Shown here: positions 1 to 64,000 of the stretch, in pieces
Layout: every line of letters begins with the position of its first letter
Numbering within the stretch: position 1 is the first letter of the stretch
Notes under the pieces: generated by a model
Told to the model about the DNA's origin: nothing
Databases searched by the model: none
What the model saw: the letters and a program-made list of their open reading frames with translations, nothing else
Sequence record: ON529853.1
Strand: one strand, 5' to 3'
DNA: 64,000 bases
Translations under genes and position numbers: made by a program

Positions 1-308
1 GCGGGCGGGATGCGCCCGGCGGCGAGGTGAGGCCACGCCCACGCGAAGGCCTTCGCCGAGGGGGCGTCGGCGCCGATGTGGGCGCGGCGGCCATGCCGGA
101 ACGAATCGTCGGCGAAGATCGTGCCGAGGAAGGTGTAGTCGGATTCGTTGTCGGACCCGGTCAGGACCGACACGAACCAGATGCGGTCCTTGGCGCCCAC
201 GCGATAGGTGTAGCGGGCGCCGGTCGCCGCGCTGACCAGCGTGACGCGGGCGCGCCCGGCGAGCATGAAACGGCGGACGTTTTCGGCGGACATCTCGGCG
301 GCGGACAT
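1..308 (-). CDS. DUF6011-like phage protein, N-terminal part (runs off window)
   Basis: Own translation MSAAEMSAENVRRFMLAGRARVTLVSAATGARYTYRV...WFVSVLTGSDNESDYTFLGTIF; follows CtrA box 353-367. Confidence 0.55.
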   Translation of the reverse strand, partial: MSAAEMSAENVRRFMLAGRARVTLVSAATGARYTYRVGAKDRIWFVSVLTGSDNESDYTFLGTIFADDSFRHGRRAHIGADAPSAKAFAWAWPHLAAGRIPP

Positions 309-444
309 GGGGCGGCTCCGGTGGTTGACCGGTCCACCCTAGAGCCGATACGTTAACAAACCGTTAACGCCGCGACGGACGCCGCGCGTTAAGGTTAACG
401 GCGGGCGGGCGCGGAAGGCCGCCCGGCGAACCGGGCGGCGGGGA

Positions 445-954
445 TCACGGCGCCAGAGGATCAGGCGGCGGGATGATCTCGACATTGCGCCGGCCCTGCT
501 TGACGCGACCGATCTTGATTCGCTTCTCGACAGCGGCGCGCGCCCATTCATGGCGCGTGGTCTCGGCGGCGTGACGGCCCGTCTCATCGACGGCGCTATA
601 GATGGAATAGAGCAGGCCGAACAGCGCAACCTCCGGCATGGCCTTGACCGCCTCCAGCATCTCGCCGTTGTCGTAGGCCCCGGACACTTCCACGACGCGG
701 GTCCCCGAGCCGTGTTGCATCAGAATGTAAAAGGTCGATTTGCGGTCGCGGCGGCGTTCGCTTTCGCCTGTGCGTCGGACGGCCAGTTTGATGTCGTAGG
801 CCCGGTAACAGACGCCCGTGCCGGGCTTGCCATTGTCCGAACCCAGGATACGCATCTCGCGTTCCGGCAGGGGATGGCGCAGGACCTCGAAAGGCTCGAA
901 CGTGGTGTCGTCGGCGTAGCCCGATCCACGGGCGATGATGGCGCTTTTCAGCAT
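445..954 (-). CDS. hypothetical phage protein
   Basis: GGAGA RBS, own CtrA-box promoter. Confidence 0.8.
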   Translation of the reverse strand: MLKSAIIARGSGYADDTTFEPFEVLRHPLPEREMRILGSDNGKPGTGVCYRAYDIKLAVRRTGESERRRDRKSTFYILMQHGSGTRVVEVSGAYDNGEMLEAVKAMPEVALFGLLYSIYSAVDETGRHAAETTRHEWARAAVEKRIKIGRVKQGRRNVEIIPPPDPLAP

Positions 955-1008
955 GGGGCGTCTCCAGTTGCGATCCCGTATCCCTACAGGACGGAAGTTA
1001 ACAGGGGG

Positions 1009-1446
1009 TTAACCGGTCACGGAATCCGAGCGGTCGCGCAGGGCGTCGGCGTAGGTGTCGAACGGCTCCGATTCCGCCTCTTCCTCGCCGTCATACCAAT
1101 GGAACCGCTGCACGGCGTCCGCATCAGGCGTCGCGCCCGGATAGGTGCGCAGGAAGATTTGCAGGTCGTCCAGATCGTCGTCGTCGGGGTCCAGCGCCAG
1201 CGCCGGGGCGGCGGGAAGGGTCGGGACCACGCCGCGCGAATAGGCCTCGACGCAGACGCCGACGAAGGTCGAGATTTCGGTGGCCTGCCGCAGGAACAGG
1301 CGCTGATTGTCTTGGGGCAGGGCTTGGGCCACGGCCACGGTGAAGGCGTCGCCGCGCAGGCTCCAGACCAGTTCACTGAAGGTTTCGACGCCGTCGTCCA
1401 TATCGGCGTAACCGACGACGGTGTAAAAGGCGGGCGATTCAGCCAT
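1009..1446 (-). CDS. hypothetical acidic protein
   Basis: RBS and CtrA box; TAA stop lies inside next box. Confidence 0.8.
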   Translation of the reverse strand: MAESPAFYTVVGYADMDDGVETFSELVWSLRGDAFTVAVAQALPQDNQRLFLRQATEISTFVGVCVEAYSRGVVPTLPAAPALALDPDDDDLDDLQIFLRTYPGATPDADAVQRFHWYDGEEEAESEPFDTYADALRDRSDSVTG

Positions 1447-1628
1447 GGGGCTCTCCTGTTTCGTTGGGGATACCCTAGCCCGAAGAAGTTAACAATAGGT
1501 TAAGACCGCGAGGTTTCTTCGGGCGGGCGTTAACCTTAACACGGCGTTAACCTTAACGGCGGACGGGCAGGGGCGGCCCCGGCCTAGAGCCGGGGCGCCG
1601 GGGCGGCGTCATTCCGCCCCGTTCCCTG

Positions 1629-1826
1629 TCAGCCTTCGTCGGGCTGATAATCCGGGTCGGGATCGAAGCGACCGCAGAACGTGCGGCCCTCTGATTCCAT
1701 ACCGGGCTCAAAAGCCCGGATGACGTACAAGGCCCGGCCCACGGTGTTGAGGTTGAGCACCGCGACCGGGGCGCCGCCCCGGTTCGCCGTGCGTTGCGCG
1801 TCGCGCTTGACCTGATCGAGGGTCAT
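1629..1826 (-). CDS. hypothetical protein (MTLDQVKRDAQ...)
   Basis: In-frame ATG just after stop of 1829-2197. Confidence 0.65.
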   Translation of the reverse strand: MTLDQVKRDAQRTANRGGAPVAVLNLNTVGRALYVIRAFEPGMESEGRTFCGRFDPDPDYQPDEG

Positions 1827-1828
1827 GC

Positions 1829-2197
1829 TCAGCCCTCGAAACGGTCGTGGACCGAAACCGGGCCGCCGAAGCGCGGGCCGCCGAGACGTTCCACGGCTTC
1901 GTTGAAACGGCTGTCCGTCGTTCCGGCGTAGTTGCCGCCCGCCATCAGCCAGCGCGTGTCCATCTCGCCGGTGTCCGTCGCCGGGACGATCTTGACCGCG
2001 CCGCGCACGTTGCCCTTGACCAGATAGGCGGCGGGGCGCGACGGGTTGGGGTCGAACGGGCCGTCGACGTTGACCAGGGTCAGTTGCGCGACCTTGGACG
2101 ACACGCCGCCGTTGGTGCAGTCCACCGAGTCCAGCTTCAAAATGTCGCCCGGTTGGTCGGCGGCGCAGCGGCGGTAGATGGAAACGATCAGGCCCAT
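1829..2197 (-). CDS. conserved-looking phage hypothetical protein
   Basis: RBS and CtrA box; DCTNGGVSS...MAGGNY..TDSRF motif. Confidence 0.8.
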   Translation of the reverse strand: MGLIVSIYRRCAADQPGDILKLDSVDCTNGGVSSKVAQLTLVNVDGPFDPNPSRPAAYLVKGNVRGAVKIVPATDTGEMDTRWLMAGGNYAGTTDSRFNEAVERLGGPRFGGPVSVHDRFEG

Positions 2198-2270
2198 GGG
2201 GCTCTCCTTTGTTTGACCTCCACACCATAGCGTGAAGGTCTTAACAAGAGGTTAACGCCGGAAAGATTTT

Positions 2271-2438
2271 TCAGGCGGCGGAAAACAGCGCAGCGGTCGA
2301 GACGCCGCCCAGCAGGGCGCGGCGGAACGGGTCGAGCGCGAGCGCCGGGGCGGCCTTGGCCTTGCGGGCGCGCGGCTTGGGCGCGGCCTTCGCGGCGGCG
2401 GGCTTGCGGGCGCGGGGCGTCTTCGGGGTGTCGGTCAT
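2271..2438 (-). CDS. small basic Ala/Lys/Pro-rich protein with C-terminal RRALLG hydrophobic segment
   Basis: Own variant box at 2497; start MTDTPK. Confidence 0.55.
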   Translation of the reverse strand: MTDTPKTPRARKPAAAKAAPKPRARKAKAAPALALDPFRRALLGGVSTAALFSAA

Positions 2439-2597
2439 GGCGAGGCCTTTCGTTGGGGGTGAAGTCCAGAGCCCCCCCCAGCCTCGCACGGAGTCCTTAC
2501 CAAAGGATTAACGGGCCAGGCGCCGCCGGGCGGGCGTTAACCTTAACGGATCGGGCGGGACCGTTAACCACGGCGGGGGTCCGCCGTGGTCGGGAGG

Positions 2598-2936
2598 TCA
2601 GTTCACCCCGGCGATGATCGAGCAGTCGCCGTAGAACTTGCCTTGGAACGGGATGCAGTCGCCTTGCGGGGTGATGTGGTGCTCAATCCAGAACCGGTCG
2701 TCGCCCTCGACCTTGGAGCCGTGCGCGTTGCTGTAGCCCTTGGCTTCCCATTCGGCGATGACTTCGGGGAAGGCGGCGCGGAAGGCGTCGCGCTCCATGG
2801 CGAACTTGAGTTCGCTCATGTAGGTGATCTGGATATAGCGGAAGGGGCCGATGGTCGGGCCTTCGAATCCCCAGTCCTCCATGTTCTGATCGGCGTCGTC
2901 GCGGCCATGGAACAGGCGCAGATGAACGTCGGACAT
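2598..2936 (-). CDS. hypothetical protein
   Basis: GGAGA RBS before MSDVHLRLFHGR; CtrA box 2981. Confidence 0.8.
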   Translation of the reverse strand: MSDVHLRLFHGRDDADQNMEDWGFEGPTIGPFRYIQITYMSELKFAMERDAFRAAFPEVIAEWEAKGYSNAHGSKVEGDDRFWIEHHITPQGDCIPFQGKFYGDCSIIAGVN

Positions 2937-3115
2937 TGGTCGTCTCCTCTTTCGATACAGACCACTATAGAGGCGATTCGTTAACAAGGGGTTAACGCCG
3001 GGACGATTTTTCAGGCAGCGCGGGCGGGCGTTAACCTTAACAGCCCGTTAACCTTAACGACCGGTTAACGGCCCCGTTAACCATGGCGGGGTCGCCGCCA
3101 TGGCCGGGGGTCCGG

Positions 3116-3376
3116 TCAGGCCGCCGGGGGCGGCGGGGGCGGCGGGATCGGGTGGGCGCGGGCGAGGGTCTTGGCGGTCCACGCGTCCGGGGTCGAGAGG
3201 TCGTAGGCCTCGGCGAACAGGCGGGCGCAGTCCTGCACCGTCTCGCCCTTCAGGTGGTCTTCATACCAGCTACGCAGTTGGTCTTCATCAGCGCCCGCGT
3301 CGCGGTAGTCGATGCCGTAGCCCGCCAGCAGGGCGGCGTTGGCGGCGGCGAGCCAGAGTTCAAACGTGGGATACAT
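3116..3376 (-). CDS. hypothetical protein
   Basis: RBS and CtrA box 3423. Confidence 0.75.
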   Translation of the reverse strand: MYPTFELWLAAANAALLAGYGIDYRDAGADEDQLRSWYEDHLKGETVQDCARLFAEAYDLSTPDAWTAKTLARAHPIPPPPPPPAA

Positions 3377-3564
3377 CGGGCGTCTCTCCTTGTTCCGATG
3401 CTTAGATCATATCCGGCAGAAGTTAACAAGAGGTTAAGACCAGAAAGATTTTTCAGGGGCCGACCGGGGCGGCGTTAACCTTAATGGCTCTTAAGCTTTT
3501 GTTAAGGTTAACGGGCGGGGCCTGGAAATGGTTAACGGACGTTAACCACTCCCCTTAACCGTCC

Positions 3565-3849
3565 CTAGTTGGGACGGTCGTCGATGAACTCGATTTTCTT
3601 TTCCGTGGTGGCGATCAGGGCCGTGACGTCGGCGATGGCGTCATCCAGCTTGGCGGCGCCCTTGTAGGTCTTGCCGGTCCAGCCGCCGACCATCGCCAGC
3701 AGGTTCTTGGCGGTGTAGGCCCGGTTGACCTTCATGCCGATCTTGAGGGCGCGCAGGCCTTGGCGAACAACGATCATCTGGTAGCGGGCGATGGCCTCGC
3801 CGGTGTGGGTGACGGCGCCGTGTTCGGAGATGTGGACTTGATCGGTCAT
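3565..3849 (-). CDS. hypothetical protein
   Basis: CtrA box 3894. Confidence 0.75.
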   Translation of the reverse strand: MTDQVHISEHGAVTHTGEAIARYQMIVVRQGLRALKIGMKVNRAYTAKNLLAMVGGWTGKTYKGAAKLDDAIADVTALIATTEKKIEFIDDRPN

Positions 3850-4045
3850 GTCTGTGTTCCCTTGTTGGTGAGATCACTATAGCGGCCCGGTTCTTAACAA
3901 CAAGTTAAAATCGAAATAAATCGTGCCTAACGAAAAGGGTTAATTTTTCGGGGCCGGGCGTTAACCTTAACAAGAGGTTAACGGCTGTTAAGGTTAACGC
4001 CAGCGGGTCAGGCGAGACCGCCCCGGCGAACCGGGGCGGCGGGGG

Positions 4046-4669
4046 TCAGCCCAGTTGAATCGCGCCGTCGTCGGCGGTGTAGAGGTAGACTTCTTCGGGG
4101 TATTTTTGCGCGGCTTCCGTCAGGGCCTCGCCTTCCGCTTCGGGCCAGTCGCCGTCTTCCCAATAGCCGACGCCGCTGCGGGTCCGGGTCATGTAGAAGT
4201 CATAACCGGCTTGCTCCTGCACCGAACAGTTGACCGCGCGGACCTCGCCCGACGCGTAGGCCGCTTCCAAGGTGGCGGCGTTCTCGCGTTGGAAGCGTTC
4301 GCAATCCGCGACCATTTCGCGCAAGCCGTCCGGGTGAATCTCTTCCGGGCAAATCGTGTTGTCGCGGTCGTGGTCCGCGTTCGGGTGTCCGGTCGGATAC
4401 TCGGCGCCGTTGGAGGCGGCGGCGGCGATATAGCCGCGCGTGAACGGATCGCACGGCGTCAGGATCGACCAGGACTCGGCCTCATAGGCGGCGCGCGCCT
4501 CGGCGTAGGCCTCTTCGAGGGCGTCCACAACGGCGCGGGCTTCCGCGACCAGAGCGGCGGGTTCCGTGTGCGGATATTGCATCACCGTCAGGGCGGCGAT
4601 CTGCTGCGCCGTCAGGGGGCTATAGTCGGGGACCGTGGTTTCGGCGGTCAGCTTGGCGAGGGTCGTCAT
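4046..4669 (-). CDS. hypothetical protein (GYDFYMTR..GVGYW..GDW motif)
   Basis: GGAG RBS before MTTLAKL; CtrA box 4714. Confidence 0.75.
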   Translation of the reverse strand: MTTLAKLTAETTVPDYSPLTAQQIAALTVMQYPHTEPAALVAEARAVVDALEEAYAEARAAYEAESWSILTPCDPFTRGYIAAAASNGAEYPTGHPNADHDRDNTICPEEIHPDGLREMVADCERFQRENAATLEAAYASGEVRAVNCSVQEQAGYDFYMTRTRSGVGYWEDGDWPEAEGEALTEAAQKYPEEVYLYTADDGAIQLG

Positions 4670-5041
4670 GGGGTTGCTCCCGTTGATGTGCGAGCATATT
4701 GCACGCCAAGGTCTTAACAACAAGTTAACGCCGCGCAGATTTTTCGGCGGGCGGGCGGGCGTTAAGGTTAATGCGAAAGGCTCGCAAGGGGCGGCGTTAA
4801 CCTTAACAGAATCGTCCGAAAATTAACCATGCCCGTTGACGTTTTCTTAACGACTCGGCGCTAGGCTCAAGGGTTCCATAGCCACGCCTCGCGCCGGGTC
4901 CGACCCCCCGCGCGCGGTGTCACGCGCTCGCCTCGACCGGGGCGGGGCGCCCGGCCACGCGCCCCGACATCGGGAGGCGCGAGCCCGCCCGGCTGGGCGG
5001 TCGATCGGTCATGCCGGCGACCGCCAGGGCGGGGGTGCGTC

Positions 5042-5185
5042 GAATCGAAACGGCGTCAGGTCAAGTCGGCCGGCGTCAAAACGAAACGGCGTCAGGTCAA
5101 GTTCGCCCGCGTCAAATCTAAATGGCGTCAAGTCAAGTTCGCCAGCGTCAAATCGAAACGGCGTCAGGTCAAGTTCGCTCGCGTC
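5042..5185. repeat. Repeat family A, left copy: four tandem 36-bp units rich in CGTCAA/CGTCAG
   Basis: Units start 5042, 5078, 5114, 5150. Confidence 0.9.
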
Positions 5186-5265
5186 AAGTTTGATCCGCCA
5201 GGACCTGAGCGAAAACGAAGACGCCCGGCGCGCATGAAAGCGGCCGGGCGTCAGGGGTCATCCGT

Positions 5266-5334
5266 TCAGAAACAGAGGCCCACAATCATGAGGGCGAAAA
5301 CGATCTTGGACGCGGAACAGAGTTTATCGAGCAT
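5266..5334 (-). CDS. 22-aa hydrophobic peptide MLDKLCSASKIVFALMIVGLCF
   Basis: AAGGAAG RBS, downstream hairpin 5221-5251, paralogue at 23063. Confidence 0.6.
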   Translation of the reverse strand: MLDKLCSASKIVFALMIVGLCF

Positions 5335-5358
5335 ATTCAGGGGCTTCCTTCTACTAAG

Positions 5359-5502
5359 GAGTCACGCCCGGTAGTAAACGTGACAGGTCGTGGGAACGCT
5401 ACAGAGAGAAATCTCGCGAGTCATCGTCTGTGTGTAACGTGACTGAACTATTTGTTAATCCGGTCGGGGGATTGGAGTCACGCCCGGTGGGAAACGTGAC
5501 TC
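5359..5502. repeat. Repeat family B, left copy: three dyads GAGTCACG-N11/12-CGTGAC(TC)
   Basis: Start 5359, 5418, 5475; the last is a perfect inverted repeat. Confidence 0.85.
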
Positions 5503-5515
5503 CGGGGTTTTGGCG

Positions 5516-6547
5516 TCAGTCGGCGCTCTGGGCGATGACCGTGGCGGCGGTCGTGCGGCTGGCGAACTGCTCGCTCGCGATGTCCCCCTTCAGCCCCTCA
5601 AAGGCCATGATGCTCGCCCTCAGGTCCGGGGCGATGTAGTCGGTCCCCTCAGCGGTCGCGTCCGCCTGAAACAGGTCCAGCAGGCGCGCCCGCACCCCGG
5701 CGGCGTCGTCCGCATAGAGGATCGGCGCCCCTTCCTGCTCGGGCTCGATCCGATACGGGCGGGGCTCGCACTCGATCTCGAACGGCCCTTGCCAGTTGCG
5801 GACCTCGACCGGCGCCAGGGCGGCGTCGGACAGTTCGTCAAAGACGCCGTTCTCACGGTCGCCGCATTCCTCGACCTCGGCCTGAGACACGAAGAACTCA
5901 TGCCGGGCGTCGTCCGCCGCGATAGCGTGGTCCATGATCCACGCCTGGCCTTGGAAGGTCGCGCGATAGGGCAGGGTTTCAGGCGCCGGCAGGGCGGACG
6001 CCGGGGGGTCGCGGTCCATCCAGAAGCGGTAGAGGGCCGCCCAGGCGCGCGCCCGCTGGCGGTCGCCGGTCGCGGGCAGATAGGCGTCGTGCAGGGCCTC
6101 GGCGGCGGCGTCCCGGTCCGGGCCGTCCGGATCGGCCTGATCCGCCTCATGGGCGTCAAAGGTCAGCAGGACGGCTTGCGTATGGCGGGCGGTCCATTCA
6201 CCGGCCGGACCCGCCGCCAGAACCTCGCGCACCTCGGGGAGGGTCAGGTGGGAAAACTGGGCAGGGTCCCCGGCGATAAATTCCGAAGGGTCCCCGGCCT
6301 TCGATTCGGCAGGGTCCCCGGTGATGAATTGGGCAGGGTCCCCGGTGATGAATTGGGCAGGGTCCCCGGTGATGAATTGGGCAGGGTCCCCGGCGATGGA
6401 TTCGGCAGGGTCCCCCCGCTCGATTCCGTCCGCGATGACGTAGAGCCGCCCGATGAGACCTTGAGCGGCCTCCGGCGTGGGGTTGTGGCGCAGCGCCAGC
6501 ACTTGGGCGGCGGCGGCGCGGATCAGGGCGGGGTAGGTGGTGCTCAT
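5516..6547 (-). CDS. hypothetical protein containing GDPAQFIT-type tandem repeats
   Basis: GGAG RBS, CtrA box 6601. Confidence 0.8.
   Translation of the reverse strand: MSTTYPALIRAAAAQVLALRHNPTPEAAQGLIGRLYVIADGIERGDPAESIAGDPAQFITGDPAQFITGDPAQFITGDPAESKAGDPSEFIAGDPAQFSHLTLPEVREVLAAGPAGEWTARHTQAVLLTFDAHEADQADPDGPDRDAAAEALHDAYLPATGDRQRARAWAALYRFWMDRDPPASALPAPETLPYRATFQGQAWIMDHAIAADDARHEFFVSQAEVEECGDRENGVFDELSDAALAPVEVRNWQGPFEIECEPRPYRIEPEQEGAPILYADDAAGVRARLLDLFQADATAEGTDYIAPDLRASIMAFEGLKGDIASEQFASRTTAATVIAQSAD
6264..6414. repeat. Repeat family C, left copy: seven GGGTCCC cores at exact 24-bp period, inside a CDS
   Basis: Cores at 6264,6288,6312,6336,6360,6384,6408. Confidence 0.95.
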
Positions 6548-6739
6548 AAAGGGCTCCTCTTGGAGGGAGATGATCAGAGGTCCTGTCTAGCGGCCAATCG
6601 TTAACATCCGGTTAACAGGCCGCATTCAGGGCCGGGCCGGGGTTCACCCGGCGTTAAGGTTAACGCCGGACGGGCGACCAGAAAGCGCCCGCCGGGGGAG
6701 ACAACCCGGCGGGCGCGGTCCTGACGGGAAGACAGTCCG

Positions 6740-7219
6740 TCAGGGGATCGGGGTCAGTTCGTCCTCGAAGGCGTCGTATTCGACGCCCGCGTCGTCTTTG
6801 ACCCGATAGGCGGGGCCGACCTCGACCGCCTCGTCCTCGTCCAGCGGGCGGATGACCTCGACCCGGTGATAGGGCGGCGTCGTGGCCTCCGGGCAGGTCG
6901 AGGCCCAGTGCAGAACGTCGCCGGGCGCGAAGGCGAAGTCGGGTTCGGGCTCGGATTCGTCGTCGCCGAACGACGGCTCCTGTTCCGTTGAGGAGTCCTC
7001 GATCTGTGTTCCAGGCCAGGACACGCCGGGATCGGCCAGAGACCGCAAACAGCCGTCAATGTTCGGGGCGGTGCGGGTGCCGATGTAGTCGCTGTAGCAG
7101 TCCGGTTCCCCGACCGGCTCGGACGGGTTGTCCCGGCGCCATTGCTGCAAGGCGGCGTCGAACAACTCGCGCGGATTGGTCACGACGACGCTGATGGATA
7201 TGGTGTAGGCGCGGCTCAT
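6740..7219 (-). CDS. hypothetical protein, possible C-terminal SH3/Tudor-like barrel
   Basis: RBS and CtrA box 7269. Confidence 0.75.
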   Translation of the reverse strand: MSRAYTISISVVVTNPRELFDAALQQWRRDNPSEPVGEPDCYSDYIGTRTAPNIDGCLRSLADPGVSWPGTQIEDSSTEQEPSFGDDESEPEPDFAFAPGDVLHWASTCPEATTPPYHRVEVIRPLDEDEAVEVGPAYRVKDDAGVEYDAFEDELTPIP

Positions 7220-7288
7220 GGGGCTCTCCCGGCTGGGGTGTTGATGACCTGACCCTACAGGTCAGGTCTTAACAAACGGTTAACAGGA

Positions 7289-8041
7289 TCAGGATTTGAC
7301 AGGGACGATCAGGTCGAACAGTTCGGCGTAGTCGTCGCCCTCGGGCGCCTTCTCCTCGGCGTTCAGCTTCTCGTCATAGGCCTTCGCCGCCGCGACGGTG
7401 CGGTCGTAGGCGTCCGCCTTGGCCTTCATGTCCGAGGCGTCCGTGCCGCCCGTCGCGGCGATCAGGGCGAGGCGCGCGGCTTCGGGCAGGGCGTCCCAGG
7501 CCTGATCATCCAGATCAAAGGCGCCCATGGCGCGGCTGGCGTCGTCGCGCTCGGCCTCGTCCAGTTCAGCCACGCGGGCTTGCAGCCGGGCGCGCTGTTC
7601 GGCGTCGGCCAGATTGGCGACGATGAAGCGCAGGTCCACCGGCTTGATCCCGTTGCCGCGCAGGAAGGCGACGACACGATCCCAGTCCGCGACCTCGGCC
7701 AAGGCGTCGCGCGGTTGCAGATCGTCCAGGCGGGCGGCGTGGTTGTCGCTGGCCTCGGACAGCATGGCGACCAGGGCCGGCGCCGTGGCGTCGTCCAGCA
7801 GGGCGGTGGGGCGGGCCAGGACCTTGCAGTGGGCTTGGTCGATGTCCCAGTCGATGGTTGAGGTCAGGGTCAGTTCCGACATGGCGGTCCAACCGTCTTG
7901 CAGGTCGGTGTCTTGCGCGAGCAGGGCGCGGGCGGCGACGACGGCCTCCTGCCCGCTCGCGGCCTCGACCGCGACGACCTTGAAGGCGTTGAGGGTGGCG
8001 TAGGCGGTGATGTGGAAGCTGTGCAGGGCGGGGCTGGACAT
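7289..8041 (-). CDS. hypothetical protein
   Basis: RBS and CtrA box 8086. Confidence 0.8.
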   Translation of the reverse strand: MSSPALHSFHITAYATLNAFKVVAVEAASGQEAVVAARALLAQDTDLQDGWTAMSELTLTSTIDWDIDQAHCKVLARPTALLDDATAPALVAMLSEASDNHAARLDDLQPRDALAEVADWDRVVAFLRGNGIKPVDLRFIVANLADAEQRARLQARVAELDEAERDDASRAMGAFDLDDQAWDALPEAARLALIAATGGTDASDMKAKADAYDRTVAAAKAYDEKLNAEEKAPEGDDYAELFDLIVPVKS

Positions 8042-8200
8042 GGTGTCTCCTGTCGTTGCGTTGAGGCTGTTCTAGCAGCCATTCCTTAACAAGAAGTTAA
8101 CGCCAGTCAATTCTTTTCAGGCGGCGGGGCGACCGCCAGGCCCGTTAACCTTAACGCGAGCGGGTCGCAGAACGCCCGGCCAAAGCCGGGCGCCTTTGAC

Positions 8201-8929
8201 CTAGACGGGTTTCAGGTCGTTGAGATCGACCGCGCCGATCTGATGCGTCTCGCGGGCGGTCTTAAGGATGGATTTCAGCAGGGTCGGGGTCGCCATGCCG
8301 CCGCGCAGAGCCTGAGCGGCGAAGTGCTCGGGGTCGGTGCCGGGGCGGGCGGCGATGATCGCGGCCAGACAGGCGGTCATCGCTTCCTTGGCCCCGCTCA
8401 CGGCGGCGGACGCGGCGGCGGTCAGGGCTCCGGCATAGGCGCCGTCCGCCTCCTCCGACATCTGCGTCAGCTTTTCGGCCTCCTCCAACAGGCGACAGGC
8501 CTCATGGGCGGTGATGGCGACGGCGGTCGGCAGTTCCGACACCGAAGCGGCGTGAACTTGCAGCAGACTGACGACCTCGTCCACATCGCTGAGGCAGACG
8601 GCGCCGTTGTCGGCCCAGTTGGACGCCAGCACCCGGAAGGCGGCTTCGGCGGCGTAGTGTTCCAGCGTCGAGCCGCTGGCGATGTCGTCGGCGTAGCGGG
8701 CCAGCGCCGTCGTCAACGGGTCGCCGCCCTGGGCCAGGGACAGGGTCAGGAAGTCAGGGCTCACCATGAACTCGGTGACGCTGCCGTCGTCGTCATCGGC
8801 GGTCAGGCCCTCGGCTTCGCGATAATGCTGGATGGCGAATTCCAGCGCGCGTTTGACATGATCGACGCTGAAGGCGCCGCCTTCGATCTGAAGGCCGACG
8901 ATGAAGTTGACGGTGGTGGGGTCTGACAT
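8201..8929 (-). CDS. hypothetical protein
   Basis: RBS and CtrA box 8974. Confidence 0.8.
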   Translation of the reverse strand: MSDPTTVNFIVGLQIEGGAFSVDHVKRALEFAIQHYREAEGLTADDDDGSVTEFMVSPDFLTLSLAQGGDPLTTALARYADDIASGSTLEHYAAEAAFRVLASNWADNGAVCLSDVDEVVSLLQVHAASVSELPTAVAITAHEACRLLEEAEKLTQMSEEADGAYAGALTAAASAAVSGAKEAMTACLAAIIAARPGTDPEHFAAQALRGGMATPTLLKSILKTARETHQIGAVDLNDLKPV

Positions 8930-9062
8930 GGTGTCTCCTGTCGTTGTGCTGATCCTGTTCTAGCACCGATTCGTTAACAACAAGTTAACGGCGCGAGGAA
9001 ACTTCGGCGTTAACCTTAACGCGCCGGGATCGCAAAGCGCCCGGCCGAAGCCGGGCGCTGCG

Positions 9063-9866
9063 TCAGGCGGGGACGCGGGAGAAGTCGGGGCTGTCGCCGT
9101 CCGCGACCGTCAGTTCGATCCACGACATACGCTCCATGTGGCGTTTGACGGACCCCTCCGACGACAGGCCGTTGAGGATATAGGACATGGCGAGAATCTT
9201 CCCCGCCTCGCTGGCGCGGGCGCTGATCTGGGTGCAGTAGGACGAATCCTCCACGAACTCCCAGACGTCGTTAATCCGGCGCTCGACGGCGACCCGCATC
9301 AGGGGCTCGTCGCCGCTGTCGGTCGGGTCATAGTCGCCCGACGCGCCTTCGCCCTCGAAGTCCAGAATCACCGCCACGTCGTCGCGTTCCAGGCGCAGCG
9401 ACGGGAAGCTGATCACGTCCGGCGCCGGGGGCGCATCCGGCAGCAGGTCGGCGGCGGCGACCGCCCAGTCTTCCAGCAGGGTCGAAGCCTCGACCATGGA
9501 CGTTCCGGCCTGACGCGCGTCGGTCAGGGCCTGAACGTGGGCGACGCCGGCTTCCAGCGCCGCTTCCAGATCGACCGGGAACGCGCGGTCGCCATCATAG
9601 TAGGGGCGGAACAGGGCCGTTGCGCGGTCCAGTTGGGCTTCCACCTTGGCGACATGATGTGAGGGGATGATGATTTCGCCGAGGCTGTCGCCCTCCATCG
9701 CCAAGGTCATATAGGGCTGCGAGCCGTCCTTGGGGAAGCTGAAACGGACGGTCAGGTCGCTGTCTCCGCTTTCGTCCGTGAGGTCCATGAACAGTTCGCA
9801 GCGGATGTCCTTGAATTCGGCGTCGTTCTCGACGTAGGCCGGCGCGGGGATTTTCTTCTCTTGCAT
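9063..9866 (-). CDS. hypothetical acidic protein
   Basis: RBS and CtrA box 9912. Confidence 0.8.
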   Translation of the reverse strand: MQEKKIPAPAYVENDAEFKDIRCELFMDLTDESGDSDLTVRFSFPKDGSQPYMTLAMEGDSLGEIIIPSHHVAKVEAQLDRATALFRPYYDGDRAFPVDLEAALEAGVAHVQALTDARQAGTSMVEASTLLEDWAVAAADLLPDAPPAPDVISFPSLRLERDDVAVILDFEGEGASGDYDPTDSGDEPLMRVAVERRINDVWEFVEDSSYCTQISARASEAGKILAMSYILNGLSSEGSVKRHMERMSWIELTVADGDSPDFSRVPA

Positions 9867-10004
9867 GACTGTCTCCTGTCGTGGCGTTGATCCTGTTCTA
9901 GCACCGATTCGTTAACAAGAGGTTAACGCCGCGCTGCGAAACGCTCGCGTTAACCTTAACGACCGGCGCCCCGAAAACGCCCCGGCTTCGGCCGGGGCGC
10001 AGGG

Positions 10005-10319
10005 TCAGCAGACGGTGTTCGCGCCGACCGTTTCGGAGACGAGGGTGGGCTCTTCGCCATCGTCGGCCTCGGCGGCGGTCGGGTCCATGTCGTCGTAGTC
10101 GGCGGCCATCCCCTCGACCCATCCTTCCAGGGCGTTGACGGCGCCGGCGAGGTCGCCGCCCGACCAGTTCTCCACCACGCCCTGCGCCAGCATCACGCCC
10201 TCGGCGGCGTCCTGATAGAGGCTCAGCAGCAGGGCCGTGGACAGGGTGACGGTCTTTTCGCCCGCCGCCATGGCGGCGTCGAGGACGGAGTCGATGGTCG
10301 GTTCAGCGGCGTCGGTCAT
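10005..10319 (-). CDS. hypothetical acidic protein
   Basis: RBS and CtrA box 10364. Confidence 0.8.
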   Translation of the reverse strand: MTDAAEPTIDSVLDAAMAAGEKTVTLSTALLLSLYQDAAEGVMLAQGVVENWSGGDLAGAVNALEGWVEGMAADYDDMDPTAAEADDGEEPTLVSETVGANTVC

Positions 10320-10374
10320 GGGTGTCTCCCGGTGGTTGATGGTGTGACCCTACAGGCCAGAGGTTAACAAACGG

Positions 10375-10794
10375 TTAACAGGTGCGAAGTTCGGCGGTCG
10401 GCGTTTCGACGCCGTCCCTGTAGGCGGTAGAGCCGAGGATGCCGAGGATCGGGTTATAGTCGCCGCGCTCTTTCTCGGCGGCGTAGAAGCGTTCGAGAAT
10501 GGCGGGCTGGGCGGCGAAGCGGTTGTTCCGCCACAGGGGCGTCAGTTTCGGCGGCAGACCGTCGAAGATGAACCAGCCGCGCTCATTCGTCGCGCCGCCC
10601 ATCCAACGCCGTTTACGGCTGATGTAGATTTCACGCTCGCCGTTGCCCGCCAGCAGCCAGACCGTTCGCCCTGGCAGGGCCAGCGACAGGTCGCGCAGGG
10701 CGTCGCGCATCATCTGTTCCGACAGGGCGACTAGGCGGATTTCCGCCGCCTCGACCGCTTCGAGGGCGACGACGAAGGGATCGCGGCGGCTCAT
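10375..10794 (-). CDS. hypothetical protein
   Basis: ATGA overlap with upstream gene; stop inside next box. Confidence 0.7.
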   Translation of the reverse strand: MSRRDPFVVALEAVEAAEIRLVALSEQMMRDALRDLSLALPGRTVWLLAGNGEREIYISRKRRWMGGATNERGWFIFDGLPPKLTPLWRNNRFAAQPAILERFYAAEKERGDYNPILGILGSTAYRDGVETPTAELRTC

Positions 10795-11396
10795 GCGGCG
10801 ACCTTGCGCGGGCGGGTCGCCAGATCGGGCACCGTATCCATGAAATCGAGATAGGCCAGAGCACGGTCGGCGTCGGACAGGAATTCGGCGTAAACCTCGG
10901 GCTTCTCGCGCGGTGAGAGGATTTCACCCGCGACCAGACGTTGACGGTGCGCAACCAGCAGCGGGCGCGCCGCGTCCAGTTCAGCGCGCAACGTCGGGGC
11001 CTCGCGCAGTCCTGCCCGCACGAAGGCGATGTCGGGTTGATAGCCGGAGCCCCAGCCCGACCAGATCACGTCCGACCGATAGTCGCTGAACGACGGCGCA
11101 GGATCGACCTCGACACAGCGGGTTCCGTCCGGCAGCTTATCGAGGGCGGCGCCGGTGAAGTGGTGAATCAACGGGCCGATCCAGTTTCCCATCATCACGC
11201 CGTCGGCGGCGGCGGTTCCCCGGCCGGTCGAGACGGACCCGGCGGGCGTGACATCGACCCAGTTGGGGGCGTCATAGAGAATCTTGATCCGCAGGGTGTT
11301 CGTGGTGTGCTGGATCAGAAAATACTCGGTCCCGTCCGGGCCGACGATCTTGTGCGTCGGCTTGGACAGCTTGGCGCTCGGGGGCAGGAAGGCCAT
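10791..11396 (-). CDS. hypothetical protein
   Basis: RBS and CtrA box 11438. Confidence 0.8.
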   Translation of the reverse strand: MAFLPPSAKLSKPTHKIVGPDGTEYFLIQHTTNTLRIKILYDAPNWVDVTPAGSVSTGRGTAAADGVMMGNWIGPLIHHFTGAALDKLPDGTRCVEVDPAPSFSDYRSDVIWSGWGSGYQPDIAFVRAGLREAPTLRAELDAARPLLVAHRQRLVAGEILSPREKPEVYAEFLSDADRALAYLDFMDTVPDLATRPRKVAA

Positions 11397-11538
11397 GAGG
11401 TGTCTCCTTTGTTCCTGATCGTTCTAGCAGGGATTCGTTAACAAGAGGTTAACGACGCGGGGGAAAACGCGCCGGGCCGGCGTTAACCTTAACGCGAGTT
11501 GGTCGCAGAAAGGCCGGGGCGAACCCCGGCCTTGCGCG

Positions 11539-12234
11539 TCACTCTTTGGCGTGGCCCGCGTCGATCTTCACCGCCAGTTCGTCCATCCGGTCGGCCTTGT
11601 GGCGCAGCCAGTCGGCGGCGCGCTCAATGACCTCGACCATCGGCAGACGGTGAACCAGACCGGACGGGAACGACCCGGACAGGTTGTCCAGCAGGGCGAC
11701 GGGCGGGACGTGGCCGCAGGCGATATAGGCCGCTGCAAGGTGGTCGGTCAGGTTCATGCCGCCGCCGGTCAGGGCGATTTCATAGTCCGGTTCGTCGTGG
11801 CGACCGTTGTCGATCTCGATCAGGGTGCAAGCCAGTCCCCAGGCGTCGAAGCGTGCGGCGATGGCGGCGATACCTTCCGAGTCGACGTATTTCAGATCGA
11901 CCGGCCAGCCGTAGTTCATCATCGGGTCGAAGCTGTCGCGCCACTCGTCGTATCCGTCCGACTGGCGGAAGGCGTCTTCGAGTTCTTCGTCGGCCAGCAC
12001 GGCGGCGCCGTCCACCTCGAACAGGGCGCGGGCCTTGGGGAAGTCCGCCCACAGGTCCGCCGCCCGCTCGTCGATCACGCCCAGCGTGACCGGGGGCAGC
12101 ACCGTTTGGAAGCCGGGTTCGCCGGTGTCGGCGTTGTAGAACTCCGACCAGTCGCGCTCCATCGAGTCGTTGGTGATCGAGACCAGCGAGAAGGTCGCGT
12201 CGGCGGCGATGGGGCGGGGGAAGGGGTTCGACAT
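11539..12234 (-). CDS. hypothetical acidic protein
   Basis: RBS and CtrA box 12290. Confidence 0.8.
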   Translation of the reverse strand: MSNPFPRPIAADATFSLVSITNDSMERDWSEFYNADTGEPGFQTVLPPVTLGVIDERAADLWADFPKARALFEVDGAAVLADEELEDAFRQSDGYDEWRDSFDPMMNYGWPVDLKYVDSEGIAAIAARFDAWGLACTLIEIDNGRHDEPDYEIALTGGGMNLTDHLAAAYIACGHVPPVALLDNLSGSFPSGLVHRLPMVEVIERAADWLRHKADRMDELAVKIDAGHAKE

Positions 12235-12411
12235 GGGGTCTCCTGATCCAGCATAGGGTTCTAATGCTGTTGAACATAGGCACCATGTCTTAACAAAAGG
12301 TTAAAATCAAGCGGCATTAGAACCCTATGCCGGAAGAAAGTGGTTAACTCCGCGTTAAGGTTAACGGCCCGCTCCGGGCAAAAGAAAACCCGGCCGAAGC
12401 CGGGTCTCTCG

Positions 12412-13122
12412 TCAGGGCTGATCGGGTTCGGCCCCATTCATGTGATCGACCGCCCCCGCCCAGGCCTCGTCCTCGCTGACGGCCCAGACCACTTCATCGC
12501 CCTCGGGGTCGATGGCGGTGAAGGGGAGCGGGTCGCCCTCCTTCTCGGAGAAGACGACCTGATAGCCCGCCGCCGAGGCGGTGGTCTCGTTGTCGTCCTC
12601 GTCGTCTTCGCTCCTGAAGAGGCCGTCGCCCGCCAGCAGGTCGTCAATCGCCTGATTGCCGCGCTCGGACAGGATGTCTTCGATGCGGCGGGCGTTGTCT
12701 CGCAGCCAGCCTTCCGGGTCGTCGCCGCCGTAACGGTCGGTCAGGTCGTCGGTGGTGAAGACGACCGGCACGGCGCCGGCGGCGCGGATGGCCTCGGTCA
12801 GGGTATAGACATCGACCTCGGCCCAGGTCGAGACGATCTCGGCGCGGAAGTCGATTTCGGCCTCGGCCAGCTTTTCCTGTTCGAGGTCGGACAGGTCCGC
12901 GAAAGATTCGATCTCGGCCAGCGGCTTGTTCGTCGCGATTCCCAGATAGGCGAGGGCGTCGCGCAGGGCTTCGGCCTCGTCCAGACGACCCGACATATGG
13001 TCGAGCACGGCCTGACGCCGGGCGATCTCGGCGGCGGGGCGCGAGGCGTGGGCGGTGACGTCAGGCGCGCGGCCGGTGGCCTCGACGGAAAGCTGGAAAA
13101 GCTGGATGCGGGCGGTGGTCAT
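12412..13122 (-). CDS. hypothetical acidic protein
   Basis: RBS and CtrA box 13173. Confidence 0.8.
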   Translation of the reverse strand: MTTARIQLFQLSVEATGRAPDVTAHASRPAAEIARRQAVLDHMSGRLDEAEALRDALAYLGIATNKPLAEIESFADLSDLEQEKLAEAEIDFRAEIVSTWAEVDVYTLTEAIRAAGAVPVVFTTDDLTDRYGGDDPEGWLRDNARRIEDILSERGNQAIDDLLAGDGLFRSEDDEDDNETTASAAGYQVVFSEKEGDPLPFTAIDPEGDEVVWAVSEDEAWAGAVDHMNGAEPDQP

Positions 13123-13183
13123 GACGGGTGTCTCCCGATGAATGTCGATGGGTTGACCCTAGAGGTCAGAGGTTAACAAGAGG

Positions 13184-13291
13184 TTAACCGATGGTGTAGC
13201 GGCGCCAGATTTGTTGCCCCAGCATGACGGCGAACACCGCCAGCATGACCAGCACGGTCACGACCAGGGTCCGGGGTCCGGGGCGGGCCAT
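13184..13291 (-). CDS. 35-aa single-TM peptide MARPGPRTLVVTVLVMLAVFAVMLGQQIWRRYTIG
   Basis: TGATG coupling with upstream gene; stop inside next box. Confidence 0.6.
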   Translation of the reverse strand: MARPGPRTLVVTVLVMLAVFAVMLGQQIWRRYTIG

Positions 13292-13752
13292 CAGTCGCCC
13301 TCGTCGTCAAGGGTCTCGATGTCGCGGATGCTGCCCTCCCACAGGTCGCCGACCGGCCAGTAGTCAAGCTGCATCTTGACGCGGGCGTAACCGGCGTCAG
13401 CGTCGGTCAGGCCCTCGGTGATGATCTCGATGATCTCACCCCGGTCGCCTTCGTTGGGGCAGAGGGCGCGCTGCCCCACTTCCCAGTCGCCGACCTCGGC
13501 CTCGTCGTCCTCGTCTTCCTCATCCGTGAAGGCTTCCACTTCGCGCATGGCGGCGGCCCAGGCCGTAACCGCCGCGACGTTGTCGCCGAGGATCGGGGTG
13601 GTGGAGCCCCACTGATGATAGGAGCCTTCGTAATAGGAGGCCTTGATGAAGTGCTCCAGGCCGCCGGGCTCGCGGCGGTGAAACACGATCCAGGCGCCGT
13701 CTTCGGCTTCTTGCGCGCTTGGGCCGCGAATGTCGATCAGCTTGGAAGTCAT
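13291..13752 (-). CDS. hypothetical acidic protein
   Basis: RBS and CtrA box 13803. Confidence 0.8.
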   Translation of the reverse strand: MTSKLIDIRGPSAQEAEDGAWIVFHRREPGGLEHFIKASYYEGSYHQWGSTTPILGDNVAAVTAWAAAMREVEAFTDEEDEDDEAEVGDWEVGQRALCPNEGDRGEIIEIITEGLTDADAGYARVKMQLDYWPVGDLWEGSIRDIETLDDEGD

Positions 13753-13912
13753 GACGGGTGTCTCCTGTCGGATGGCGTTGAAGCCTGTCTAGCAGGAAGG
13801 TCTTAACAAGAAGTTAACGGGACGACAAGGGGAGATTTTAACTTTTCGTTAAGGTTAACGAGCGGCGGTCGGAAAAGGAGCGCCCGGCTGTTTGAAAGCC
13901 GGGCGCTGGGGT

Positions 13913-14524
13913 TCAGACGTAGGCGGCGGTTTCGGCCAGCATCTCCGTCAGGGTCTCAGCGGAGATCATGGCGGCGAGTTGGTAGCGGCGGGCCGCAGCG
14001 CGGTAGGCGGCGGCGGTCTCTTTGGTCGGGTCATCGTTGAAGGCGGCGCGCGCCTCGTCCAACGTCGGCTCGGGGGCGTCGCGGTCCTCGCGAATCGTCA
14101 ACAGCGGTTCGTCGCGGCCGATGGCGTAGAGGAAGACCGACACGTCGCGGTCGGGCTGGGCGAAGCCCTGCTGATTCCAGATCATCCCGGCGAAGTTCTC
14201 GGCGGCCTCGCGATCCAGCGTGTCGGCGATCCGGTTGTCCAGCACCGTGTCCGTGCGGTGGTCGAAGGCGACGACGCGGAAGCCGGGCAGCGCGGCGGGC
14301 TGCACCGCGAACTCGTAGCGGGCGTCTTCTTCGGCGATCCAGCGGCTGATGTCTTCGATGGTCGGTTCCAGATCGTCCGGGGCGCCATTATCGGCTTGCA
14401 GTTCGCGCACGACGTCGTTCAGGGCTTCGGCCTCGCTGACATGGATCGAGGCGCCGAGGCCGCCCGAAGTGGACGTGACCAGTATGACCAGGGCGGGCAG
14501 GCCGGAGATGGCGGAAAGCTTCAT
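13913..14524 (-). CDS. hypothetical protein
   Basis: GGAGA RBS before MKLSAIS; CtrA box 14566. Confidence 0.75.
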   Translation of the reverse strand: MKLSAISGLPALVILVTSTSGGLGASIHVSEAEALNDVVRELQADNGAPDDLEPTIEDISRWIAEEDARYEFAVQPAALPGFRVVAFDHRTDTVLDNRIADTLDREAAENFAGMIWNQQGFAQPDRDVSVFLYAIGRDEPLLTIREDRDAPEPTLDEARAAFNDDPTKETAAAYRAAARRYQLAAMISAETLTEMLAETAAYV

Positions 14525-14666
14525 GGGGGTCTCCTTCGTTGAGGCTCCCTTGTCGCACGGATTCATTAACAAGAGGTTAACGCGCCGCTTTTATTTTCCG
14601 TTAAGGTTAACGGCCGGGCGGGGGGCCGAAAAAGCCCGCCGGGGGAGACAACCCGGCGGGCTCGGT

Positions 14667-14750
14667 TCAGATCAGCGTCAGCAGGCTGAGCGCGATCAGA
14701 AGGTTCATGGCGATGACCGGGCGGACGTGCGTCCTCAGGACGGCGGTCAA
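14667..14750 (-). CDS. 27-aa hydrophobic peptide (M)TAVLRTHVRPVIAMNLLIALSLLTLI
   Basis: TTGA overlap with upstream stop; followed by hairpin. Confidence 0.4.
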   Translation of the reverse strand: MTAVLRTHVRPVIAMNLLIALSLLTLI

Positions 14751-15058
14751 GCGCCGGGCTCCGGGAAGCGCATCCCGTCGCCGGTCAGGACTTCCAGCGC
14801 GGTCGCGGCGGGCTTCAACCCGGACTGTTCCAGGTCGACGCCCAGCGAGCGGACGGCGTCCTTCTCATCCTCGCGCCACGCCCCGGCGACCGGGATCGCG
14901 CGTTCCAGCACCTTCTTGCGGTCGTCCTGATAGGCGCCGAGCGCCCGGAACTGGACCGGCGAGGCCTTGGTGCGCTGGCGGCTGAGCATGGTCACGACCA
15001 GCCGACGCTGCGGCGAGACGGTGACGCGGAAGGTGCGGGTGACGGTCGGGGTCGGCAT
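14747..15058 (-). CDS. hypothetical basic protein
   Basis: GGAGG RBS. Confidence 0.75.
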   Translation of the reverse strand: MPTPTVTRTFRVTVSPQRRLVVTMLSRQRTKASPVQFRALGAYQDDRKKVLERAIPVAGAWREDEKDAVRSLGVDLEQSGLKPAATALEVLTGDGMRFPEPGA

Positions 15059-15223
15059 TCAGACCTCCTTTCGGGGGAGTTGTTTCAGAGCCCAGCGCCG
15101 GGCCGCCCCTCGGGTCGGCAACGGGTTGGACATGGCGATCAGGGTGTCGTCGCCGTTCCAGGCGGCGCCGTAGTAGGTCCCGTCAGGGCAGGCGGCGGTG
15201 GTGACGTAGGCGGGGGCGCGCAC
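15059..15223 (-). CDS. hypothetical 54-aa protein
   Basis: GTG start just after upstream stop; fills operon gap. Confidence 0.55.
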   Translation of the reverse strand: MRAPAYVTTAACPDGTYYGAAWNGDDTLIAMSNPLPTRGAARRWALKQLPRKEV

Positions 15224-15225
15224 GG

Positions 15226-15600
15226 TCAGTCCTCATCCTCAAAGACCAGATCGAACTCGCTGTCCGGGTCGTTGAACTCCAAGGCCGTGGATTCGGATAC
15301 GGTGGTGGTGCGCGAGGCGCCGAAGAGACCCATGGCCTCGCCTTGCGAGACGACCGAATAGGTCATGCGGACATCGGTGATGCTGGCGAAGTCGCCGAAG
15401 TGCTGATCGCGGCGGACCAGCCCCTCGATCGCGGTGACTTTGGCCGAGGCCAGCAGTTCACGGCGAAGCGACTGGACGGTGTCGCGGGCCTCGGCCGAGC
15501 CGTTGAACGGACGGACCAGTTCCAGCGTCTCGATGGCGCTGATCGTCTGATTCATCCAGCCGGTCCCGACCAGATAGAGTTTCAAGGCAGCGTGGCTCAT
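15226..15600 (-). CDS. hypothetical protein
   Basis: RBS and CtrA box 15650. Confidence 0.8.
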   Translation of the reverse strand: MSHAALKLYLVGTGWMNQTISAIETLELVRPFNGSAEARDTVQSLRRELLASAKVTAIEGLVRRDQHFGDFASITDVRMTYSVVSQGEAMGLFGASRTTTVSESTALEFNDPDSEFDLVFEDED

Positions 15601-15660
15601 GCGGGGTCTCCTTCCCGGTGGTCGATGGTCTATCCCTACAGGACAGGCGTTAACAATCGG

Positions 15661-16284
15661 TTAACGCGCGATGTCTCTTTCGCCCGCCTGCCATGCGTCG
15701 GCGAGGTCGTGGATTTGCTCGGCGGACAGGCCGGGGTGCTCCATGCCGTTGGTCAGGATTTGACCGATGTCGTTGTCGTCGGGGGCGACCCGACCGGCGG
15801 CGAGTTCACGCGCCAGCAGGCGCAGGCCCGCCATGGCGGCGTCGTATTCACGCGGGCTGAGGCCCAGGACCGACGCGTCGCGGGGGTCGTTCAGACCCTG
15901 GGCGATGACGGTCGCCTCGGCGCGGGACAGGACGCCCTGCCCCTCGACCAGGGCCAGGATGAAGTCCGAGCGCGAGGTCTGCGTGGCCTTCAACCCGTCG
16001 CGGTGCTCCTCCCACAGGGCGGCGGCGTCGGACAGGCTGAGGCCGCCGCTTTCCAGCCGGTCAATGTCGAACGACAGGGCCAGATGCTCGGCGCGGCGCA
16101 GGGCGGCCGACAGGTGGTCGAAGTTGTCGTCGGCCTCGCCCTGATCCACCACCTGATAGGGCGAGCGATCCGGGTCCACCACGCCCGTCCAGTCGATGAC
16201 CGAAAACGCGCCGGTCGGCCCGGTGCGCTCGGCGGCGGTGCGCAGGTTGGCGCTGATCTCGTTGAGATGGATGGGCGCAGGCAT
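15661..16284 (-). CDS. hypothetical protein
   Basis: RBS and CtrA box 16330; stop inside next box. Confidence 0.8.
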   Translation of the reverse strand: MPAPIHLNEISANLRTAAERTGPTGAFSVIDWTGVVDPDRSPYQVVDQGEADDNFDHLSAALRRAEHLALSFDIDRLESGGLSLSDAAALWEEHRDGLKATQTSRSDFILALVEGQGVLSRAEATVIAQGLNDPRDASVLGLSPREYDAAMAGLRLLARELAAGRVAPDDNDIGQILTNGMEHPGLSAEQIHDLADAWQAGERDIAR

Positions 16285-16340
16285 GGGGCGTCTCCCGTGT
16301 TTCGATGATCTGACCCTACAGGACAGATGTTAACAAGAGG

Positions 16341-16883
16341 TTAATGGTAGGCGTCGATTTCCGACAGCGGCGGCAGGATGCGGAAGGGGATCGCCTCGCC
16401 GCCGTTCGCCTTGGCGAAGGCGTTCTCATAGGTCTTGTAGAGGCGGTCGCGGCGCCCGTCCGTGCGCAGGGTCCACTTGGTGGGGTGGCCGGGTTCCCAA
16501 TTCTGATTGTGAGCGGCCTCGACGGCGGCGATGAAGTTCGCGACGGTCATTCCGTCATGGTCCTGCCGGGTCGGGGAGATGCTGTTCAGTTCGTGCCAGG
16601 GGTGGTCGTCGGCGTAGTGGGCGCCGCCGCCGTCGCTGGACCACGAAGCCGATTCCATCCCCAGCATGACGGGCAGGAAGTCGTCGCCGTCGCCGGTCAG
16701 CAGGGAACAGACCTTGACCGCCTGCTCCATCGTCATCAGGCCGTCCAGAATGAATTCCAGATGCTCCTTATAGTTGGAAGCGTCGCGATACATATAGGAC
16801 AGGCGCGTGTTCTGTCCCGGATGGCCCGCCCAGACGGACGGGTTGATCTGGTGCGGCAGGGCGGCGGGGGTCTGGTCGGTCAT
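16341..16883 (-). CDS. hypothetical protein (YMYRDASNYK motif)
   Basis: RBS and CtrA box 16936; stop inside next box. Confidence 0.8.
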   Translation of the reverse strand: MTDQTPAALPHQINPSVWAGHPGQNTRLSYMYRDASNYKEHLEFILDGLMTMEQAVKVCSLLTGDGDDFLPVMLGMESASWSSDGGGAHYADDHPWHELNSISPTRQDHDGMTVANFIAAVEAAHNQNWEPGHPTKWTLRTDGRRDRLYKTYENAFAKANGGEAIPFRILPPLSEIDAYH

Positions 16884-16946
16884 GGCGTCTCCTCCATGGG
16901 GTGATCTCGATTGAGACCACCCTACAGGACAGAAGTTAACAAGAGG

Positions 16947-17429
16947 TTAATCGGCGGCGGGAATTCTGAGGTCCACGCCGAAGACGTGAACCAGTTCGCC
17001 GGTCGGCTTGCGCACGATCACGCCCAGCCACTGCTCCTCGACAAAATAGCCCGTCACCTCGGCGTCGCCGATGCGATTGACGGCGACGCGCACGGTCGCG
17101 CCGACCGGGGGCGGGGAGTCCTCGCCGGACCACAGGACGGAACCGGCGAGGCCCGGCGGCAGCAGTCGGCCGTCCTTCCAGCGCGCCAGTTCATAGGCGG
17201 GGACGTGGGGGCGCCACAGGGGGGCGTAGACCTCCATCAGCCACGTCGGGCCGTAGGTGTTGCGGATCGCGCGCAGCAGTCCGCCGTCCGCTTCCTGGGT
17301 GTCGCCGCCGGTCGCCCACAGGAGGGTCAGATGCTCTTTCCAACCGCCTTCGACCTTGGCGTATTTGTCGGCGAAGTTCAGCAGGGCGGCGGACGCCTCG
17401 GGCGTCAGGGCGGGGTAGGTGTCAGGCAT
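16947..17429 (-). CDS. hypothetical protein
   Basis: RBS and CtrA box 17473; stop inside next box. Confidence 0.8.
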   Translation of the reverse strand: MPDTYPALTPEASAALLNFADKYAKVEGGWKEHLTLLWATGGDTQEADGGLLRAIRNTYGPTWLMEVYAPLWRPHVPAYELARWKDGRLLPPGLAGSVLWSGEDSPPPVGATVRVAVNRIGDAEVTGYFVEEQWLGVIVRKPTGELVHVFGVDLRIPAAD

Positions 17430-17585
17430 GGGGCGTCTCCCTTGTTCGATGATCCCTTATAGCCACAATGTCTTAACAAAAGGTTAATGCCATGACAAGG
17501 GCGTGCGGGCGTTAACCTTAATGTGGCGTTAAGGTTAACGCGACCGGGTCGCAAGAAAGGTCCCCGGCCGAAGCCGGGGACGGGG

Positions 17586-18050
17586 TCAGGCGGCGTCCTT
17601 GTATTCGGGGAATTTGGCGATCAGGGCGGCGACCGTCTCCTCGACCGACTTCATGTTGGGGAAGTAGTGGTCGGCCGGATCGGCGAAGTCCAAGGCGAAG
17701 TCGCAGATGAAGGGGATCGCGTCCCACTGCCAGCAGCGGCAGCATTCGAACCAGTCGCGCCCGTCCTGATTGAAGGCGATCCACACCGCCTCGAAATAGG
17801 GGCCAAGGCGCATCATCACGTCGCGCATCTCGGCGGAGCCGTAGCCGTCCAAGGCGTCGTCCCAGCGCGCGTAGGCGGCCCGCCGCTCCTTGTCCTTGGC
17901 GCGCTGGTTGCGCGAATCGACGGACAGGGCGACATACTCCCACGCCGCCATGGACGCGTGGATCGCGGCAGACGGATAGCTGGCGCGCATCTTGCGATAC
18001 TTCTTGGCCGTGGGCGTGGGCTTGAACGTGGTGCGGTGCTTGTAGGGCAT
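17586..18050 (-). CDS. hypothetical protein
   Basis: GGAGA RBS before MPYKHRT; CtrA box 18095. Confidence 0.75.
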   Translation of the reverse strand: MPYKHRTTFKPTPTAKKYRKMRASYPSAAIHASMAAWEYVALSVDSRNQRAKDKERRAAYARWDDALDGYGSAEMRDVMMRLGPYFEAVWIAFNQDGRDWFECCRCWQWDAIPFICDFALDFADPADHYFPNMKSVEETVAALIAKFPEYKDAA

Positions 18051-18205
18051 GGGCGTCTCCTCCCGGTTGATCCTGAGACCATAGACCCTAGAAGTTAACA
18101 AGAGGTTAACGCCGTGAACGTCATGCGCCGTTAAGGTTAACGCCCGCGTGCGGGGAAAGCCGCGCCGCCGGGGGAGACAACCCGGCGGCGCGGCAGGCGG
18201 CGACC

Positions 18206-18763
18206 TCAGACGTTGTAGTCGCCGTATTCCGTCCCGCACTGGACGATTTCGCCGGTGGCGTCGTCCCAGTGGATGCGGTTCAGGCGCAGGATGCCGCCCC
18301 TGACGTGGGTCCATTCCACCTGACAGGTGATCATGTCGTCGAAGATCGCCTTGGGCTCGCCGTATTGCGACCAGTCGATGCCGCCGCGCTGATCGACCTC
18401 GCCCTTGGCGTCGGACAGGATGCGGGCCAGCACGTCGGGCATGAGGCGACCCGGCGCCCTCTTGGTCCCATAGGAGCCGCGCCCGCCGTTCGTCATGTTG
18501 CTGAACTTTGTGAAGTCCTGCACATAGTTCTCGACCTCGACCGACCCCGGCTGGGGCAGGTCATACATCAGGTCCGACAGAATGTCGCCGACCGGATAGG
18601 ACTCCGTGGCGGCGTCCAGCCTGTCGGCCAGTTCGGCCCCCTCGTCGCCCGGCTGGACGTAGAGTTCGGCGCCGTCGGCGCGGCGCGCCAGGACGCCGCC
18701 CATCGAATCACGCCAGGCCTTGAACCCGCCGTCGTCGCTCTCCCAGGTCGGCGCCTTGCTCAT
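18206..18763 (-). CDS. hypothetical protein
   Basis: ATGA coupling with upstream gene. Confidence 0.75.
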   Translation of the reverse strand: MSKAPTWESDDGGFKAWRDSMGGVLARRADGAELYVQPGDEGAELADRLDAATESYPVGDILSDLMYDLPQPGSVEVENYVQDFTKFSNMTNGGRGSYGTKRAPGRLMPDVLARILSDAKGEVDQRGGIDWSQYGEPKAIFDDMITCQVEWTHVRGGILRLNRIHWDDATGEIVQCGTEYGDYNV

Positions 18764-19176
18764 GCCTCGACCTCCTCTTCGACTTCGGCATAGGCGCTGG
18801 GGATGCGCTTGTTCGTGTGATCGCAGAACAGATCGGGGTCCTCATAGTTGATCTGGACGCTGTCGAGGCGCCAGCCGGTCGAGGCGTCGTGCAGGTGGTC
18901 GTCACAGACCAGCGTGAAGTTCGCCCGCACCGCGTCGAACGACAGGGCGACGCCGTCGCGGGTGGCGAAATAGAGCGGATAGCCGCCGAGGTCCGTGTAA
19001 GGCCCGGCGCGCAGCGCGGCCTTGACCTGCTGAAGCGCCTTGACCGGATCGGTGTCGAAGCGGGCGACCGATCCCTTATAGGCGGCGCGCAGCGGCTTGG
19101 CGGTTCCCCAGCCGGGCTGGCGGGTGTCGTAGAGGGCGCCATCGGACGAGGCGAAAAGGTGGGCGGGCAATGTCAT
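18760..19176 (-). CDS. conserved-looking phage hypothetical protein (GGYPLYF...INYED.DLFCDH)
   Basis: RBS and CtrA box 19222. Confidence 0.8.
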   Translation of the reverse strand: MTLPAHLFASSDGALYDTRQPGWGTAKPLRAAYKGSVARFDTDPVKALQQVKAALRAGPYTDLGGYPLYFATRDGVALSFDAVRANFTLVCDDHLHDASTGWRLDSVQINYEDPDLFCDHTNKRIPSAYAEVEEEVEA

Positions 19177-19345
19177 GGGGTCTCCTCCCGTTGCTGACCC
19201 TCCCTGTATCGCATGAAGTTCTTAACAACAAGTTAACGACGTGATTTATTTCCGGCGGCGGGCGGCGGGCGTTAACCTTAACGCGCTGTTAAGGTTAATG
19301 CGAGCGGGTCGCGGAAGGGGCGCCCGGCCGAAGCCGGGCGCCGGT

Positions 19346-19486
19346 TCAGGCGGCGGTGCGGTAGCGGGTGTGGCCCCGGTCCCAGGTGTAGGCCTCGACC
19401 GATCCGCTCGGGTGGGGGTTGTTCCACCACTTGACGCCCCGGCGCGCGGCGGCGTAGCCCGCGCCTTCGATCTGGGCGGCGTCCAT
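19346..19486 (-). CDS. Rmf-like (ribosome modulation factor fold) 46-aa protein
   Basis: MDAAQIEGAGYAAARRGVKWWNNPHPSGSVEAYTWDRGH resembles GY.A..G....NPY......W..GW; TGATG coupling. Confidence 0.5.
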   Translation of the reverse strand: MDAAQIEGAGYAAARRGVKWWNNPHPSGSVEAYTWDRGHTRYRTAA

Positions 19487-19731
19487 CAGGCGCCGATCCG
19501 GTGGGCCGGGCAGAAGCCCGACACGACCTTGACGCGACCACGCTTGAAACCGGGGCGCAGGGCGCGCGCCGAGCGTTCGGCGTCGGCGGTCTTCATGTGA
19601 CCGCAGGCGCAGGACGCGCCGGGGTCGCGGGTCTGGGCCTCGCGCACCTTGTCGGCGCCGGCCTGTGTGCCGAGCCAGCCGCAGAAGGGCTCGCCGCCGA
19701 CCGTGATGTGAGCGGGTTGGGTGTTAATCAT
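19486..19731 (-). CDS. hypothetical Cys/His protein
   Basis: Operon position. Confidence 0.65.
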   Translation of the reverse strand: MINTQPAHITVGGEPFCGWLGTQAGADKVREAQTRDPGASCACGHMKTADAERSARALRPGFKRGRVKVVSGFCPAHRIGA

Positions 19732-20260
19732 CGTCGCCGTCCTCCTCGTCCTGGGGCATATCCTCGGCGTCGGTCAGGCCGGTGACGGTCCACCAGCCGA
19801 GGCCTTGAGCGTCACCCGACGTGTAGCCTTCGCGGACCATCGTCGCCATCGCTTCCAACGCGTCGGCCACGTCCTCGTCGGTCATGGCGTCGTGACCGTT
19901 GAAGGTGAAGGTCGGCTTGACCGTCACCGGGGCGGGGGTCGATTCGCTGTTGATCTCTTCATGATGCGTCACGCTCTCGGCGACGATCTCAGCGAGGTCG
20001 TCGCCGACCAGCATCCAGTCTTCGGCGTCGCCGTCCGGGTCATAGACGACGAAGGCGCCGGGGTATTGCGCGACGCGGGCGCGCCAGCCGTTGCGCACCT
20101 CGGCGTGTTTCTCGGCGATCCAGTCGGCGCCCATATGGGTTGCGCCCTCGTAGGCTCTGACCGGGAAATTGGTCGTCATCAGTTCGCTGCGGGTGGCGAC
20201 GCGCAGGCCCCACACGTCGAGGGCGGTCTGGGCTTGCGTCAGGGTCATGGCGTCGGGCAT
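19724..20260 (-). CDS. hypothetical protein
   Basis: GGAGG RBS before MPDAMTL. Confidence 0.75.
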   Translation of the reverse strand: MPDAMTLTQAQTALDVWGLRVATRSELMTTNFPVRAYEGATHMGADWIAEKHAEVRNGWRARVAQYPGAFVVYDPDGDAEDWMLVGDDLAEIVAESVTHHEEINSESTPAPVTVKPTFTFNGHDAMTDEDVADALEAMATMVREGYTSGDAQGLGWWTVTGLTDAEDMPQDEEDGDDD

Positions 20261-20270
20261 CGGGGCCTCC

Positions 20271-20468
20271 TTAGAGATGGATCGCGGCGTCGAACGCCTG
20301 GGATTGCAGTTTCTTGGCGGCTTCGGCCTCGGCGGGGTAGAGCCGGGCCAGGCCGTCAAAGCGTTCTTTCTGATGCGAGCGCTCGCCCTCGGCGGCGGTC
20401 ATGTGCATGACCTCGCCCCACAGGTGGGCCATTTCGAGGATCAGGACAGAGCGGCGGGAAGCGTTCAT
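20271..20468 (-). CDS. hypothetical protein
   Basis: RBS and CtrA box 20510. Confidence 0.75.
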   Translation of the reverse strand: MNASRRSVLILEMAHLWGEVMHMTAAEGERSHQKERFDGLARLYPAEAEAAKKLQSQAFDAAIHL

Positions 20469-20520
20469 GGCGGTCTCCTTGTTGACCTCGCCACCCTAGC
20501 AGCGAGGTCTTAACAAGAGG

Positions 20521-20766
20521 TTAACAGCGGCGGAGCATTTCACGCATCAGGGCTTCCTCGTTGCGGGCGATGTCCAGCGCGGCGCGGTCGTGGCCTTGCT
20601 CATGCGCCTGCTTGGCCTGCTGTCGGCAGATGTCCTGGCGCTTGCGGATGTCAGCCTCCGACAGGGTGCGGAACAGGGCGTCGGCCTCCTGATCGACCTT
20701 GACGGTCCAGTGCTGCTGCGATTCGTCGTCGGCGCGGAGATGGGCGGGGAAGTAGGCGTCGGCCAT
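20521..20766 (-). CDS. hypothetical protein
   Basis: GGAGG RBS; stop inside next box. Confidence 0.75.
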   Translation of the reverse strand: MADAYFPAHLRADDESQQHWTVKVDQEADALFRTLSEADIRKRQDICRQQAKQAHEQGHDRAALDIARNEEALMREMLRRC

Positions 20767-20774
20767 GGGTCCTC

Positions 20775-21086
20775 CTAAAGGTTCTGGTCGCGGACGCGGG
20801 CGAGCGCGGTGTGGACGGCGGGGAGCAGGGTCGGCGTCTGGCCGCTCATCCAGAACTCGGTCGCGTCGCCCTCGCCCATCTGATGCGAGACGCCGTAGAA
20901 GCAGGCGCCGCGCGGGGTGTCGTCATTGGGGCATTGGACCCAGACCGGCAGGTCTTGGCCGTCGCGGGTGAGGACCAGCGCGTCATCCGTGCTGCCGTCG
21001 TCGGCGACCTCATAGCGGGCCGACAGGCCGGCAGCGGTCAGCAGGGTCATGGCGGCGGTCCAGGGGGCGCCTTGGGGAAGGGGCAT
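20775..21086 (-). CDS. hypothetical protein
   Basis: RBS and CtrA box 21128. Confidence 0.75.
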   Translation of the reverse strand: MPLPQGAPWTAAMTLLTAAGLSARYEVADDGSTDDALVLTRDGQDLPVWVQCPNDDTPRGACFYGVSHQMGEGDATEFWMSGQTPTLLPAVHTALARVRDQNL

Positions 21087-21221
21087 TGCGATCTCCTTTG
21101 TGCTGACCCTGTTCTAGCAATGATTCGTTAACAAGAGGTTAACGTCCTGCGCGGTGGTCCGGGGCGTTAACCTTAACAGGGTCAGGCCGGAAAACGCCCC
21201 GGCCGAAGCCGGGGCGCAGGG

Positions 21222-22112
21222 TCAGCCGACCCGCTCCTTCTTGAGGTGGTAGGACCGACCGTGGGTCATCAGGGAGCGGAACCCGCCCAACCGGGTCTCG
21301 CCCGGCGCCGGGGTCACGACATAGACCGGATCGAGGAAGTCGTCGTTCCAGCGGATCACGTCGTCGAACGCCTGCGGCGTGTGCAGCACGACCTTATAGG
21401 GTTCGCCTTCGGGCGCGACCAGATCGGTGGTGTGGTCCTCGTCGCCCTTGTAGCCGAACACCGACAGGACCGCGACCGGCAAGCCGTCGTCGAGCGTCGA
21501 GAGGTCTTGCAGGGCGCGGGCCTCGGCCAGCCGCTTGTGCGGCTCATAGAGGGCGCAGTCGCGCTTGAGCAGGTCAGCGCGCAAGGCGACGACACGCTGG
21601 GGCGTCAGGTCCAGAGACGCGCAGGCCCCGATGACGACGCCGTAGATGAAGCCGAGTGCGTGCTGCGTGAGCGACACCATGCCGTCCATTCCCGCCGTCG
21701 CGACCTCCTGATTTTTCAGGCCGAACGCCGCCAGGGCGCCGGCGACGTCGCGGCACTCCTGCCGGGTCGGGGCGGTCTTGGCCTCGATGTGGAGGCGCAG
21801 GGTGTCGCGGGCCTTCATCAGGTCCACAATCGCCAGCGACAGGCCGGTGTAGCGTCCATCTTCGACCGGGGCGGGCTTGGGCTTCGGGGCCGGGTAGGTC
21901 TCGACGCACAGCAGGCGGGCGCGGGTCTCCTCGACCGTATAGACCTCGACCTGATAGGCCATGCCGAGCGCCACGCGCAGTTCGTTGCGGATCGCCAGAC
22001 CGGCCTCGGGGTCGGTGGTGGTCAGGCGCAGTTCGCCGATCCGGCGGTCCTCGCCCTGGGCGGGATGGCGGCGCGACAGTTCGAGGCGCAGGTCGTAGGG
22101 GGCGTCGGTCAT
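21222..22112 (-). CDS. hypothetical protein
   Basis: RBS and CtrA box 22155. Confidence 0.8.
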   Translation of the reverse strand: MTDAPYDLRLELSRRHPAQGEDRRIGELRLTTTDPEAGLAIRNELRVALGMAYQVEVYTVEETRARLLCVETYPAPKPKPAPVEDGRYTGLSLAIVDLMKARDTLRLHIEAKTAPTRQECRDVAGALAAFGLKNQEVATAGMDGMVSLTQHALGFIYGVVIGACASLDLTPQRVVALRADLLKRDCALYEPHKRLAEARALQDLSTLDDGLPVAVLSVFGYKGDEDHTTDLVAPEGEPYKVVLHTPQAFDDVIRWNDDFLDPVYVVTPAPGETRLGGFRSLMTHGRSYHLKKERVG

Positions 22113-22165
22113 CAGGGTCTCCCGTGGTTGAGCGTCCGGTATAGCCGGAAGGTCTTAACAAACCG

Positions 22166-22537
22166 TTAACGGCGGTCTTCGCTGAGGCGGGCGAGTATTT
22201 CGTCGTTCGTCATCGTGTCCAGCAGGTCTTGCACCTGACGGGCCTTTTCGTCCTCGACCGCCTGAGCCGCCGCCTTGGCGCGGCGATGCTCGGCCAGCGC
22301 CGCCTTGCCCGCTTCGGTCGTCTCCGGGTCGATGGTCATGTAAAGGCTGACCTCGCGGCCCTGCCGATCCACGAAGGTCAGGCTTCCAGACGGACGCACC
22401 TTGACGGTGAACATCGCCTTGACCAGCCGCTCGGCGGTCTCTTGACCGAAGTCGCCGCCGAAGCTGCCGCCCGCCGCCTTGAGGGTGTTGTCGCTCTTGA
22501 GGCGGGTGTGATAGCCGATGTTCTTGTAGGTGTGCAT
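22166..22537 (-). CDS. hypothetical protein
   Basis: GGAG RBS before MHTYKN; stop inside next box. Confidence 0.75.
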   Translation of the reverse strand: MHTYKNIGYHTRLKSDNTLKAAGGSFGGDFGQETAERLVKAMFTVKVRPSGSLTFVDRQGREVSLYMTIDPETTEAGKAALAEHRRAKAAAQAVEDEKARQVQDLLDTMTNDEILARLSEDRR

Positions 22538-22547
22538 GGGGCGCTCC

Positions 22548-22886
22548 TTAGAAGGGAATGTCGTCGTCGAACGCGGGCGTCGTGACATAGGTCTGGGCGC
22601 GGCGGGCGCGGCGGGCGGCGTCCATCTCGGCGCGCTCCTCGTCCGTCGCGCTCCAATACTCGTCGTCTTCCGGGTGCGCGCCGGGCTCGCCGCGATAGTG
22701 CGGGTTCTTCACCCAAGCGTCGAACGGGTGCAGCAGCCACTCCACGTCAGGCGCCTCGAAGCCTTCCGACTGAGCGAACCCCGACAGGGCCAGGCTCATG
22801 TATTCGCCCTGGCTCAGCGACTCCATCGCCAGAGCGTCTTCCTTTTCGCGGCGGGCCTCTTCGGCCATTTCGATCACATCGCGCAT
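22548..22886 (-). CDS. hypothetical protein (NPHYRGEPGAHPE motif)
   Basis: GGAGA RBS; CtrA box 22928. Confidence 0.75.
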   Translation of the reverse strand: MRDVIEMAEEARREKEDALAMESLSQGEYMSLALSGFAQSEGFEAPDVEWLLHPFDAWVKNPHYRGEPGAHPEDDEYWSATDEERAEMDAARRARRAQTYVTTPAFDDDIPF

Positions 22887-23062
22887 CGGCGTCTCTCCTT
22901 GTGAGCCCCCTTTATGCCAGACATAAGTTAACAACAAGTTAACGCCGACGCTTTTCTGCATTTTTCTTCAGGCGGCGGCTGCGGGCGTTAACCTTAACAG
23001 CCTGTTAAGGTTAACGGGCGGGCGGGGCCTGGGAAACGGCGTCCCGTAACGGGACGCCTCTC

Positions 23063-23131
23063 CTAGAAGGTGAGCATGATGACCAGCAGGGCCAGAAAGA
23101 GGCGGGAGGCGCCGGCCAGCTTGTCGATCAA
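23063..23131 (-). CDS. 22-aa hydrophobic peptide (M)IDKLAGASRLFLALLVIMLTF
   Basis: TTGA overlap; aligns without gaps to the 5266-5334 peptide. Confidence 0.55.
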   Translation of the reverse strand: MIDKLAGASRLFLALLVIMLTF

Positions 23132-23598
23132 GACTCGCTGTCCGCTTTCATCGCCGCGCACAGGGTTTCGACCAGCCGCTTGTGACGCGCCAGAGCGGCG
23201 GGGTCGGCGCGCTCGCCTTGGAAGGGGACCAGCACCAGAGGTGTGGCCGAGGGGTCCAGCGCCCAGAAGATTTCCGTCTCGCCGTCCGTCATCTGGTAGG
23301 TATAGACGTTCAGGTCGGCGGGGGCGTGGTCGAGGAAATAGACGCGCCCGTTGAACTTGACGTCGAAGGGCTGATCCGGCGTCGCCAAGTCGATCTCGGC
23401 CAGCACGGCGTCGCGCACGGCGTCAATCGGGTGAACGCCGTCTTCGCCGATTTCATCAGGACGGGATTCGGCCTCGGCCTCCGCGTCGCGCTTGATGTCC
23501 TCGACCACGGCGGCGCGCGCCTCCTCCCAAGTCGCACAGGCGCTGGGCTCCTCGTCGGGCATGAAGCCCGAGACATTCGATCCGGTCACATAAGGCAT
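23128..23598 (-). CDS. hypothetical protein
   Basis: GGAGA RBS before MPYVTGS; CtrA box 23646. Confidence 0.75.
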   Translation of the reverse strand: MPYVTGSNVSGFMPDEEPSACATWEEARAAVVEDIKRDAEAEAESRPDEIGEDGVHPIDAVRDAVLAEIDLATPDQPFDVKFNGRVYFLDHAPADLNVYTYQMTDGETEIFWALDPSATPLVLVPFQGERADPAALARHKRLVETLCAAMKADSES

Positions 23599-23689
23599 CG
23601 GGGTCTCCTTGTTGGTTCCGATGGTGCAGACTACCCGACAAGGTCTTAACAAAAAGTTAACAGCGGCGCAATCGCTTTTCTTCGCGACG

Positions 23690-23704
23690 TTAACCTCTTG
23701 TTAA
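23690..23704 (+). promoter_or_regulatory. CtrA box in plus orientation (divergent promoter)
   Basis: TTAACCTCTTGTTAA upstream of 23751. Confidence 0.85.
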
Positions 23705-23750
23705 CTTCCGTGTGGGATAAGGGACAGGTCAACAACACAGGAGATCGCCG

Positions 23751-23996
23751 ATGGGCGAAGTCATCCCGCACCGCGTCTGGCGCAACACCCGGACCGAACG
23801 CACCGCTGGCGTGTTCGGCGCCGTGCCTTGGGTCTCGGACGCGGAGAAGTCCGACTGGGAACTGGTCACGGTCGGCTGGACCGTTCGCCACCCGGACGGC
23901 ACGACCGGGGTCGGTCGCTTCGCCTTCGAGACGAAGGACGAGGCGCAGGCTTGGGTCGATGAGAATCCCAACTTCCCCGGCATGAGCCAAGGCTAG
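23751..23996 (+). CDS. hypothetical protein, only plus-strand gene of the array
   Basis: GGAGA RBS, box 23690, hairpin at 24002-24030. Confidence 0.8.
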   Translation: MGEVIPHRVWRNTRTERTAGVFGAVPWVSDAEKSDWELVTVGWTVRHPDGTTGVGRFAFETKDEAQAWVDENPNFPGMSQG

Positions 23997-24153
23997 TCAC
24001 AAGGGCGTCGGTCGCAAGGCCGGCGCCCTTCGCCGCTGCGACCGGCTCGCGTTAACCTTAACAGGGCGTTAACCTTAACAACCCTGCCCGCTCTAGGGGT
24101 ATGACCGGGTAGGGCCAGGTATGACCGGGTCATACCGGGGCGGATTCCCGCTG

Positions 24154-24238
24154 AAAATCACCCAAATTCGCCGAATTTCGCCCAAAATCGCCGGATTTTG
24201 ACCTTAAATCACTGTTTTTACTCGATTTTTCAGGTTTT
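24154..24238. other. 10-bp-phased A/T tracts (predicted curved DNA)
   Basis: Nine consecutive tracts one helical turn apart. Confidence 0.75.
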
Positions 24239-24254
24239 CAGGCGGTTCAGCGGC

Positions 24255-24410
24255 CGTTAACCTTAACAGGGCGTTAACCTTAACGCTGGAATGGTTAACG
24301 GGGCGTTAACCTTAACGCGGGGATGGTTAACGCGGTGTTAACCTTAACGCGGGGATGGTTAACGGGCCGTTTACCTTAACGCCGGGAGGGTTAACGCCCC
24401 CAGGGTTAAT
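24255..24410. repeat. Dense tandem array of TTAA half-sites and 12-mers (~32-bp unit)
   Basis: GTTAACCTTAAC-GCGGGGATG-GTTAAC units. Confidence 0.9.
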
Positions 24411-24415
24411 CCGGG

Positions 24416-24660
24416 GCGCGTCAAATCGGGCGCGCGTCAAATTCGGCCGGCGTCAAATCGAAACGGCGTCAAGTCAGGTCGGGCGCGTTGAAGCGCGCTC
24501 GCGTCAAATCCAGATCGCGTCAAATTCGCGGGGCGTCAAATCGCGCTCCCGTCAAATCGGCCGCGCGTCAAATTCGCAGGGCGTCAAATCGGCCGCGCGT
24601 CAAATCGGCGGGGCGTCAAGTCGACCAGGCGGCGTTGAAGCGCGCCGACGTCAAGTCGGG
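24416..24660. repeat. Repeat family A, right copy: ~14 CGTCAA(A/G)T(T)C units
   Basis: Shares identical 22-mer GCGTCAAATCGAAACGGCGTCA (24450) with left copy (5145). Confidence 0.9.
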
Positions 24661-24857
24661 CTGCCAGGGCGCGCCCGAGCGGGCTTGCGCGGCGCTCCGC
24701 CTTCCAGGGAGGACGACCCGGAAGAAACGGCCTGAAACGCGCCCTGACGCGTCTTTGTAGCCCAGGCAGGGGCGCGGTCAAGCCGAGCGGGGTCGAGAAG
24801 GCCGTTTTCCGGGCCGTGGAGCGCCCTGGCGCGGGCGCGGCGGCCGCAGGGTCGCCG

Positions 24858-25306
24858 GAGTCACGAAATCCATCCACGGGCCGGAAAACCAGGCCCTGCG
24901 GGCGATCGTCAGTCACGATACCTATGAACGATGACTCTGCCTGGATTTTTGTCAGTCACGAAACCCGGAGGCGGGCTTCGCCGGCGATCCTGGCGCCCAG
25001 GCGGATCAGTGTCAGCGGTTGTGTCAATGCGGGACACAATAAGGCGGGATTAGGGCGAAATGGGATTTCAGGGCGGAGTCACGTTCCCCGGAATCGGGGC
25101 TCGGGGCTTCTGTTGATTTCATTGAGGTTTTTCTGGAAATCGCCGCGAAACGGAGTCACGAAGTCCGTTGTGCAGTGCAGCATTGCGGGCGTTTCGGCCG
25201 GGTCCAGACGGGGCGAAACGGAGTCACGTTTTCCTAAGCCGTTGGGATCATTACGCTTTTCCGACAGGGTCAGCACCTGAGTCACGTTTGACACGAACGA
25301 TGACTC
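24858..25306. repeat. Repeat family B, right copy: (G)AGTCACG half-sites and dyads
   Basis: 24858, 24911(+24929), 24954, 25076, 25153, 25221, 25279(+25298). Confidence 0.85.
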
Positions 25307-25322
25307 CGGCATCAGAGGCCCG

Positions 25323-25408
25323 AAAACAGGCAAAATCACTGTAAAATCAGGTATTTAGGGGTGTTTTTCGGGGATTTTAGGCGAATTCAGCGCCGTTTTC
25401 GGTGAAAA
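25323..25408. other. Second phased A/T-tract segment
   Basis: Tracts near 25323,25332,25343,25353,25364,25374,25384,25396,25405. Confidence 0.7.
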
Positions 25409-25569
25409 CGGGCCACAGACTCGCTGGGAAGGTCTTGCCGCCCCGCTGAACGCCCGGCACGCTGCCGATGACGCCGCTTCCGCTCCCAGGGCGAGGGGCG
25501 GATGATCTGGACCGCCCAGAAGAGCAGCAGAAGGAAGACCAGGCCGCCCATCACGATCGCTATCGCCAT
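25387..25569 (-). CDS. 60-aa membrane-anchored basic peptide (MAIAIVMGGLVFLLLLFWAV...)
   Basis: GGAGAG RBS; TM helix plus Arg-rich tail. Confidence 0.5.
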   Translation of the reverse strand: MAIAIVMGGLVFLLLLFWAVQIIRPSPWERKRRHRQRAGRSAGRQDLPSESVARFHRKRR

Positions 25570-25602
25570 TTCGCGCTCTCCAGCCCCCTGGGAAAACACC
25601 CA

Positions 25603-25808
25603 GGGTCCCTGACGGAAAAATTCGGATGGGTCCCCGGTCAGGAATTCGCCAGGGTCCCTGGACGAAGAATTCCGAAGGGTCCCCGGCGGGAAAATTCGCC
25701 AGGGTCCCTCGACCAGAAAATCCCGATGGGTCCCCGCCCGGATTATCGCCAGGGTCCCTGGGCGAAGAATTCCGAAGGGTCCCCGGCCCGAAAATCCGGA
25801 AGGGTCCC
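25603..25808. repeat. Repeat family C, right copy: nine GGGTCCC cores at 24-26 bp period
   Basis: Cores at 25603,25628,25652,25677,25702,25728,25752,25777,25802. Confidence 0.95.
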
Positions 25809-26110
25809 CGCAGGCTACCACGCGGCGGCCGGCGCCGCCATGGGCGCCCGGCGTTAACCTTAATGGGGCGTTAACCATGCCTGTTAAGGTTAACGCCGGG
25901 GCAGGCCGCGTTAACCCTTTGATCGTTAAGGTTAACGCCGGCCGAAACTGGCGCGAGATCGTTGACAGGCGACTCAGACGGGGTGTCGCGCTTATGTCAC
26001 AGTTGAGTGGCGCCTTTGACTGTCAACGAATCGCGTCTGGAAATCGCTTCCAGCGGAGCCCCGGTTTTGGACCTCTTCCTGGCCTTTCCTGGATCATATC
26101 CCAACATCCA

Positions 26111-26140
26111 AAGAAAAAGGCCGGTGCAGGGCACCGACCT
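26111..26140 (-). terminator. Rho-independent terminator after terL
   Basis: AGGTCGGTGC-CCT-GCACCGGCCT followed by TTTTCTTT on minus strand. Confidence 0.8.
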
Positions 26141-26168
26141 CTTTCGAGTCAGACGGGAAGGGGCCGGA

Positions 26169-28892
26169 TCAGCCGAACGAGCCGATCTTGCGGGAGCCGA
26201 AGCGGGTCCGGGAGCCCTTCATCCACTGGAGGGCCTGGGTCATGGCGTCCACTTGGTCATCGTGTGCGCCTTCGGGGAACTGCCCGACTTCCTTGGTGAA
26301 GGCGTCCATCCACTCGGCCTTCTTGGGCAGGAAGACGTCGCCGGCGGTGATCAGCGGGCTGACCTCGTCGAAGCGGAATTCCTTGGACTGGCCCTTGGGG
26401 TCGATGCCGACGATGGGGGCCGGGGCCAGGCGGCGGTGGCTGGTGGTCTGCCCCCGGTTCTGGATGTAGGCGGTGCCCTGGCCCTTGTCTTCGACCAGGA
26501 TCACATCGACGCCGTCCTTGACCGCCTGCTGCTCGATCATCTCGATCATGGCGTCGAACTCGACCTTCTTGCGGGTCTGGCGCAGCAGGTAATACTGACG
26601 GTCGTTGGTCTCGCCCCAGGTCTGCACGACCGTGTAGTCGGCCCGCTGGTTGACCTTGGCGGCGCAGTCGACCGACAGGACGATGCGGCGGAAGTGGGCG
26701 CGCTTGTTCGGGATCGCCTTGCCGTGCTCATCGACATGGCCCTCGGCGCGCTGCTTCTTCAGCGCCTCTTCGGTCAGGTGCGGGGGCCGCTCGTAATACT
26801 GGAAGCGGCCGGCGATCGAGTCGTCGGAGGTCGCGGTGGCGTTCTGCTGGTAGACCAGGGCGAAACGCTGGTAGGACCATTCGGTCTTCTTCGTCTTGAA
26901 GAACGACAGGTCGTAATAGTCCCACAACACGTCGCCCAGCTTGCGCCCGAGCACGTCGGTGTCCTCGTCGATGCACAGGGCCGGGGCCTCGACCTGGGTC
27001 CACTGGGCGTAGGCCGGCAGACGCGGGTTCATCTCCATCAGGTGGCCCGTCAGGTCGTGCTCGTGGAAGCGCGTCATGATCAGGAACATCTTGCCGAAGG
27101 GCAGCATCCGCGAACCGATGTCGCCGACGAACCAGGTGTTGACCTTCTCGCGGGCGGCGGCCGATTCCGCCTCCTCGATCTTGGCGTAGGGGTCATCGAC
27201 GCAGGCGAAGTTGGCGCGGAAGCCGTGAACGGCCTGCCCGGTGCCCTTGGCGACATACTGCCCGCCGTAGCCGGCGATGGCCCATTGGTCGGCGGCGCGC
27301 GTGGCGTAGTCGACCACCACCTCGGGGAAGACGCGACGGAACTCCTGACCGCCGACCAGGGAGCGAATCTTCTTGGAGAACTCGTTCTCGACGAAGCGCT
27401 GGCTGTGGCCGCCGCCGATGATCTTCAGCTTGGGATTGCGCCCCAGGCGCCAGGCGACGAACAGGCGCGAGGCGTAGGTCGAGTTGTGCACCACCACGCC
27501 GTCGGCGGTGAAGGTGTGATCGCCGAACACGGTCAGGCAGCGGCACTCGCCGACGCCGGCGGCCTCGACCATCGCCACCTTGTCCGTCACCTTCGAGCCG
27601 TAGGGCAGGCGCTTGGCGATGAAGTCCGGCTCGTGGCGGCCGTGGAAACTGATCCCGGCGTCGAGCAGACGTTCGATCGCCGGCCCGCGCACCACCAGGG
27701 CCGCGCGGCGGTTCGCCTGCGGATGCTCGACCACGGCGTCGACGTCGTAACGGGCCAGCAGCTTTTGCAGGTCCTGGGCGAAGTCAGCCGACTTGATCCA
27801 GGCGATCAGGGTGGCCTGGCTGTATTTCTTCGGCGTCTCGCCGCGCAGGCGGAAGTAGGTCGTCAGGAAGTGCTTGATCTTCTCGTCGTCGCCCCGGAAC
27901 ACGAACTCGGGCACGCGGCGCTCGCCGGCGCGCTTGGTCATACCGAGTAGTTCCTGGTATGGCCGGGTCGTTTTCGAGCGCAGCCGGATCAGGTGGCGCT
28001 TGTTCGCCGGCACCCAGCGACGGGCGTAGCGGATGCCCAGGGCGTCCAGCACCCGCTCGGCCTCCTCGACATGGGCCAGGGAGGAGAACCACATCTGGAG
28101 GTTCTGGTAGGGGGTGCCGTTCGGCGCGGTCGCGTCGGTGTAGGAGCCGAAGGCGGCGATGAAGGCGGCGAGGGCGAAGACGTCCTTGGGCTGACCGGAC
28201 GTGTCCTCGGGTTTTTCCGGGGTATGGCTGGTCATACCGACCACGCTCAGGTTCATGCGCGGGCGCAGGTTCTGGGCTTCGATCCAGTCACCGTCGACCA
28301 GGAAGGGGTGGTCCGGGGCCGACCAGATCGTGCGGCCCTTCTCGGTCGTGATCTTCAGCAGCGGCAGTTCGCCCTGAACGTGGACCGCCTCGACCTTGCG
28401 GCGGCGGCCGGCGTGGGTGACGACCTCTTCGCCGACCTCGATCTCGCCCAGGGGCTTGTAGGCGCCCGAGCCCATCAGCACCGGGGTCGAGACGTGCAGC
28501 GGCTTGGCGTGACCGGGCGGGCAGTTCAGGATGAAGCGATCCAGTTCAGGATCGTTCTCGATCTTCTGGAGCAGTTCGGTCAGGTAGATGTGCCACTTGG
28601 ATTCCGGCGGCTCATCCGGCGAGACGTATTCGCAGAAGGCGTTGAAGTCGTCGCGCGCCAGCGGCAGCAGCCGCTCCAGGTGGCGCTTTTGCAGTTCGTC
28701 GCCCAGGCCCATCAGGGCGTCGATCTGCTGATTGACCTCCTGGACGCCGGTGATCTTGATGATCCCCTGGCGGGTGTTCTCGGGCAGGATCAGACCGCGT
28801 TCGGCGGCGCGCTTGGCTTCGGCGGCGAGGCTGTGGAGTTGCTTGGTGGCCTGCCGCGCCTTGATGCGGTCGGCGATGATGTAGTCAGACAT
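26169..28892 (-). CDS. terL: Terminase large subunit with intein
   Basis: Walker A PPGHAK|S split by insertion; Walker B FACVDDPY; FLIMTRFHEHD; nuclease SVDCA...ADY and HDDQVDAMTQ. Confidence 0.95.
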   Translation of the reverse strand: MSDYIIADRIKARQATKQLHSLAAEAKRAAERGLILPENTRQGIIKITGVQEVNQQIDALMGLGDELQKRHLERLLPLARDDFNAFCEYVSPDEPPESKWHIYLTELLQKIENDPELDRFILNCPPGHAKPLHVSTPVLMGSGAYKPLGEIEVGEEVVTHAGRRRKVEAVHVQGELPLLKITTEKGRTIWSAPDHPFLVDGDWIEAQNLRPRMNLSVVGMTSHTPEKPEDTSGQPKDVFALAAFIAAFGSYTDATAPNGTPYQNLQMWFSSLAHVEEAERVLDALGIRYARRWVPANKRHLIRLRSKTTRPYQELLGMTKRAGERRVPEFVFRGDDEKIKHFLTTYFRLRGETPKKYSQATLIAWIKSADFAQDLQKLLARYDVDAVVEHPQANRRAALVVRGPAIERLLDAGISFHGRHEPDFIAKRLPYGSKVTDKVAMVEAAGVGECRCLTVFGDHTFTADGVVVHNSTYASRLFVAWRLGRNPKLKIIGGGHSQRFVENEFSKKIRSLVGGQEFRRVFPEVVVDYATRAADQWAIAGYGGQYVAKGTGQAVHGFRANFACVDDPYAKIEEAESAAAREKVNTWFVGDIGSRMLPFGKMFLIMTRFHEHDLTGHLMEMNPRLPAYAQWTQVEAPALCIDEDTDVLGRKLGDVLWDYYDLSFFKTKKTEWSYQRFALVYQQNATATSDDSIAGRFQYYERPPHLTEEALKKQRAEGHVDEHGKAIPNKRAHFRRIVLSVDCAAKVNQRADYTVVQTWGETNDRQYYLLRQTRKKVEFDAMIEMIEQQAVKDGVDVILVEDKGQGTAYIQNRGQTTSHRRLAPAPIVGIDPKGQSKEFRFDEVSPLITAGDVFLPKKAEWMDAFTKEVGQFPEGAHDDQVDAMTQALQWMKGSRTRFGSRKIGSFG
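27483..28502 (-). mobile_element. 340-aa intein, Pro-initiated (class 3-like), with degenerate LAGLIDADG domain
   Basis: Starts PLHVSTPV; block B SAPDHPFLVDGDW; block F ECRCLTV; ends VVHN followed by Ser. Confidence 0.9.
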
Positions 28893-28896
28893 GCTG

Positions 28897-29133
28897 TCAG
28901 TAGGTCTCGTGGGTGTCGAGCGCTACGGCCGCCAGCAGGTCGTCGACGTGAAAGATGAGGTCCGCATCGCCGCGTTGGCGCGTCAGGTGACGAATGGTGC
29001 GGAGGGTGTTTTCCAGCCGCAGGATGCGGCGGCGAAGGCGCGAGGCGCGGAGCATCAGCCCCGCCACCCCGATCAGGTAGACCGCGCTCAGGGCGAGCAT
29101 CGTCCACAGGAACGACGGCGGCAGGTCAGGCAT
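28897..29133 (-). CDS. small membrane protein
   Basis: N-terminal TM helix; TGATG coupling with terS. Confidence 0.65.
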   Translation of the reverse strand: MPDLPPSFLWTMLALSAVYLIGVAGLMLRASRLRRRILRLENTLRTIRHLTRQRGDADLIFHVDDLLAAVALDTHETY

Positions 29134-29825
29134 CAGGAGAAGTCCGGCTCATCGAAGGCTTCGAGCGGCTCCAGGGCGTCCAGCTTGCCCATCACGTCGG
29201 CGGCGCGCGCGTCGTCCATCAGGGCGACGTCGGTCTCCGATCCGGTGGTCAGCTTGCGGTCGCTCGGCGCGACCCGTTCGGTCTTCTTGACGTGGCCCTG
29301 GATCAGTTCCATCGCCGTCTCGTGACCGAACTCGCGGCTCAGGTCGGCCTCGGACTTCTCGGCCTGGGGCAGGGCGTTGATGGCGTCGCCCAGCATCACG
29401 TCCAGCTTGTCCAGGTCGAAGGACTGCGGCACGCTCGATCCGGTGTCGTCGCCCTGGCCGCCCGAGAACATGCCCAGGTCCTTGCCGATCAGTTCCAGGG
29501 CCGCGTTGGACTCCTTGAACTGTCCGTCGGCCGCCGCGTTCTGGGCGTTCTCGGCCAGCTTCTGGATGACGAAGGCGCGGCTGACGCCGGTCATCTGCCC
29601 GACGACCTTGGCGGCCTCGACGGCGGCGAGCCGCTGGGATTCACGCTGGGCCTTCTGTTCCTCGAACAGTTCTTCGATCCGGGCGATGACGTCCGGGTCG
29701 GTTTCCAGGTGCTGGGTGGAGGAGCCGGGCGCATAGCCGGCGGCGAGCGCGGCTTTCGCGGCGTTCATGCCCTTGGCGCGGTGGCGCGCGTAGAGTTCGT
29801 TGCGTTCGTTGGCGAGTCTTGCCAC
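29133..29825 (-). CDS. terS: Terminase small subunit
   Basis: N-terminal HTH (GMNAAKAALAAGY...DVIARIEEL), helical oligomerisation region, upstream of terL. Confidence 0.75.
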   Translation of the reverse strand: MARLANERNELYARHRAKGMNAAKAALAAGYAPGSSTQHLETDPDVIARIEELFEEQKAQRESQRLAAVEAAKVVGQMTGVSRAFVIQKLAENAQNAAADGQFKESNAALELIGKDLGMFSGGQGDDTGSSVPQSFDLDKLDVMLGDAINALPQAEKSEADLSREFGHETAMELIQGHVKKTERVAPSDRKLTTGSETDVALMDDARAADVMGKLDALEPLEAFDEPDFS

Positions 29826-29834
29826 TATGGTTTA

Positions 29835-30086
29835 CTACTTCGAAAGGTCAGCCAGCTTTCGGGTCAGCTTGCCAATACGGATGTTGATGTCGAGGAAGGC
29901 TTCGTAATAGAAGGTCGCCTTGTCGCGGTTCTCTTCGATCACTTCATCGGACACGTCCTGGAACACCAGAGACACGACCGAAGATTGGAATGAGGTGAAG
30001 GCGTCGGCCGTCAGTTCCGCCCGGTCCTGAAGCGCCTTGATCTCCTTGCGGAGTCGCTGGCGCTCGGCGCGGGCCGTATCAGGCAT
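29835..30086 (-). CDS. hypothetical coiled-coil protein
   Basis: GAGG RBS before MPDTAR. Confidence 0.7.
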   Translation of the reverse strand: MPDTARAERQRLRKEIKALQDRAELTADAFTSFQSSVVSLVFQDVSDEVIEENRDKATFYYEAFLDINIRIGKLTRKLADLSK

Positions 30087-30567
30087 CGTCCTCGGCCGCG
30101 CCGGCGTCGACGAAATCGACATCGACGTTGACCCGGACGCCCTGGGCGCCCAGGGCCGCCAGCACCTCGGACAGATTGACGGTCGAGCCGTCATCCTCGC
30201 CGTCGTCATCCTCGTCGGGCGGGACGTGATCGACGCCGCAGCCGATGTCGGAGACCGACAGCATGTCCTCGGGGATGATCGCCTCGACCTCTTCGGGCTC
30301 CTGGTTCTCCCACATCTTGTGGAAGCCCATCGGCACCTTGATCGGGATGCGCACCCGCACCAGCATCATGCCGCGATGGTCGAGCACGCCGACCGGGGTG
30401 ATGATCGGTTCGCGCGGGTCGTCCACCAGGTGGTCGGCGGTCCAGGAGATCGAGCCGTCGTCCGAGGGGATCGGCCCGCCGCGCGGCCGTTCGGCCAGGT
30501 AGCGCCGCAGCGGCTTGCCCGAGAACTCGCGCACGGCGGCGCGGATGGCGGTGGTGTAATCGGTCAC
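30079..30567 (-). CDS. hypothetical protein
   Basis: GTGA coupling with resolvase gene. Confidence 0.7.
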   Translation of the reverse strand: MTDYTTAIRAAVREFSGKPLRRYLAERPRGGPIPSDDGSISWTADHLVDDPREPIITPVGVLDHRGMMLVRVRIPIKVPMGFHKMWENQEPEEVEAIIPEDMLSVSDIGCGVDHVPPDEDDDGEDDGSTVNLSEVLAALGAQGVRVNVDVDFVDAGAAEDDA

Positions 30568-31076
30568 AGGCTCGGGAACTCTACCAGGGTCAGGGGTTGC
30601 GGCGGCGCGGTCCGCAGAACTTGCAGCACGGCGTAGAAGGCGATCATCGCCGCCTCGGCCCGGCCGTCGTCCTTGGCGCGCGAGAACAGGTCGTAGGCGC
30701 AGGGGAAAACCTGCATGGCCCGGCGGCGCGCTTCGTTCTTGTCCTTGGGCGTCTTGGTCAGCGTCTTCCACTCTTGCGGGCGCACCTTGGTCAGCATCGC
30801 CCGGCTGGCGGAGGCGCCTTCCAGGATTCCCAGGTTGCGGCCGAAGTTGAACGCCGAGACGACGCCCATCTGCGGGCTGGACCAGACGTCTTCGATGTAG
30901 ACGTGGTCGGGCGCGGTCGCGTCGAACAGACGCGCGACGCCGGCCGGCGACACCGCCTCCTTGCCGCCCTTGCCCGGCTCCTTGGGCATGTCGGTGATGG
31001 CGACGGTCCAGACCTCGGTGTCGATCAGGGCCAAGGCCCCGTTCTTGCCGGGGTCGATTCCAATGATGCGGCTCAT
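30564..31076 (-). CDS. ruvC: RuvC-like Holliday junction resolvase
   Basis: IIGIDPG, VYIED, FNFG, PQEWK, DDGRAEAAMIA motifs. Confidence 0.9.
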   Translation of the reverse strand: MSRIIGIDPGKNGALALIDTEVWTVAITDMPKEPGKGGKEAVSPAGVARLFDATAPDHVYIEDVWSSPQMGVVSAFNFGRNLGILEGASASRAMLTKVRPQEWKTLTKTPKDKNEARRRAMQVFPCAYDLFSRAKDDGRAEAAMIAFYAVLQVLRTAPPQPLTLVEFPSL

Positions 31077-31618
31077 GCGGACGCTCGCGGGACCGGGCGC
31101 ATCAAGTCCTCCAGTTCGGCCTCCACGCCTTGACGCGTCGTCCGGTCGTAGAAGGAGGCGCGCTGGCCCTTGTAGTCCGCCAGCAGCCGGTCGTAGCGGG
31201 CGCGCAGATCGATGAGAGCCGCGTCCAGTTTGACGTTGCGGTCACGGGCGAGGCGAAGCTGCTCGGTCGCGTCATCGACGAGCGTCGGGTCCTGCGCCGC
31301 CAGGCGGGCGGCGGAGCGGCGAATGATCTCCATCGCGTTGGAGTCGTCGTTGGTCTGGGTGGCGAAGGGCGGATCGTCGCGCAGGTGCGGCCCCAGGGCG
31401 AAATCACCGCGCCGGACTTGGCTCTGCTTGATCATCTGCCAGGCGAGGTCTTCCGCGTAGCGGTGAATGGTCTCGTGAAAGGCCGTCAGGTCGTCCTGGC
31501 GCAGGCTCGACAGATCGACGCCGTCGGGCATCTCGACCGACACGGTGAACCCCCGGTCATGGGTGGCGATGGTGTAGTGGCTGCCGGGCGTCGAGCAGGG
31601 CGTCTTCAGGCGGCTCAC
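31073..31618 (-). CDS. hypothetical protein
   Basis: Coupled operon gene. Confidence 0.7.
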   Translation of the reverse strand: MSRLKTPCSTPGSHYTIATHDRGFTVSVEMPDGVDLSSLRQDDLTAFHETIHRYAEDLAWQMIKQSQVRRGDFALGPHLRDDPPFATQTNDDSNAMEIIRRSAARLAAQDPTLVDDATEQLRLARDRNVKLDAALIDLRARYDRLLADYKGQRASFYDRTTRQGVEAELEDLMRPVPRASA

Positions 31619-31782
31619 AGGCGTTCCGCCTTTTCTTCGAGCGCCGCGATCGCCATCTCCAGGGAGAGGATTTCAGAGTGGCTCATGTGATGTTCGGCGA
31701 GGGCGCGTTTCCACGCGTGGAGTTCCACGATGGCGGCGCGTTTGGCGTCGAGCGACGCCTGGGGGCGGTCGAGGCCGGTCAT
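31615..31782 (-). CDS. hypothetical 55-aa protein
   Basis: ATGA/GTGA overlaps at both ends. Confidence 0.6.
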   Translation of the reverse strand: MTGLDRPQASLDAKRAAIVELHAWKRALAEHHMSHSEILSLEMAIAALEEKAERL

Positions 31783-32003
31783 GCGAAGTCCTGCCCGAAG
31801 CGCAGGGACAGGCGGTCGCTCTCGGTGTTGTCGTCCTGCTTCTGCTGCATGCGCAGGAAGGCGGCCTCGAAGGTCAGGCGCTGCATCTCGGCGAGATAGT
31901 CGCGCAGGACCTGGGCGTCGGGCGAGCCGGCGGCGTCCAGCGCCTCGACGTGCTGTTCGATCAGGGTCCGGCCGGCGGAACGGATGGCGGCGCTGTCGGT
32001 CAC
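31779..32003 (-). CDS. hypothetical protein
   Basis: GTGA coupling. Confidence 0.65.
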   Translation of the reverse strand: MTDSAAIRSAGRTLIEQHVEALDAAGSPDAQVLRDYLAEMQRLTFEAAFLRMQQKQDDNTESDRLSLRFGQDFA

Positions 32004-32167
32004 CAGGCGCTCTCCTCGGCCCGCACCTTGTGGGCGATCTCGGCGTATTCGTCGGTCGGGTCGTAGTCGGCGTCGAACTCGTCGAAGGCCTTGTTGAGCA
32101 CGCGCAGCGGCGGCGTCAGCACCTGGACCGGCGAAGGGGCGGGGCGGTTAACCTTAACGGCGGTCAC
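32000..32167 (-). CDS. hypothetical 55-aa protein
   Basis: GTGA coupling; contains an isolated 12-mer at 32147. Confidence 0.6.
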   Translation of the reverse strand: MTAVKVNRPAPSPVQVLTPPLRVLNKAFDEFDADYDPTDEYAEIAHKVRAEESAW

Positions 32168-32739
32168 GCGGCGGTTCCCTTGCGCGCGGGCAGCGTGCTC
32201 ACGCCGTGCTCGTCGGTGGTGATGTTGGACACGACCCGTTCGGCCAGGACCCGGCGCGGCTCGCCGGCCTTGACCAGACCCTCGAAGCCCTGCACCAGGG
32301 CCGAGGCGTAGCCGTTGTCCACGGCGATGACGGTGCCGGCGCGCAGCTTGTCGTTGTGATCGGCCCAGACGATCTGATGATGGGACTTGCCGGGGAAGCG
32401 GAAGCCGGTGCGCATCGCCCATTCGGCGGTCTCGATCCGCAGAGAGAAGGCGAGGCTGTCGGTGACGTCGCGCAGCAGCAGGGCCAGGGCCATGTCGGCG
32501 GGCCAGGAGAATTCGTTCTTCAGCACCAGCGCCATGCGGAAGCCGTCCGCGCCCGCCGCACGCAGGGCGGTGGTGACAGCAGCGGTGACCTCGGCGTCGG
32601 GCAGCGCCGGGATGCGGGGCTTGAGCCAGGCCTGGAGGCCGTCGAGGTGGCGACCGATCGCACGGACGACAACGCAGTCAGCAAGGGGATCAGGACGGGC
32701 GTCGCCTTCAGGGGGCGTGCGCAGGAAACCGTGGGCCAT
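32164..32739 (-). CDS. hypothetical protein
   Basis: First gene of operon; TTGACA at 32814-32819 on minus strand. Confidence 0.7.
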   Translation of the reverse strand: MAHGFLRTPPEGDARPDPLADCVVVRAIGRHLDGLQAWLKPRIPALPDAEVTAAVTTALRAAGADGFRMALVLKNEFSWPADMALALLLRDVTDSLAFSLRIETAEWAMRTGFRFPGKSHHQIVWADHNDKLRAGTVIAVDNGYASALVQGFEGLVKAGEPRRVLAERVVSNITTDEHGVSTLPARKGTAA

Positions 32740-33077
32740 GAGGCGGGAGAACTCGGCAGACCCCGGAGGTGGGTTCTGTTACGAGGCCGATTTCTTACAT
32801 AATTTCCGCCGTCTGTCAAGATTTACGGCAGTCAGAGTCAGCCTTAACGGCAATCGACCCTGCAAGCAAGGGGTTTGTCGATCGCGCACGCTGACGACCG
32901 GCGAGACCACCGCGAAGGCGGCGACCAGGGATTTACGAGCCCTGAGGAACAATTCTGAATTGTTGGACTCTGAGGACCAATTACCCTCTCTCCTTACCCC
33001 CCATACTGCAAGTTTGGGATATTATTAATGAAAGAGAAAGAAAGAGAGGAAGCGACTTTAGCCTCGTCATTCTCTAT

Positions 33078-33367
33078 CATTAAACGTATCCCAAAATGGT
33101 AATAGAAGAGATAGGGGGTAGGGCAGGGCAGTTTAGCCCTTGGTGTTCGTTTCCATTAAACGTATCCCATAATCGTAGTAGTAGTGGTAAGGGGTAGGGC
33201 AGGGTCTCTCAGGCTATGGTGTTCGTTTCCATTAAACGTATCCCATAAACGCTGTAGCAGCGGTAGGGGGTAGGGCCTATGTGTTCGTTTCCTTTAAAAC
33301 TATCCCAAAATAACGGTGGATACTGGTGTGTGGTGGGCTTCCATACTTAGCCTTTAAAACTAACCCA
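33078..33367. repeat. Iteron-like repeats C(A/T)TTAAA(C/A)...TATCCCA in an AT-rich segment
   Basis: Cores at 33078, 33154, 33230 (76-bp period), 33292, 33352. Confidence 0.85.
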
Positions 33368-33458
33368 ACATTTCCCTGGTGTATCCAAGGGACCTCCAGG
33401 CAGCAAAAAGCCCCAGGCGGCGAACCTGGGGCCTTGAGTCGGACCACCGTCTGGAGGT

Positions 33459-34655
33459 CTAAGACATGCGCGCTTCCCGGTAGGCTTCGATCTCCGACAT
33501 GCGCATCGCGTCGGGCGTTTCCCGGTTCGGTCGCAGCTTCTCCCCACGGAAGTCGAGCATGAGGACGCCTCGGCTCGCCATCACCGGGTCGATCCCCAGT
33601 TCGCGGGCCAGTGTCTCATAGAAGCTGACCGGCGCCCAGCAGTGGATGTTGATGCCGCAGCCGATCTCGGGGCTCTCGAACCGGTCCAGCAGGTCCAGCA
33701 GCAGCGACAGGCCTTCACGGCTGTTGCGCCGATCCTCGCGGAAGTCCGCCACCTGGTCGGTCGTGGCCCCCTGCTCCAGCATGGCGTCGACCTTGGCCTG
33801 GGTCTCGCCGGCGAACCAGTCGTGGGTCTCGCGCTTGATCGCCTGTTGCTGCATCAGGGCGTAGAGGGCGGCGGCGACCTTCGGCTTGCGCACGAAGTCC
33901 TCACGCTTGATCCCCATGGAGCGCCGCGCCGCATTATAGACCGCCCCCACCTGGACGAAGAAGTCGTCACGCGCCGCCGACTGCTTCTTCTCGTTGCCGC
34001 CCAGTTCGGCGACGGTCATCTTGACCATCAGGCCGCCGAAATAGCCCCGCAGGGTCATCTGGTTCAGTTCGTCCTGGGGCAGGTTGTAGAGGCCGATGCG
34101 CAGCAGGTCCTGGCGGATCACCTCGCTCTCGCGCAGCAGCTTCTTGATCTGGGCGTAGCCGGTGGTGTCGCGGGGATCGTAGGCGGTGCGCAGCGCGTTG
34201 TCTTCGGCGGTGTCGGTGCCGTAGCGGCGGCGCGTGGCCTGCTTGCGCACCTGGGTGAAGTCCTCGCCGGCCGGGCGCAGCCCGTGGTCGTCCATGATCT
34301 CGGCGAAGGTGGCGAAACCACCGCGTTTACGGATGGAGTCCAGGATCGACTGCTCGATCTGATCGGCCATGCCCAGCCCCTTGCGGTGGAAACCACCGCT
34401 GACGGTGTAAGCGCCGCGCCGGCCCTCGATCCGCGTGAGCGCGCCGGACTTCCACATGTTGATCAGGGTCTGCGACACCACCTTGCGCCCGGCCGGCGTA
34501 TCCCATTCCTCGCCGAGGAACGGCAGCACGTCCAGCGCACCACCGCCCTCCTCCATCCGGCTCAGCGCGTCAGCGATCGCGCGCTTGAAGACGTTCTGGG
34601 TCACGGGCTTGCCGTGGAGGGTCTTTTCGAGGTTGTCGGAGCCGGAGGTGCGCAT
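33459..34655 (-). CDS. putative DNA-binding protein with winged-helix-like N-terminal regions
   Basis: VVSQTLINMWKSGALTRIEGRRGAYTV and ILDSIRKRGGFATFAEIM patterns; stand-alone gene. Confidence 0.5.
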   Translation of the reverse strand: MRTSGSDNLEKTLHGKPVTQNVFKRAIADALSRMEEGGGALDVLPFLGEEWDTPAGRKVVSQTLINMWKSGALTRIEGRRGAYTVSGGFHRKGLGMADQIEQSILDSIRKRGGFATFAEIMDDHGLRPAGEDFTQVRKQATRRRYGTDTAEDNALRTAYDPRDTTGYAQIKKLLRESEVIRQDLLRIGLYNLPQDELNQMTLRGYFGGLMVKMTVAELGGNEKKQSAARDDFFVQVGAVYNAARRSMGIKREDFVRKPKVAAALYALMQQQAIKRETHDWFAGETQAKVDAMLEQGATTDQVADFREDRRNSREGLSLLLDLLDRFESPEIGCGINIHCWAPVSFYETLARELGIDPVMASRGVLMLDFRGEKLRPNRETPDAMRMSEIEAYREARMS

Positions 34656-34684
34656 ATAAATAGCCTCTATGAATCGCCGTCATG

Positions 34685-34710
34685 TTAACCATGCTGACAT
34701 TCAATGTCAA
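34685..34710 (-). promoter_or_regulatory. sigma70-like promoter overlapped by palindrome TGACAT-TCA-ATGTCA and a TTAACCAT CtrA half-site
   Basis: TTGACA at 34705-34710 (minus); palindrome 34695-34709; TTAACCAT 34685-34692. Confidence 0.6.
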
Positions 34711-34782
34711 GATTATGGGATATAAATAATGTCGCGTAATGGAAAAATAGGCGAAATCCGCCAGACCACCGCCCGAAACGAC

Positions 34783-34830
34783 ATCACTCGTGCGCTTCGC
34801 GCCCTCGTGCCTGCCTCCGGCAGCCCTCCT
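34783..34830 (+). repeat. Twin-hairpin element, copy A
   Basis: ATCACTCGT-GCGC-TTC-GCGC...CTGCC-TCC-GGCAG. Confidence 0.8.
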
Positions 34831-35130
34831 TCGGAACTCCCTGCGGTCGCTACTGCGTGAACCTGTTTCGGTCCAGACCAGACAAGGCCTGGCACGGCTG
34901 GATCGGTTGGATCGGTTGGATTGGTCCCTGCGGGCTCATTCGGTCAAGGCCTGGCACGGCTGGATCGGTTGCTGCGGGCTGTTTCGCTTAAGGATTGGCA
35001 CGGCTGGATCGGCTCTCCGGTCAACACCAGGCATAGCTGGATCGCTGCAACGTCTGGTCGGCTCCACAGCTTCACAGCATGACAACCTTCGGACCTCCAC
35101 GACGGGACGGCCGAACCGAGTCCAGGGCTT

Positions 35131-35180
35131 CCGGAGGACGGCTGGCGAAGCCAGTCACGAGGGGGCGAAGCCCACGAGTG
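35131..35180 (-). repeat. Twin-hairpin element, copy B (inverted)
   Basis: CACTCGT-GGGC-TTC-GCCC...CTGGC-TTC-GCCAG on minus strand. Confidence 0.8.
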
Positions 35181-35450
35181 GAGCACTGTCATTTTTCACG
35201 GCGGTGGTTGACAGCACCACCGGCAGTCCGTAGACAACCTGGGCCGGGAGCGTTCTGCTCAGTCCGTGACCGGCTCTGGAAGAGAAGAGCGGCCGGCCCC
35301 TCCCGTACGAGGATGCTGGTCGCTCCGATCTCGCGGGATCAGGCTTTCCTGAACTTTCCTGAAATGTATCCCAACATTCCGAAGGGGTCCCGCAGGACCA
35401 CCGCCGTGTAGAATGCAGGACCACCGCCCGCATAATGCGCCAGGTCGAGC

Positions 35451-35548
35451 ATCACTCCTGCGCTTCGCGCCGTCGTGCCCGGCTCCGCCGGCCGCACCTC
35501 CGGTCGCCCTATAGGATAAGGCCCGGCACTCGAACGCAGGTCGAGCCG
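35451..35548 (+). repeat. Twin-hairpin element, copy C
   Basis: About 100 bp near-identical to copy D. Confidence 0.85.
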
Positions 35549-35712
35549 GCCGCAACGTCAACACGGTGCCCGACAAGGCTCGGCACAGCCGTGTGATTGC
35601 TTGGACTTTCCTGAAATCTATCCCAAAAAATCGCAACAGCCTTCACGGTCAAACCAATTTTCAACCGACTCGGGCTCACGCCGGCCTTGTCCTGGAGGGG
35701 CCTAGTCGGCCC

Positions 35713-36000
35713 TCAGCGGGCCTCTGGGATCAGCGGGACGCCGTTCAGGACCGCGTCGAACTGTTCGATCAGGTCGTAGGTGGATTTCATCTCGCCGTCG
35801 ATCTCGACCTCGTCCAGGTTCCAGTCCGTGGCGATGCTGGCGAGTTGCCGGGCGACCCGGACCGCTTCGAGCGCGGCGAGCAGGCGCTGATAGTCGGGGT
35901 CTTCCAGGATCAGGTCCTGGTCGTCCGGGTGGACGCCGATCAGGCGGGTGCGGATATAGCTGGCGAGGATGTCGGCTTGGGTCGGGGGTGCTGAGGTCAT
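35713..36000 (-). CDS. hypothetical protein
   Basis: ORF with typical codon usage. Confidence 0.65.
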   Translation of the reverse strand: MTSAPPTQADILASYIRTRLIGVHPDDQDLILEDPDYQRLLAALEAVRVARQLASIATDWNLDEVEIDGEMKSTYDLIEQFDAVLNGVPLIPEAR

Positions 36001-36019
36001 GCCTTTATGTGTCAGGCAT

Positions 36020-36190
36020 CTTGACCGGGGTCAAGGGGATCGCCGCCCGCCCCGGTGCAACGGAGCGGGCGCGCAGCCTGGTCAAACAGCAAACCCCAGG
36101 CGGGCGCACCACAGGGGCGCCTCGATCTCGCGCTCACCGAAGAGCGCCACGTCCGCCGCAGTAGGAACGAGAACCTGCGCGAACGGACCT
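36020..36190 (-). ncRNA. candidate sRNA 3
   Basis: TTGACC-N17-CAATGT promoter (36221-36193); shares hairpin with sRNA 1. Confidence 0.35.
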
Positions 36191-36296
36191 GGACATTGCC
36201 GTCGATCCTGACAAAGGTCAAGGAAAATCCCCGCATGTCCACAGGCGCGTCGCCCAGGCCGGTCAAGGAAAATGCCGCCCTGCGGTGGTCCGGCCA

Positions 36297-36421
36297 GCAA
36301 AAACCCGCCGGCGAGGGACCGGCGGGTTCGGGCTCTGTTCAGGAAGCCGCGCTCGTGAAGAGCGCCACAGCCGCCTTGCCGGGGAGGTACTGAAAGGAGT
36401 CGACGGTCCCGGCGCGACTGG
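36297..36421 (-). ncRNA. candidate sRNA 1 (~120 nt) with anti-SD-like CUCCUUU/CCUCCCC motifs
   Basis: TTGACA-N17-CATACA promoter (36456-36428), terminator 36297-36329, no ORF. Confidence 0.5.
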
Positions 36422-36466
36422 ACCTTCTGTATGCCGGGGCTGGCAGTGTGTGTCAATGGGGCTGAC

Positions 36467-36562
36467 ACGAAAAGACCCGCCGGCGAACCGACGGGTCTGG
36501 ATCGATCAAGATGCTTTATCTCGAAAGCCGGAGCCCCGGACGGCACAGGATACGCGTGCCTT
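36467..36562 (-). ncRNA. candidate sRNA 2 (~95 nt)
   Basis: TTGACA-N17-CATAAG promoter (36597-36569), terminator ~36467-36500. Confidence 0.45.
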
Positions 36563-36639
36563 GTTCCCCTTATGGGGCGAACCGTGCTGGGTGTCAAGAA
36601 TCCAGGCAGCCGAGATTCCTCCCGAGGGCGGGCGCCGGG

Positions 36640-37077
36640 TCAAGAGACGGGGCGGACGGCGGTCGCGTAGTTGTCGAACGCGTCGATTCGGATGCAGAAG
36701 GAGACGATGTCCCCCGGCTTGAACCGGTTGTCCGCCTCTGCGATCCAGGCGTCCCCGTCGACAGGTCCTGTGCGGCGCACGTAGAGGCGTCCCGAGGGGT
36801 GGGTGCGTACGATCCCCCTGTAGCGGTTGTTCCTCAGCTTACGGACATCAACCGCGTGGTCGGTGCCGTCCTCGGTGACCTGGAGATCGAACGCCACGCG
36901 CTCGCCCCGATACAGAGGCGCGCAGCCGGAGCGGAATGCGGCGTCCGTGAGCATGGGGACGCGGCGGTCCCCAGCGGTGGTGTCCGTGATGATGCTATAG
37001 GCGCCATCGCGTAGGTCGAGGTAACCGTCTCTGACGTATTCCTTGCGAAAAGCGTACTCTGCGGGTGTTTCGCTCAT
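36640..37077 (-). CDS. protein with two divergent cold-shock-like OB folds
   Basis: GERVAFDLQVTEDGTDHAVDVRKL and GDIVSFCIRIDAFDNYATAVRPV. Confidence 0.55.
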   Translation of the reverse strand: MSETPAEYAFRKEYVRDGYLDLRDGAYSIITDTTAGDRRVPMLTDAAFRSGCAPLYRGERVAFDLQVTEDGTDHAVDVRKLRNNRYRGIVRTHPSGRLYVRRTGPVDGDAWIAEADNRFKPGDIVSFCIRIDAFDNYATAVRPVS

Positions 37078-37790
37078 CAGTCTTCCCTTCTCTCGGGCAC
37101 GCCGTATTCGGCCTCCGGGTATTGGTCGTGGGTGTAGTCCTCGACCGCGTCGAAGCCTTGCTCCTTGGCGATCTCCAGAGCCTCGTCAGCGCTGCTGGCG
37201 CGGATCGTCCACTGGTCGCGGCTGGTCCAGGTCACGTCGATGTCGTAGAGGCCTTCGCCTTCCGGCTCAGGTTCCGGCGTCGGGTCGGACACGGTGATCG
37301 TTATGGCGGTGGTCTCGGCCGCCTGCCCCTGGACAGTTTCCCGGATGGTGACGACGCCTTCGTCGGTCGCCGAGAGGACTTCCACCCGATGACCCCGGAG
37401 CGCGCTCAGGCGCCCTTCTTCGTGGGCCGCCGCGATGACCCGGTTGAGATAGTAGCGCGACACCCCGTCCATGAAGACCTTGAACTCGGACTCCAGCAGC
37501 ACGCGGCGGATGAAGGCTTCATCGGTCACATAGGCGCCGATGTTCGATCGCAGGAAGCGGTGGCGATAGTCCGGCAGGGACTCGGGCGCGACCGCGACCA
37601 GATCGTGCGCGACCAACTCGGTATCTTCGGCTCGCAGGGCGAACTCGACCTGGGCGAAGCGCGGCAGATCGGCCAGGCCTTGCAGGGCGCCGTCGGCGAC
37701 GCGCACCGTCCTCACGGTGGGTTCGCGCTGCGCGACGAACCAGCGGTCGTTGAACTGGAAGAGGCCTCCGCGATTAGGGCGTTCGGTCAT
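37077..37790 (-). CDS. hypothetical protein
   Basis: GGAGA RBS before MTERPNR. Confidence 0.75.
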   Translation of the reverse strand: MTERPNRGGLFQFNDRWFVAQREPTVRTVRVADGALQGLADLPRFAQVEFALRAEDTELVAHDLVAVAPESLPDYRHRFLRSNIGAYVTDEAFIRRVLLESEFKVFMDGVSRYYLNRVIAAAHEEGRLSALRGHRVEVLSATDEGVVTIRETVQGQAAETTAITITVSDPTPEPEPEGEGLYDIDVTWTSRDQWTIRASSADEALEIAKEQGFDAVEDYTHDQYPEAEYGVPERRED

Positions 37791-37860
37791 GGGGTCTCCT
37801 TGGGGATCAGATCGGCGTTGAAGTGGGCGCGGCCACGCCTGTCGGTGAAGAAACCCTCCA

Positions 37861-38067
37861 TCATGGGTAGACCTGCTTGACGTCGGCTGCTCGGTCGCCG
37901 CCCTCGCACACAGGCGCCAGACGATAGGTGACAATGTCGCCCGGCGCGAAGACCTTGTCGTCCACGCCACCCTCAACGGGAAGCCAGTCCTCGTAGCCCG
38001 ACACCTGGGTGGTCAGGAAGGCGTTCGGACCCGCACAGTGCAGGATGCCTTGAAGACGTTCGGTCAT
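37861..38067 (-). CDS. single cold-shock-like OB-fold protein
   Basis: GDIVTYRLAPVCEGGDRAADVKQV. Confidence 0.55.
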   Translation of the reverse strand: MTERLQGILHCAGPNAFLTTQVSGYEDWLPVEGGVDDKVFAPGDIVTYRLAPVCEGGDRAADVKQVYP

Positions 38068-38954
38068 CCCGCCACCGGCATGATGTCGACCGCAAACGTC
38101 TGGCCGGTCTGGTTGCGCTCCAGTCGGTAGGTCACGACGGGGCTATCGCCTTCCTCGATCTGCACCACGAAGGTGCCGGCGGTGGCGATCCAGTGCTGGT
38201 GGTTCGACTCCTGGGTCGCCACGAAGATGTCGCGACCGGAGCGGATCAGGATGCCGCGCTTGCGCGGCGACGGGTTGCTGCCGTCAGCCTGGCCGCAGGC
38301 GTCATAGGTGCTGTTCGGCAGGGGCTTCCTGGGGGCGAAGGGCCGGATGGCGGTCGCGTAGCGCTGCCCGGAATTCCCTTCGATCACCGCGTAGGAGACG
38401 CGCTCGTGCGGCCGCAGCCCGTATTCCTGCCCCGAGGTCAGCCTGATCGCGTCGCTGCCGTCCTCGGGGTAGATCACGACCCAGGCGTGCGACATGCCCG
38501 GCGTGTCCGTGGGCTCCTTCTGGGTGCCGATGATGCCGGTGAACCGCGCGGGCGCCTTCGCCGTCTCGGGCGACCCGCCGGGGACGAAGAACTCGCCGCG
38601 TTCCTGCACCTGGAACAAATAGTCGATCCGCTCGCGTTCTTCCTGGGTCACGTAGTCTGGGCCGTGCGCCCGCTGCGCGACATCCAGGGCGTCGCTGATG
38701 AAGTTGATCTCGCACTGCCTGCGGGGCGTCCCATTGTGCATACGGGCGCCGACCAGCATGCCGCTGAGTTCGGCGTCCGACGCGATGTCGAAGGGGATTG
38801 TCCGACAGAGGAACAGCGCCAACGCCAACGCGCGGTCCATCCCGAGCCGCGCGCCATGCCCCTGCGGCAAGCGACGATGATAGTCGTTGTCCACCGCCTT
38901 CTCGTATAGGAACAGGATCAGGGCGGCGTGCTGCTCGCGCGTCTTCGGGGTCAT
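38064..38954 (-). CDS. protein with two C-terminal cold-shock-like OB folds
   Basis: ERVSYAVIEGNSGQRYATAIRP and VVTYRLERNQTGQTFAVDIMPV. Confidence 0.55.
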   Translation of the reverse strand: MTPKTREQHAALILFLYEKAVDNDYHRRLPQGHGARLGMDRALALALFLCRTIPFDIASDAELSGMLVGARMHNGTPRRQCEINFISDALDVAQRAHGPDYVTQEERERIDYLFQVQERGEFFVPGGSPETAKAPARFTGIIGTQKEPTDTPGMSHAWVVIYPEDGSDAIRLTSGQEYGLRPHERVSYAVIEGNSGQRYATAIRPFAPRKPLPNSTYDACGQADGSNPSPRKRGILIRSGRDIFVATQESNHQHWIATAGTFVVQIEEGDSPVVTYRLERNQTGQTFAVDIMPVAG

Positions 38955-39052
38955 CGGGGCTCCTCTTGTCTGTCAACGAACGACGTAGCAGGCGCCGACA
39001 GGATATGCAACAGCGATTGACAGGATCGGCGGCACACGCTTATGGTCGCGTC

Positions 39053-39778
39053 ATGATCCTGACCGACCTCGCCCAGCATAACCAGAAGCGGCTGAAGAAG
39101 CACGACGTCATGTCGATCGCCCGCTCGGTGAAGAAGCACCTCTCGCGCCTGACGTCCATGGGCTACGTCGCCGGCGCCGTCGCGGCGGGCGAGCGCGGCA
39201 TCGTCACCGTCACCACGCAAGGCCGCCGCTTCGAGGTCGCGGTGCGCGAGATTTCCTGCGATGAAGAGATCGACCAGGCCAACGCGTTCAACGCGGCTCG
39301 CAAGGCCCTCGACCCAGAGAACCTGCCGCCGGTCGCCGGCCCTGCCCCCGAGGGCGTCATCCAGACGCTCGCTGCCGAAGCGCGGCACGGCTGTCCGATC
39401 AAGACCTGGGTTTCCGCACCTCCGCCTGGGGTGATCACCGGCAAGGCGTCGCGCGTCCTGGAAGCCCGGAGCACCCTGGCCGGGCTCAACATCGACGGCG
39501 AGTACGTCTATCGCAACTACGCGGTCAACTATGACGGCCGGACCTGGGACGACCTGACGCCGAGCGAGCGCCTGTCGTGGGACGACCAGGCGGCGCTGCT
39601 CGTCGGCCGCCTCGCCCGGAAGAAGGCCCCGGAGCCCGTCGCAGCGGAGCCGGTCACCGGCCGCGACCTCTACATGACGATGATCGACAACTCCGGCGTC
39701 CACTGTAACCGCTTCCCTGGCTGGGACGAACTGGACGCGGCCGCGCAGGCGGATTGGAACCGAAAGGCTCAAAACTGA
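39053..39778 (+). CDS. hypothetical protein, probably leaderless
   Basis: TTGACA 39017, GCTTAT ~39038, ATG ~8 nt later. Confidence 0.65.
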   Translation: MILTDLAQHNQKRLKKHDVMSIARSVKKHLSRLTSMGYVAGAVAAGERGIVTVTTQGRRFEVAVREISCDEEIDQANAFNAARKALDPENLPPVAGPAPEGVIQTLAAEARHGCPIKTWVSAPPPGVITGKASRVLEARSTLAGLNIDGEYVYRNYAVNYDGRTWDDLTPSERLSWDDQAALLVGRLARKKAPEPVAAEPVTGRDLYMTMIDNSGVHCNRFPGWDELDAAAQADWNRKAQN

Positions 39779-40578
39779 TGCACTGGGTCCTGCAAGAGAA
39801 CATGTTCGGCGAACTCGCCTACGCCGAGTTCTGCCGCACGCTGGGCCGGCTCGGCCTGCCCTATTCGGTCCACCGGGTCGTCCCCTTCATCGGGACCTTC
39901 CTGGACGAACCGCAGATCGACACGAACAACGCCATCTGCATGGGCTCCTACTCGATGCGCTACAAGGCCGCCGAGATGGGATGGAATCCCGGTGTGTTCG
40001 ATCTGGAGCCGTTCGACTTCCCCGTCCAGCACGCCCACTGGGGCGCCAACATGCTGAACGCGGACTCGCGCGTCCTGCCGCTGCGCGAGGTGAACCTGGG
40101 CGAGACGCGCGCCTTCATCCGCCCGAGCCACGACACCAAGGCCTTCCCGGCGAAGGTCTATGATCCGTTCGAGTTTGTGGAGTGGCAGGCCAGGGTCGAG
40201 AAGCTGGGCGACATGCCTCGGGAAATGCTGGACCGCAACACCCTGGTCCAGGTCAGTCCCGTGCGGGAAATCTATGAGGAATACCGCTTCTGGGTGATCC
40301 GGGGCGAGATCGTCTGCGCCTCGCTCTACAAGCGCGGCGACCGGGGGCTCCATGACGCCGACGTGCCGCTGGCCTACCACGAGTACGTCCGCGCCATGAT
40401 CGACATCTGGCAGCCGCACGAGGCCTTCGTGATCGACGTGGCGAACGTGCCCGACGACGGCGACGGCTGGCGCGGGATCAAGATCATCGAGATCAACACG
40501 ATCAACGCGGCGGGCTTCTACGCGGCGAACCTGCCGAAGCTGGCGATGGCGTTCGAAGACGCCTTCAACGAGGGCTGA
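39778..40578 (+). CDS. ATP-grasp domain protein (DUF4343 / R2K-type)
   Basis: FIRP..DTKAF, EYRFWV..GEIV..SLY, AFVIDVA, IIEIN.INAAGFY. Confidence 0.8.
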   Translation: MHWVLQENMFGELAYAEFCRTLGRLGLPYSVHRVVPFIGTFLDEPQIDTNNAICMGSYSMRYKAAEMGWNPGVFDLEPFDFPVQHAHWGANMLNADSRVLPLREVNLGETRAFIRPSHDTKAFPAKVYDPFEFVEWQARVEKLGDMPREMLDRNTLVQVSPVREIYEEYRFWVIRGEIVCASLYKRGDRGLHDADVPLAYHEYVRAMIDIWQPHEAFVIDVANVPDDGDGWRGIKIIEINTINAAGFYAANLPKLAMAFEDAFNEG

Positions 40579-40581
40579 CGG

Positions 40582-40758
40582 GTGTCGTTCGGCCACCGCC
40601 CGCCGATCTCTGATGATGTAATCCGACACATCCGCAGTACCGAGACGACCGACAAGACGCTGTGCGGGCGGGCCATCGGCCGGGTCTATGACGAACGCCC
40701 AGGCTCCCCCGCCACCTGCAAGAAGTGCATCCGCCTGAGAGACGCCTGTCCATGCTGA
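40582..40758 (+). CDS. small putative Zn-binding protein
   Basis: H...TLCG...TCKKC; own translation. Confidence 0.5.
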   Translation: MSFGHRPPISDDVIRHIRSTETTDKTLCGRAIGRVYDERPGSPATCKKCIRLRDACPC

Positions 40759-41108
40759 AGCTGTTCCGCCGCCGTCCTAAACCGCCGCCGGCGCCGCCCG
40801 CTTTTCAACCGCCGCCCCAGGTCGAGATCGTCGAGACCTATGACGGCTACCTGATCCGCCAGGCGGGGACGGGCCTATACGCCTGGTTCGCGAACGCTGA
40901 TGTCCCTCATTGGCATCCGCGCGACTGGCGCAATCATGATCACCCGTTCGGTTACGCCTACTCGCTCTACCGCTCCAAAGACCTCGAACTCGCCCGCACC
41001 ACCTGCGCTCAGGTCGAGGCCTACATGGGGCGTGAGGCGGAGCGGGACCATCGCACCGCCGTGGAGGCCTTCGAGCGCGCCGTCTACGCCGAGCGGGTGA
41101 TCACCTGA
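40752..41108 (+). CDS. hypothetical protein
   Basis: Operon position. Confidence 0.65.
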   Translation: MLKLFRRRPKPPPAPPAFQPPPQVEIVETYDGYLIRQAGTGLYAWFANADVPHWHPRDWRNHDHPFGYAYSLYRSKDLELARTTCAQVEAYMGREAERDHRTAVEAFERAVYAERVIT

Positions 41109-41362
41109 TGCCCGCCACCGAAACCTACATCTGCCTCACCTGCCGGAAGGACTTCACGGCCCGCACCGCCGACCGCCTGCGCGGCTGGGCGCGGTTCTGC
41201 TGCAAGTCCTGCAAGGCCAAGCAGATGAAGCCGGGCATTCGGGGCCGCCGCGTCACCCACGTCATCGTCGACGAATACGCCCTGGGCGGCTCGGTCGCCA
41301 ACGGCGCCTATCACGACTTCGACGACACCCACCCCTTCTCGGGCGACGCCCTGGAGCCGTAG
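41108..41362 (+). CDS. small zinc-finger protein
   Basis: CLTC...FCCKSC. Confidence 0.7.
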   Translation: MPATETYICLTCRKDFTARTADRLRGWARFCCKSCKAKQMKPGIRGRRVTHVIVDEYALGGSVANGAYHDFDDTHPFSGDALEP

Positions 41363-41364
41363 CG

Positions 41365-41739
41365 ATGCAGATCAAGATGAAGGGCCGCGTGGTCTATGCC
41401 GGCGGGCTTCTGGAGATTGACGGCTTCACCGTCTCCCATCCGCTGGACTCGACGCCCCTGGGTGAAATCCCCGAGACCCTGACCCTCACCGGTGAACTGG
41501 TCATGACGGAGACGCAACGCGCCCGTTTCGAGGCCTGGGCCGAGGAGATGCGGGCGAAGGAACTGGCGCGGATCAAGGCGCTGGCGGCCGCGTCGGGGCT
41601 CTCCGTGGTCTATGACACCACCGTCTTCGAGATGGCGTGGTCGCCTCAGTATGGCGCTGACGGCGCCGTGCTCGGCTGGTTCAGCAACACCACCGACGAA
41701 TACCGCGCTGGCCCTGACTATCCTGGAGACGACGCGTGA
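41365..41739 (+). CDS. hypothetical protein
   Basis: Operon position. Confidence 0.7.
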   Translation: MQIKMKGRVVYAGGLLEIDGFTVSHPLDSTPLGEIPETLTLTGELVMTETQRARFEAWAEEMRAKELARIKALAAASGLSVVYDTTVFEMAWSPQYGADGAVLGWFSNTTDEYRAGPDYPGDDA

Positions 41740-41846
41740 CCATCGCCCTCGTGATCCTCATTCCGCTGGCAGTTGCCGTCCTGCTTGAACTCATGTGCTG
41801 TGTGTCAGCGCCGAACCCTGTCCTCCCCGGAGACGAACGCCCGTGA
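41736..41846 (+). CDS. 36-aa single-TM peptide
   Basis: GTGA overlaps at both ends. Confidence 0.5.
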   Translation: MTIALVILIPLAVAVLLELMCCVSAPNPVLPGDERP

Positions 41847-42103
41847 CCTATCGCAAGCGCTTCGACGCCCTGACCCATGGCGACCTCTTCTATCTGGACC
41901 TGGACAGAGGTGTGATCGCGCTGTCGTATGGGATCACCACCGTTCCCGACGGTCAGGTCCAGATTCACTACGTCCTGCCCGGCGACGGGTCCGTTTACCG
42001 GCGCACGGTGACGGCGGCGCACCAGACTCTCATCCTCACCAAGCCCTCTCGCGCCGAGGTGCGGGAACTGAAGGCGTACAACGGATTGCATGCACCATGC
42101 TGA
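41843..42103 (+). CDS. small beta-barrel-like protein
   Basis: ALTHGDLFYLD; resembles next gene. Confidence 0.6.
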   Translation: MTYRKRFDALTHGDLFYLDLDRGVIALSYGITTVPDGQVQIHYVLPGDGSVYRRTVTAAHQTLILTKPSRAEVRELKAYNGLHAPC

Positions 42104-42348
42104 GCACCCCTGCATGGGTTAAGCCCTGTACCGCCCTCGCCCCTGGCGACATCTTCTTCGTCGACCTGGGGCAGGACAAGCGCGGCCGTGTCGTGTCGGC
42201 CGCGCTAGTCTTCGGCGGTGCCCTCAAGGTGGTCTATGAGGCTGAAGAGGGTGAGAAGTATCGCCTAATCATGGCGCAGGATCGTCTGGTCTGCGTGATC
42301 GCCCCAGCGCTCTGGGACGACGACTCCTACACGGCGTTCGGTCGGTGA
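42097..42348 (+). CDS. small beta-barrel-like protein
   Basis: ALAPGDIFFVD. Confidence 0.6.
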   Translation: MLSTPAWVKPCTALAPGDIFFVDLGQDKRGRVVSAALVFGGALKVVYEAEEGEKYRLIMAQDRLVCVIAPALWDDDSYTAFGR

Positions 42349-42358
42349 GGACCACCGC

Positions 42359-42862
42359 CTAGAGCGTGATGGTGATGCGGACGTTCTCCGGCGGCACGCC
42401 GAAGTGATCGGCGACCAGGTCCTTGGCCTGGTCGACCACCGCCTTCGGTTCCTGAATAGGGTCGACTTCGATCCAGATCAGGGCGTTCAGGTCGATGTCC
42501 AGATCGCCCGAGTCGAAGTATTGCACCGGGTTCTTGCCCTTGAATGGGATCAGCAGCGGGCCGTCCACCAAGGCATAGCGCTCGAAGGTGATCTTCTGCC
42601 GGCCGTCGCCATCGTCGGCGTCCACGATCTCGCCGACCTCGCCTATCAGGAAGGCGTGCTTGTGCTCGACATCGGCGGTCTCGCCCTTGTGGCTGTAGGG
42701 GCCGTGCAGGTTGCGGGCGCAGATGACCCACCCGGTCCGACGCAGGCGGCTGCGGTCGGCGCGCCAGGACTGCGTCCCGCCTTCGCGGAGAATTTGGTCG
42801 ACGCTCTTGTAGGTCAGGACGGCGACGTAGGTGTCAGGCCGCGCCAAGGCAATGTTCTCCAT
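42359..42862 (-). CDS. bacterial-type hypothetical protein, possible PUA/EVE-like fold
   Basis: GGTQSW...VICARN...HAFLIG...FERYA...KNPVQY and C-terminal AKDLVADHFGVPPENVRITI. Confidence 0.6.
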   Translation of the reverse strand: MENIALARPDTYVAVLTYKSVDQILREGGTQSWRADRSRLRRTGWVICARNLHGPYSHKGETADVEHKHAFLIGEVGEIVDADDGDGRQKITFERYALVDGPLLIPFKGKNPVQYFDSGDLDIDLNALIWIEVDPIQEPKAVVDQAKDLVADHFGVPPENVRITITL

Positions 42863-42933
42863 GAATGATGCAAACATCCATAGGACAGGCCCAACATTGC
42901 GTCAATACCACCGCCTACAATGCGGCAATGTTT

Positions 42934-43039
42934 ATCACTCCTGCGCTTCGCGCCGTCGTGCCCGGCTGCCGCCGGCCGCACCTCCGGTCACCCTATAGGA
43001 AAAGCGATCAGCCCCGGCACTCGAACGCAGTTCGAGCCG
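42934..43039 (+). repeat. Twin-hairpin element, copy D
   Basis: Near-identical to copy C. Confidence 0.85.
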
Positions 43040-43102
43040 CACGGCCTATTCGACCACCACCGTCCTCTGTCCCAGGACACAGGACACCAGGCTCGGCACG
43101 GC

Positions 43103-43405
43103 CTATTCGACTGCCTCGACCGGATCGCCTTTCCCGTTCAGGCCAGGCTCAACGTCATCCCCGTTCAGGCCCGGCACGACCGCAACGACCTCTCGGCCCG
43201 TCCGCCGGCATGTCTCCAGCAGCGTCTCTTCCAATCGACCGGCCCGGTTCCTGGACCGCCACACGATGTCGACCTGGCAGATGAAGGGCTGGTTGTTCAG
43301 GATGCGGACGGCGCGAGCGCGCGCCGAGTCCATGTCGAACGCCTCCGACAGCGGCTCCAGCCGCTTGACGAAATGATGTTCCTGGTGGCGTCGGGTCCCG
43401 ATCAT
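43103..43405 (-). CDS. hypothetical protein
   Basis: ATGA coupling. Confidence 0.5.
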   Translation of the reverse strand: MIGTRRHQEHHFVKRLEPLSEAFDMDSARARAVRILNNQPFICQVDIVWRSRNRAGRLEETLLETCRRTGREVVAVVPGLNGDDVEPGLNGKGDPVEAVE

Positions 43406-43590
43406 CGACCCATCGCCCAGACGGCAAGCAGGAAGGTGGCGGTGGCGAGGTTGATCGGATTGAAGTCGAACGGTCCGACGCCAAAGCCCACCAGGTAACC
43501 CCCGATGACCAGCACGGCGACACCGACGTCGACGCTGTAGCGGATGATGCGGTCGACATCCATCTTCATGTTGTTCTCCCTGGTGATCAT
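43402..43590 (-). CDS. small two-TM membrane protein
   Basis: Hydrophobic segments; coupled. Confidence 0.65.
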   Translation of the reverse strand: MITRENNMKMDVDRIIRYSVDVGVAVLVIGGYLVGFGVGPFDFNPINLATATFLLAVWAMGR

Positions 43591-44327
43591 TCGACGATCA
43601 GGCCGTGCTTCAAGGCTTCCTCGCGCGTCAGGTTCTGCTTCTCATCCAGGACCAACACCGACTCGGCTCTCGCCGAGGTCGGATACCGGCACTGGATCGA
43701 GATGCGGTGCCCGTGGTTGTAGGCCCAGAAGTGACCGCGCCCATACTGGGCGTCCAGCGCCGCTTGCAGGTCCGTGCGGATGTCGTTGATGTGACGGCCG
43801 TCGCGGGGCGTGTCGTTACAGATCAACCACTGCATCGGCGCCAGTGTCGCGGCGTCCAGAAGCATGCGATCGAAGTCAGTGAACTGCGACGGCTTCTTAT
43901 CCCAGTTCGGCCGGCGATCCGGGGGCCGATTGTCGGTCATGTTCCAGGGCCTCTCGGGCGCCTTGAACGGCACGGCCTCGATCCAGTAGGTCTGGAGCGA
44001 CGTGCTCCAACGTAGGCGCTGCTCCAACCCGGACGCGTCTTCCAACGCCTTCAGCCGCTCCAGGGCGGCGGCGCGGGCGAGGTCGCGTGCATCGCTCCCC
44101 GCCCGGACGGCTTCGGCGGCGAAGTCGGCGCACGCATACACGTCGGGGCCGGGGGTCAGGATCGGCTCGACGATATAGGCCTCCTGGGCGGGGTCCCAAC
44201 GCCGGCGAAACTGAGCGACGCCCGTCCGCTCCAGCGCCTTGATGCGGTCAGCGGCCGCCATCGCGGCCTGGGCCTGACCATCATCGGCGCCCTTCTGGGG
44301 ATAGTCGGCTGCGCGGTAGATGGGCAT
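43587..44327 (-). CDS. hypothetical protein
   Basis: GGAGA RBS, class-2 promoter at 44357. Confidence 0.8.
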   Translation of the reverse strand: MPIYRAADYPQKGADDGQAQAAMAAADRIKALERTGVAQFRRRWDPAQEAYIVEPILTPGPDVYACADFAAEAVRAGSDARDLARAAALERLKALEDASGLEQRLRWSTSLQTYWIEAVPFKAPERPWNMTDNRPPDRRPNWDKKPSQFTDFDRMLLDAATLAPMQWLICNDTPRDGRHINDIRTDLQAALDAQYGRGHFWAYNHGHRISIQCRYPTSARAESVLVLDEKQNLTREEALKHGLIVE

Positions 44328-44384
44328 CGGGGCGTCTCCTCTTCAGTTGAGGATCATGTAAAGGAATGATTTGAGGCTGTCAAC

Positions 44385-45365
44385 CTACTCGTCGTCCGCC
44401 CGCGTGACGGGGACGCCGGCGAGGCGCTGCGCGCGCTCCCAGATTTCCGCGTCTGTCAGGTAGCCCTCGCCGCCCTGGTTGTAGCCGTAGCGCTTCGCTT
44501 TCAACTGCCCGACGACGTCGGCCAAGGCCTGGCGCAGCAGGGTGGCGTCGCCCGCCGCCGCCAACTTGCGCGCTGCCGTCTGTTGCCAATCGGCCTCCGC
44601 ATGCGCCTTCGCCGCGTCCAGCGTGGGGAAGGTGTCGAACGCGAACGGGTCGTCTATCCGCCAGCAGATGAAGTTCTCCAGGTCAGGCTGGATGCTGTAG
44701 ACGCCGCCGAAGCCCGGCGCGATCAGGATGCTTTCGGCGTGACCGTTGTCCCGATCGAAGGCGGACGGCTTGCGCCAGTCGAGCGGCAGAATGCCCGGCG
44801 TGGGAAGCGCGATCAGGACCATACGTGCGTCGTCCAGGGTGGGGTCGGGGGCGCCCCCGGCAAACAGGGCGTTCTTGGCCGCGACCAGGACGCCGAGCGG
44901 CCAATCCACGGACGCGGCGTCCGGTCCGGGCCGTCCGACATTGTAGAAGTAGTTGTCCATCACCTCGCGGACGTCCGCCTCGGTCAGTTCGTCGGCGTCG
45001 CGGCGCTTACGGTTGACGTTGTAGAGGATTTCCGAGATGTCGCGGTCGGACGGCTTGCGCGGCACGACCTGCATGACCGCCCCGGATTCCGCCTGCGGCG
45101 GTCGCTGGTTCCAGGCCGCGATTGCGGTCGCGTCGTCGGGTGAAATGACGCTGTCGGGGCAGGGCGGCGCGCCCTCCGTATAGTTCGCGGCGCAGACGAC
45201 GCGCCGGCGCATGGGACCGTAGGAGCCGCCGTCGACGCCCTTCCCCTTGCCGACCCAGTCGCCCATCGTGCCGATCAGCTTGCCCGGCCCGCCGCAATGC
45301 GGGCAGGGGGCGATCTCCGCCAGTGCGACCTCAGGGCTGGGCTTCACATTGATGTCGGACAGCAT
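44385..45365 (-). CDS. protein with N-terminal Lar-like (restriction alleviation) Zn domain
   Basis: IAPCPHCGG...VVC...C...AIAAWNQR. Confidence 0.65.
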   Translation of the reverse strand: MLSDINVKPSPEVALAEIAPCPHCGGPGKLIGTMGDWVGKGKGVDGGSYGPMRRRVVCAANYTEGAPPCPDSVISPDDATAIAAWNQRPPQAESGAVMQVVPRKPSDRDISEILYNVNRKRRDADELTEADVREVMDNYFYNVGRPGPDAASVDWPLGVLVAAKNALFAGGAPDPTLDDARMVLIALPTPGILPLDWRKPSAFDRDNGHAESILIAPGFGGVYSIQPDLENFICWRIDDPFAFDTFPTLDAAKAHAEADWQQTAARKLAAAGDATLLRQALADVVGQLKAKRYGYNQGGEGYLTDAEIWERAQRLAGVPVTRADDE

Positions 45366-45468
45366 GGCGATCTCCTCTTCAGTTGAGGCGATCTGTAAAG
45401 GAACTAAGTGCGGTGGTCAAGCCTTCAATCTGAGGGGTTGGCGGACAGGCCTGGAGTCGCGGGCGCGC

Positions 45469-45564
45469 CTAGTTGTTCGACAGGATTTCCCCGACCATCA
45501 TGAAGATGAGCATCAGGAAAATGAAGGCGACGAGTCCGAAGGCGATGTAGTCGATGGGTTGCAT
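45469..45564 (-). CDS. 31-aa single-TM peptide
   Basis: MQPIDYIAFGLVAFIFLMLIFMMVGEILSNN; AAGGA RBS. Confidence 0.55.
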   Translation of the reverse strand: MQPIDYIAFGLVAFIFLMLIFMMVGEILSNN

Positions 45565-45675
45565 GCGTCTTTCCTTTTGTCTGCGAAGGCGATCAGTCGC
45601 CTGAAGAAGTCGTCCGGCGCCGGCCGGAGCCCCGGCGAACGGTAGTAGGGATCGCCGTTACGGGTCCAGTAGGAC

Positions 45676-45975
45676 TCAGCCGGCATGGTCGTCCGCCAGA
45701 CGTTTGTCGCGGGCGTCCATCGTCGCCAGCATCATGGACAGGCTACCGATGCACGCAAACGCCTTGGGGTAGCTGTTCGGCTCCGCCTCGGCGTCACGGC
45801 AAACCGCCTTAACACCCGCCGCCATGTCCTTGACCGCCAGCGTGCGCTCGTCGGCCACACGCTCGTCGGCGCGCTCCTGCATGATCTGGTGCGTCACGAG
45901 GAAGGTGGTGGTGACCGCGAGCATCACGGCGATCCCGAACAGCGCCCATAGGGCGGCCTTGTCAGTCTTCGTCAC
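45676..45975 (-). CDS. membrane-anchored hypothetical protein
   Basis: N-terminal TM, GAGGAG RBS. Confidence 0.7.
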   Translation of the reverse strand: MTKTDKAALWALFGIAVMLAVTTTFLVTHQIMQERADERVADERTLAVKDMAAGVKAVCRDAEAEPNSYPKAFACIGSLSMMLATMDARDKRLADDHAG

Positions 45976-46270
45976 TGGCGCGGAACTCCTCTTTCAAGCT
46001 GTAAAGGCGCAACACGCGATTGCGTCCCAGGCTGTCACAGGCGTGGAGCCGTCCGATCTCGAAACGCTCGTCCCGGCCGAGCCAGGACGCCGCGACCTGG
46101 GCGCGGTTGAGCGGGTGCGGGCTCATGCCCTTCCACAACTTGGGTTCAGGCACGGCGTCGCAGAAGGCCGAGTTCATCCAGCCGTCCATGACACAGACGC
46201 TCCAGATGACGCCGCCGCCTTCGCGGCGCATCAGGGCGATCATGGCGTCGCCGACCGGATTGGTCTTCAT
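45962..46270 (-). CDS. hypothetical protein
   Basis: ATGA coupling. Confidence 0.65.
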   Translation of the reverse strand: MKTNPVGDAMIALMRREGGGVIWSVCVMDGWMNSAFCDAVPEPKLWKGMSPHPLNRAQVAASWLGRDERFEIGRLHACDSLGRNRVLRLYSLKEEFRASDED

Positions 46271-46641
46271 GCCGTGATCCCCATGCGGCGCATCAGGCCG
46301 CTGATGTAGCGGGCGCCGAAGGCGTGGTAGGTGAAGAAGAGCGACGGGTGCCCGAAGCAGTCGTCGTTGCGCCCGACCTCGTTGCGGGCGGCGCGCTCGC
46401 GGGCGTCGCTCGGCATGATGCAGCCGTTCGCGGCCGTATGTAGGGCGCCGACGCAGTAGGCGGTCTCGGGGTTCTCGGGGCCGTGGTCGCGCAGGTGGCA
46501 GGACGGGACCTGGTTCTCCTGCACCACGTCGGCATACCATTGCGCTTCGTGCCCGCCCAGGTAGCCCTGGAGGGCGTCCTTGCGCCACGGGCACTCGTTG
46601 CAGGGGGTCTTGTGGATCAGGCGGCGGTTGTCGGTGGTCAC
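46267..46641 (-). CDS. Cys/His-rich DUF6283-like protein
   Basis: PCNECPWRKD...CH......YCVG. Confidence 0.55.
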   Translation of the reverse strand: MTTDNRRLIHKTPCNECPWRKDALQGYLGGHEAQWYADVVQENQVPSCHLRDHGPENPETAYCVGALHTAANGCIMPSDARERAARNEVGRNDDCFGHPSLFFTYHAFGARYISGLMRRMGITA

Positions 46642-46916
46642 GAAGGCTCCTGGATTTCGCGGTGGCTCAAGCGCGCCCAGACGAAGGCGCGCATCCGTCC
46701 GGCGCCGACGCATTGTTCGCGCGAGGCGTTCGGGGCGGGCTCGGTGCAGATCATCTGCTCGGCGTCTGCGAGGTCTTTGAGCACGGCGCGGCGTTCGTCG
46801 ACCTCTCCCTGCTGGGTCTGGCTGGAAACCCCGGCGGCGAGGCCGACCACGAAGATGAGGGCGGCGGCGAGAAACGCCACCACCGTCACCAAGGGGGTAG
46901 TCCGGCGGTCGCCCAT
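46638..46916 (-). CDS. membrane-anchored hypothetical protein
   Basis: N-terminal TM. Confidence 0.65.
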   Translation of the reverse strand: MGDRRTTPLVTVVAFLAAALIFVVGLAAGVSSQTQQGEVDERRAVLKDLADAEQMICTEPAPNASREQCVGAGRMRAFVWARLSHREIQEPS

Positions 46917-47524
46917 CAGATCGTCTCCAGCTTCTTGCCCGTCAGGGCTTCCAGCGCGGCGGCGGCCGCGCGATAGTTCTCCAGCCGGAACACCGACGTG
47001 GCGGGTCCGCCGACGAAGCCGTGGTCGGTCCAGATTTCATGGCTGCCGTCTTCGGCCGCGTCGTAGCTGCGCACGACGGCCGCGAACGGGGCCAGCGCCG
47101 CGATCGCCTGTTCGAGCGTTTCCACCGAAGGGGTGGGCGGCGGCGTGTAGGGGCGGATGTAGGAGATGATGCACTGCCAGGCGACGTCGGGGAAATCGCA
47201 GGCGCGGCCGCGCATCACCGCCCCCGTCACCAGCCGGGCCTCGATCACCGTCTCGCCGACGGGGTTGACGTCGCCGGTGAACTTCAACCAGCCGTCCCGG
47301 CGGGGCCGCCCGATGAAGGTGTAGTAGGTCAGCGGTCCCGCCATCCCACCGATGCCGATGCCGCCGCCCTTCGCAGCGCTGGGGTCCCGCTGAAGGGTTC
47401 GGATCGCGCCGAAACACGGACGGCCGCGATGCGTCGCCCACACAAAATCGCCAACCTGGATATGGGCCGAGTTCTGGATCGTCAGGCGCTCGCCGAGCGC
47501 GGGCAAGGTGGTGGTGTCGGTCAT
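46916..47524 (-). CDS. hypothetical protein
   Basis: Coupled operon gene. Confidence 0.75.
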   Translation of the reverse strand: MTDTTTLPALGERLTIQNSAHIQVGDFVWATHRGRPCFGAIRTLQRDPSAAKGGGIGIGGMAGPLTYYTFIGRPRRDGWLKFTGDVNPVGETVIEARLVTGAVMRGRACDFPDVAWQCIISYIRPYTPPPTPSVETLEQAIAALAPFAAVVRSYDAAEDGSHEIWTDHGFVGGPATSVFRLENYRAAAAALEALTGKKLETI

Positions 47525-47889
47525 GCTTTAAAGCCTGCGTTTCCAATGGACAGGCCTACGGCGGCGGCCATACGGTCGCTGATCTCGCGCAGCGTGGTGG
47601 TTTCACCGGCGATGAAGGTGTTGCGCTCGGCGACCCATTCCCGGATCAGAGCCTCCAGGTCCGGCGCGTTGTGCAGCCGGATGACGAAGGGCTCGTCGCA
47701 GGGGTCCTCGAAAATAGAGTCCTTGGCCTTGGCGTACCACTGGTAGAGGTAGGTCCCGTCGTAGCGGAACAGACGCGGGTCGCGGACGCCGACCTTCGGC
47801 ATCTGGTTATAGGCGAAGGATTCCATGTCAGGGACGTGGGTCCGGTCCGCCGAAGCCGGGAAATCATACGTCAGGTGCGTGTCGCTCAT
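47521..47889 (-). CDS. hypothetical protein
   Basis: GGAGG RBS, class-2 promoter 47916. Confidence 0.8.
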   Translation of the reverse strand: MSDTHLTYDFPASADRTHVPDMESFAYNQMPKVGVRDPRLFRYDGTYLYQWYAKAKDSIFEDPCDEPFVIRLHNAPDLEALIREWVAERNTFIAGETTTLREISDRMAAAVGLSIGNAGFKA

Positions 47890-47938
47890 GCGGTCCTCCT
47901 TCGTGGTCAGGGGTGTGTAAAGGAACGGATTGCGTCTG

Positions 47939-49489
47939 TCAACGATTGCCGGACAACTGGACCTGTCTTTCGAGCGTGTCGGTGAAGGCTGCCCACAGGC
48001 CCTCGTTGACGATGAAGTCGTCGCGCAGCCGCAGCAGGTCCGACCACTCGGTCTGTGTCCGCCACGGGTTCTCTTCGTCTTCGGGCTTGATCTTCAGTTC
48101 GTCCAGCACGACACGGGCGTGGGCATGAGCCCGGCGGGCGCCGGCTTCGGCCTGTTTCCATGCGTTGGTGTCCAGGTGGCGCTGGCCGGGATCGTAGAAG
48201 GCCAGGACGAAGTTGAGCGCGCCCCAGCACTTCTCCAGCGCCTCGGTCGCGGCCTTGTAGGCGTCGGCGTCACGGAGGCCCTGCTGACCGGCTTCGGTTT
48301 CCCGTTCCTGCGCCGCCGCGTCCAGCCGGGCGTTGTAGGCCGCCACGCCACGCTTCAGGTAGTCCATCCAGTCGATTGCGGTGCAGCGCTCGAAGTAGGC
48401 GGGATCGTCCGCCGGCAGGGCGGCGTTCGTGCGCCAGCCGGCCCGGAAGGCCGCGAACTGGTCAGCCGCCGCTTGCAGGCCGATCATCGTCCACAGGTCA
48501 TCCGTCAGCAGTCGGATGGCCCCCACGGGCGCGGACTTGTGCGGATGGTCGAACAGGCCGCCCGCGATCAGGTCGAACAGGTGGTCGGCGGACCGGAGCA
48601 ACGCGGGCGTCTGGATGGCCTCCATATAGGGTCGATCAGGCGCGTGCACCTGCGGGCAGGAGCCGCTCTTCAGCATATCAGCGGCCGCGTTACAGGCGTC
48701 CCAGACCTTGCCGTAGCTACTGGAGACATTCTCCCCGTCGACTTCCAGGGCCTCGAACACAGCGTCGGTGATGGCACTGCCGATGGCGCTACGGAGCAAG
48801 CCGTCATTGACGTTCTGGTCGACTCTGCGTCCCGCAGCGCCGCACAGGATCGGCCACAGGGCGTTCGCCACGTCGTCCGCCATCAGGTCGTAGTCGCCGG
48901 CCCGGCGGTGCGTGATCAGGTCCTTCACTGTCGCTTTCAGCGCCGCCTCATCCTTGAACGCGGGGGTATGGGGCGCCGCCTTCAAGGCCTCGGTCGCCAT
49001 GTCGCAGGCGCGCTCGGCGGCGGCCCGGAACTTCTCGTCGCCGCTGTCGCAGCGGGCGATCCACAGCTTGTCCTGGCACTCCAGCAGGGCGTCGCGCAGG
49101 ACCTCGGCGTTCCGCGCACTATCCAGGGCGCGCGCCCACATGCGGAACTTGGCCGCTGCCGTGCGGCATGAGGCGGCGGTCACGCGGCTGCTCTCCGCCC
49201 GCTTGGCCTTGTTGGAATCCGGGTTCTCCGCCCAGTCCGCCGCGTCCTCATCGTAGCGCACGGCGTCATCATCGTTCGATTCGGCCTGACGCACGCAGTA
49301 GGCCTGCAAGGCGACGATGCTTGGGCTGGCGGGGAGTTCCCCCGCGACCGACTGCGCCTGGGCCTGGCCGGGTTCGCCATAGATCGCGAAGCCCTCGCCG
49401 GGCTCCCAGTGGACGGGGTAGTCGGCGCCCCACCAGGTGATGTGGCGGTCGTTGCGGACCCAGCCGAGCAGCGTGCGGGTATCAGTCAT
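47939..49489 (-). CDS. large mosaic hypothetical protein
   Basis: GGAG RBS before MTDTRTL. Confidence 0.75.
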   Translation of the reverse strand: MTDTRTLLGWVRNDRHITWWGADYPVHWEPGEGFAIYGEPGQAQAQSVAGELPASPSIVALQAYCVRQAESNDDDAVRYDEDAADWAENPDSNKAKRAESSRVTAASCRTAAAKFRMWARALDSARNAEVLRDALLECQDKLWIARCDSGDEKFRAAAERACDMATEALKAAPHTPAFKDEAALKATVKDLITHRRAGDYDLMADDVANALWPILCGAAGRRVDQNVNDGLLRSAIGSAITDAVFEALEVDGENVSSSYGKVWDACNAAADMLKSGSCPQVHAPDRPYMEAIQTPALLRSADHLFDLIAGGLFDHPHKSAPVGAIRLLTDDLWTMIGLQAAADQFAAFRAGWRTNAALPADDPAYFERCTAIDWMDYLKRGVAAYNARLDAAAQERETEAGQQGLRDADAYKAATEALEKCWGALNFVLAFYDPGQRHLDTNAWKQAEAGARRAHAHARVVLDELKIKPEDEENPWRTQTEWSDLLRLRDDFIVNEGLWAAFTDTLERQVQLSGNR

Positions 49490-49499
49490 GGGGGCTCCT

Positions 49500-50048
49500 T
49501 TAGACCATGTCCAGGGCGCGCAGTCGCGCGGCGGCGGCGTAGACCCGAACGGTCTCACGGGTGATTCGGGGGTCGCTCAGGCTGCTGGTCACCAGAGGGG
49601 CGTGGCACTCGTCGGTCGGCTCGAACACACCCAACGACATGGCGCGCCCGGTGTAGATTTGTTGGTAGGACAGGGGGAACGGGTAGGGGTAGTGCCCCTC
49701 CGGCTTGTCGCCGGCGCAGAACATGCGCAGATAGCCGAGAGGCTCGGGATCGCGCACGTCGTCGACTCCGGTCTCCTCGCGCAGTTCGCGGAGCGCCGCG
49801 TCCAGCATCCCTTCGCCGGCCTCGATATGACCGCCCGCCATCTCGATTCCGCGCCGGGTGTTATGCGCCAGGACCACCGCCCAGGTGTCCAGATAGGGGA
49901 CCATGAAGGCGGTCCGGGTCAGGTCTTCCGGCGCCTCGTCGTCCGACAGGATCAGGTCCACCCGGTTCGGCTTCGGCAGCCAGTCGACGTCAAACTGGGT
50001 GCGCGCGATCACGGCGCCCGGCGGCAAGGCGGTATGGGTGGTGGACAT
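49500..50048 (-). CDS. NUDIX hydrolase
   Basis: Nudix box GGHIEAGEGMLDAALRELREETGV. Confidence 0.95.
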   Translation of the reverse strand: MSTTHTALPPGAVIARTQFDVDWLPKPNRVDLILSDDEAPEDLTRTAFMVPYLDTWAVVLAHNTRRGIEMAGGHIEAGEGMLDAALRELREETGVDDVRDPEPLGYLRMFCAGDKPEGHYPYPFPLSYQQIYTGRAMSLGVFEPTDECHAPLVTSSLSDPRITRETVRVYAAAARLRALDMV

Positions 50049-50214
50049 GGGCGCTCCTTCAACAGTTCTCTCGCCGTGTAAAGGAACGGTGTGAGGATTA
50101 CAAGCAGAACTTCTTGCCGCCTGACAAGATTCATGTCACTCAAGATTCACCGTCAGGGAGAACCCCTGCCGGCGCCAGGCGGCTGCGGCCGTCGATCGAA
50201 AGGACCACCGCCCC

Positions 50215-51336
50215 ATGAGCGGCACCGACCTGCGCGTCCGCGCGCACCTGACCTATTCCGTCACCGGCTACCACCGCACCGAGAGCACCGGCACGAGCCG
50301 GGTCGTCGGCGAAGGCTTCACCGCCGAAAAGGCTAACGAGATCGCGGCGGCCGTGCACGCTGTCACCGACCAGCCGGGCGATCTGACCCAGATGGTGGTC
50401 AGCGAGATGACCTTCAGCCTGGATAGGCGCGACGCGCCCTCGTGGCTGGCCGAATCCTACGCTCACCTGGCGGCGCAGCCGGAGGGGTCCGTCTACATGT
50501 TGGAACGTCTCCCGGCGTCGAAGGTGCGCCTGACGAAGGTCAAGCCGAGCACGGCGCCGGCCTTCAAAATCGACGTCACGGGCTTCGAGATCAAGAGCGT
50601 CCTGGGCAATCTCCAGACCGTCGCTGATACGGTCAAGGATTCCATCATGCGCGAGATCAGCCGCATCAACCTGCCCGAGCGGTGGGAGGACCTGTCGAGC
50701 GAAACCACCCGGCGTGGGCTGGAAGCCTTCATGGCGGTCCAGACGGTGGGCAAGGACGCCTGGCGTGATCATGAGATCGAGGCGCTGGTGACCCGCATCG
50801 CCCTGCGCACCGGCAAGGCCAAGATCGATCTGCGCCGCATGTTCGAGAGCGCCCAGGAGCGGGTGATGGAGGCCAAACGCATCCTGGCGGACGCCGTCCC
50901 GACCAAGGCGCCCCTGACCTCGCGTGAAGAGCATTACTGCAAGAACCGCGCGAAGGGCTGCACGCCCCACGACGCCGCGCGCTACGCGGGGTTCCTCAAC
51001 GATCCGACGTCGGCGTTCAATACCGCCCTGCTGGAAAACTCACCCCCGATCCAAGCGCGGATCGCGGAACTGATCACGGCCAAGGCGCCTGCCGAAGCCA
51101 CGCCCCAAGCCCTGCCCGCCGGCGCCGCCCGCCTCGACAACGCCACCCAGGAGTTCTTCGCCCTGAACATCGGCTTCTACGGCATGACGGTCGAGGCGGC
51201 CGCCAAGCAGATGAGCCTGCCGTTGGAAACGGCGGACGGTCTGATGGAGATGCCGACGGTGAAGGCGCGGATCAAGTTCTTCCAGCGCACGCTCCAGGCA
51301 AACGTCGAGGCCTTCCGCGCGGAAGGCCCGCAATGA
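50215..51336 (+). CDS. protein with C-terminal TerS-like HTH repeats
   Basis: YCKNRAKGCTPHDAARYAGF...IQARIAEL aligns with TerS YARHRAKGMNAAKAALAAGY...VIARIEEL. Confidence 0.65.
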   Translation: MSGTDLRVRAHLTYSVTGYHRTESTGTSRVVGEGFTAEKANEIAAAVHAVTDQPGDLTQMVVSEMTFSLDRRDAPSWLAESYAHLAAQPEGSVYMLERLPASKVRLTKVKPSTAPAFKIDVTGFEIKSVLGNLQTVADTVKDSIMREISRINLPERWEDLSSETTRRGLEAFMAVQTVGKDAWRDHEIEALVTRIALRTGKAKIDLRRMFESAQERVMEAKRILADAVPTKAPLTSREEHYCKNRAKGCTPHDAARYAGFLNDPTSAFNTALLENSPPIQARIAELITAKAPAEATPQALPAGAARLDNATQEFFALNIGFYGMTVEAAAKQMSLPLETADGLMEMPTVKARIKFFQRTLQANVEAFRAEGPQ

Positions 51337-51680
51337 AGCGCGTCTTCGACGACCACGGCCTCTGGAACCCGGAGGCTCACGCCGCCGGGCTCCGGGCGCT
51401 GCCCCTGGTGAAACAGGCGTTCGAACTGCTGCTGGGCGAGGGCTACAACCCTCGCGAGGCGCAGGCGCTGATCACCGCCACCGTGGATGAAGAGACGTTG
51501 GACCGCATCCTCGTCGTCAAGGATCGGCTTCGACTGAAGCGGGCGGGGCACGCCGAGGCGGAACGGGTCGGCAACCTGCGCCGGCATGTGCCGTTCCCGC
51601 CGGCCGACCATCCTGTCTTCACGCCAGAGCACAAGGCGAAGGCCTTTGACCTGGTGCGGCCTGAAGGCGAATCAGCATGA
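51333..51680 (+). CDS. hypothetical protein
   Basis: ATGA coupling. Confidence 0.7.
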   Translation: MKRVFDDHGLWNPEAHAAGLRALPLVKQAFELLLGEGYNPREAQALITATVDEETLDRILVVKDRLRLKRAGHAEAERVGNLRRHVPFPPADHPVFTPEHKAKAFDLVRPEGESA

Positions 51681-51955
51681 CCCCCGGCTATCGCGTCAAG
51701 CCCGTGGTGGACGGCCGGATTCGCAACCGGTACGGCTATGAGCAGCGGGTCGGACCCGGCGCCTACACCATCATCGACGCCGACGACAACCCGATCCGGG
51801 TCCACAACGGCTTCGCGGTCTTCACCTCCGTCGAGCAGGCGGCCTGGTGCGTCGAGTTGATGAGGGTCGCCTTCTTCGAGGGCGAGGCCAGCGTCAAGGC
51901 GGCCATGCGGAACCTGCTCGACATCCCTGAACCACCGGACGACGACGAAGACTGA
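51677..51955 (+). CDS. hypothetical protein
   Basis: ATGA coupling. Confidence 0.7.
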   Translation: MTPGYRVKPVVDGRIRNRYGYEQRVGPGAYTIIDADDNPIRVHNGFAVFTSVEQAAWCVELMRVAFFEGEASVKAAMRNLLDIPEPPDDDED

Positions 51956-51962
51956 TGGCGGC

Positions 51963-51991
51963 TTGACGGTATGGAGGCGGACGTGCTACAC
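51963..51991 (+). promoter_or_regulatory. sigma70 promoter upstream of tRNA
   Basis: TTGACG-N16-GCTACAC matches Caulobacter housekeeping consensus. Confidence 0.75.
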
Positions 51992-52060
51992 AACGCCCCA
52001 TGCTGACCGCCCTGAGAACCAGGACTGCCTAAGCGCCCCTGACCACCGGGGCGCTTCTTG

Positions 52061-52135
52061 GCGTCTATGGTGTAGCGGACAGCACAGCGATCTTCTAAAT
52101 CGTGAGCCCTGGTTCGAATCCAGGTAGACGCGCCA
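52061..52135 (+). tRNA. tRNA-Arg(UCU)
   Basis: Acceptor GCGTCTA/TAGACGC, anticodon loop CTTCTAA, T arm CCTGG-TTCGAAT-CCAGG, encoded CCA. Confidence 0.92.
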
Positions 52136-52187
52136 TCACTCGTGGGCTTCGCCCCCTCGTGACCGGCTCCGCCGGCCGCACCTCCGG
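52135..52187 (+). repeat. Twin-hairpin element, copy E
   Basis: Begins at the terminal A of the tRNA CCA. Confidence 0.85.
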
Positions 52188-52348
52188 TCAACAACGCCTT
52201 AGGTCGATCACGCCCGGCACAGCCTTTTCGGCTGTTCCCGCTCGGGATCATCTCACCCTAAACGGTCAGGCCCGGCACGGATTGTTCCCGAACGGGATCA
52301 CGGCTGAAGCGGTTGCGTCATTTGTGGTGCATGGGTTGCGGCTGTCAG

Positions 52349-52624
52349 TTAGCCCCGGTGCACGATCGTCGCCGCACCGACTTCGCGCAGGGTGCTCATC
52401 GTGCGCGCGCCCCATTCGAGATCGGTGATGTGATCGCTTGCGCGGAACAAGGCCCGGTTTACCGCGATCTTGAGGTCCGTGTCCCCCAGAAGCTGGAGGT
52501 CCCGCACAGCGTCGAGAAGCTGCGTCGACGCCTCATCGGCCTCCCGCAGCCCTTCGGCGACCAGGCCGTAAAACACCGCCCGAATGAGGCGAGTCGCGGC
52601 GGGATGGATAGATTCGTCGGTCAT
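52349..52624 (-). CDS. hypothetical protein
   Basis: ORF; start MTDESIH uncertain. Confidence 0.5.
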   Translation of the reverse strand: MTDESIHPAATRLIRAVFYGLVAEGLREADEASTQLLDAVRDLQLLGDTDLKIAVNRALFRASDHITDLEWGARTMSTLREVGAATIVHRG

Positions 52625-52692
52625 GCCTTTAGTCTCCACAGGCCCATCCGGACTGTCAATGGGCGCCTCCGCACCAAACTGCGCCACCCGTG

Positions 52693-53082
52693 TCAGCCTC
52701 TTTTGACCAAGGGCGTGCCGATGAAACGCTCATCGGCGAACATCACCCCGACCAGCGCATAGAGATCGGGATCAGCGGCGAAGTCCTCCACCACGTCCAT
52801 GACGAACATCTCGGCCGTCCAGCCCCAGCCGTTCGCCTGAACGATGACCTGGTTCAGATCAAGCAGGCGCTGCACGGCTCGCTCGTCCCACACATAGAGG
52901 GCGCCGCCGAAGACGTTGCTTTCGGCTTCCGTGAAGACGCGGTGCTTGAGATCGGTGGTCTGGAGCCAGGCCAGAGCCCGCTCCAGGGTCCACCCCGCCA
53001 TCACGATGGTGCCCAGCGGCAGATACCCCATGGGCTTGTCGCGGCCGACCCGCAGGAGGTCGTTCATATAGGCTTCGGACAT
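52693..53082 (-). CDS. hypothetical protein
   Basis: GGAGG RBS. Confidence 0.8.
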   Translation of the reverse strand: MSEAYMNDLLRVGRDKPMGYLPLGTIVMAGWTLERALAWLQTTDLKHRVFTEAESNVFGGALYVWDERAVQRLLDLNQVIVQANGWGWTAEMFVMDVVEDFAADPDLYALVGVMFADERFIGTPLVKRG

Positions 53083-53148
53083 GGGGTCCTCCTGGTTCAG
53101 ATATGACGCGTTCGGCCGCGCAAGGCGTCAGATATGACGCAGACGGGA

Positions 53149-53757
53149 TCAGTCGTTGCCGTAGGGGTGGAGGGTGCGTTCCGCATATAGGTAGGCGAGG
53201 TCCACGGGCAGCACGCCCTGGCGCTGGCCGTCGCTGTCGTAGCCGATGCGCTCCTTCAGTCGTTCGGTATAGTGCTTGAGCCAGACGGCGGCCGCGACCT
53301 CGGACTTGAACGAGCGTTCCGTCAGGCGGCCGTAATGGCACAGCCAGACCGCGTGAAAATCTGGCGGCGGGCTGGAGACGTAGGACCTGCGCTCGGGCGA
53401 GCCCGGCGCGCCCACCACGTAAGAGCGGCGTTCCGTTCCTTCGGCTTCCGTGTAAATGTAGCGCTCGGTGATGACGAAGTCAGGGTATTCCTCGCCGGTC
53501 GCGCGCGCGATCACATACTCCGGAAACTGCGCGGCGAAGGCCGCCTTGCGCTCGGCCTCGATCGCGTCATAGGCGTCCCAGAGCGGAGCCCATAGCCGGT
53601 CGTTCTCGGCCATCTTGGCGTACTCACGCTCGTTCGCTCGGCGGTTGTATTCTTCCCAGGATACGGGGTTACGCCCAGGCCAAATGAGCCACATCAGGAA
53701 GACGCACAGGGCGAGCACCAGCACGGCGCCGAGGATATAGCAGGTGTAGTCGGGCAT
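53149..53757 (-). CDS. membrane-anchored hypothetical protein
   Basis: GGAGG RBS, class-2 promoter 53788. Confidence 0.75.
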   Translation of the reverse strand: MPDYTCYILGAVLVLALCVFLMWLIWPGRNPVSWEEYNRRANEREYAKMAENDRLWAPLWDAYDAIEAERKAAFAAQFPEYVIARATGEEYPDFVITERYIYTEAEGTERRSYVVGAPGSPERRSYVSSPPPDFHAVWLCHYGRLTERSFKSEVAAAVWLKHYTERLKERIGYDSDGQRQGVLPVDLAYLYAERTLHPYGND

Positions 53758-53810
53758 GAGGTCCTCCTGGGTTGACGTCGAGGATCGTGTAAAGGAATGA
53801 TCTGCGTTAG

Positions 53811-54152
53811 TCAAGCCGCCAGAGCGGCGATGGTCAAGGCGACCGCCGCCAGCGTGATCATCTTGCCCGATCCCCTGATCAGGCTGTCGCCGTAGGAGAG
53901 CGAGGCCGGGTCGCCCCAACTCCGGCGCTCCCGTCCCGCGAGCGTCATCATGCCCGCGAACAGGACGAGGAAGCCGGCGGTCGCCAGGAAGGTCAGCACG
54001 ACCCACCCCACCGACAGGGGGAAGAAGGCGAACATACCCCAGACCAGAAACAGCCCCAGGCTGAACCCGCCTTCAATGTCACGGTGCAGTGGCTCGTAGT
54101 CGGCGGCCGCCATGCGGGCCGAGGCGAGGCGCAGGTGCGTTTCATGATTCAT
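53811..54152 (-). CDS. multi-TM membrane protein
   Basis: ATGA coupling, hydrophobic. Confidence 0.7.
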   Translation of the reverse strand: MNHETHLRLASARMAAADYEPLHRDIEGGFSLGLFLVWGMFAFFPLSVGWVVLTFLATAGFLVLFAGMMTLAGRERRSWGDPASLSYGDSLIRGSGKMITLAAVALTIAALAA

Positions 54153-54676
54153 GGGAGGGGCTCCTTCAAGGCGGCGAGCACCGCCGCGACCGCGACGGGG
54201 TTCATGGTGAGCGGCTCGCCCTCGCCGCGCAGGCGGGCGGTCCAGGAGGCGTCCTGCTTCCGAACATAGGCGCCCCAGTCCCGGACATGCTGGTCGGGTT
54301 GAGCCGGCAGGACAGCGGTTCCCGCGCGGATGTCGCAGATCACGCCGAACTGCTTCAGGCAGAAGGTCTCGGCCATCTGGATGGCTTGATCCGTCGCGGG
54401 GCCTGGGGCGGCCTCGTAGAGGATCATGGCGTGCCACAGGGTCTCCTGCCCGACGGCGAAGGTCTGGCGGACATCTTCACTGATCTCGGCGCCGACGATC
54501 TGCATCACCCCCGCGTGGAATCCGCACATGAAGTCGAAGGCAGCCCGACGTCCGGCATCATCGGCCGCATCCGCCACCGCGTAGATGCGCTCCAGAGCGT
54601 CCAGCACCAGGACGTCTTCAGTCCCGCGCTGGCAGGCGTAGGCGAACGTGGTGAGAGCGTCGGCGCGCGGGGTCAT
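54149..54676 (-). CDS. hypothetical protein
   Basis: Coupled. Confidence 0.7.
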   Translation of the reverse strand: MTPRADALTTFAYACQRGTEDVLVLDALERIYAVADAADDAGRRAAFDFMCGFHAGVMQIVGAEISEDVRQTFAVGQETLWHAMILYEAAPGPATDQAIQMAETFCLKQFGVICDIRAGTAVLPAQPDQHVRDWGAYVRKQDASWTARLRGEGEPLTMNPVAVAAVLAALKEPLP

Positions 54677-54975
54677 CCCTGAGGCATATCCATGACGGGG
54701 CTATCCCGCAGGATGCCGTAGGCTTCGGCGTCCGACAGGTTGCTGTCGAGCAGTTGCCGGGCCAGGAACATGCGCGTCGCGTCGATCTTGTGCGGGCCGT
54801 CCGCCACGCGGTTCAGTTCCAGCGCCCGCACGGCCTCGTCGATCGTCTGGGCGTCCGTTAGGGCGTCCGAGGGGATCGACCCGCCGATGGTGGTTTGGAA
54901 CAGCTTCTGGTCGACCAGGCGCAGGGTCGAGGCCATGGCGCGCAGACGGTTCAACAGGGAGGGGGCGTCGGTCAT
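54673..54975 (-). CDS. hypothetical protein
   Basis: Coupled. Confidence 0.7.
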   Translation of the reverse strand: MTDAPSLLNRLRAMASTLRLVDQKLFQTTIGGSIPSDALTDAQTIDEAVRALELNRVADGPHKIDATRMFLARQLLDSNLSDAEAYGILRDSPVMDMPQG

Positions 54976-55385
54976 GAGGACCCTTTCAGTTCGGGTGGAA
55001 GTTCAAACAGGCGGCGCTCGCCGGCCCGGTCGCGCCAGGCGTTGATCATCGCGATGGATGCCGCGTAGCTGGTGATCTCTGCGTCCATCGACGGGGTCAG
55101 CTTGAAGGCGGCGCGCAGGGCCTGCGCCCTGGGGTCTTCCCGCATCTGCATCAGGTGCTTGGACAGCACCTTCAAGGGATGGGGCCGGAACAGCAGGATG
55201 TCGAGGATGATCGACAGGTTCGACCGCCCCGCCTGGTTCATGACCGTATCGTGGATGGCGGTGTTCACAGCGGCGGCGCCCATCCCCGGATCGACGCCGA
55301 AGGCTCGACAGACGGGCGCGGCGATCTCGGGGTTCGCCAGCAGGTAGCGCACCAGGACGTCCACCGCGTCAGGACGACCGCTCAC
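54972..55385 (-). CDS. hypothetical protein
   Basis: GTGA coupling. Confidence 0.65.
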   Translation of the reverse strand: MSGRPDAVDVLVRYLLANPEIAAPVCRAFGVDPGMGAAAVNTAIHDTVMNQAGRSNLSIILDILLFRPHPLKVLSKHLMQMREDPRAQALRAAFKLTPSMDAEITSYAASIAMINAWRDRAGERRLFELPPELKGSS

Positions 55386-55714
55386 GCGTCGTCCCGGTAG
55401 GCGGCGAAGAGGCGCTGCGCTTCGGCGGCCCGCTTCAGGCGCCCAGTGATGCCGGACTGGATGACCTGCTCGCAGTAGGCCTTGGCGGCGTCCGCCGTCT
55501 CGAAGCCCAGCTTGCCGTTGTTGTTGACCAGCGCGCCCCACTTATGCGTCTCGAAGTCGAAGCCGATGTTCACACGGGCCTCGTAATCGCCGTGGATCAA
55601 CTTCCAGACGGGCTGGCCGTTGTTCTCGCCGGCGTTGCGCCACGTCATGGTGCGGTCGCCGACCGGCTCGGGCGTGAAACGCTCTTGGGCGAGCGGGTTA
55701 GGGGTGTCGGTCAT
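55382..55714 (-). CDS. hypothetical protein
   Basis: GAGG RBS before MTDTPNP. Confidence 0.7.
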   Translation of the reverse strand: MTDTPNPLAQERFTPEPVGDRTMTWRNAGENNGQPVWKLIHGDYEARVNIGFDFETHKWGALVNNNGKLGFETADAAKAYCEQVIQSGITGRLKRAAEAQRLFAAYRDDA

Positions 55715-55722
55715 GAGGTCCC

Positions 55723-55935
55723 TCACAGATAATAGATGTGGGTGGTCGTCTCGACCACGCGGATGGCGGTCTCGAACTCGGGCTCCAAGGTCTCGGCCTC
55801 GGCATAGGCCTCCTCCAGGTCTTCGAACACCGCCGGAGCCTCCACGCCCTCAGGGCTCTTACGTGCGTGCGCCGTGTAAGAGTCCATGGAGTCGTTCGGA
55901 CGCTTCATGACTTCGTAGGTGGTCTTGGTCGTCAT
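55723..55935 (-). CDS. hypothetical protein
   Basis: GGAGA RBS. Confidence 0.7.
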   Translation of the reverse strand: MTTKTTYEVMKRPNDSMDSYTAHARKSPEGVEAPAVFEDLEEAYAEAETLEPEFETAIRVVETTTHIYYL

Positions 55936-56177
55936 GCGATCTCCTCGAAGTTGATGCGGGCTATGAAATAGCGTTGCGGGACCCGGTCCCAGGCGTCCTT
56001 GGTGGTCTTCAGGCGTTCGGTGCGGCGATCGTTCGCGCTCCTCAGGAAGGCCTGGGCCTCGGCGAGGTCCATAGGGACCGAGACGCTCCAGACCTTTCCG
56101 CTCCTCTCGATACGGACGACGTAAATCTTGTCCTGCTCAACAGGGGCGGGCGAAACAGATACTGATACAGCAGTCAT
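55932..56177 (-). CDS. hypothetical protein
   Basis: Class-2 promoter 56205. Confidence 0.65.
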   Translation of the reverse strand: MTAVSVSVSPAPVEQDKIYVVRIERSGKVWSVSVPMDLAEAQAFLRSANDRRTERLKTTKDAWDRVPQRYFIARINFEEIA

Positions 56178-56293
56178 GGGGTCCCTTCGGTTGATGAGGG
56201 CTGGTGTAAAAGAACGATCTGCGTATGTCAACCGGAATATCACGCTTTGTCAGCCTGAGAGAGTTGACAGACGTCATTCGCCCCTCTAGGAGT

Positions 56294-56453
56294 GCCGTCG
56301 TTGGTGGCGCTCCCACCCTCTCCCGAGGCGACGGTCAGACGGATCAAGAGGGTGACGTGGTAGGAGCCATGACTTTGATGAGGCCTGCCGGATCGCCGGC
56401 GTGAACGCAGGCTAGTCCGAGACATGCGGGTTCGACTCCCGGCCGCCGGCCCA
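56294..56453 (+). ncRNA. structured RNA candidate with tRNA-like T arm and CCA end
   Basis: TTGACA 56264; CGGG-TTCGACT-CCCG; 3' CGCCGGC-CCA; no canonical cloverleaf. Confidence 0.45.
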
Positions 56454-56471
56454 AATTCACTGGAGGTCCGC

Positions 56472-56918
56472 ATGACCACGATCGCCGAACTGCTGGAGCA
56501 GACCCCCGCTCGCATGGAAACCGGCATCGAGATGCTGGTCGGCTCGCGCTACAACCACGTCCAGGAGGTCGAGGACCATCACCTCTACGGACTGATCTAT
56601 AACGCCGACTTCTGCCCTCGGGTCGAGCAGCACATCTTCCACGAGGCGGTCTATGATTACCGGCGGTCCTGGGCCTTGTTCGGGGTCCGGTTCAACGGCG
56701 CCTGGGTCATGCTGTGCTCGAACGCCGGCCGCGAACTGGACGACTACACCCAACGTCAGGTCCTGGACGCCGAGGCCTATGTCGCCATGATCGCCTACAT
56801 TCGGTCTGAACTCGTGCGGCACGGCGAGACGCCGCTGCCCGAGGTCACGCCGCTGGACACGGAAGTCCAGTTCACCTTCTACGGACATGACGTCCGTGAG
56901 CCGCACTACCACTTCTAG
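56472..56918 (+). CDS. hypothetical protein
   Basis: GGAGG RBS. Confidence 0.8.
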   Translation: MTTIAELLEQTPARMETGIEMLVGSRYNHVQEVEDHHLYGLIYNADFCPRVEQHIFHEAVYDYRRSWALFGVRFNGAWVMLCSNAGRELDDYTQRQVLDAEAYVAMIAYIRSELVRHGETPLPEVTPLDTEVQFTFYGHDVREPHYHF

Positions 56919-56925
56919 GAGCCCC

Positions 56926-57417
56926 ATGAACTTCGCCGACCTCAAGAACCTGCTGGCCCGACACGGCTTCGGCAACATCACCGCGATCAACCATGTCGCG
57001 GGATCACTGCGCGAGGCCGGGCTGATCCAGGCCGGCACGAAGACGCCCATGACGGCCGAGGACGCCGTGGCGATGATCCTGGGGATGTCGTGCCGGGGGA
57101 CGGTGCGCGAGAAGTTCCACAATGTGGAGGCGCTGCTGGCGATGCGGGGCATCAACACTGAGCGCGACAACACCTTCGGCGCCTACCTGGCGGCCCTGCT
57201 GCACAATTATCAGCCGGACCAACACCGCTACAGCCTGACGCTGTCGCCAGACCGCCCCGCCGCCACCATCCGCGCTTTCGACACCTATCTGGGCGAAGGC
57301 GTCTCCGTCCCCTGGGGCAAAGCGGTCACCATCACCTCGCCCCTGGAGCCGGTGATCTGGTCAGTGGCGATCTATCACGAGGTCCTGCATGACGTCGCCC
57401 TGGCGTTGCGCGCATGA
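56926..57417 (+). CDS. hypothetical protein, possible N-terminal HTH
   Basis: AGGAG RBS. Confidence 0.7.
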   Translation: MNFADLKNLLARHGFGNITAINHVAGSLREAGLIQAGTKTPMTAEDAVAMILGMSCRGTVREKFHNVEALLAMRGINTERDNTFGAYLAALLHNYQPDQHRYSLTLSPDRPAATIRAFDTYLGEGVSVPWGKAVTITSPLEPVIWSVAIYHEVLHDVALALRA

Positions 57418-57599
57418 GCCCCGCCGACAAGGCTGACAAGGTCCGCCGGGCTCTTCTGATGATCGCCCAGGAGGTTGACGCCGACCACGCCGCGCGGATT
57501 GTCACGGCCCTGGATGAGAGCCCAGAAGACACCCTGGCGCGGTTCTTCGACATCGTCATGCATGGCCGCGACCCCCAGGCCTGCACCACCGCCAGCTAA
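57414..57599 (+). CDS. hypothetical protein
   Basis: ATGA coupling. Confidence 0.6.
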   Translation: MSPADKADKVRRALLMIAQEVDADHAARIVTALDESPEDTLARFFDIVMHGRDPQACTTAS

Positions 57600-57634
57600 C
57601 AAAAAAGGCCCTGCCCGTTCCCAGGTCAGGGCCT
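57600..57634 (-). terminator. terminator between convergent genes
   Basis: AGGCCCTG...CAGGGCCT stem with A-tract. Confidence 0.7.
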
Positions 57635-57658
57635 CTATTAGCAGTCGAGCCGCCTATA

Positions 57659-58282
57659 TTAGACGCCGTAGCCCGGCTCAAGCGCGCGACGCATGTTCTG
57701 ACGCGCCTGAACTTCCAGCGGCTTGAACTGCTCCGTGAAGAAGATCGATGGCTGCTCCAGGGTGTGCTGGAGGAAGGCGCGACGCCCCTTCTCGTAGGCG
57801 GCCGGGTCCAGACCGCCCGACAGGAACTCCAGCTTCAGGTTCTCGCTGTTGCGGTCGTACTCGACGGGATCGGCCGCCAGCGGCGCCATGTCGAGGTCGA
57901 CCATGTGGCGGATCATGTGCCGCACCGACGGGTCGTTATGCTGGAACTCGTCCGGGTTGTGATGGATCGTGACCAGGATCAGCGCCTCGGCGATCTCAGG
58001 CTGGACGAACAGCCCCTTTGCGCGCCACGCCTCCAGGCTCTGACGCTCGTTCCAGCCCTTCTCGCGGCCGATCTGATAGACGCAGTCGTGCGCGGTAACG
58101 GCGGTGCGGAAGATCGCCTCCAGGTAATCGGGAAAGTAGGGCTTGCGGTAGCCGAGGACGCGCAGGCCCCGCGTGGCGCCGCTGTCGTGCATCTCCAGCA
58201 TCTCCAGGACGTGGAAGACGCTGTGGTAGCGGCGGTGCGGCTCGTCGTAGAGGCGCAGGAGTTCGAGTTGGGTGAGGTTCAT
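57659..58282 (-). CDS. HD-superfamily metal-dependent phosphohydrolase (COG4339-like)
   Basis: YDEPHRRYHS..H, AHDCVY, DLDMAPL. Confidence 0.85.
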   Translation of the reverse strand: MNLTQLELLRLYDEPHRRYHSVFHVLEMLEMHDSGATRGLRVLGYRKPYFPDYLEAIFRTAVTAHDCVYQIGREKGWNERQSLEAWRAKGLFVQPEIAEALILVTIHHNPDEFQHNDPSVRHMIRHMVDLDMAPLAADPVEYDRNSENLKLEFLSGGLDPAAYEKGRRAFLQHTLEQPSIFFTEQFKPLEVQARQNMRRALEPGYGV

Positions 58283-58359
58283 GCGAGCAGCGTAAAGCAG
58301 TCGACTTAGCGCGGCAATATCGATTGACGTAGATTACGGCAAATGGATAAGATCGGCGA

Positions 58360-59268
58360 ATGCTCGTCGCTATTAAAGCCCCTGAAGAACGCGTTCTCGC
58401 CTCGGTCGCCGACCGCAACAATGTCCACTATTGTCCTTCTTGCAGAGGCCAAGTGACTTTGAAGCGCGGGAAAATTTACGCACCACATTTCGCTCATCAC
58501 CCCGACGCCGATTGCGATCGGAAAGGTGAGACCATGCAGCACCTTCTGGCTAAGATCAGGATCGCTGAGGGGCTTGAACGCCGAGGTTTGCGTGTTGATG
58601 TTGAAATGCCTCTGAACACTCCGCGCGGAAACCGTCGCGCTGATCTGCTCGTCACTTCCCCACAGGGCGATCGGGTTGCAATCGAGGTGCAGCAGCAACC
58701 TATTCACCCTGATGAGATGTCCAGGAGAACTAAATCGTACATGTCTGCCCGTGTGCCGGTTATTTGGATAGCAGTGGCCCCCGTAACGTTAACTTCCAAA
58801 GCATACGCGGAATACACACTGGACCCTGTATACGGGAAGCCCATAGTCGCGGGGGGCTCGTATCACTATCGTGTGTCCCCGCTGAATCGCTTCGAGTGTG
58901 CCCGTATCAAATACAACGCCTCACAGTTCGAGCGTTGGATCGCCGCCTATGGTGGTGGGGTCATATGGTACTACGATTCTACATGCCGCAAGCTGGTAGA
59001 GTGCTTGATTTATCCTCATGAGACATACGTAGAGTCCTCGTCATTCTATCGGCACGGTGAAGAGCATGTCGTAGGTGGCTACTGGAAAACCTCAAAGAAG
59101 TATGTCGACCTGTACGTCAGGAGTATCGTCAGCATCGAGGATGTTATTTTCGATATACATCATTTCCCCGGAGTTCGTTTCGAAAAGAGCCATCGTATAC
59201 CTTCGGGTGAGGTTGCCCGATTGATCGATGGTCCGAAGGAGAAGTATTACGAGCGTCTGCCGGCGTGA
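58360..59268 (+). CDS. CoiA-like Zn-finger/PD-(D/E)xK nuclease family protein
   Basis: CPSC...HFAH..DC...ETMQHLLAK; RADLL...VAIEVQ; visibly lower GC. Confidence 0.8.
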   Translation: MLVAIKAPEERVLASVADRNNVHYCPSCRGQVTLKRGKIYAPHFAHHPDADCDRKGETMQHLLAKIRIAEGLERRGLRVDVEMPLNTPRGNRRADLLVTSPQGDRVAIEVQQQPIHPDEMSRRTKSYMSARVPVIWIAVAPVTLTSKAYAEYTLDPVYGKPIVAGGSYHYRVSPLNRFECARIKYNASQFERWIAAYGGGVIWYYDSTCRKLVECLIYPHETYVESSSFYRHGEEHVVGGYWKTSKKYVDLYVRSIVSIEDVIFDIHHFPGVRFEKSHRIPSGEVARLIDGPKEKYYERLPA

Positions 59269-59471
59269 AACGCCCGGATCGGGTTCAGCCCGTCATCCAG
59301 AGGCTGGAACGCCTTCCAGAGGTCATTCCGCCAGGGCTTGGTCAGGGCGAGGATGCGGTCGCGTTCGGCGCCCTCCAGCACTTCGCCGGTGTCGGGATCG
59401 ACGACATAGAAGTCGTGGGTCATCAGCCGGCGGAAGGCGTCGCACATCTGTTCGGAGGGGTTTGGCCGCAT
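59247..59471 (-). CDS. hypothetical protein
   Basis: Short ORF with typical codon usage. Confidence 0.55.
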   Translation of the reverse strand: MRPNPSEQMCDAFRRLMTHDFYVVDPDTGEVLEGAERDRILALTKPWRNDLWKAFQPLDDGLNPIRAFHAGRRS

Positions 59472-59759
59472 GGTTCCACCATGCGCGGTCCGGACGGAAT
59501 GTCAAGAAAGCCGACACTGGAATGCAAAACGCCCCCGGCGAACCGGGGGCGTCAGGGTGGCGTAGAACAGACGACACGATCCGAAAAGGGTCCGGGCTCC
59601 ACTCCCCCGTTAGCTGTTCGGTCGGCTCACCGTAAGGCCCGACGGTGATCGTCGCCGGGTTGCAGTCCTACCCCCGGCTGGCTTGGCTTAATCCGGGAAC
59701 CGAGGTCCCTAGTTGCTGCGCCGCTATGCCTGTGCATGGTGCCTGAATAGGCGTAAAAG

Positions 59760-59969
59760 TCAAGCTTTCGGCGCCGCCTTGCGCATCCTGGCCGCCAGAG
59801 GATCGTCGGCGCCGCGAGGCTCGGCGCCGTCCGGCAGCACGCTATAGGCGACGAACGGGTTGTGCCGGTGCGCGCCGACCTTGATCATCGATAGCACGGT
59901 CTTCTCGCGCAGGATCAGGTAGCTAGGCTCGTCCCGGAACCAGACTTCATAGCGCCGGCGTTTCGACAT
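59760..59969 (-). CDS. hypothetical protein
   Basis: TGATG coupling. Confidence 0.65.
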   Translation of the reverse strand: MSKRRRYEVWFRDEPSYLILREKTVLSMIKVGAHRHNPFVAYSVLPDGAEPRGADDPLAARMRKAAPKA

Positions 59970-60154
59970 CAGTCGGGAAACATCGCCGCGCGCTGTTCCG
60001 CAGTCAGGCGCGGGCTCGGCAGGCGAGTCCGTAGACGTGTGGCGATCCGCCGGGCCAGGTCATAGTCGGCCTCCTCCAGGAACTCCGGTGTCACGTCTTC
60101 CAGCGCGTTGAACCACTGGCGCAGCAGGTCGATCTCTTCATCGCTGAAAATCAC
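59969..60154 (-). CDS. hypothetical protein
   Basis: GTGA coupling. Confidence 0.6.
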   Translation of the reverse strand: MIFSDEEIDLLRQWFNALEDVTPEFLEEADYDLARRIATRLRTRLPSPRLTAEQRAAMFPD

Positions 60155-60675
60155 AGCTTCACAATCCCCTCGCAGGTGCGGGTGTAGTAGAGCGCGCCCT
60201 GGACGGCCGGGTGCTGGTAGTAGGAGAAGCCGCAGCGGCAGACGACGTCGCCGCCGGCGCGCGGCACGCCGACCTCGTCGATGAAGAGGCGGTCCGCCTC
60301 GGCCAGGAGGGCGGGCGCGTTGCCGTGGTGATCGTAGCCCAGGCTCTCGCGCATGGTGTCGGGGATGCCGAACAGGCGCTTGTCGCGCCGAGCCTCGATC
60401 TCCTTGCACAGGTCGCTGTAGGCTTTGATGATCCACAGCGACGCGTCGCGTTGGGCGCTCGGGTCGCCCTCGTAGTAGGCGATGACTGGGTTCATCTCGT
60501 TGAGGTAAACAGTCCACCCCGGCCCTTTCGCCTTGGTCCCCTCTACCTGGACGCCGTAGATGTCCCCTTGATACCTGCGCAGGACGGTCCTCAACAGGTC
60601 CCCGCCGGACCCAGGCTCCATCTCCACCACGCCTTCCGGCAGGAACTTCGCCCGCCGCTCGCGCGCTGTCGTCAT
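60151..60675 (-). CDS. hypothetical protein with C-terminal Cys/His motif
   Basis: C.CG...YQHP......C. Confidence 0.75.
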   Translation of the reverse strand: MTTARERRAKFLPEGVVEMEPGSGGDLLRTVLRRYQGDIYGVQVEGTKAKGPGWTVYLNEMNPVIAYYEGDPSAQRDASLWIIKAYSDLCKEIEARRDKRLFGIPDTMRESLGYDHHGNAPALLAEADRLFIDEVGVPRAGGDVVCRCGFSYYQHPAVQGALYYTRTCEGIVKL

Positions 60676-60869
60676 CCGTATCGTCCTTCATCTTCACGCC
60701 GACGCGGCATGTCATGATCTTCGCGGCGGTCCTCGAAGACCTCGATCGCCCGCGTCAGGCGCTCTCGCACATGATGCCGCCGCGCGTCTTTCCTGATCTT
60801 CGGCAGTTCCGCCAGCGCCAGGCGCAGGGCGTCCTCGATCATGTCACCGTAGTCGTCGTCGATGATCAC
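60672..60869 (-). CDS. hypothetical protein
   Basis: Coupled. Confidence 0.65.
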   Translation of the reverse strand: MIIDDDYGDMIEDALRLALAELPKIRKDARRHHVRERLTRAIEVFEDRREDHDMPRRREDEGRYG

Positions 60870-61120
60870 GCGGGGGCCGCCTTCGGCAGCGAATCCACGA
60901 TGACGTGCCCCGCGACGTCGAGCCGCAGGCCTTGGCCGTCCCCCGCGAACTCGCCCGCCAACTGTCGGGCCGGGCCGGAAGGATCAGGCTTGTGCCAGAC
61001 CTGCCAGCCGCCGGCGCGGGTGCAGGTAACCGCGACATTGTAGGGCAGGTCGAAGATCGACGTGCGCTCCATGTCCTCGGTCGTCAGATGCAGGTCGTGA
61101 TAGGAGGGTGCCTCGCTCAC
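60866..61120 (-). CDS. hypothetical protein
   Basis: GTGA coupling. Confidence 0.6.
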   Translation of the reverse strand: MSEAPSYHDLHLTTEDMERTSIFDLPYNVAVTCTRAGGWQVWHKPDPSGPARQLAGEFAGDGQGLRLDVAGHVIVDSLPKAAPA

Positions 61121-61419
61121 CGCTTGACCTCGAAGGTCGTGCCGTTGGGGCTTTGGAGGATTTCGCCGTACAGCGGCACGACGTCGAACACCTCGGTCGA
61201 GCCGTCGGCCCAGCCCTTCGACCCTCGCAGGTCCCGCTGCCGGAGCAGACGCAGATGCGCCTCGCCGGCCTCGAAGGAGGTGAAGATGGTCGCTCGGGTC
61301 GGCGCCCGGTTCCACATGGGCGGCGTCTCGTAATAGACGACGCGGACAACGCCGTCGGGCGACGTCTTGGTCGACCGCAGGACCCAGCAGTGCTCTTCCA
61401 GCAGGGTGATCTTGCTCAT
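61117..61419 (-). CDS. hypothetical protein
   Basis: Coupled. Confidence 0.7.
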   Translation of the reverse strand: MSKITLLEEHCWVLRSTKTSPDGVVRVVYYETPPMWNRAPTRATIFTSFEAGEAHLRLLRQRDLRGSKGWADGSTEVFDVVPLYGEILQSPNGTTFEVKR

Positions 61420-61508
61420 GCCTGACCACCCAGGAGGAAGCGCAGGTTGCCCAGCGGGTCGAAGAAGCCGCGCCAGCCGGCGCCGAGGTGACGCAAGACG
61501 AACGTCAC
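61416..61508 (-). CDS. 30-aa peptide
   Basis: Overlaps at both ends. Confidence 0.4.
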   Translation of the reverse strand: MTFVLRHLGAGWRGFFDPLGNLRFLLGGQA

Positions 61509-61816
61509 AGTCCGGCCGCCTTGCGCGCCGCCTTGATGTCGCCGATGCGCACCGAGACGTTGTTGAGCACGATCCGGTCGTCGTCCTCCAGGCCGCGCCA
61601 CTTGCCGTCGCTCGGCGCGCCGTAGTAGTCGGCCGCCTTGCGGGCGACCGCGTCCAGGGCGCTGATCCGCACGAACGCCGCGCTCAGCAGATCGCGGGCG
61701 TGTCCGCCCAGGCCGTGCGGGGTCAGGGCGTCGGTCGCATCCAGCGCCAGCAGGGCGCCGATGCTGCCCAGAAGGTTGGCGTTGTCGCCCCGGAAGGTGT
61801 CGGTGATCTCGGTCAT
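61505..61816 (-). CDS. hypothetical protein
   Basis: Operon position. Confidence 0.7.
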   Translation of the reverse strand: MTEITDTFRGDNANLLGSIGALLALDATDALTPHGLGGHARDLLSAAFVRISALDAVARKAADYYGAPSDGKWRGLEDDDRIVLNNVSVRIGDIKAARKAAGL

Positions 61817-61819
61817 GGT

Positions 61820-62251
61820 CTATCCTATGCGGAAGACGATGCGCTCGACGCCCATCGCCTGCATCTGGTGGAGGTCGGTAAAGAAGTCGTCGCCCAGGTG
61901 CTCCCGGACCGTCATGATCTGACCGCCTTCACGGAGATTGGTGAAGGTCTGATCGTAGTCAAACGCCAGCAATTCTGTCAACGTCAGCCAGGATTTTACA
62001 CCATCCCCCAGGTCGTAGGCGTCCGCCCAGGCCGTCCACTCGCCGAAACGGCCCATCTCGTAGGGAGGCTCCGCCGGCCAGTCGCTCGGAAGGTAGCGCG
62101 CCTCGGTGATAAAGGGCGCTTCGGCGTAGTTGCGCTGGTTGGCGAGAACGCCGTAAATGGCGTAGCTGGTCCATGCAGGCGTGAACCCGACCGGCTCCCA
62201 CAGGCCTGCGCCGTTGCGTCGCTGCGCGATCAGTTTGATGAAAGCGCTCAT
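61820..62251 (-). CDS. conserved-looking phage hypothetical protein
   Basis: LANQRNY...RYLPSD...SWLTLTELLAFDY. Confidence 0.75.
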   Translation of the reverse strand: MSAFIKLIAQRRNGAGLWEPVGFTPAWTSYAIYGVLANQRNYAEAPFITEARYLPSDWPAEPPYEMGRFGEWTAWADAYDLGDGVKSWLTLTELLAFDYDQTFTNLREGGQIMTVREHLGDDFFTDLHQMQAMGVERIVFRIG

Positions 62252-62571
62252 GACGACAGGCTCGCAAGAGCCTCTCGCGCCTTCCCGTACTCGATCTCCA
62301 GGAGCCCGGCGATGTGCGTCTCAGGGTCGTATTGATGGGCGAAGTCCGGGTGGAACCAGAACCGGGCGTGGTCCGAAATCCCGTCCGGCTCGCGGTAGGT
62401 CCAGAGCCCGCCATGACCCTGCATCAGTCCTTCCGACAGGCTGTAACCAGGGCGTCGCGTGACGCCGTCGAAATGTCCGCCGTCGATGTATCCGGGCATC
62501 GCCGGACCCCCGAACGCCGCATAGATGGTCCGGAACATCAGACGTTCCTGGTTGGTGGCGTAGCGGATCAT
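62248..62571 (-). CDS. hypothetical protein
   Basis: Coupled. Confidence 0.7.
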   Translation of the reverse strand: MIRYATNQERLMFRTIYAAFGGPAMPGYIDGGHFDGVTRRPGYSLSEGLMQGHGGLWTYREPDGISDHARFWFHPDFAHQYDPETHIAGLLEIEYGKAREALASLSS

Positions 62572-62993
62572 GCGGCGGCCTCGAACAGGCGTTTCAAATC
62601 ACGGACCGCGAGGCGCACCCCCCGTCGTGTCCAGACCGGGGTCCCGGCGTGCTCAGCCAGAAGCTGCGTGACCTGAGGGTCCCACGGCGACAGCCCCGCG
62701 TTGAAGGTCCGGAAGAGGTCCCGCTGCGCCTTGAGGAAGGCGGAACCAGGCAGGCCGTATTCCTCGCGCACGAGGCCACACCAGAAATGCATCATCCGCT
62801 GGACGTGTACGAAGTCGGCGCGATAGGCTTTGCGGGGATCGATGCAGCAGCGCCGGCCGTCCCATCCGGTCGCGGCGACCGCCTCACGGAACTCGCGCCG
62901 AAGCCGCGCTTCGGCCGTGACGATCAACTCGCCCTGGAAGGTTTCGACCTGCGCCCGCAGGCGCGCCCAGGTGTCTTCGGAGACGGCGGTCAC
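62568..62993 (-). CDS. hypothetical protein
   Basis: GTGA coupling. Confidence 0.65.
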   Translation of the reverse strand: MTAVSEDTWARLRAQVETFQGELIVTAEARLRREFREAVAATGWDGRRCCIDPRKAYRADFVHVQRMMHFWCGLVREEYGLPGSAFLKAQRDLFRTFNAGLSPWDPQVTQLLAEHAGTPVWTRRGVRLAVRDLKRLFEAAA

Positions 62994-63205
62994 GACGCTA
63001 ACCGGACCAGCCAGGCGATTGATCCCGTGACGCCCGCAAGCCCCCCGGCCAACAACACGGTGTAGAGGCCGTAGCGGACCCAAAGCCCGCAATCCCCACG
63101 ACCTTCTCCGCCGAAGCGCAAAACGCCGCCCACGCCCACGCAGACCAAACCCGTGAACAGGAGAATCGCGGCGATGCTGTAGTAAATCACTTCGTTCTGG
63201 GTCAT
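62990..63205 (-). CDS. two-TM membrane protein
   Basis: GGAGG RBS, hydrophobic. Confidence 0.65.
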   Translation of the reverse strand: MTQNEVIYYSIAAILLFTGLVCVGVGGVLRFGGEGRGDCGLWVRYGLYTVLLAGGLAGVTGSIAWLVRLAS

Positions 63206-63495
63206 GCGGTGGCCTCCCGCGCCAGGAACCGCCGCCTCGCCTCTCGCGCCTTCATCCCGCATTCGGTCGTGATGGAGCCGAACGGCTCCCCGTCGCCCTC
63301 CAGGCAGGCGTCCTCGTCGTTGGCGTAGCGGGCCAGGGCTTCGTCAACCAGGGCCAGTTCGGTTTCCAGTGCGGCGATGTGCGCCGCAGCGTCCTTGACG
63401 ACGGCCGGGCCGCGCCACTCGTCGCAGCCCAGTTTGCCGGCCTTGTCCAGGAAGTAGGCGGCGCGGGGTTTGATCAGATCAGGACCCATAGGCAT
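63202..63495 (-). CDS. hypothetical protein
   Basis: Coupled; start uncertain. Confidence 0.6.
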   Translation of the reverse strand: MPMGPDLIKPRAAYFLDKAGKLGCDEWRGPAVVKDAAAHIAALETELALVDEALARYANDEDACLEGDGEPFGSITTECGMKAREARRRFLAREATA

Positions 63496-63964
63496 CGCCC
63501 AGCTTGATCTCCAGATTGGCGTACACGGCCTCGGCGGCGGGCTTGAACCATTCGTGGCCGGGACGGAAGGCGTTGAAGTCGATCTCCGACCCGGTCTCGC
63601 GAGGCTGGAGCGCGGCGTTGTGCCACTCGTTCGGATCGATGCCGGCCTTCCGCGCCAGGGCGAACGAAATGCGGCGGATGGCGGACGAACGATGATCCAT
63701 GGAGCCGTGCTCCAGCGCCGACACCATGACCTCGACCAGATCGACCAGGGCCACAACCACCGCCGGGTCCGCTTCGGCGACGAAGTCGTTCTCTTCGCTG
63801 CCGTCGAAGGTGGCGATCCACCCACCGTCACGGTCCGCCAGATAGCCCGATTCATTGCCGTAGAGCGTGCGGGTGCGTTCGGTATGCTGCCAAGGGGTCG
63901 GCGACAGTTCCTGGGCGTCCTGGGCGGCCGCCCGCAAGCGGCGCAGGCGCGCCCGGTCGATCAC
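63479..63964 (-). CDS. Ead/Ea22-like protein
   Basis: SPTPW...NDFVAEADPAVVVALVD. Confidence 0.65.
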   Translation of the reverse strand: MIDRARLRRLRAAAQDAQELSPTPWQHTERTRTLYGNESGYLADRDGGWIATFDGSEENDFVAEADPAVVVALVDLVEVMVSALEHGSMDHRSSAIRRISFALARKAGIDPNEWHNAALQPRETGSEIDFNAFRPGHEWFKPAAEAVYANLEIKLGDAYGS

Positions 63965-64000
63965 GGTGTCGTCGGGTTTGTCGGCTGCGGGCGCGTAGCC

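Follow-up and report, generated by a model that had tools for sequence, protein, structure and literature searches.

Two repeat-rich sets as proposed control modules in a predicted long terminal repeat of Brevundimonas phage vB_BpoS-Bambus

The same three families of short repeats, here termed A, B, and C, occur at two places about 19.4 kb apart in the genome of Brevundimonas phage vB_BpoS-Bambus, which raises the question of whether they mark the two ends of a terminal repeat, as originally predicted, or lie within a longer one. The analyzed stretch of DNA (the window) comprises bases 1–64000 of this jumbo phage of the phiCbK-like subfamily (Dolichocephalovirinae), whose whole genome has 348,100 bp. 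Terminal repeats of 10.3 kb in phiCbK and ~16.7 kb in Colossus were reported by Gill et al. (2012), and repeats of 18.4 and 23.9 kb are annotated in GenBank for CcrPW and CcrSC, respectively. These four relatives, which have mapped or annotated repeats, were compared with Bambus, and the layout with two sets was compared across the Brevundimonas jumbo clade consisting of Bambus, Kabachok, and Gurke. Gurke is more distant from Bambus than Kabachok, with 78% nucleotide identity between the Gurke and Bambus terL genes.

Results

Tandem repeat finder (TRF) and sequence reading located all three predicted families (Table 1), which have the same order and orientation in a left set (about 5.04–6.41 kb) and a right set (about 24.26–25.94 kb including the D and D′ elements). 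The right set indeed lies directly downstream of terL, with 360 bp between the end of the set and the terL stop at 26169; read in the direction of terL, it is arranged as D′-C-small membrane gene-B-A-D. Whole-genome motif clustering identified exactly two A+B+C loci in the 348-kb genome. Since the motif totals exceed the shuffle expectation only modestly, it is the clustering of the motifs and not their number that is non-random. Kabachok and Gurke both carry two sets (20.8 kb apart in Gurke), and among the phages examined a second copy, the left set ~20 kb further in, was confined to this Brevundimonas clade.

Table 1. Features in and around the two repeat sets (window positions unless marked as genome positions).
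Feature	Position	Strand	Description
A-left	5037..5187	.	TRF 36-bp unit x4.2, GCGTCAAATCGAAACG + GCGTCAGGTCAAGTTCGCCA
Hydrophobic ORF	5266..5334	-	22 codons, unannotated; MLDKLCSASKIVFALMIVGLCF; between B-left and A-left
B-left	5359..5502	.	three dyads GAGTCACG-N12-CGTGACTC, core AGTCA-N16-TGACT
BAMBUS_00100	5516..6547	-	conserved gene, 343 aa
C-left	6260..6415	.	7 units GGGGACCCTGCC.AATTC, 24-bp period; inside coding sequence
D array	24263..24409	.	GTTAAC-rich 32-bp unit x4.2, includes TTAA-N7-TTAA (CtrA-box) spacings
A-right	24408..24660	.	about 13 GCGTCAA words, mainly 16-bp period
B-right	24858..25306	.	seven (G/C)AGTCACG words, one orientation throughout
Membrane-protein gene	25387..25569	-	60 aa, unannotated in Bambus; directly after C-right
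C-right	25600..25810	.	9 units alternating GGGGACCCTTCGGAATTC and AGGGACCCTGGCGAATT, 24-26 bp, 49-50-bp super-period; non-coding
Predicted physical left end interval	25798..26945	.	by homology
D′	25853..25936	.	five GTTAAC words, terL to C-right interval
terL	26169..28892	-	907 aa, annotated terminase large subunit
terS (small terminase)	29133..29825	-	PHROG 11494, E = 6e-64
Third C array	genome 340974-341078		5 units; outside window

The two A arrays share the predicted identical 22-mer gcgtcaaatcgaaacggcgtca (at 5145 and 24450), and clusters of GCGTCAA (at least three within 120 bp) were found in the complete 348,100-bp genome only at 5073–5181 and 24418–24613. TRF resolved A-right into 16/48-bp units at 24408–24623, and A-left in the terL direction is a string of TTGACGC words, which we take to match the Caulobacter −35 consensus. 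The B words, each of which contains GANTC, are equally restricted: all eight matches to GAGTCACG in the window fall in 5359–5502 or 24858–25286, and AGTCACG/GAGTCA clusters occur genome-wide only at 5359–5497 and 24859–25301. The dyad AGTCA-N16-TGACT exists exactly four times in the genome, always within the two sets, with two copies in B-left and two complete ones in B-right (at 24911 and 25280). The 22-codon ORF beside B-left, also kept in Kabachok, is followed by a GC hairpin and T-run (about 5219–5251), and the arrangement of the B-left module recurs at 11840–12112 in Colossus, where three dyads are accompanied by gp022, a hydrophobic ORF of 24 codons, and by an annotated terminator. The 60-aa membrane-protein gene has a homologue annotated in Kabachok (KABACHOK_05880).

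At both sets, C arrays of GGGGACCCT units with a 24–26 bp period (units at 6264–6414 and 25603–25808) adjoin A and B, and TGGGAAAAC occurs in the window only twice, immediately ahead of each array. Both predicted C loci are real, but they are not the only ones, since a third array exists elsewhere in the genome (Table 1). C-right represents the array that closely follows terL throughout the subfamily, with homologous arrays in phiCbK (853–974), Colossus (355–475), CcrPW, and CcrSC, all within their repeats. C-left corresponds to codons 45–100 of BAMBUS_00100, where it is read as GDPAQFIT-type 8-aa repeats. This gene had no match in Pfam or PHROGs and is, over its full length, 89% identical to its Kabachok homologue and 52% to that of Gurke. 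Glycine is encoded by GGG (12% usage) in 19 of 19 GDP units of three phages, and proline by CCT (4.4% usage) in 18 of 19. The consensus gGGGACCCTgc..AaTt, derived from 57 C units of six phages, holds for coding and non-coding arrays alike. The C arrays are constrained at the DNA level even inside coding sequence, and the rare codons that hold the C-left array inside a conserved gene indicate ongoing selection. C alone cannot specify cutting, since the arrays at 6.3 and 341 kb are far from any predicted end.

The position of the left genome end varies among the relatives. It was placed in terL codon 652 of phiCbK by ligation mapping and is found at the identical position in CcrSC, whereas those of CcrPW and Colossus lie 36–95 bp past terL. 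The C-B-A module is contained wholly within the repeat in all four relatives, starting 350–1950 bp after the left end. The order D′-C-B-A-D occurs in Colossus (100–1790), CcrSC (1944–3300), and CcrPW, in each case within the annotated repeat, and the phiCbK repeat also includes A (1793–1831) and D (1926–2093). At their right ends, none of the four carries an A/B/C set. Conserved there is GGGACCCAAGGCC, an element different from the A/B/C sets, and the distance from GGGACCC(A)AAGGCC to the right end amounts to 44–45 bp in phiCbK (10243 to 10287), CcrSC (23902 to 23946), and CcrPW (18359 to 18404). The C core GGGACCC is also present at the annotated left end of CcrPW. The right end of Colossus was reported as fuzzy (16,589–16,764), about 475–650 bp before the conserved element. 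Bambus has the GGGACCCAAGGCC element as a single copy at 334,994 (span 334,950–334,994), which is 1.5 kb away from the portal gene and not at the left set; Colossus/CcrPW and Bambus 334,994 can be aligned over the pattern tgtttcaaaaYgggac..aGGGACCCaaggcc..attttYc.ccggggcgcc. A more diverged copy is found in Gurke at 277,260. Repeat genes of Colossus are colinear with both sides of the Bambus left set (gp010 and gp014 with 16.3–11.5 kb, gp027 with 338..348,001), and the Colossus counterpart of B-left (11.84–12.11 kb) is located in the middle of the repeat.

The distribution of CtrA boxes (TTAA-N7-TTAA) outlines the same region. Between the end element and terL (334,950..26,168; 39.3 kb) lie 73 of the 74 boxes and 142 of the 156 GTTAAC sites of the genome, with D′ holding the final GTTAAC sites of this zone. 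Box density amounts to 1.67/kb between terL and the left set and to 2.04/kb beyond that set vs. 0.003/kb in the other 309 kb, and at the left set the domain falls into a 19.75-kb and a 19.57-kb half. The zone likewise spans the left set at equal density in Gurke (halves of 21.2 and 16.5 kb). In phiCbK, CcrSC, and Colossus, CtrA-box/GTTAAC sites coincide with the repeat and end where it ends, and passages of Mascolo et al. (2022; PMC9437464) describe CtrA sites as concentrated in the direct terminal repeats (DTRs) of these phages.

Discussion

Judged from sequence comparison, it is modestly probable that Bambus has a DTR of ~39–40 kb, in which the two sets would be copies of a non-coding control module and not boundaries. 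Its limits, which we infer from homology, would be the terL end (25.8–26.9 kb) and a point near genome position 334,950, with both sets and the record origin in between; this point is 44 bp beyond the only GGGACCCAAGGCC element and 1.5 kb short of the portal gene. Three left ends are candidates: the first C unit (25809–25798; CcrPW type), where the Kabachok record also breaks (25797/25798); about 26074–26133, 36–95 bp beyond the terL stop (CcrPW/Colossus type); and terL codon 652 (26939–26945; phiCbK/CcrSC type), with the LGDVLWDYYD motif at Bambus residue 652 as counterpart of the phiCbK cut site. The original prediction was correct in placing the locus in a phiCbK-like terminal-repeat neighborhood, and a C core does occur near the ends of relatives, but its treatment of the sets as the ends of a 19.4-kb repeat is not supported. 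Cuts at 5.2–5.5 and 24.9–25.3 kb are disfavored by the module lying inside the repeat of relatives and by the right-end element being elsewhere. One point against the favored ~39–40-kb repeat is that it exceeds every annotated repeat of the subfamily (10.3, 16.7, 18.4, and 23.9 kb). Further points against it are the variation of the left end among relatives, the fuzzy right end of Colossus, and the C arrays remote from any predicted end. Head lengths (Friedrich 2023) and packaged DNA (Gill 2012 values) predicted a redundancy of about 18 kb by two-point regression and of about 25–38 kb by the kb-per-nm ratio, the electron-microscopy values being too noisy to decide.

It appears unlikely that the sets flank a repeat of ~19.4–19.8 kb, with the terminase reading a compound signal at both boundaries and cutting in or near B. 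This would agree with the existence of only two A+B+C loci of matching order and orientation, a set spacing of 19–21 kb that is kept in Gurke and falls in the 10–24 kb range of relatives' repeats, and the regression value. However, the right-hand module is wholly internal in 4/4 relatives with annotated ends, which have no second module at the other end, and the conserved right-end element is at 334,994 and not at the left set. Moreover, the CtrA-box domain extends 19.6 kb past the left set at equal density, B-left has its counterpart mid-repeat in Colossus, and beyond the left set there is a gene homologous to one in the Colossus repeat. The least probable reading of all is that the left set is a relic, decaying and without present function, of a past event in which the entire repeat, genes as well as module, was duplicated in tandem. 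The terL-to-portal distance of 40.9 kb vs. about 20–22 kb in Colossus and CcrPW and the even division of the 39.3-kb domain would fit such a duplication, but no gene paralogy connects the halves, which share only short promoter-like intergenic blocks; in addition, the Gurke halves are unequal, Bambus and Gurke have both kept the left set, and C-left is held by rare codons.

The modules might instead be replication origins, two per repeat copy, with C unrelated to packaging, A arrays serving as iterons for a phage initiator, AT-rich stretches as unwinding elements, and CtrA boxes together with GANTC-containing B words conferring Cori-like cell-cycle control; this, too, we consider improbable. 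The 13 direct repeats of A-right with their 16-bp period, the flanking CtrA-box arrays, GANTC in every B word, and a DNA primase gene in the same domain (337,060–337,971) are in line with it, as are two 100-bp windows of the right module with 44% GC (24200–24299, adjoining the D array) and 46% GC (25300–25399, after the membrane-protein gene) in a genome of 66% GC. The left module, in contrast, has no comparably AT-rich window (minimum 51% GC), no initiator gene adjoining either module was identified using Pfam and PHROGs, GC skew tracks gene orientation without an origin signal, and an origin function would not explain why the C core is associated with mapped ends. The signal that stops DNA injection in T5 consists of non-coding DNA rich in repeats, situated at the repeat's inner end. 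A comparable injection-stop/pre-early region, in which the right end enters first, the module pauses transfer from its place on the inner side of the incoming repeat copy, and CtrA-controlled repeat genes are expressed first (with two stops in the Brevundimonas clade), is highly improbable. In its favor are the lineage of siphophages with long DTRs, for which Gill et al. drew comparisons to T5 and SPO1, the T5 A1 homologue encoded by phiCbK-like phages, and the location of the module at that edge of the repeat which is opposite to the direction of repeat-gene transcription; the A1 homologue, however, belongs to the replication module outside the repeat. The T5 region resembles the Bambus module in layout, both being non-coding DNA with many repeats and dyads at one edge of a long siphophage terminal repeat.

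Bambus shares with the phiCbK-like DTRs the subfamily, the terS-terL-repeat-portal layout, the C array just after terL, the conserved right-end element, and a block of small same-strand genes rich in CtrA boxes. It differs in that its predicted repeat, with ends placed by homology, would be the longest of the group, and in that the mapped relatives have neither the presumably mid-repeat second A/B/C module nor the third C array found in Bambus, Kabachok, and Gurke. The repeats bound by TerS in lambda cosB and in pac sites (lambda R sites, SPP1 pacL/pacR, P1 pac hexamers) resemble the C arrays as direct repeats that adjoin the terminase genes, lie on that side of the initiating cut which is packaged, and have a fixed orientation relative to packaging. 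In contrast, the C arrays are 350–1950 bp from the cut in relatives rather than tens of bp, comprise 5–9 units of 24–25 bp with extra arrays far from the ends, and bind TerS only putatively. In T7, arrays of short repeats adjoin a terminal repeat of 160 bp, so that short tandem repeats accompany a non-permuted terminal repeat in both T7 and phiCbK-like phages. The T7 arrays, however, flank both boundaries, whereas those of the phiCbK-like relatives are inside the repeat at one end only; the phiCbK-like repeat is >100 times longer, and the unit sequences are unrelated. In the Alphaproteobacteria phage DTRs and gap regions covered by the relevant passages of Mascolo et al. (2022; PMC9437464), TTAA-N7-TTAA is found nearly exclusively in the repeat domain and mostly in intergenic positions, as in Bambus; these passages treat D-type sites and do not mention A, B, or C arrays.

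Within the predicted ~39–40-kb repeat, the right set would be the module that the examined Dolichocephalovirinae carry just inside the left genome end, after terS-terL, and the left set a second copy ~20 kb deeper in the repeat. The C arrays may serve, at the DNA level, as binding sites for a protein involved in packaging, with TerS, the candidate reader, as the simplest choice; relative to the left cut they would lie on the packaged side, as in lambda cosB, and a lone C-like core would set the right cut 44 bp away. D arrays would be CtrA-box promoter elements, and the B dyads operators through which a putative dimeric regulator controls the gene of a tiny membrane peptide. The A arrays would constitute iteron-like protein-binding repeats that may act as an origin or as a loading site for RNA polymerase or an initiator.

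Genomic setting and distribution of the arrays

The analysed sequence is identical to positions 1-64000 of ON529853.1, a record of 348,100 bp deposited as circular, whose phage, Brevundimonas phage vB_BpoS-Bambus (Bambus), is classified in the Dolichocephalovirinae, the phiCbK-like prolate siphophages. Between 23.6 and 0.4 kb every gene is small, encoded on the minus strand and without assigned function. When the neighbours of the two sets of arrays were compared with Pfam and PHROG, TerS was the sole protein to receive a function. The searched text of the Bambus description reports genome size and mean coverage only, contains neither the word "PhageTerm" nor "repeat", and yielded no termini analysis (Friedrich et al. 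2023, PMC10070969). One Logan contig (SRR19221875), devoid of coverage information, was matched in a look-up for contigs encoding a repeat gene. A 76-bp tandem repeat (2.6 copies, 33,078-33,276), situated in a low-GC (58%) non-coding gap from 32,740 to 33,458, is unrelated to the array families A to D treated here.

The sequence elements underlying the original prediction, which are arrays of GCGTCAA/TTGACGC (family A), dyads (B), and arrays of GGGACCC/GGGTCCC (C), were all recovered at the coordinates originally given. The A arrays, delimited by Tandem Repeats Finder and sequence reading, have one 22-mer in common, without mismatch, at positions 5145 and 24450. Family B consists of GAGTCACG words plus GAGTCACG-N12-CGTGACTC dyads at both loci, and each of the two C arrays of GGGTCCC units is preceded by TGGGAAAAC, which is absent from the rest of the window. 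Total motif counts in the window exceeded the dinucleotide-shuffle expectation only modestly, so that the signal resides in clustering: the two loci contain all eight window hits of GAGTCACG, 16 of 27 of GCGTCAA, and 16 of 25 of GGGTCCC. When the whole 348-kb genome was scanned in pieces for the three families, clusters of A and of B were indeed confined to the two loci, and all of the exactly four genome copies of the AGTCA-N16-TGACT dyad were located inside them; the same claim did not hold for C, which forms a third array outside the window. Neither A nor B was found near this third array, and its counterpart in Gurke has two units (282,054-282,078). Kabachok carries the same two-set layout, as does the more distant Gurke (313.3-314.6 kb for the right set and 292.4-293.7 kb for the left, with a spacing of 20.8 kb). 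In Bambus the left set has the same order as the right set, C-B-A, and lies 19.8 kb from terL.

Coordinates of repeat arrays, packaging genes and repeat ends in Bambus and related phages
Feature	Phage	Position	Strand	Remarks
A-left	Bambus	5037-5187		36-bp unit, 4.2 copies
B-left	Bambus	5359-5502
C-left	Bambus	6264-6414		24-bp period
A-right	Bambus	24408-24623		16/48-bp units, more copies to 24660
B-right	Bambus	24858-25306
C-right	Bambus	25603-25808		24-26-bp period
terL	Bambus	26169..28892	-	record annotation
terS (BAMBUS_00460)	Bambus	29133..29825	-
27-bp AGTCACG-N13-CGTGACT	Bambus	196,291; 235,740; 278,079; 282,022; 313,882		outside the window; some full hairpins
Right-end element (GGGACCCAAGGCC ... 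attttcgccggggcgcc)	Bambus	334,950-334,994		outside the window; single copy; aligns to the elements 44-45 bp before the right ends annotated in phiCbK, CcrSC and CcrPW
Third C array	Bambus	340974-341078		5 GGGGACCCTGCC units; intergenic, outside the window; GTTAAC promoter-like flanks
GTTAAC words	Colossus	about 100-170
GGGACCC array	Colossus	355-494
GAGTCAC/GTGACTC words	Colossus	650-900
TTGACGC array	Colossus	1375-1510
GTTAAC array	Colossus	1550-1790
C; A; D	CcrSC	1944-2037; 2872-3030; 3070-3300
C; A; D	phiCbK	853-974; 1793-1831; 1926-2093
Core to right end	phiCbK	10243 to 10287
Core to right end	CcrSC	23902 to 23946
Core to right end	CcrPW	18359 to 18404		other copy 308096 to 308140

A conserved module adjoining terL

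A conserved left-end control module is defined here as the order D'-C-B-A-D in terL direction (D and D' being GTTAAC-rich arrays), starting at most about 400 bp from the terL stop. The right set has this order and starts within about 400 bp of the stop; its originally noted position directly downstream of terL was borne out, with C-right 360 bp from the gene. The same order is present in Colossus, CcrPW, and CcrSC, and phiCbK is alike but lacks B. In Colossus, the 1.9-kb non-coding stretch after the left end has the architecture of the Bambus right set when read in terL direction, and the CcrPW module is built in the same way. The BLAST matches of C-right were arrays throughout the subfamily, in every case under an annotated repeat, and the C arrays of the relatives sit 350-1950 bp inside the left repeat end. 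The location of the homologous module wholly inside the repeats of relatives argues that the right set is no boundary: it represents a module found throughout the subfamily which, by homology, lies entirely within the repeat directly after its left end.

Predicted placement of the repeat ends

The termini of phiCbK, determined by tag ligation and read coverage, are located in terL codon 652 (left end) and in an intergenic region (right end) and delimit a repeat of 10,287 bp, and Colossus is described to have a repeat of approximately 16.7 kb with an abrupt left end in non-coding DNA just past terL (Gill et al. 2012, PMC3556154). According to the GenBank annotations, the 18.4-kb repeat of CcrPW begins 36 bp past terL and CcrSC has a repeat of 23.9 kb. 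In an alignment, the opening bases of the CcrSC repeat correspond one to one to those of the phiCbK left end within terL. The right-hand boundary originally predicted at 24.9-25.3 kb lies 870-1270 bp past the terL stop (26169) and matches neither codon 652 nor a position up to about 100 bp after the stop. Comparison of TerL proteins did not discriminate between the left-end types: Bambus TerL retains the phiCbK-type LGDVLWDYYD at residue 652 (nt 26,939) but overall is equally distant from the Colossus type and the phiCbK type (68% to Colossus, 65% to Magneto). Homology favours a Bambus left end somewhere in 25.8-26.9 kb. The record of Kabachok (ON529852.1) opens at 356,285/1, which corresponds to Bambus 25,797/25,798 and splits the C unit nearest terL after 12 nt, and the annotated repeat start of CcrPW is exactly a lone C unit, GGGGACCCTTCGAAATT; this coincidence could reflect the physical left end, or else have arisen by accident during assembly.

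At the opposite end, the annotated right end follows a GGGACCC core, counted from its initial G, by 44-45 bp in phiCbK, CcrSC, and CcrPW, and no A or B arrays are present at the right ends of these three phages. The right-end element, "tgtttcaaaaYgggac-N4-aGGGACCCaaggcc-N17-attttYc.ccggggcgcc", aligns closely among Colossus, CcrPW, and Bambus, with a more diverged copy in Gurke, whereas the repeats of different subclusters otherwise have little sequence in common; Mascolo et al. (2022, PMC9437464) give 8-12% identity for the phiCbK group against CcrPW/CcrSC. The sequence GGGACCCAAGG has one copy in the Bambus genome (334,994-334,984 in terL orientation), its flanks align to Colossus and CcrPW, and the element is found in the syntenic place, 1.5 kb before the portal gene. 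This single syntenic copy would place the Bambus right end, by homology, at about 334,950. A right boundary at the left set, as in the original prediction, is disfavoured by the lack of any GGGACCC(A)AAGGCC element at 5.0-6.5 kb. A scan of IMG/VR for CAGGGACCCAAGGCC, in which contigs ending at +44 were sought, returned known Caulobacter phages and apparent chance matches. In Colossus (JX100810.1), the fuzzy right repeat end (16,589-16,764) precedes the conserved element (17,194-17,239) by about 475-650 bp, and the same element coincides with the annotated repeat end in its sister phage CcrPW; the right repeat end of Colossus may deserve re-examination.

Probable extent of the terminal repeat

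CtrA sites (TTAA-N7-TTAA) are reported to be concentrated in phiCbK-like terminal repeats (Mascolo et al. 2022, PMC9437464). The D arrays consist of CtrA-box elements like those investigated there. In Bambus, 73 of the 74 CtrA boxes and 142 of the 156 GTTAAC copies of the genome fall in a stretch of 39.3 kb that begins at 334,950 and ends with the terL stop. The domain formed by both motifs extends from 335,373 through the record origin to 25,931, between the portal region and terL, with 1.67 CtrA boxes per kb between the left set and terL, 2.04 per kb beyond the left set, and one site in the other 309 kb. Gurke possesses the same zone (278.3-313.1 kb), which runs across the Gurke left set, and within the flanks examined CtrA boxes and GTTAAC end at the right repeat end in phiCbK, CcrSC, and Colossus. 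Since the Bambus domain continues past the left set instead of ending there, the left set does not in this respect behave as a repeat boundary. Many of the domain sites are held by recurring "GTTAACCTCTTGTTAAC"-type blocks, which by their location just upstream of minus-strand gene starts look like the promoter type of the domain. Two short GTTAAC tandem repeats, at 3,029-3,069 (CGTTAACCTTAACAACC, 2.4 copies) and 13,168-13,188 (AGAGGTTAACA, 1.9 copies), belong to the D family, like the arrays flanking the right set.

Homologues of Colossus repeat genes are colinear and found on both sides of the Bambus left set, and the B-left module has a counterpart inside the Colossus repeat, two observations that agree with the domain data. 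A Bambus repeat of approximately 39-40 kb, which would begin at 25.8-26.9 kb, cross position 1, end at about 334,950 and include both sets, is the extent favoured by the comparisons with related phages. The originally proposed repeat of 19.4 kb bounded by the two sets is disfavoured by the module inside the repeats of relatives, the element at 334,994, and the CtrA-box domain across the left set. A repeat of approximately 39 kb would exceed every annotated one in the group. Head-length arithmetic was considered for deciding between 19 and 39 kb, but was rejected as evidence, since one scaling gave 18 kb and the other 25-38 kb, and since head values from electron microscopy are inconsistent between isolates. 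The two sets could also have arisen by tandem duplication of the repeat; this explanation was rejected as well, because tblastx and blastn detected no gene paralogy between the 19.6-19.8 kb halves, the sole similarity being short intergenic promoter-like blocks.

Possible functions of the arrays

A protein-coding tandem repeat, considered as an explanation of C-left only, would combine an in-frame period with selection on the peptide. The 24-bp period of C-left is in frame within a real conserved gene (52% identity between Bambus and Gurke), and the translation of C-right, with its periods of 24-26 bp, is not periodic. In the Gly-Asp-Pro units of three phages, GGG encodes Gly in 19 of 19 cases (12% usage) and CCT encodes Pro in 18 of 19 (4.4% usage). 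The consensus of 57 units from six phages is gGGGACCCTgc..AaTt. The virtually invariant use of these rare codons, together with the presence of an identical word in non-coding 24-26-bp arrays, shows that the C word is selected as DNA, also in C-left, which is a clear instance of a DNA signal laid over coding sequence. The arrays occupy a constant place after terS and terL, keep one orientation, and have a core that recurs close to mapped ends; on these grounds the most economical candidate for the reader of C would be a packaging protein, most simply TerS. A pac/cos array read by TerS would be expected to form direct repeats beside the terminase genes and the initiating cut, whereas both C-left and the third C array lie far from any predicted end, and with two such internal arrays C alone cannot trigger cutting. 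That GGGGACCCT is the recognition word of an unusual terminase system of the lineage, with arrays handling an exceptionally long (approximately 39-40 kb) non-permuted repeat, is regarded as improbable. If it were so, one array would load the terminase at the left end, and the right cut would be fixed by a solitary C-like core 44 bp away; duplicating or traversing such a long repeat would require checkpoints, synapsis sites, or T5-like pauses in DNA transfer, a role for the internal second module and the third array, and the word would be imposed even upon a protein-coding gene.

The B dyads have a geometry like that of operators of a dimeric regulator and precede a tiny membrane-peptide gene. 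The B-left module comprises three dyads, a tiny hydrophobic ORF (5266..5334, minus strand), and a terminator, and has a counterpart in mid-repeat in Colossus (11,840-12,112). Palindromes with an N17 spacer (AGTCACG...CGTGACT), 27 bp long and B-like apart from a spacer one base longer, are located elsewhere in the genome near intergenic gaps flanking late and replication genes, namely those for major capsid, tail-tube and PhoH-like proteins, DNA polymerase, and integrase. The position of these related palindromes points to transcriptional or RNA-level control by B-type elements rather than to packaging. The A arrays resemble iterons, and their TTGACGC word equals the Caulobacter sigma-73 -35 consensus. 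A role as replication origin is possible for them. Iteron origins are recognized by an AT-rich unwinding region adjoined by three or more direct repeats, each about 16-22 bp long; A-right has 13 repeats at 16 bp with two windows of 44-46% GC 100-650 bp away, while no window of the left set falls below 51% GC. However, Pfam and PHROG scans of the neighbouring proteins gave no replication match and hence no cognate initiator near the sets, and the cumulative GC skew of the genome tracks gene orientation only, without an origin signal. Structured RNAs were rejected as an explanation, as an Rfam scan of 1-30 kb produced matches below the gathering score only and none in the arrays. Scans of both modules for sigma-70 promoters and terminators remained at background level, with a sole strong terminator at 6716-6685.

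This terminator is a 12-bp all-GC hairpin on the minus strand just upstream of the BAMBUS_00100 promoter region and is overlapped by a weak sub-threshold Rfam match to ar14 (E = 0.07). The hydrophobic ORF at 5266-5334 has 22 codons, follows B-left without annotation in Bambus, and is conserved in Kabachok; Colossus gp022 is a similarly placed tiny hydrophobic ORF. A gene for a membrane protein of 60 amino acids (25387-25569, minus strand) directly after C-right is annotated in Kabachok, not in Bambus.

Implications for the phiCbK-like phages

The results bear on how phages make and measure long non-permuted terminal repeats of the T5, SPO1, and phiCbK types. Long repeats and CtrA sites are already known in this subfamily, but to our knowledge neither the composite C-B-A module nor the right-end element and its 44-bp offset has been described, nor has the module duplication in the Brevundimonas jumbo clade. 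The keyword-searched text of two studies of phiCbK-like phages (PMC3556154 and PMC9437464) contains no mention of the module, the right-end element and its offset, or the duplication. A separate class was proposed for the phiCbK terminase by Gill et al. (2012, PMC3556154). The analysis provides testable elements, namely an element near the right end whose offset of 44 bp is constant across three genera, an array that follows the left end closely throughout the subfamily, and a clade with the whole control module twice, and their interest would grow if reads confirmed the repeat of approximately 39 kb or TerS bound to C. The "circular" records of Brevundimonas jumbo phages are predicted to conceal such a repeat. 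If this is true, the packaged genome would measure approximately 387 kb, the dosage of about 70 early genes would be altered, and the repeat would be the largest of the group.

Follow-up and report, generated by a model that had tools for sequence, protein, structure and literature searches.

In the mini-P1 (oriR-repA-incA) and F (oriS-repE-incC) replicons, a stand-alone gene for a DNA-binding protein is flanked on both sides by its sites, one of which lies at its own promoter, and the direct repeats, spaced by ~21-22 bp, adjoin the least stable DNA. Phage lambda encodes its own origin binder, O, which acts at four to five repeated sites beside an AT-rich stretch, with a host or phage helicase recruited afterwards; the sites of ori-lambda, inverted repeats ~20 bp apart, are situated within the O gene. 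The T7 primary origin consists of promoters followed by an AT-rich region, is primed by a transcript, and needs neither an origin-binding protein nor a repeat array. In RSF1010/IncQ oriV, iterons and an AT-rich region occur together with the hairpins ssiA and ssiB, which are GC-rich and lie on opposite strands. Repeat arrays also occur in the centromeres parC and tubC, and the TubR-type centromere binders are winged-helix proteins. For the phiCbK group of jumbo phages, the genome paper mentions just a T7-like polymerase and a helicase, and no origin or initiator (PMC3556154); the episomal persistence of the Dolichocephalovirinae has been explained in a 2025 paper by postulating an origin (PMC12195562).

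We analyzed a 64,000-nucleotide stretch of sequence record ON529853.1 (hereafter the window, to which all positions refer), which comes from Brevundimonas phage vB_BpoS-Bambus, a jumbo phage of the Dolichocephalovirinae with a 348 kb genome. A prediction made from the letters of the window had proposed a candidate replication origin around a stand-alone gene, BAMBUS_00550 (33459-34655, - strand), which encodes 398 amino acids and is annotated as hypothetical. We found that this gene and its repeat array form a self-contained module, a predicted sequence-specific DNA-binding protein with its putative cognate sites, and that the module is the best candidate so far for the replication origin of Bambus and its relatives, including phiCbK. 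A winged-helix protein, an array of sites on both flanks of its gene, and the AT-richest spot of the genome together make the layout resemble that of an iteron replicon. We assign a probability of roughly 0.4 to the reading that the locus is the phage's own replication origin, built from a phage-specific origin-binding protein and iteron-like sites. Almost as probable is that the locus serves in transcription or as an insulator at the adjacent packaging operon.

Table 1. Features in and around the BAMBUS_00550 module (window positions).
Feature	Position	Strand	Details
-35 hexamer of downstream operon	32814..32819	-	AATCTTGACA class; same promoter word in relatives
Conserved 17-bp palindrome between array and next operon	32948..32964		read from sequence; kept in alignment A2; similar one in L087
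AT-richest 400 bp of genome	32978..33378		GC 0.45
Distal inverted site, closing the array	33009..33037	-	41.6 bits
Five direct TATCCCA-type sites	33071..33373	+	start-to-start 76, 76, 62, 60 bp; gene-sense strand reads TGGG(A/T)TA
Intrinsic terminator of gene	33403..33433	-	GC hairpin and T run, read from sequence; invariant in four-phage alignment A2
Promoter of 398-aa gene	34682..34710	-	TTGACA-17-TAACAT; 10/12 positions match
Site abutting -35 hexamer, candidate autoregulatory	34710..34738	-	29.9 bits; 65-67 bp before start codon
Twin-hairpin H1	34785..34840	-	followed by CGGTGGTC box and small terminator
Tandem repeats, ~26-44 nt	34883..35048	+	GGCACGGCTGGATCGG core; copy number varies between relatives
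Twin-hairpin H2	35125..35180	+	sole + strand copy in family
Block identical in four phages	35211..35345	+	promoter-like TTGACA-17-TAGACA, then two strong stem-loops
Upstream TATCCCA-type site	35351..35379	+	34.5 bits; TTTCCTGAAAT-N-TATCCCAAC variant; invariant in alignment A3
Twin-hairpin H3	35450..35510	-	
Second upstream TATCCCA-type site	35603..35631	+	35.1 bits; conserved in alignment A3

The sites share a ~24-nt TATCCCA-type motif with nine strong copies, all within 33.0-35.6 kb: five direct copies 3' of the gene, one inverted copy at the distal end, one abutting the -35 hexamer, and two farther upstream. TATCCCA itself occurs in the direct array at 33087, 33163, 33239, and 33301 on the + strand, with a fifth, degenerate copy (TAACCCA) at 33361, and again at 33015 (-), 34716 (-), 35367 (+), and 35619 (+), all of them where the original prediction had placed them. 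The window holds 13 copies of TATCCCA against 2.3 expected, a count reached in none of 100 shuffles, and nine of the 21 copies in the whole 348-kb genome fall within 2.6 kb. A genome scan with a 29-nt weight matrix gave 30-43 bits at the nine sites only, the next-best scores being at 26081 (22.6 bits) and 79780 (19.1 bits). An extra copy of TATCCCA, at 34499, lies inside the gene, in codons for a conserved EWDT. The array itself is intergenic, between the terminator of the 398-aa gene and the promoter of the next operon, and its distal inverted site and the site at 33087 bracket a spacer of ~60 bp (33022-33080) that is rich in A/T and purines.

The array was described originally as the most AT-rich part of the window, and it proved to be the AT extreme of the entire genome. 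At lengths of 100, 200, and 400 bp alike, the genome reaches its highest AT content here (GC 0.34, 0.41, and 0.45; genome mean 0.66), with the GC minimum at 33010-33110, and among 100-bp stretches the promoter of the 398-aa gene ranks second. As in an iteron-type origin, a cluster of sites unique to one locus thus adjoins the least stable DNA. The homologous gene in phiCbK, CcrColossus, Kikimora, and Bajun, like BAMBUS_00550 itself, is followed on its 3' side, at a distance of 47-371 bp, by the AT-richest 100 and 200 bp of the respective genome. Within the Bambus group the AT-richness comes mostly from the sites themselves (GC 0.35, against 0.54-0.58 in the spacers; in Bambus, 0.35 in site windows and 0.56 in spacers). 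Cumulative GC skew, suggested at the outset as a check, does not mark the locus as an origin. The detrended maximum of Bambus falls at 33337; among the five genomes compared, the others have no skew extreme at the locus except for the raw maximum of Kikimora, which lies in the gap because the record starts there. Skew sign tracks gene orientation in all five genomes, and we therefore judged it uninformative.

The same grid of sites (five direct, one inverted, one at -66, and one or two upstream) is present in six relatives with 64-100% protein identity. Counted from the stop codon, the direct sites lie at about +84 to +366 and the inverted site at +417 to +438 in five of the six, or at +550 in L085, where an N gap interrupts the array. 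The site abutting the -35 keeps an identical position and orientation in all six, and an upstream site lies at -720 to -890. Alignment A2, of four phages, shows a footprint-like pattern of conserved motif cores and divergent spacers. More distant lineages carry different repeats in the corresponding place, some of them also at the promoter of the gene. L086 (47% identity) carries inverted pairs of a 20-mer of its own; a 12-mer of Kikimora has three copies in its genome, two downstream of the gene and one at the promoter; and Colossus and PW share the word TCTCGACCA in the downstream repeats and upstream of the gene. The repeat sequence changes along with the protein lineage, and a period of ~76-78 bp recurs in phiCbK, Colossus, PW, and Bajun. 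In phiCbK the counterpart of the module, at 199.7 kb, is gp311 with the 643-bp gap that follows it. Contigs of three distant family members, 2-5 kb long, end 135-155 bp past the gene, which fits repeat-induced assembly breaks. The records of Kikimora and Gurke start inside the repeat block; we considered a physical genome end there, and an assembly break is the simplest explanation.

BAMBUS_00550 belongs to phrog_10876, a family of unknown function (E 5e-43), with full-length homology to phiCbK gp311 (hhalign probability 99.7%), and is also homologous to CcrColossus gp440. The family numbers 121 representatives of 300-430 aa among 1.8 billion proteins. An AF2 model (pLDDT 83) and VIA fold matches agree with the predicted winged-helix character of the gene, placing an N-terminal winged helix at residues 15-93 (Z 9.6-10.0, rmsd ~2 Å over 67-69 residues). 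A second winged helix is probable in the model at ~96-197; residues 19-198 match tandem winged-helix proteins at Z ~8 with an rmsd of 9 Å, and an extra domain of ~200 aa is present. This C-terminal domain is helical and bears a weak likeness to XRE-HTH: folded alone (pLDDT 72), it matched XRE-type HTH proteins only, with Z up to 7, below the level trusted for helical domains.

The protein matches none of the known initiator families by sequence, profile, or fold. Searches of Pfam, NCBIfam, and PDB sequences, which cover Rep_3 and the phage O family (Pfam) and RepE, pi, and RepA (PDB), returned no match and only sub-threshold winged-helix noise; no Rep family was among the Pfam matches of the protein or of 11 family members at E up to 1, and phmmer and profile searches against PDB sequences found nothing at E up to 10. 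Foldseek with the whole model gave nothing at E up to 0.001, its best matches being multi-winged-helix proteins such as RPC62 and MukF, and no Rep chain was among the top 50 of Foldseek or VIA. The ESM Atlas yielded small winged-helix clusters under 0.85 only, and tblastn against 72,556 plasmids gave no match. All recognizable domains of the protein are those of ordinary transcription factors.

The original idea of an initiator with iterons thus stands in part. Locus-specific, footprinted sites on both flanks of the gene, the AT extreme, and the winged helix speak for it, whereas the protein has no initiator-family match and the sites are spaced by 60-76 bp. As in mini-P1 and F, repeated sites lie on either side of a stand-alone DNA-binding gene, one of them at its promoter, direct repeats adjoin the least stable DNA, and the gene product probably carries tandem winged helices; unlike them, Bambus has no Rep_3, RepA, or RepE match and no DnaA boxes, its ~24-nt motif is not arranged as the tandem 17-22 bp units of classical iterons, and its protein has the extra helical C-terminal domain. 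The likeness to lambda lies in a phage-encoded binder with repeated sites beside AT-rich DNA, but the Bambus protein has no Phage_rep_O match, and we found no DnaB_C match in the genome and neither a P-like helicase loader nor a DnaB-type helicase.

The locus was also compared with DnaA-dependent origins (oriC, Caulobacter Cori); it contains no TTATNCACA DnaA box (even with one mismatch), no IHF consensus, and no full CtrA box (TTAA-N7-TTAA, of which the genome has 74). We also considered TATCCCA as a DnaA box and rejected it, as it differs from TTATCCACA at conserved positions. The palindrome (TGACATT-N-AATGTCA, 34694-34708) and CtrA half-site (GTTAAC, 34684-34689) noticed earlier in the gene's promoter are both there. 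The palindrome overlaps the -35 and the spacer, and its inverted repeat is kept in relatives; the half-site is one of 448 occurrences of TTAAC in the genome.

Three hairpin elements do lie on opposite strands, as originally noted, and with the repeats and AT-rich stretch, all within ~2.5 kb, they recall RSF1010. Their interpretation as bidirectional ssiA/ssiB priming sites found no support, since the twin hairpins form a family of nine copies dispersed over 34-176 kb (eight of the nine on one strand, mostly at gene ends) and Toprim_2 and Prim-Pol models detected neither a RepB'-like nor any other primase in the genome. With the T7 primary origin the locus shares a T7-like polymerase (PMC3556154), an AT-rich island beside promoters and a terminator, and the absence of a recognized primase, but T7 uses no comparable protein or array, and a Bambus promoter firing into the island is conjectural.

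Upstream of the gene, the block identical in four phages is a candidate small RNA or other single-strand element, antisense to the direction of the gene. Its folding z is -2.0 to -2.6 on the + strand, and its stem 2 shows compensatory changes relative to L087 (judged by eye); an Rfam search covering 32.5-36.1 kb returned nothing at E up to 1. The GGCACGGCTGGATCGG core of the neighboring tandem repeats also occurs upstream of the L087 gene. Three public wastewater runs labeled 'RNA-Seq cDNA', probably DNA, yielded short contigs with exact pieces at 33429-33587, 34765-34873, 34880-34968, and 35181-35328. The repeat array has hardly any, and the pieces indicate neither transcription nor ends.

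The strongest competitor to the origin reading, though doubtful in its own right, is that the protein is an autoregulated transcription factor and the array an operator, enhancer, or insulator that separates this early-type gene from the packaging operon, times or shields that operon, and plays no part in replication. That operon comprises a 191-aa gene, a RuvC-like resolvase, terS, and terL; its promoter lies 200-600 bp beyond the array, and the order of gene, array, and packaging operon is kept from Bambus to phiCbK. In its favor, the winged-helix and XRE-like domains are of types usual for regulators, the -35 of the gene itself is abutted by one of the sites, and AT-richness that is largely a property of the sites fits such a role as well. 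However, five to six sites at 60-76 bp, ending ~200 bp from a sigma-70-type promoter, would be unusual for activation or repression, and the distance between array and promoter varies by lineage from 60 to 260 bp. Transcriptional control also leaves unexplained the AT extreme in every genome tested and the two further sites 0.7-1 kb upstream. The origin reading has its own difficulties: the module is a neighbor of the packaging operon and lies ~150 kb or more away from the T7-like DNA polymerase gene; in the Bambus group most of the AT-richness belongs to the sites and not to the spacers; the locus lacks DnaA, IHF, and full CtrA sites, and the skew carries no origin signal; and the protein combines ordinary transcription-factor domains, no link to initiators, and site spacing unlike that of classical iterons. 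Non-coding DNA at 24.0-26.1 kb is also dense in repeats and competes with this locus as an origin candidate.

It is improbable that the array is instead a centromere-like or copy-control site (compare incA, parC, and tubC) at which the protein tethers or pairs genomes and does not open DNA. Dolichocephalovirinae do persist as episomes (PMC12195562), and direct-repeat arrays beside an autoregulated DNA-binding gene, as in ParR-parC and TubR-tubC with its winged-helix TubR, are typical of centromeres; yet no partition NTPase adjoins the Bambus gene, whose neighbors are small proteins without a family match, a search of the genome for AAA_31 (ParA) and ParB_N found neither, and the protein is much larger than those binders. 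Less probable still is a pac-like or concatemer-processing site for the adjacent terminase, given that the phage has its own TerS and that in phiCbK-like phages the physical end maps within codon 652 of terL, at a distance of several kb (PMC3556154), even though every lineage has the module 3.6 kb upstream of terS-terL, the weaker TATCCCA-type site at 26081 is just 3' of terL, and a motif at 35374-35400 resembles repeat units in the array at 25.6-25.8 kb.

On the origin reading, we infer both the binding of the 398-aa protein to the TATCCCA-type sites and each step that follows. The protein, with two winged helices and a helical, possibly HTH, domain, would be made from a host-type promoter and would limit its own synthesis through the site abutting the -35. 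It would load onto the array just 3' of its gene, at the five direct sites and the inverted one at the end, and the resulting nucleoprotein complex would destabilize the A/T- and purine-rich DNA between and beside them, the least stable of the genome. The phage helicase and T7-like polymerase would then take over the opened DNA, with primers supplied by host functions or by a transcript, and the two upstream sites could pair with the array by handcuffing or looping. A more far-reaching proposal, which we regard as speculative and on balance unlikely, is that the gp311 family is a new class of phage initiators that has no relation to Rep, O, or DnaA, combines two winged helices with an XRE-like domain, and opens an origin of composite sites 60-76 bp apart. 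Lytic replication and the persistence of phiCbK-type jumbo phages as plasmid-like episomes in pseudolysogeny would then both be driven by one module, with the adjacent small RNA and the upstream sites providing copy control.

phiCbK and its relatives have long been used as model phages of Caulobacter, and the module offers a precise, conserved target of ~3 kb that is present in phiCbK too. As a regulator it would define a switch ahead of the packaging operon. As an origin it would contribute an initiator family whose sites are unusually arranged, and a replicon for GC-rich Alphaproteobacteria could be derived from it.

The interval 32800–35700, which holds the proposed origin, is 100% identical to ON529853.1, the 348,100 bp genome of vB_BpoS-Bambus (Dolichocephalovirinae, host B. 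pondensis), 96% identical to Marchewka, and ~81% identical to Domovoi, Papperlapapp and Kabachok. The window corresponds to positions 1–64000 of this record. Every TATCCCA/TGGGATA copy in the original prediction was found in the sequence. The window contains 13 copies versus 2.3 expected, with no shuffle reaching 13, and 9 of the 21 copies genome-wide lie within 33015–35625. The full repeat unit extends beyond this core to ~24 nt (TTTCC-W-TTAAA-NN-TATCCCA-W-AAT). Scanning the genome with a 29-nt matrix yielded nine sites at 30–43 bits, every one in this locus; the next-best scores were 22.6 bits at 26081 and 19.1 bits at 79780. Just 3' of the 398-aa gene, five direct sites, the fifth degenerate (TAACCCA), form an array with spacings of 76, 76, 62 and 60 bp. 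A variant of the motif, TTTCCTG-N6-TATCCCAACA, occurs in two weaker off-locus copies, at 26081–26109 of the window, directly 3' of terL, and at 79780–79808 of the genome. TGGGATAC also occurs within the gene (34499–34505), at codons of an invariant EWDT; four of six relatives retain this copy, which may be a coding coincidence.

Non-coding features of the locus, the repeat region 3' of terL and dispersed hairpin copies
Feature	Position	Strand or orientation	Description
Inverted site	33015	inverted	closes array
Inverted site	34716	inverted	adjoins -35 of the 398-aa gene promoter
Direct sites	35367, 35619	direct	remaining strong copies
Twin hairpin	34785	-	CACGAG...GAGTG flanks
Twin hairpin	35125	+	CACGAG...GAGTG flanks; sole + strand copy of family
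Twin hairpin	35450	-	CACGAG...GAGTG flanks
Off-locus twin hairpins	42934, 52131, 76908, 87669, 134074, 175692	-	
Variable-number array	34883-35048		GGCACGGCTGGATCGG core
Block identical in four phages	35211-35345	+	150 nt; promoter-like TTGACA-17-TAGACA, then two strong stem-loops
GACCACCG (CGGTGGTC on gene strand)	32905, 33442, 34764, 35396, 35419		71 genome copies
CtrA-type boxes	24040-24410, 25850-25940		GTTAACCTTAAC / TTAA-N7-TTAA
16-nt unit	24408-24623		GCGTCAAATCG, ~13 copies
Words	24860-25290		GGAGTCACG, n=7
GGGTCCC array	25600-25810		25/49 nt

The prediction placed the repeats in the most AT-rich part of the window, and this extends to the entire genome. The array is the AT-richest 100, 200 and 400 bp of Bambus, and the promoter of the 398-aa gene is the second AT-richest 100 bp. 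We compared the complete genomes of Bambus, phiCbK, Colossus, Kikimora and Bajun (207–348 kb). In all five, the AT-richest 100-bp and 200-bp windows are found 3' of the homologous gene, at a distance of 47–371 bp, with GC of 0.26–0.34 vs 0.62–0.66 genome-wide; at 400 bp the locus ranks top in all but Bajun, where it is second. Within the Bambus group, AT-richness resides mostly in the sites themselves (GC 0.35–0.42; spacers 0.54–0.58). The exception is a spacer of ~60 bp, A/T- and purine-rich, between the last direct and the inverted site, into which the Bambus AT minimum (33010–33110) falls.

When the 3' gaps of four phages were aligned, the motif cores matched but the spacers had diverged. 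We mapped sites in six phages or contigs with proteins 64–100% identical, and all six had one common grid: direct TGGG(A/T)TA sites at ~+84, +140, +210, +280 and +365 from the stop codon, an inverted site 3' of the array at ~+417 to +438, an inverted promoter site 65–67 bp ahead of the start codon, adjoining TTGACA, and one or two direct sites 0.7–1.1 kb upstream. The flank of the TGGGATA core varies among sub-lineages.

More distant homologues occur in Kikimora and Gurke (42% identity), CcrPW and CcrColossus (gp440; 28–29%), Bajun (27%) and CcrBL9, and profile comparison matched phiCbK gp311 (probability 99.7%). Synteny is constant in all lineages: the gene is followed by a terminator, a 0.5–1 kb non-coding gap, a ~190-aa gene, a RuvC/RNaseH-like gene, terS and terL. 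The gap repeats differ by lineage, with two units of 57–60 nt in Colossus and PW (77–78 bp apart), units 76 bp apart in Bajun, two units ~76 bp apart in phiCbK, three 69-nt units plus a second repeat type in Kikimora, and a 20-mer in inverted pairs in a 47% identical contig (L086). A Kikimora 12-mer has only three genome copies, two in the gap and one at the gene promoter, and Colossus and PW share a TCTCGACCA word between the gap repeats and the region upstream of the gene. Thus, three lineages carry three different motifs, each repeated 3' of the gene and again at its promoter. This is the pattern expected of a cognate protein–site pair, and is indirect evidence, short of proof, that the protein binds the sites. 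The public Kikimora and Gurke records open within the 3' repeat block (an observation made directly for Kikimora), and metagenomic contigs L088–L090 end 135–155 bp past the homologous gene. Tandem repeats probably break assemblies, so public records may understate how many repeat copies there are.

The protein matched phrog_10876, which has no assigned function in PHROG, and had no match in curated Pfam or NCBIfam, or among PDB sequences even by profile search. In an AF2 model (pLDDT 83), residues 15–93 form a canonical winged helix, as predicted, matching TtgV, IclR, MarR and IdeR (Z 9.6–10.0, rmsd 1.9–2.1 Å over 67–69 residues). Residues ~96–197 look like a second winged helix, given an ETS match (Z 7.8) and matches to tandem winged-helix proteins over residues 19–198 with high rmsd. 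Folded alone (pLDDT 72), the C-terminal half matched only XRE/lambda-repressor-type HTH folds (Z ≤7), a consistent likeness too weak to trust. No Rep, O, DnaA, primase, helicase or ATPase features were found in the protein. The family is small, with 121 representatives in 1.8 billion proteins, nearly all 300–430 aa and without added domains.

Three hairpins do lie on opposite strands here; their flanks are conserved, and 5 of 16 pairs show compensatory changes. BLAST of the genome returned nine family members, the off-locus ones mostly directly after genes, and others accompany the homologous gene in relatives. This distribution identifies them as a general element of the phage group rather than as a priming pair specific to an origin. 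The analogy to ssiA/ssiB of RSF1010 is left without support, as the hairpins are dispersed and the Toprim_2 and Prim-Pol models recognised no primase. Eight of the nine are on the - strand regardless of local gene direction, two of them between + strand genes; positions include after gcrA and beside tRNA-Arg, and a CGGTGGTC box often follows. In the two gaps GACCACCG shows 14-fold enrichment and keeps a single orientation, twice directly ahead of a terminator hairpin; the homologous loci of Kikimora, Bajun and phiCbK are also rich in this word. The 35211–35345 block has no Rfam match. Its two + strand stems have z of -2.0 to -2.6, and in one, compensatory changes preserve pairing in a 75%-identical relative. 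The block is a candidate small RNA directed antisense to the winged-helix gene.

These data firmly define a module that is conserved and specific to this locus: a gene for a multi-domain DNA-binding protein with its probable sites on either side, the main array occupying the genome's least stable DNA. We rank first, at a probability of roughly 0.4, that it is the phage origin with its origin-binding protein, because its architecture resembles the iteron replicons mini-P1 and F and no origin is known in these phages. The phiCbK genome paper reported a T7-like polymerase and a helicase lacking a primase domain and named no origin (PMC3556154); a 2025 paper on episomal persistence of these phages postulated one (PMC12195562). 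GC skew marked no origin in any of five genomes, tracking gene orientation instead (the coding strand is C-rich). The locus has no DnaA box, full CtrA box or IHF consensus, and no GANTC enrichment.

Close behind we place a possible regulatory or insulator role ahead of the packaging operon: each recognisable domain also fits a transcription factor, the protein falls outside all known initiator families and the sites are atypically spaced. A candidate rival origin or packaging site lies at 24.0–26.1 kb, where 2 kb of non-coding DNA 3' of terL is dense in repeat arrays. The phiCbK terminal repeat begins at terL codon 652 (PMC3556154), and by analogy this stretch would fall in the terminal repeat, where CtrA-box clusters have already been published (PMC9437464). 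A maintenance or centromere role for the module is improbable, and a packaging role more so.

Bambus carries a T7-like polymerase gene at 233 kb. Its 348 kb genome has no match to ParA (AAA_31) or ParB_N, nor, despite that polymerase, to DnaB_C, Toprim_2 or Prim-Pol.

Follow-up and report, generated by a model that had tools for sequence, protein, structure and literature searches.

A covarying, strand-locked triple-hairpin repeat in the variable arm of Brevundimonas phage Bambus, probably a boundary and recombination cassette

The window analysed here, a stretch of 64,000 nucleotides, comprises bases 1-64000 of the 348-kb genome of Brevundimonas phage vB_BpoS-Bambus, a phiCbK-like jumbo siphovirus. 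In the phiCbK-like jumbo phages the function of about three quarters of the genes is unknown, and to our knowledge their origins, promoters and terminators are unmapped. Five copies (A to E) of an element of about 60 nt lie in the window, and the element adjoins a non-coding control region in which an AT-rich patch, iterons and two copies in inverted orientation are combined with a 250-nt block that does not vary. The features are as follows:

34670..34760, no strand: AT-rich patch beside A, 33-35% GC, holding two predicted signals
34765..34773, plus: (G)ACCACCGCC box upstream of A
34783..34841, plus: copy A, covariance-model match, 75 bits
34883..35048, plus: iteron array CAAGGCCTGGCACGGCTGGATCGG, 4-5 copies, between A and B
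35124..35182, minus: copy B, covariance-model match, 79 bits, inverted partner of A
35200-35208 (minus), 35397-35405 (plus), 35420-35428 (plus), 42907-42915 (plus) and 42351-42359 (plus): other intergenic ACCACCGCC boxes
35208..35236, plus: promoter-like TTGACA-N17-TAGACA, read by eye and not flagged by the consensus scan
35451..35510, plus: copy C, covariance-model match, 83 bits, kept in four relatives
42877..42905, minus: promoter-like TTGACG-N17-TATGGA of gene 00680, read by eye
42934..42994, plus: copy D, covariance-model match, 82 bits
52135..52194, plus: copy E, covariance-model match, 85.5 bits
52215..52300, plus: two GCCCGGCAC...TCCCG-NN-CGGGATCA modules downstream of E

A degenerate 25-nt pattern, for which shuffles give 0 expected matches, matched the window exactly five times (34785+, 35180-, 35453+, 42936+ and 52137+), which confirms all five positions of the original prediction. 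Five is not the total, since a covariance-model search of the whole Bambus genome recovered at least 10 copies, all within the hypothetical-gene arm (34-176 kb) and with a spacing of 7-40 kb. For comparison, 37 copies (32 distinct) were collected from Bambus, its four close relatives Marchewka, Domovoi, Papperlapapp and Kabachok, from Gurke and CcrColossus, and from two metagenome contigs.

As a single strand the element folds into three short G+C hairpins (H1, H2 and H3); its earlier description as a twin hairpin captured two of them and missed the third, of 3 bp. H1 rises from an invariant CAC/GTG base through a 2x2 internal loop and a single G:C pair, which is C:G in copies C and D, to a top that varies and is 4-7 bp long. 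A gap of one nucleotide separates H1 from the 5-bp H2, while H3 reads (A/T)CC-TYC-GG(T/A), its first pair alternating between A:T and T:A. Every hairpin is capped by T-N-C, i.e. G-N-A on the complement, and each copy added to the original five has this cap. The stem-1 types GCGC or GGGC, the stem-2 variants CCGGC, CTGGC and CTGCC, and the complement-strand loops GAA or GGA (GGCA in copy D) had been read correctly, with stem 1 now extended outward to the CAC/GTG helix. The GGAG said to precede stem 2 in all copies is present as part of H3, but copy I and several Gurke copies lack it.

Across the 37 copies, 99.2% of cells are paired, whereas the figure is 87.7% for shuffles and falls to 30-38% if the partners are slid, and double changes occur in 8 of the 16 pairs, a level reached by 0 of 500 shuffles; the compensatory pairing first proposed is thus borne out. 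Stem 2 of copy A, for instance, is CTGCC/GGCAG in Bambus and Domovoi and CTGGC/GCCAG in Papperlapapp and Kabachok. The H1 top has been replaced wholesale with hairpin and triloop retained, and in copy B of Papperlapapp and Kabachok the stem-1 top is a different 7-bp helix with a GCA loop. On the purine strand the unpaired bases are all G or A (tandem GA/GA, a G.A mismatch and the GNA loops), and H1 is 2-3 kcal/mol more stable there. The few non-Watson-Crick pairs that are kept are G.T or G.U only, on the pyrimidine strand opposite the GNA loops, and one Colossus copy has G.G at the position of a G.U pair.

This triple-hairpin repeat is a member of no described family. An Rfam scan at gathering thresholds matched a tRNA only, and one of positions 34600-35800 returned nothing at E<=10; an exact-pattern scan of one genome per bacterial or archaeal species (GTDB) gave just two partial matches, in unrelated MAGs, and the phiCbK and PeSL papers cited here do not mention the element. 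It is found in a single phage clade, the Bambus-like, Gurke-like and Colossus-like Dolichocephalovirinae. The element of the original prediction is thus real, structured and undescribed, its features being as compatible with RNA as with single-strand DNA; the suggested identity as an N4-type promoter was not supported, and that as a REP did not hold.

Restriction to one clade would suit a selfish or neutral repeat of MITE or REP kind, spread by recombination, kept uniform by gene conversion and functionless, or else a set of strand-specific nick sites of T5 kind. Loci also turn over between genera (five Bambus-only, five Gurke-only), copy J lies within a coding region, and the packaged DNA of phiCbK-like phages has T5-like long terminal repeats (PMC3556154). 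However, orthologous copies with compensatory changes extend from Brevundimonas to Caulobacter phages, which argues for purifying selection on the structure; among the 571 annotated features there is no RAYT, HUH or transposase gene, target-site duplications and a conserved insertion target are both absent, and an element lacking the GTAG head is not a REP. We therefore regard such an origin as highly improbable. Copy A keeps its position and orientation in Marchewka, Domovoi, Papperlapapp and Kabachok, a homologue of its neighbour gene also adjoins the element in Gurke and Colossus, and the triad A+, B-, C+ is kept in five phages.

The copies sit at gene boundaries and often start right on a stop codon or the 3' end of a tRNA. 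In tRNA-Arg(TCT) (52061-52135) the final base of the CCA end is also the first base of copy E, an arrangement that is the same in Gurke; copy H starts at the A of a TGA stop, copy G overlaps the gcrA stop, and copy I holds a stop codon inside a loop, while the Gurke copies lie 5-16 nt past stops and the Colossus copies abut them. Orientation is set by the genome strand and is independent of the direction of the neighbouring gene: 9 of 10 copies in Bambus, 9 of 10 in Gurke and all 4 in Colossus lie on the equivalent strand, B being the sole minus-strand copy in Bambus. The element is not an intrinsic (rho-independent) terminator, as its hairpins lack a U tract in either orientation: no T/U tract follows H3 in the plus reading or H1 in the minus reading of any copy, and a terminator consensus scan flagged none of them. 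Mapping as ordinary terminators, which would have spoken against the original prediction, was thus not seen. Canonical terminators in this arm number 10, versus 9.2 in shuffles, which is no excess.

Copies A and B are 85% complementary over 52 nt and enclose 292 nt. The main iterons between them are spaced 62, 44 and 33 nt from start to start, with one overlapping copy 9 nt from the first; their number and sequence differ between phages, and the TCAAGG core also occurs downstream of the Colossus A copy. On the other side of A, a minus-strand site within the AT-rich patch resembles a promoter, and a hairpin there resembles a terminator, for gene 00550. It is possible, if doubtful, that the element serves as a strand-specific signal recognised in folded single-stranded DNA, either a priming or origin signal or an attC-like recombinase site. 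Were this so, tailed phages (Caudoviricetes) would have a structure-specific DNA signal of a new class, one that would offer a handle on phiCbK-like replication or gene shuffling.

In the first form, which we consider unlikely, A and B would flank an origin composed of the AT-rich patch and phased iterons, their extruded hairpins would recruit the phage primase-helicase, and the other same-strand copies would serve to prime, or to reload the primosome, on one template strand of the replichore; in flanking the iterons and recruiting the enzyme, A and B would be comparable with ssiA and ssiB of RSF1010 oriV. The 9:1 strand bias in Bambus and Gurke, the Bambus exception being the inverted partner of A, and the placing of that pair around phased iterons fit the strand-specific DNA role foreseen earlier. 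Conservation of the triad in five phages, iteron spacings that are roughly multiples of the helical repeat beside a patch of 33% GC, fast-evolving iterons that stay beside the conserved gene 00550/gp440, the all-purine unpaired bases with the more stable H1 on that strand, a shift in GC-skew amplitude at about 35 kb, and a 1218-aa protein with weak primase/helicase PHROG matches are also consistent with initiation. However, Colossus has no inverted B partner, copies 7-40 kb apart are too thinly spread to prime a lagging strand, no non-Watson-Crick pairs are kept other than G.T on the pyrimidine strand, the skew mostly tracks gene direction, the gene annotated as 'DNA primase' is actually ArdC-like, and an initiation signal does not predict the tight fit to stop codons.

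Promoter-like sites accompany many copies. The apparent excess of ACCACCGCC is mostly due to Thr-Thr-Ala codons and is meaningful only for the intergenic copies beside A-D; the box occurs seven times in the Gurke A-B region, and, read as GGCGGTGGT, it stands just upstream of -35 boxes of the other strand in two places. The TTGACA-N17-TAGACA site opens the 250-nt block, which is identical in five phages, the TTGACG-N17-TATGGA site adjoins the H1 end of D directly downstream of GGCGGTGGT, and analogous TTGACA-N17-TACANC sites, seen by eye or consensus, abut copies G, I and two Gurke copies. Putative sigma-70/73-like sites for the next gene, likewise recognised by consensus or by eye, lie beside A, D, F, G, I and several Gurke copies, and the promoter-like sites, predicted from consensus only, are 2-60 nt from the copies and outside the conserved 60-mer. 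The recurrence of GGCAC-type motifs downstream, noted at the outset, was upheld, with 8 occurrences of GGCYYGGCAC versus 1.3 expected, 7 of them on the plus strand; GGCAC boxes like those in the modules that follow E are also present at 35520-35586 and 43014-43177.

These neighbours could be taken to mean that the element acts in cis within plus-strand transcripts, either as a hairpin promoter of N4 kind or as a promoter-proximal leader RNA, antitermination-like as HK022 put, downstream of ACCACCGCC/-10-like sites. In that role it would drive small plus-strand units or modify them, and some of these units would be non-coding RNAs with GGCAC repeats. ACCACCGCC together with TAGAAT-, CATAAT- or TACAAT-like hexamers does lie 9-22 nt upstream of A-D, 7 of the 10 Gurke copies adjoin plus-strand genes, compared with about 22% of junctions, the gap between H1 and H2 is one nucleotide, and the C-GGA-G loops of H2 and H3 resemble the N4 promoter hairpin. 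Against this, E, H, G, I and J have no upstream box, G, I and J have no nearby plus-strand gene, the GGCGGTGGT reading places the box before opposite-strand -35 boxes, and neither the giant proteins, nor the 1218-aa protein, nor the annotation yielded an RNA polymerase domain of virion, single-subunit or N4 type. A transcript role of this kind is, in our judgement, very unlikely. A Papperlapapp protein annotated as 'RNA polymerase' is a multi-HTH protein.

Gene content was compared between phages at two loci only, D and E, where the differences abut copies. At D, unrelated genes lie on opposite sides of the copy in Bambus and in Papperlapapp, and the Bambus-specific insertion is bounded by two ACCACCGCC boxes; at E, Papperlapapp has an extra gene between the tRNA and the element, and its E copy combines the same H2/H3 with a different H1. 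Such exchange would be expected if the element were a structure-specific recombination site analogous to the integron attC, at which a recombinase inserts and excises gene cassettes and thereby fixes the orientation of every copy; the candidate enzyme would be either a tyrosine recombinase of 224 aa, which is conserved in Bambus and Colossus and whose gene lies some 20 kb past the last copy, or the protein encoded beside A. The conserved base, internal loop and variable terminal helix of H1, the placement of copies immediately after ORF or tRNA ends in one orientation, and the new H1 at E agree with this. However, the R/L core sequences (RYYYAAC / GTTRRRY) are absent, H2 and H3 have no attC counterpart, the copies are dispersed and form no contiguous array by the recombinase gene, the genes between them are mostly conserved, no two copies bracket the Papperlapapp insertion, and the D-locus junction falls at a ACCACCGCC box rather than at the element. 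We hold an attC analogue to be rather improbable.

Based on these findings, the element is probably a boundary and recombination cassette, and not a proven single-strand DNA priming site. Promoter-early stem-loop (PeSL) cassettes are known from T4-like phages (PMC2839356, PMC4122927), and as our leading though tentative explanation, drawn by analogy, we propose that the element may be a protein-recognised boundary cassette like them, doubling as a recombination linker. First, where a gene or tRNA ends, the hairpin cluster could fold in the RNA or in DNA that is briefly unwound, and there it might attenuate or process read-through and shield the 3' end. With the next promoter directly adjacent, the unit could then act as a terminator-promoter cassette of PeSL type, and a protein could recognise it as a boundary in the ORFan-rich arm. 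Moreover, as near-identical 60-mers in the same orientation, the copies could provide crossover points for swaps of ORFan cassettes between phages. It is from placement and structure that we infer these roles in termination or processing, protein recognition and recombination. Several observations count against the boundary cassette: the hairpins, lacking a U tract, are no intrinsic terminator; with the strand-locked orientation some mRNAs would contain the pyrimidine version and others the purine version, which one RNA-binding protein would not read alike; the folding energy does not differ significantly from that of shuffles (z -0.4 to -2.2); and the D-locus junction at the ACCACCGCC box, described above, is not at the element. 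A covarying, strand-locked element marks the unit boundaries in the variable genome arm, and its copies are landmarks usable for mapping transcription units and origins and for the mechanism of ORFan exchange.

Among known systems, H2 resembles the N4 virion-RNA-polymerase promoters in that, on one strand, its stem of 5 bp is closed by three purines (C-GGA-G), whereas the element has three hairpins instead of one, some of its copies have no downstream gene on that strand, and an N4-like RNA polymerase was not found in the annotation or the giant proteins. Like REP/BIME sequences with RAYT, it is an extragenic hairpin repeat after stops, sometimes in inverted pairs, but it is phage-borne, lacks GTAG at either end and an annotated RAYT gene, and comprises three mini-hairpins where REP has one palindrome of about 35 nt. 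With the integron attC it shares conservation of structure rather than sequence, a conserved base with a variable terminal helix, and a uniformly oriented position directly after the cassette ORF; it differs in having the extra H2/H3 and no R/L core consensus, and its copies are not arrayed by an integrase and attI site. The ssi signals (G4 oric, RSF1010 ssiA/ssiB) and d(GCGAAGC) mini-hairpins are likewise strand-specific clusters of short, stable GNA-loop hairpins, and the one inverted pair beside iterons and an AT-rich patch adds to this likeness, which is one of structure, no sequence similarity being known, whereas ten copies of the element are dispersed per genome, mostly at gene ends. 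From PeSL, which has a single G-run/C-run stem, the element differs in having three short triloop hairpins with an internal-loop motif that never varies, a promoter outside the conserved unit at varying distance and side, an orientation fixed by the genome strand even where genes run opposite, and no sequence similarity. Like PeSL, however, it recurs between genes as a conserved motif of about 60-100 bp in an ORFan-rich variable region, has stem-loops and a putative adjacent sigma-70-type promoter (here predicted from consensus), and is placed after the stop codon of one gene and ahead of the next, and insertions or replacements between related phages abut it; the ORFan-rich hyperplastic setting with indels at the motif is found in both, with exchange seen here at the D and E loci only. 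The placement at stop codons, putative promoters and cassette junctions suggests a PeSL-like cassette at least as strongly as a priming site.

The repeat of about 60 nt carried by Brevundimonas phage vB_BpoS-Bambus (ON529853.1; hereafter Bambus) is a real, structured and undescribed element, conserved across two host genera. Bambus is a phiCbK-like jumbo siphovirus of the Dolichocephalovirinae with a 348.1-kb genome, of which the window covers bases 1-64000. The five copies originally predicted (A-E) were recovered at their places by a degenerate 25-mer that matches exactly these five and has no match in shuffled sequences, and a covariance-model search of the whole genome gave 10 solid copies, all within 34.8-175.7 kb:

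34783..34841 (+), copy A
35124..35182 (-), copy B
35451..35510 (+), copy C
42934..42994 (+), copy D, between two minus-strand genes
52135..52194 (+), copy E, starting at the last base of tRNA-Arg(TCT)
76.9 kb, copy F, between plus-strand genes
87.7 kb, copy I, with the stop codon of a minus-strand gene inside its loop
111.55 kb, copy J, diverged and within a minus-strand CDS
134.07 kb, copy G, overlapping the gcrA stop codon
175.7 kb, copy H, starting at the A of a TGA stop codon

Copies A-E are all intergenic, and A, B and C share a 1057-nt gene-free stretch flanked by the minus-strand genes 00550 and 00560. Many copies abut the point where the preceding gene or tRNA ends, whichever strand that gene is on. 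A tRNA-derived origin was rejected, because a tRNA adjoins E only and no tRNA-like sequence lies upstream of the other copies. A known RNA family or ribozyme was also rejected, as Rfam returned only the tRNA at gathering thresholds and no match at E<=10 within 34600-35800. Among the relatives, the A(+), B(-), C(+) triad also occurs in Marchewka, Domovoi, Papperlapapp and Kabachok, with D, E and F present in Papperlapapp as well; Gurke holds at least 10 copies and CcrColossus (Colossus) at least four, and CcrPW gives BLAST matches. IMG/VR, the JGI metagenomes and the GTDB genomes yielded only three full-length copies, on contigs resembling related phages.

The stems and loops of the original prediction were correct on inspection, whereas its twin hairpin has to be extended, since RNAalifold and inspection show three hairpins (H1-H3) and further parts of H1. 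At its base H1 has an outer CAC/GTG helix, followed by a 2x2 internal loop in which TC faces TC and by a G:C pair, which is C:G in C and D; above these come a T.C mismatch and a 4-7-bp top helix capped by a triloop. The 5-bp H2 starts one nucleotide after H1, and 2-4 nt beyond H2 lies H3, (A/T)CC-TYC-GG(T/A), whose first pair alternates between A:T and T:A. The loops read T-N-C (TTC, TCC, TGC, TAC), with TGCC or TGAC also found in H2, and G-N-A on the complementary, purine strand, where the unpaired bases of H1 are all G or A, so that its internal loop is a tandem GA/GA and its mismatch G.A.

Covariation was assessed on 37 aligned copies (32 distinct) in an alignment fitted to the model, a caveat under which standard pairs occupy 99.2% of cells, compared with 87.7% after shuffling of the partners and 30-38% after sliding them. 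Both sides have changed in 8 of the 16 pairs (49 cells), and the observed values were reached in 0 of 500 shuffles. The orthologs also differ: in stem 2 of copy A, Bambus and Domovoi have CTGCC/GGCAG where Papperlapapp and Kabachok have CTGGC/GCCAG; in the latter two, another 7-bp helix, with GCA as its loop, forms the H1 top of copy B; and Gurke has GGAGC-TGC-GCTCC as H1 top. These differences in stem 2 and the H1 top lend independent support to the covariation. The structure of the element is therefore under selection, and the additional copies keep both the covariation and the GNA loops.

Folding energies are not significant on either strand (z -0.4 to -2.2 against shuffles) and were dropped as evidence for the element. 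For the standard H1 the purine strand is favoured by 2-3 kcal/mol; for the variant H1, seen in several Gurke copies and in Bambus J, a G.U pair makes the pyrimidine strand slightly the more stable. The five G.U cells are all on the pyrimidine strand, and since the Colossus ortholog has G.G there, this may simply be a mismatch position. Most copies lie on the same genomic strand (9 of 10 in Bambus, 9 of 10 in Gurke, 5 of the 6 fetched from Papperlapapp, and 4 of 4 on the equivalent strand in Colossus), whether with or against the neighbouring genes. The only Bambus exception is B, the inverted partner of A, their arms being 85% complementary over 52 nt.

The A-C region runs, from left to right, through an AT-rich patch, a GACCACCGCC box, A, iterons, B, a block of ~250 nt, two more boxes and C:

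34670-34760, AT-rich patch, adjoining the iteron array region
34883-35048, four to five CAAGGCCTGGCACGGCTGGATCGG iterons, the main ones 62, 44 and 33 nt apart
35186-35440, invariant block of ~250 nt between B and C

The iteron array and AT-rich patch look, from their arrangement, like a replication origin. Iteron number and sequence differ between phages, even at 99.7% overall identity, and some iterons of relatives contain an inserted CTCGAACGTGTTCGAG hairpin; for Marchewka and Bambus, identity is 99.7% overall and falls to 91.5% in the A-C region. The invariant block is 100% identical in five phages with flanks at ~78-90%, begins with the promoter-like TTGACA-N17-TAGACA, flanked by a GGCGGTGGT/ACCACCGG palindrome, and may represent a protein-binding platform or a non-coding RNA; a small or conserved ORF in this B-C block was rejected because of a 7-nt indel in Papperlapapp and Kabachok. 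The corresponding stretch of Gurke contains seven GACCACCGCC boxes along with other short repeats. In Colossus, which lacks a B partner, TCAAGG-type repeats follow the A copy, beside the homologous gene. A repeat, TTTCCTGAA(C/A)TTTCCTGAAATNTATCCCAA, also lies on both sides of C (35345-35374 and 35597-35636).

A role as single-strand DNA better explains the lock to one genome strand and the A/B pair that flanks the iterons; this could be priming at an origin, which is unlikely overall, or attC-like recombination, which is improbable. The following proteins were noted alongside the element:

ON529853.1 337060-337971, annotated 'DNA primase', ArdC-type, with a single-strand DNA-binding N-terminal domain and a zincin peptidase
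26169-28892 (-), large terminase TerL, a 907-aa ORF with Terminase_6C and Intein_splicing, hence an intein
ON529853.1 215065-216450, annotated 'RNA-binding protein', a Ro60-like TROVE and vWA protein

The annotated primase is ArdC-like, probably an anti-restriction protein and not a primase. Weak matches to primase/helicase PHROGs were obtained for a 1218-aa protein, and Bambus and Colossus both keep a tyrosine recombinase of 224 aa. No transposase is among the annotated features. A selfish or nick-site role is very doubtful. The neighbouring protein 00550 has a predicted structure of low confidence (pLDDT 37) and zero matches in a PDB sequence search.

At the genome level, a genome end or terminal-repeat boundary at the element is unlikely, because the repeat, placed from TerL by analogy with the phiCbK terminal repeat, runs away from it (PMC3556154). 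GC skew mostly follows gene direction over the whole genome; its amplitude drops from ~0.07 to ~0.02-0.04 near 35 kb, where genes are still on the minus strand, and a second sign change lies at ~155-157 kb. Few genes surround the Ro60-like one (214-218 kb) and tRNA genes are close by, which makes it possible that non-coding RNAs of the Y-RNA kind adjoin it.

Sigma-70/73-like promoters of the next gene stand beside many copies, by consensus match or by eye. The scan picked up the one next to A. At D, G, I and two copies of Gurke, TTGACA-N17-TACANC sites were recognised by eye 2-18 nt away from the H1 end, and the same reading put promoter-like sites after F and other Gurke copies. That the element itself acts as a promoter or leader on the plus strand is quite improbable. 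The RNA polymerase domain sought for the proposed hairpin promoter was not found in the giant proteins, the 1218-aa protein or the annotation. An ordinary intrinsic terminator was rejected, since 0 copies have a U tract, and this genome arm shows no excess of canonical terminators (10, with 9.2 in shuffles). The predicted downstream GGCAC boxes are indeed in excess (8 against 1.3 expected, 7 on the plus strand); by eye they do not fit the GG-N10-GC spacing of sigma-54 promoters, which were rejected. On an IMG/VR contig from a distant relative (L008:3395-3520), GTGTCCA and TGGACAC repeats after the element replace them, so the element keeps its association with short repeats downstream, and what varies is their sequence. 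Upstream of gene 01440, a conserved TTCATGTTGCTTAA-N12-TGTTGTTTAAG in Bambus (piece L002:13040-13100; genome ~77.05 kb) and Papperlapapp (piece L028:44520-44600) resembles the T4 MotA-box middle promoter, and a phage gene is annotated 'middle transcription regulatory protein'.

Gene content differs beside the element at the two loci compared. Bambus and Papperlapapp have both flanks of the D locus in common, but the genes they carry next to D are unrelated and lie on opposite sides of it, and two ACCACCGCC boxes bound the Bambus-specific segment; ACCACCGCC as a genome-wide promoter box was rejected, being mostly Thr-Thr-Ala codons. At the E locus, Papperlapapp has between tRNA-Arg and the element a gene absent from Bambus:

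ON529860.1 116135-117100, multi-HTH gene (several helix-turn-helix domains), mis-annotated 'RNA polymerase'

The Papperlapapp E copy has an H1 of the other type, with matching H2 and H3. By analogy, we tentatively favour, at less than even confidence, a cassette of the promoter-early stem-loop (PeSL) kind as the best reading of the element, which resembles the PeSL cassettes of T4-like phages in its position, its neighbouring promoters and its cassette junctions (PMC2839356, PMC4122927).
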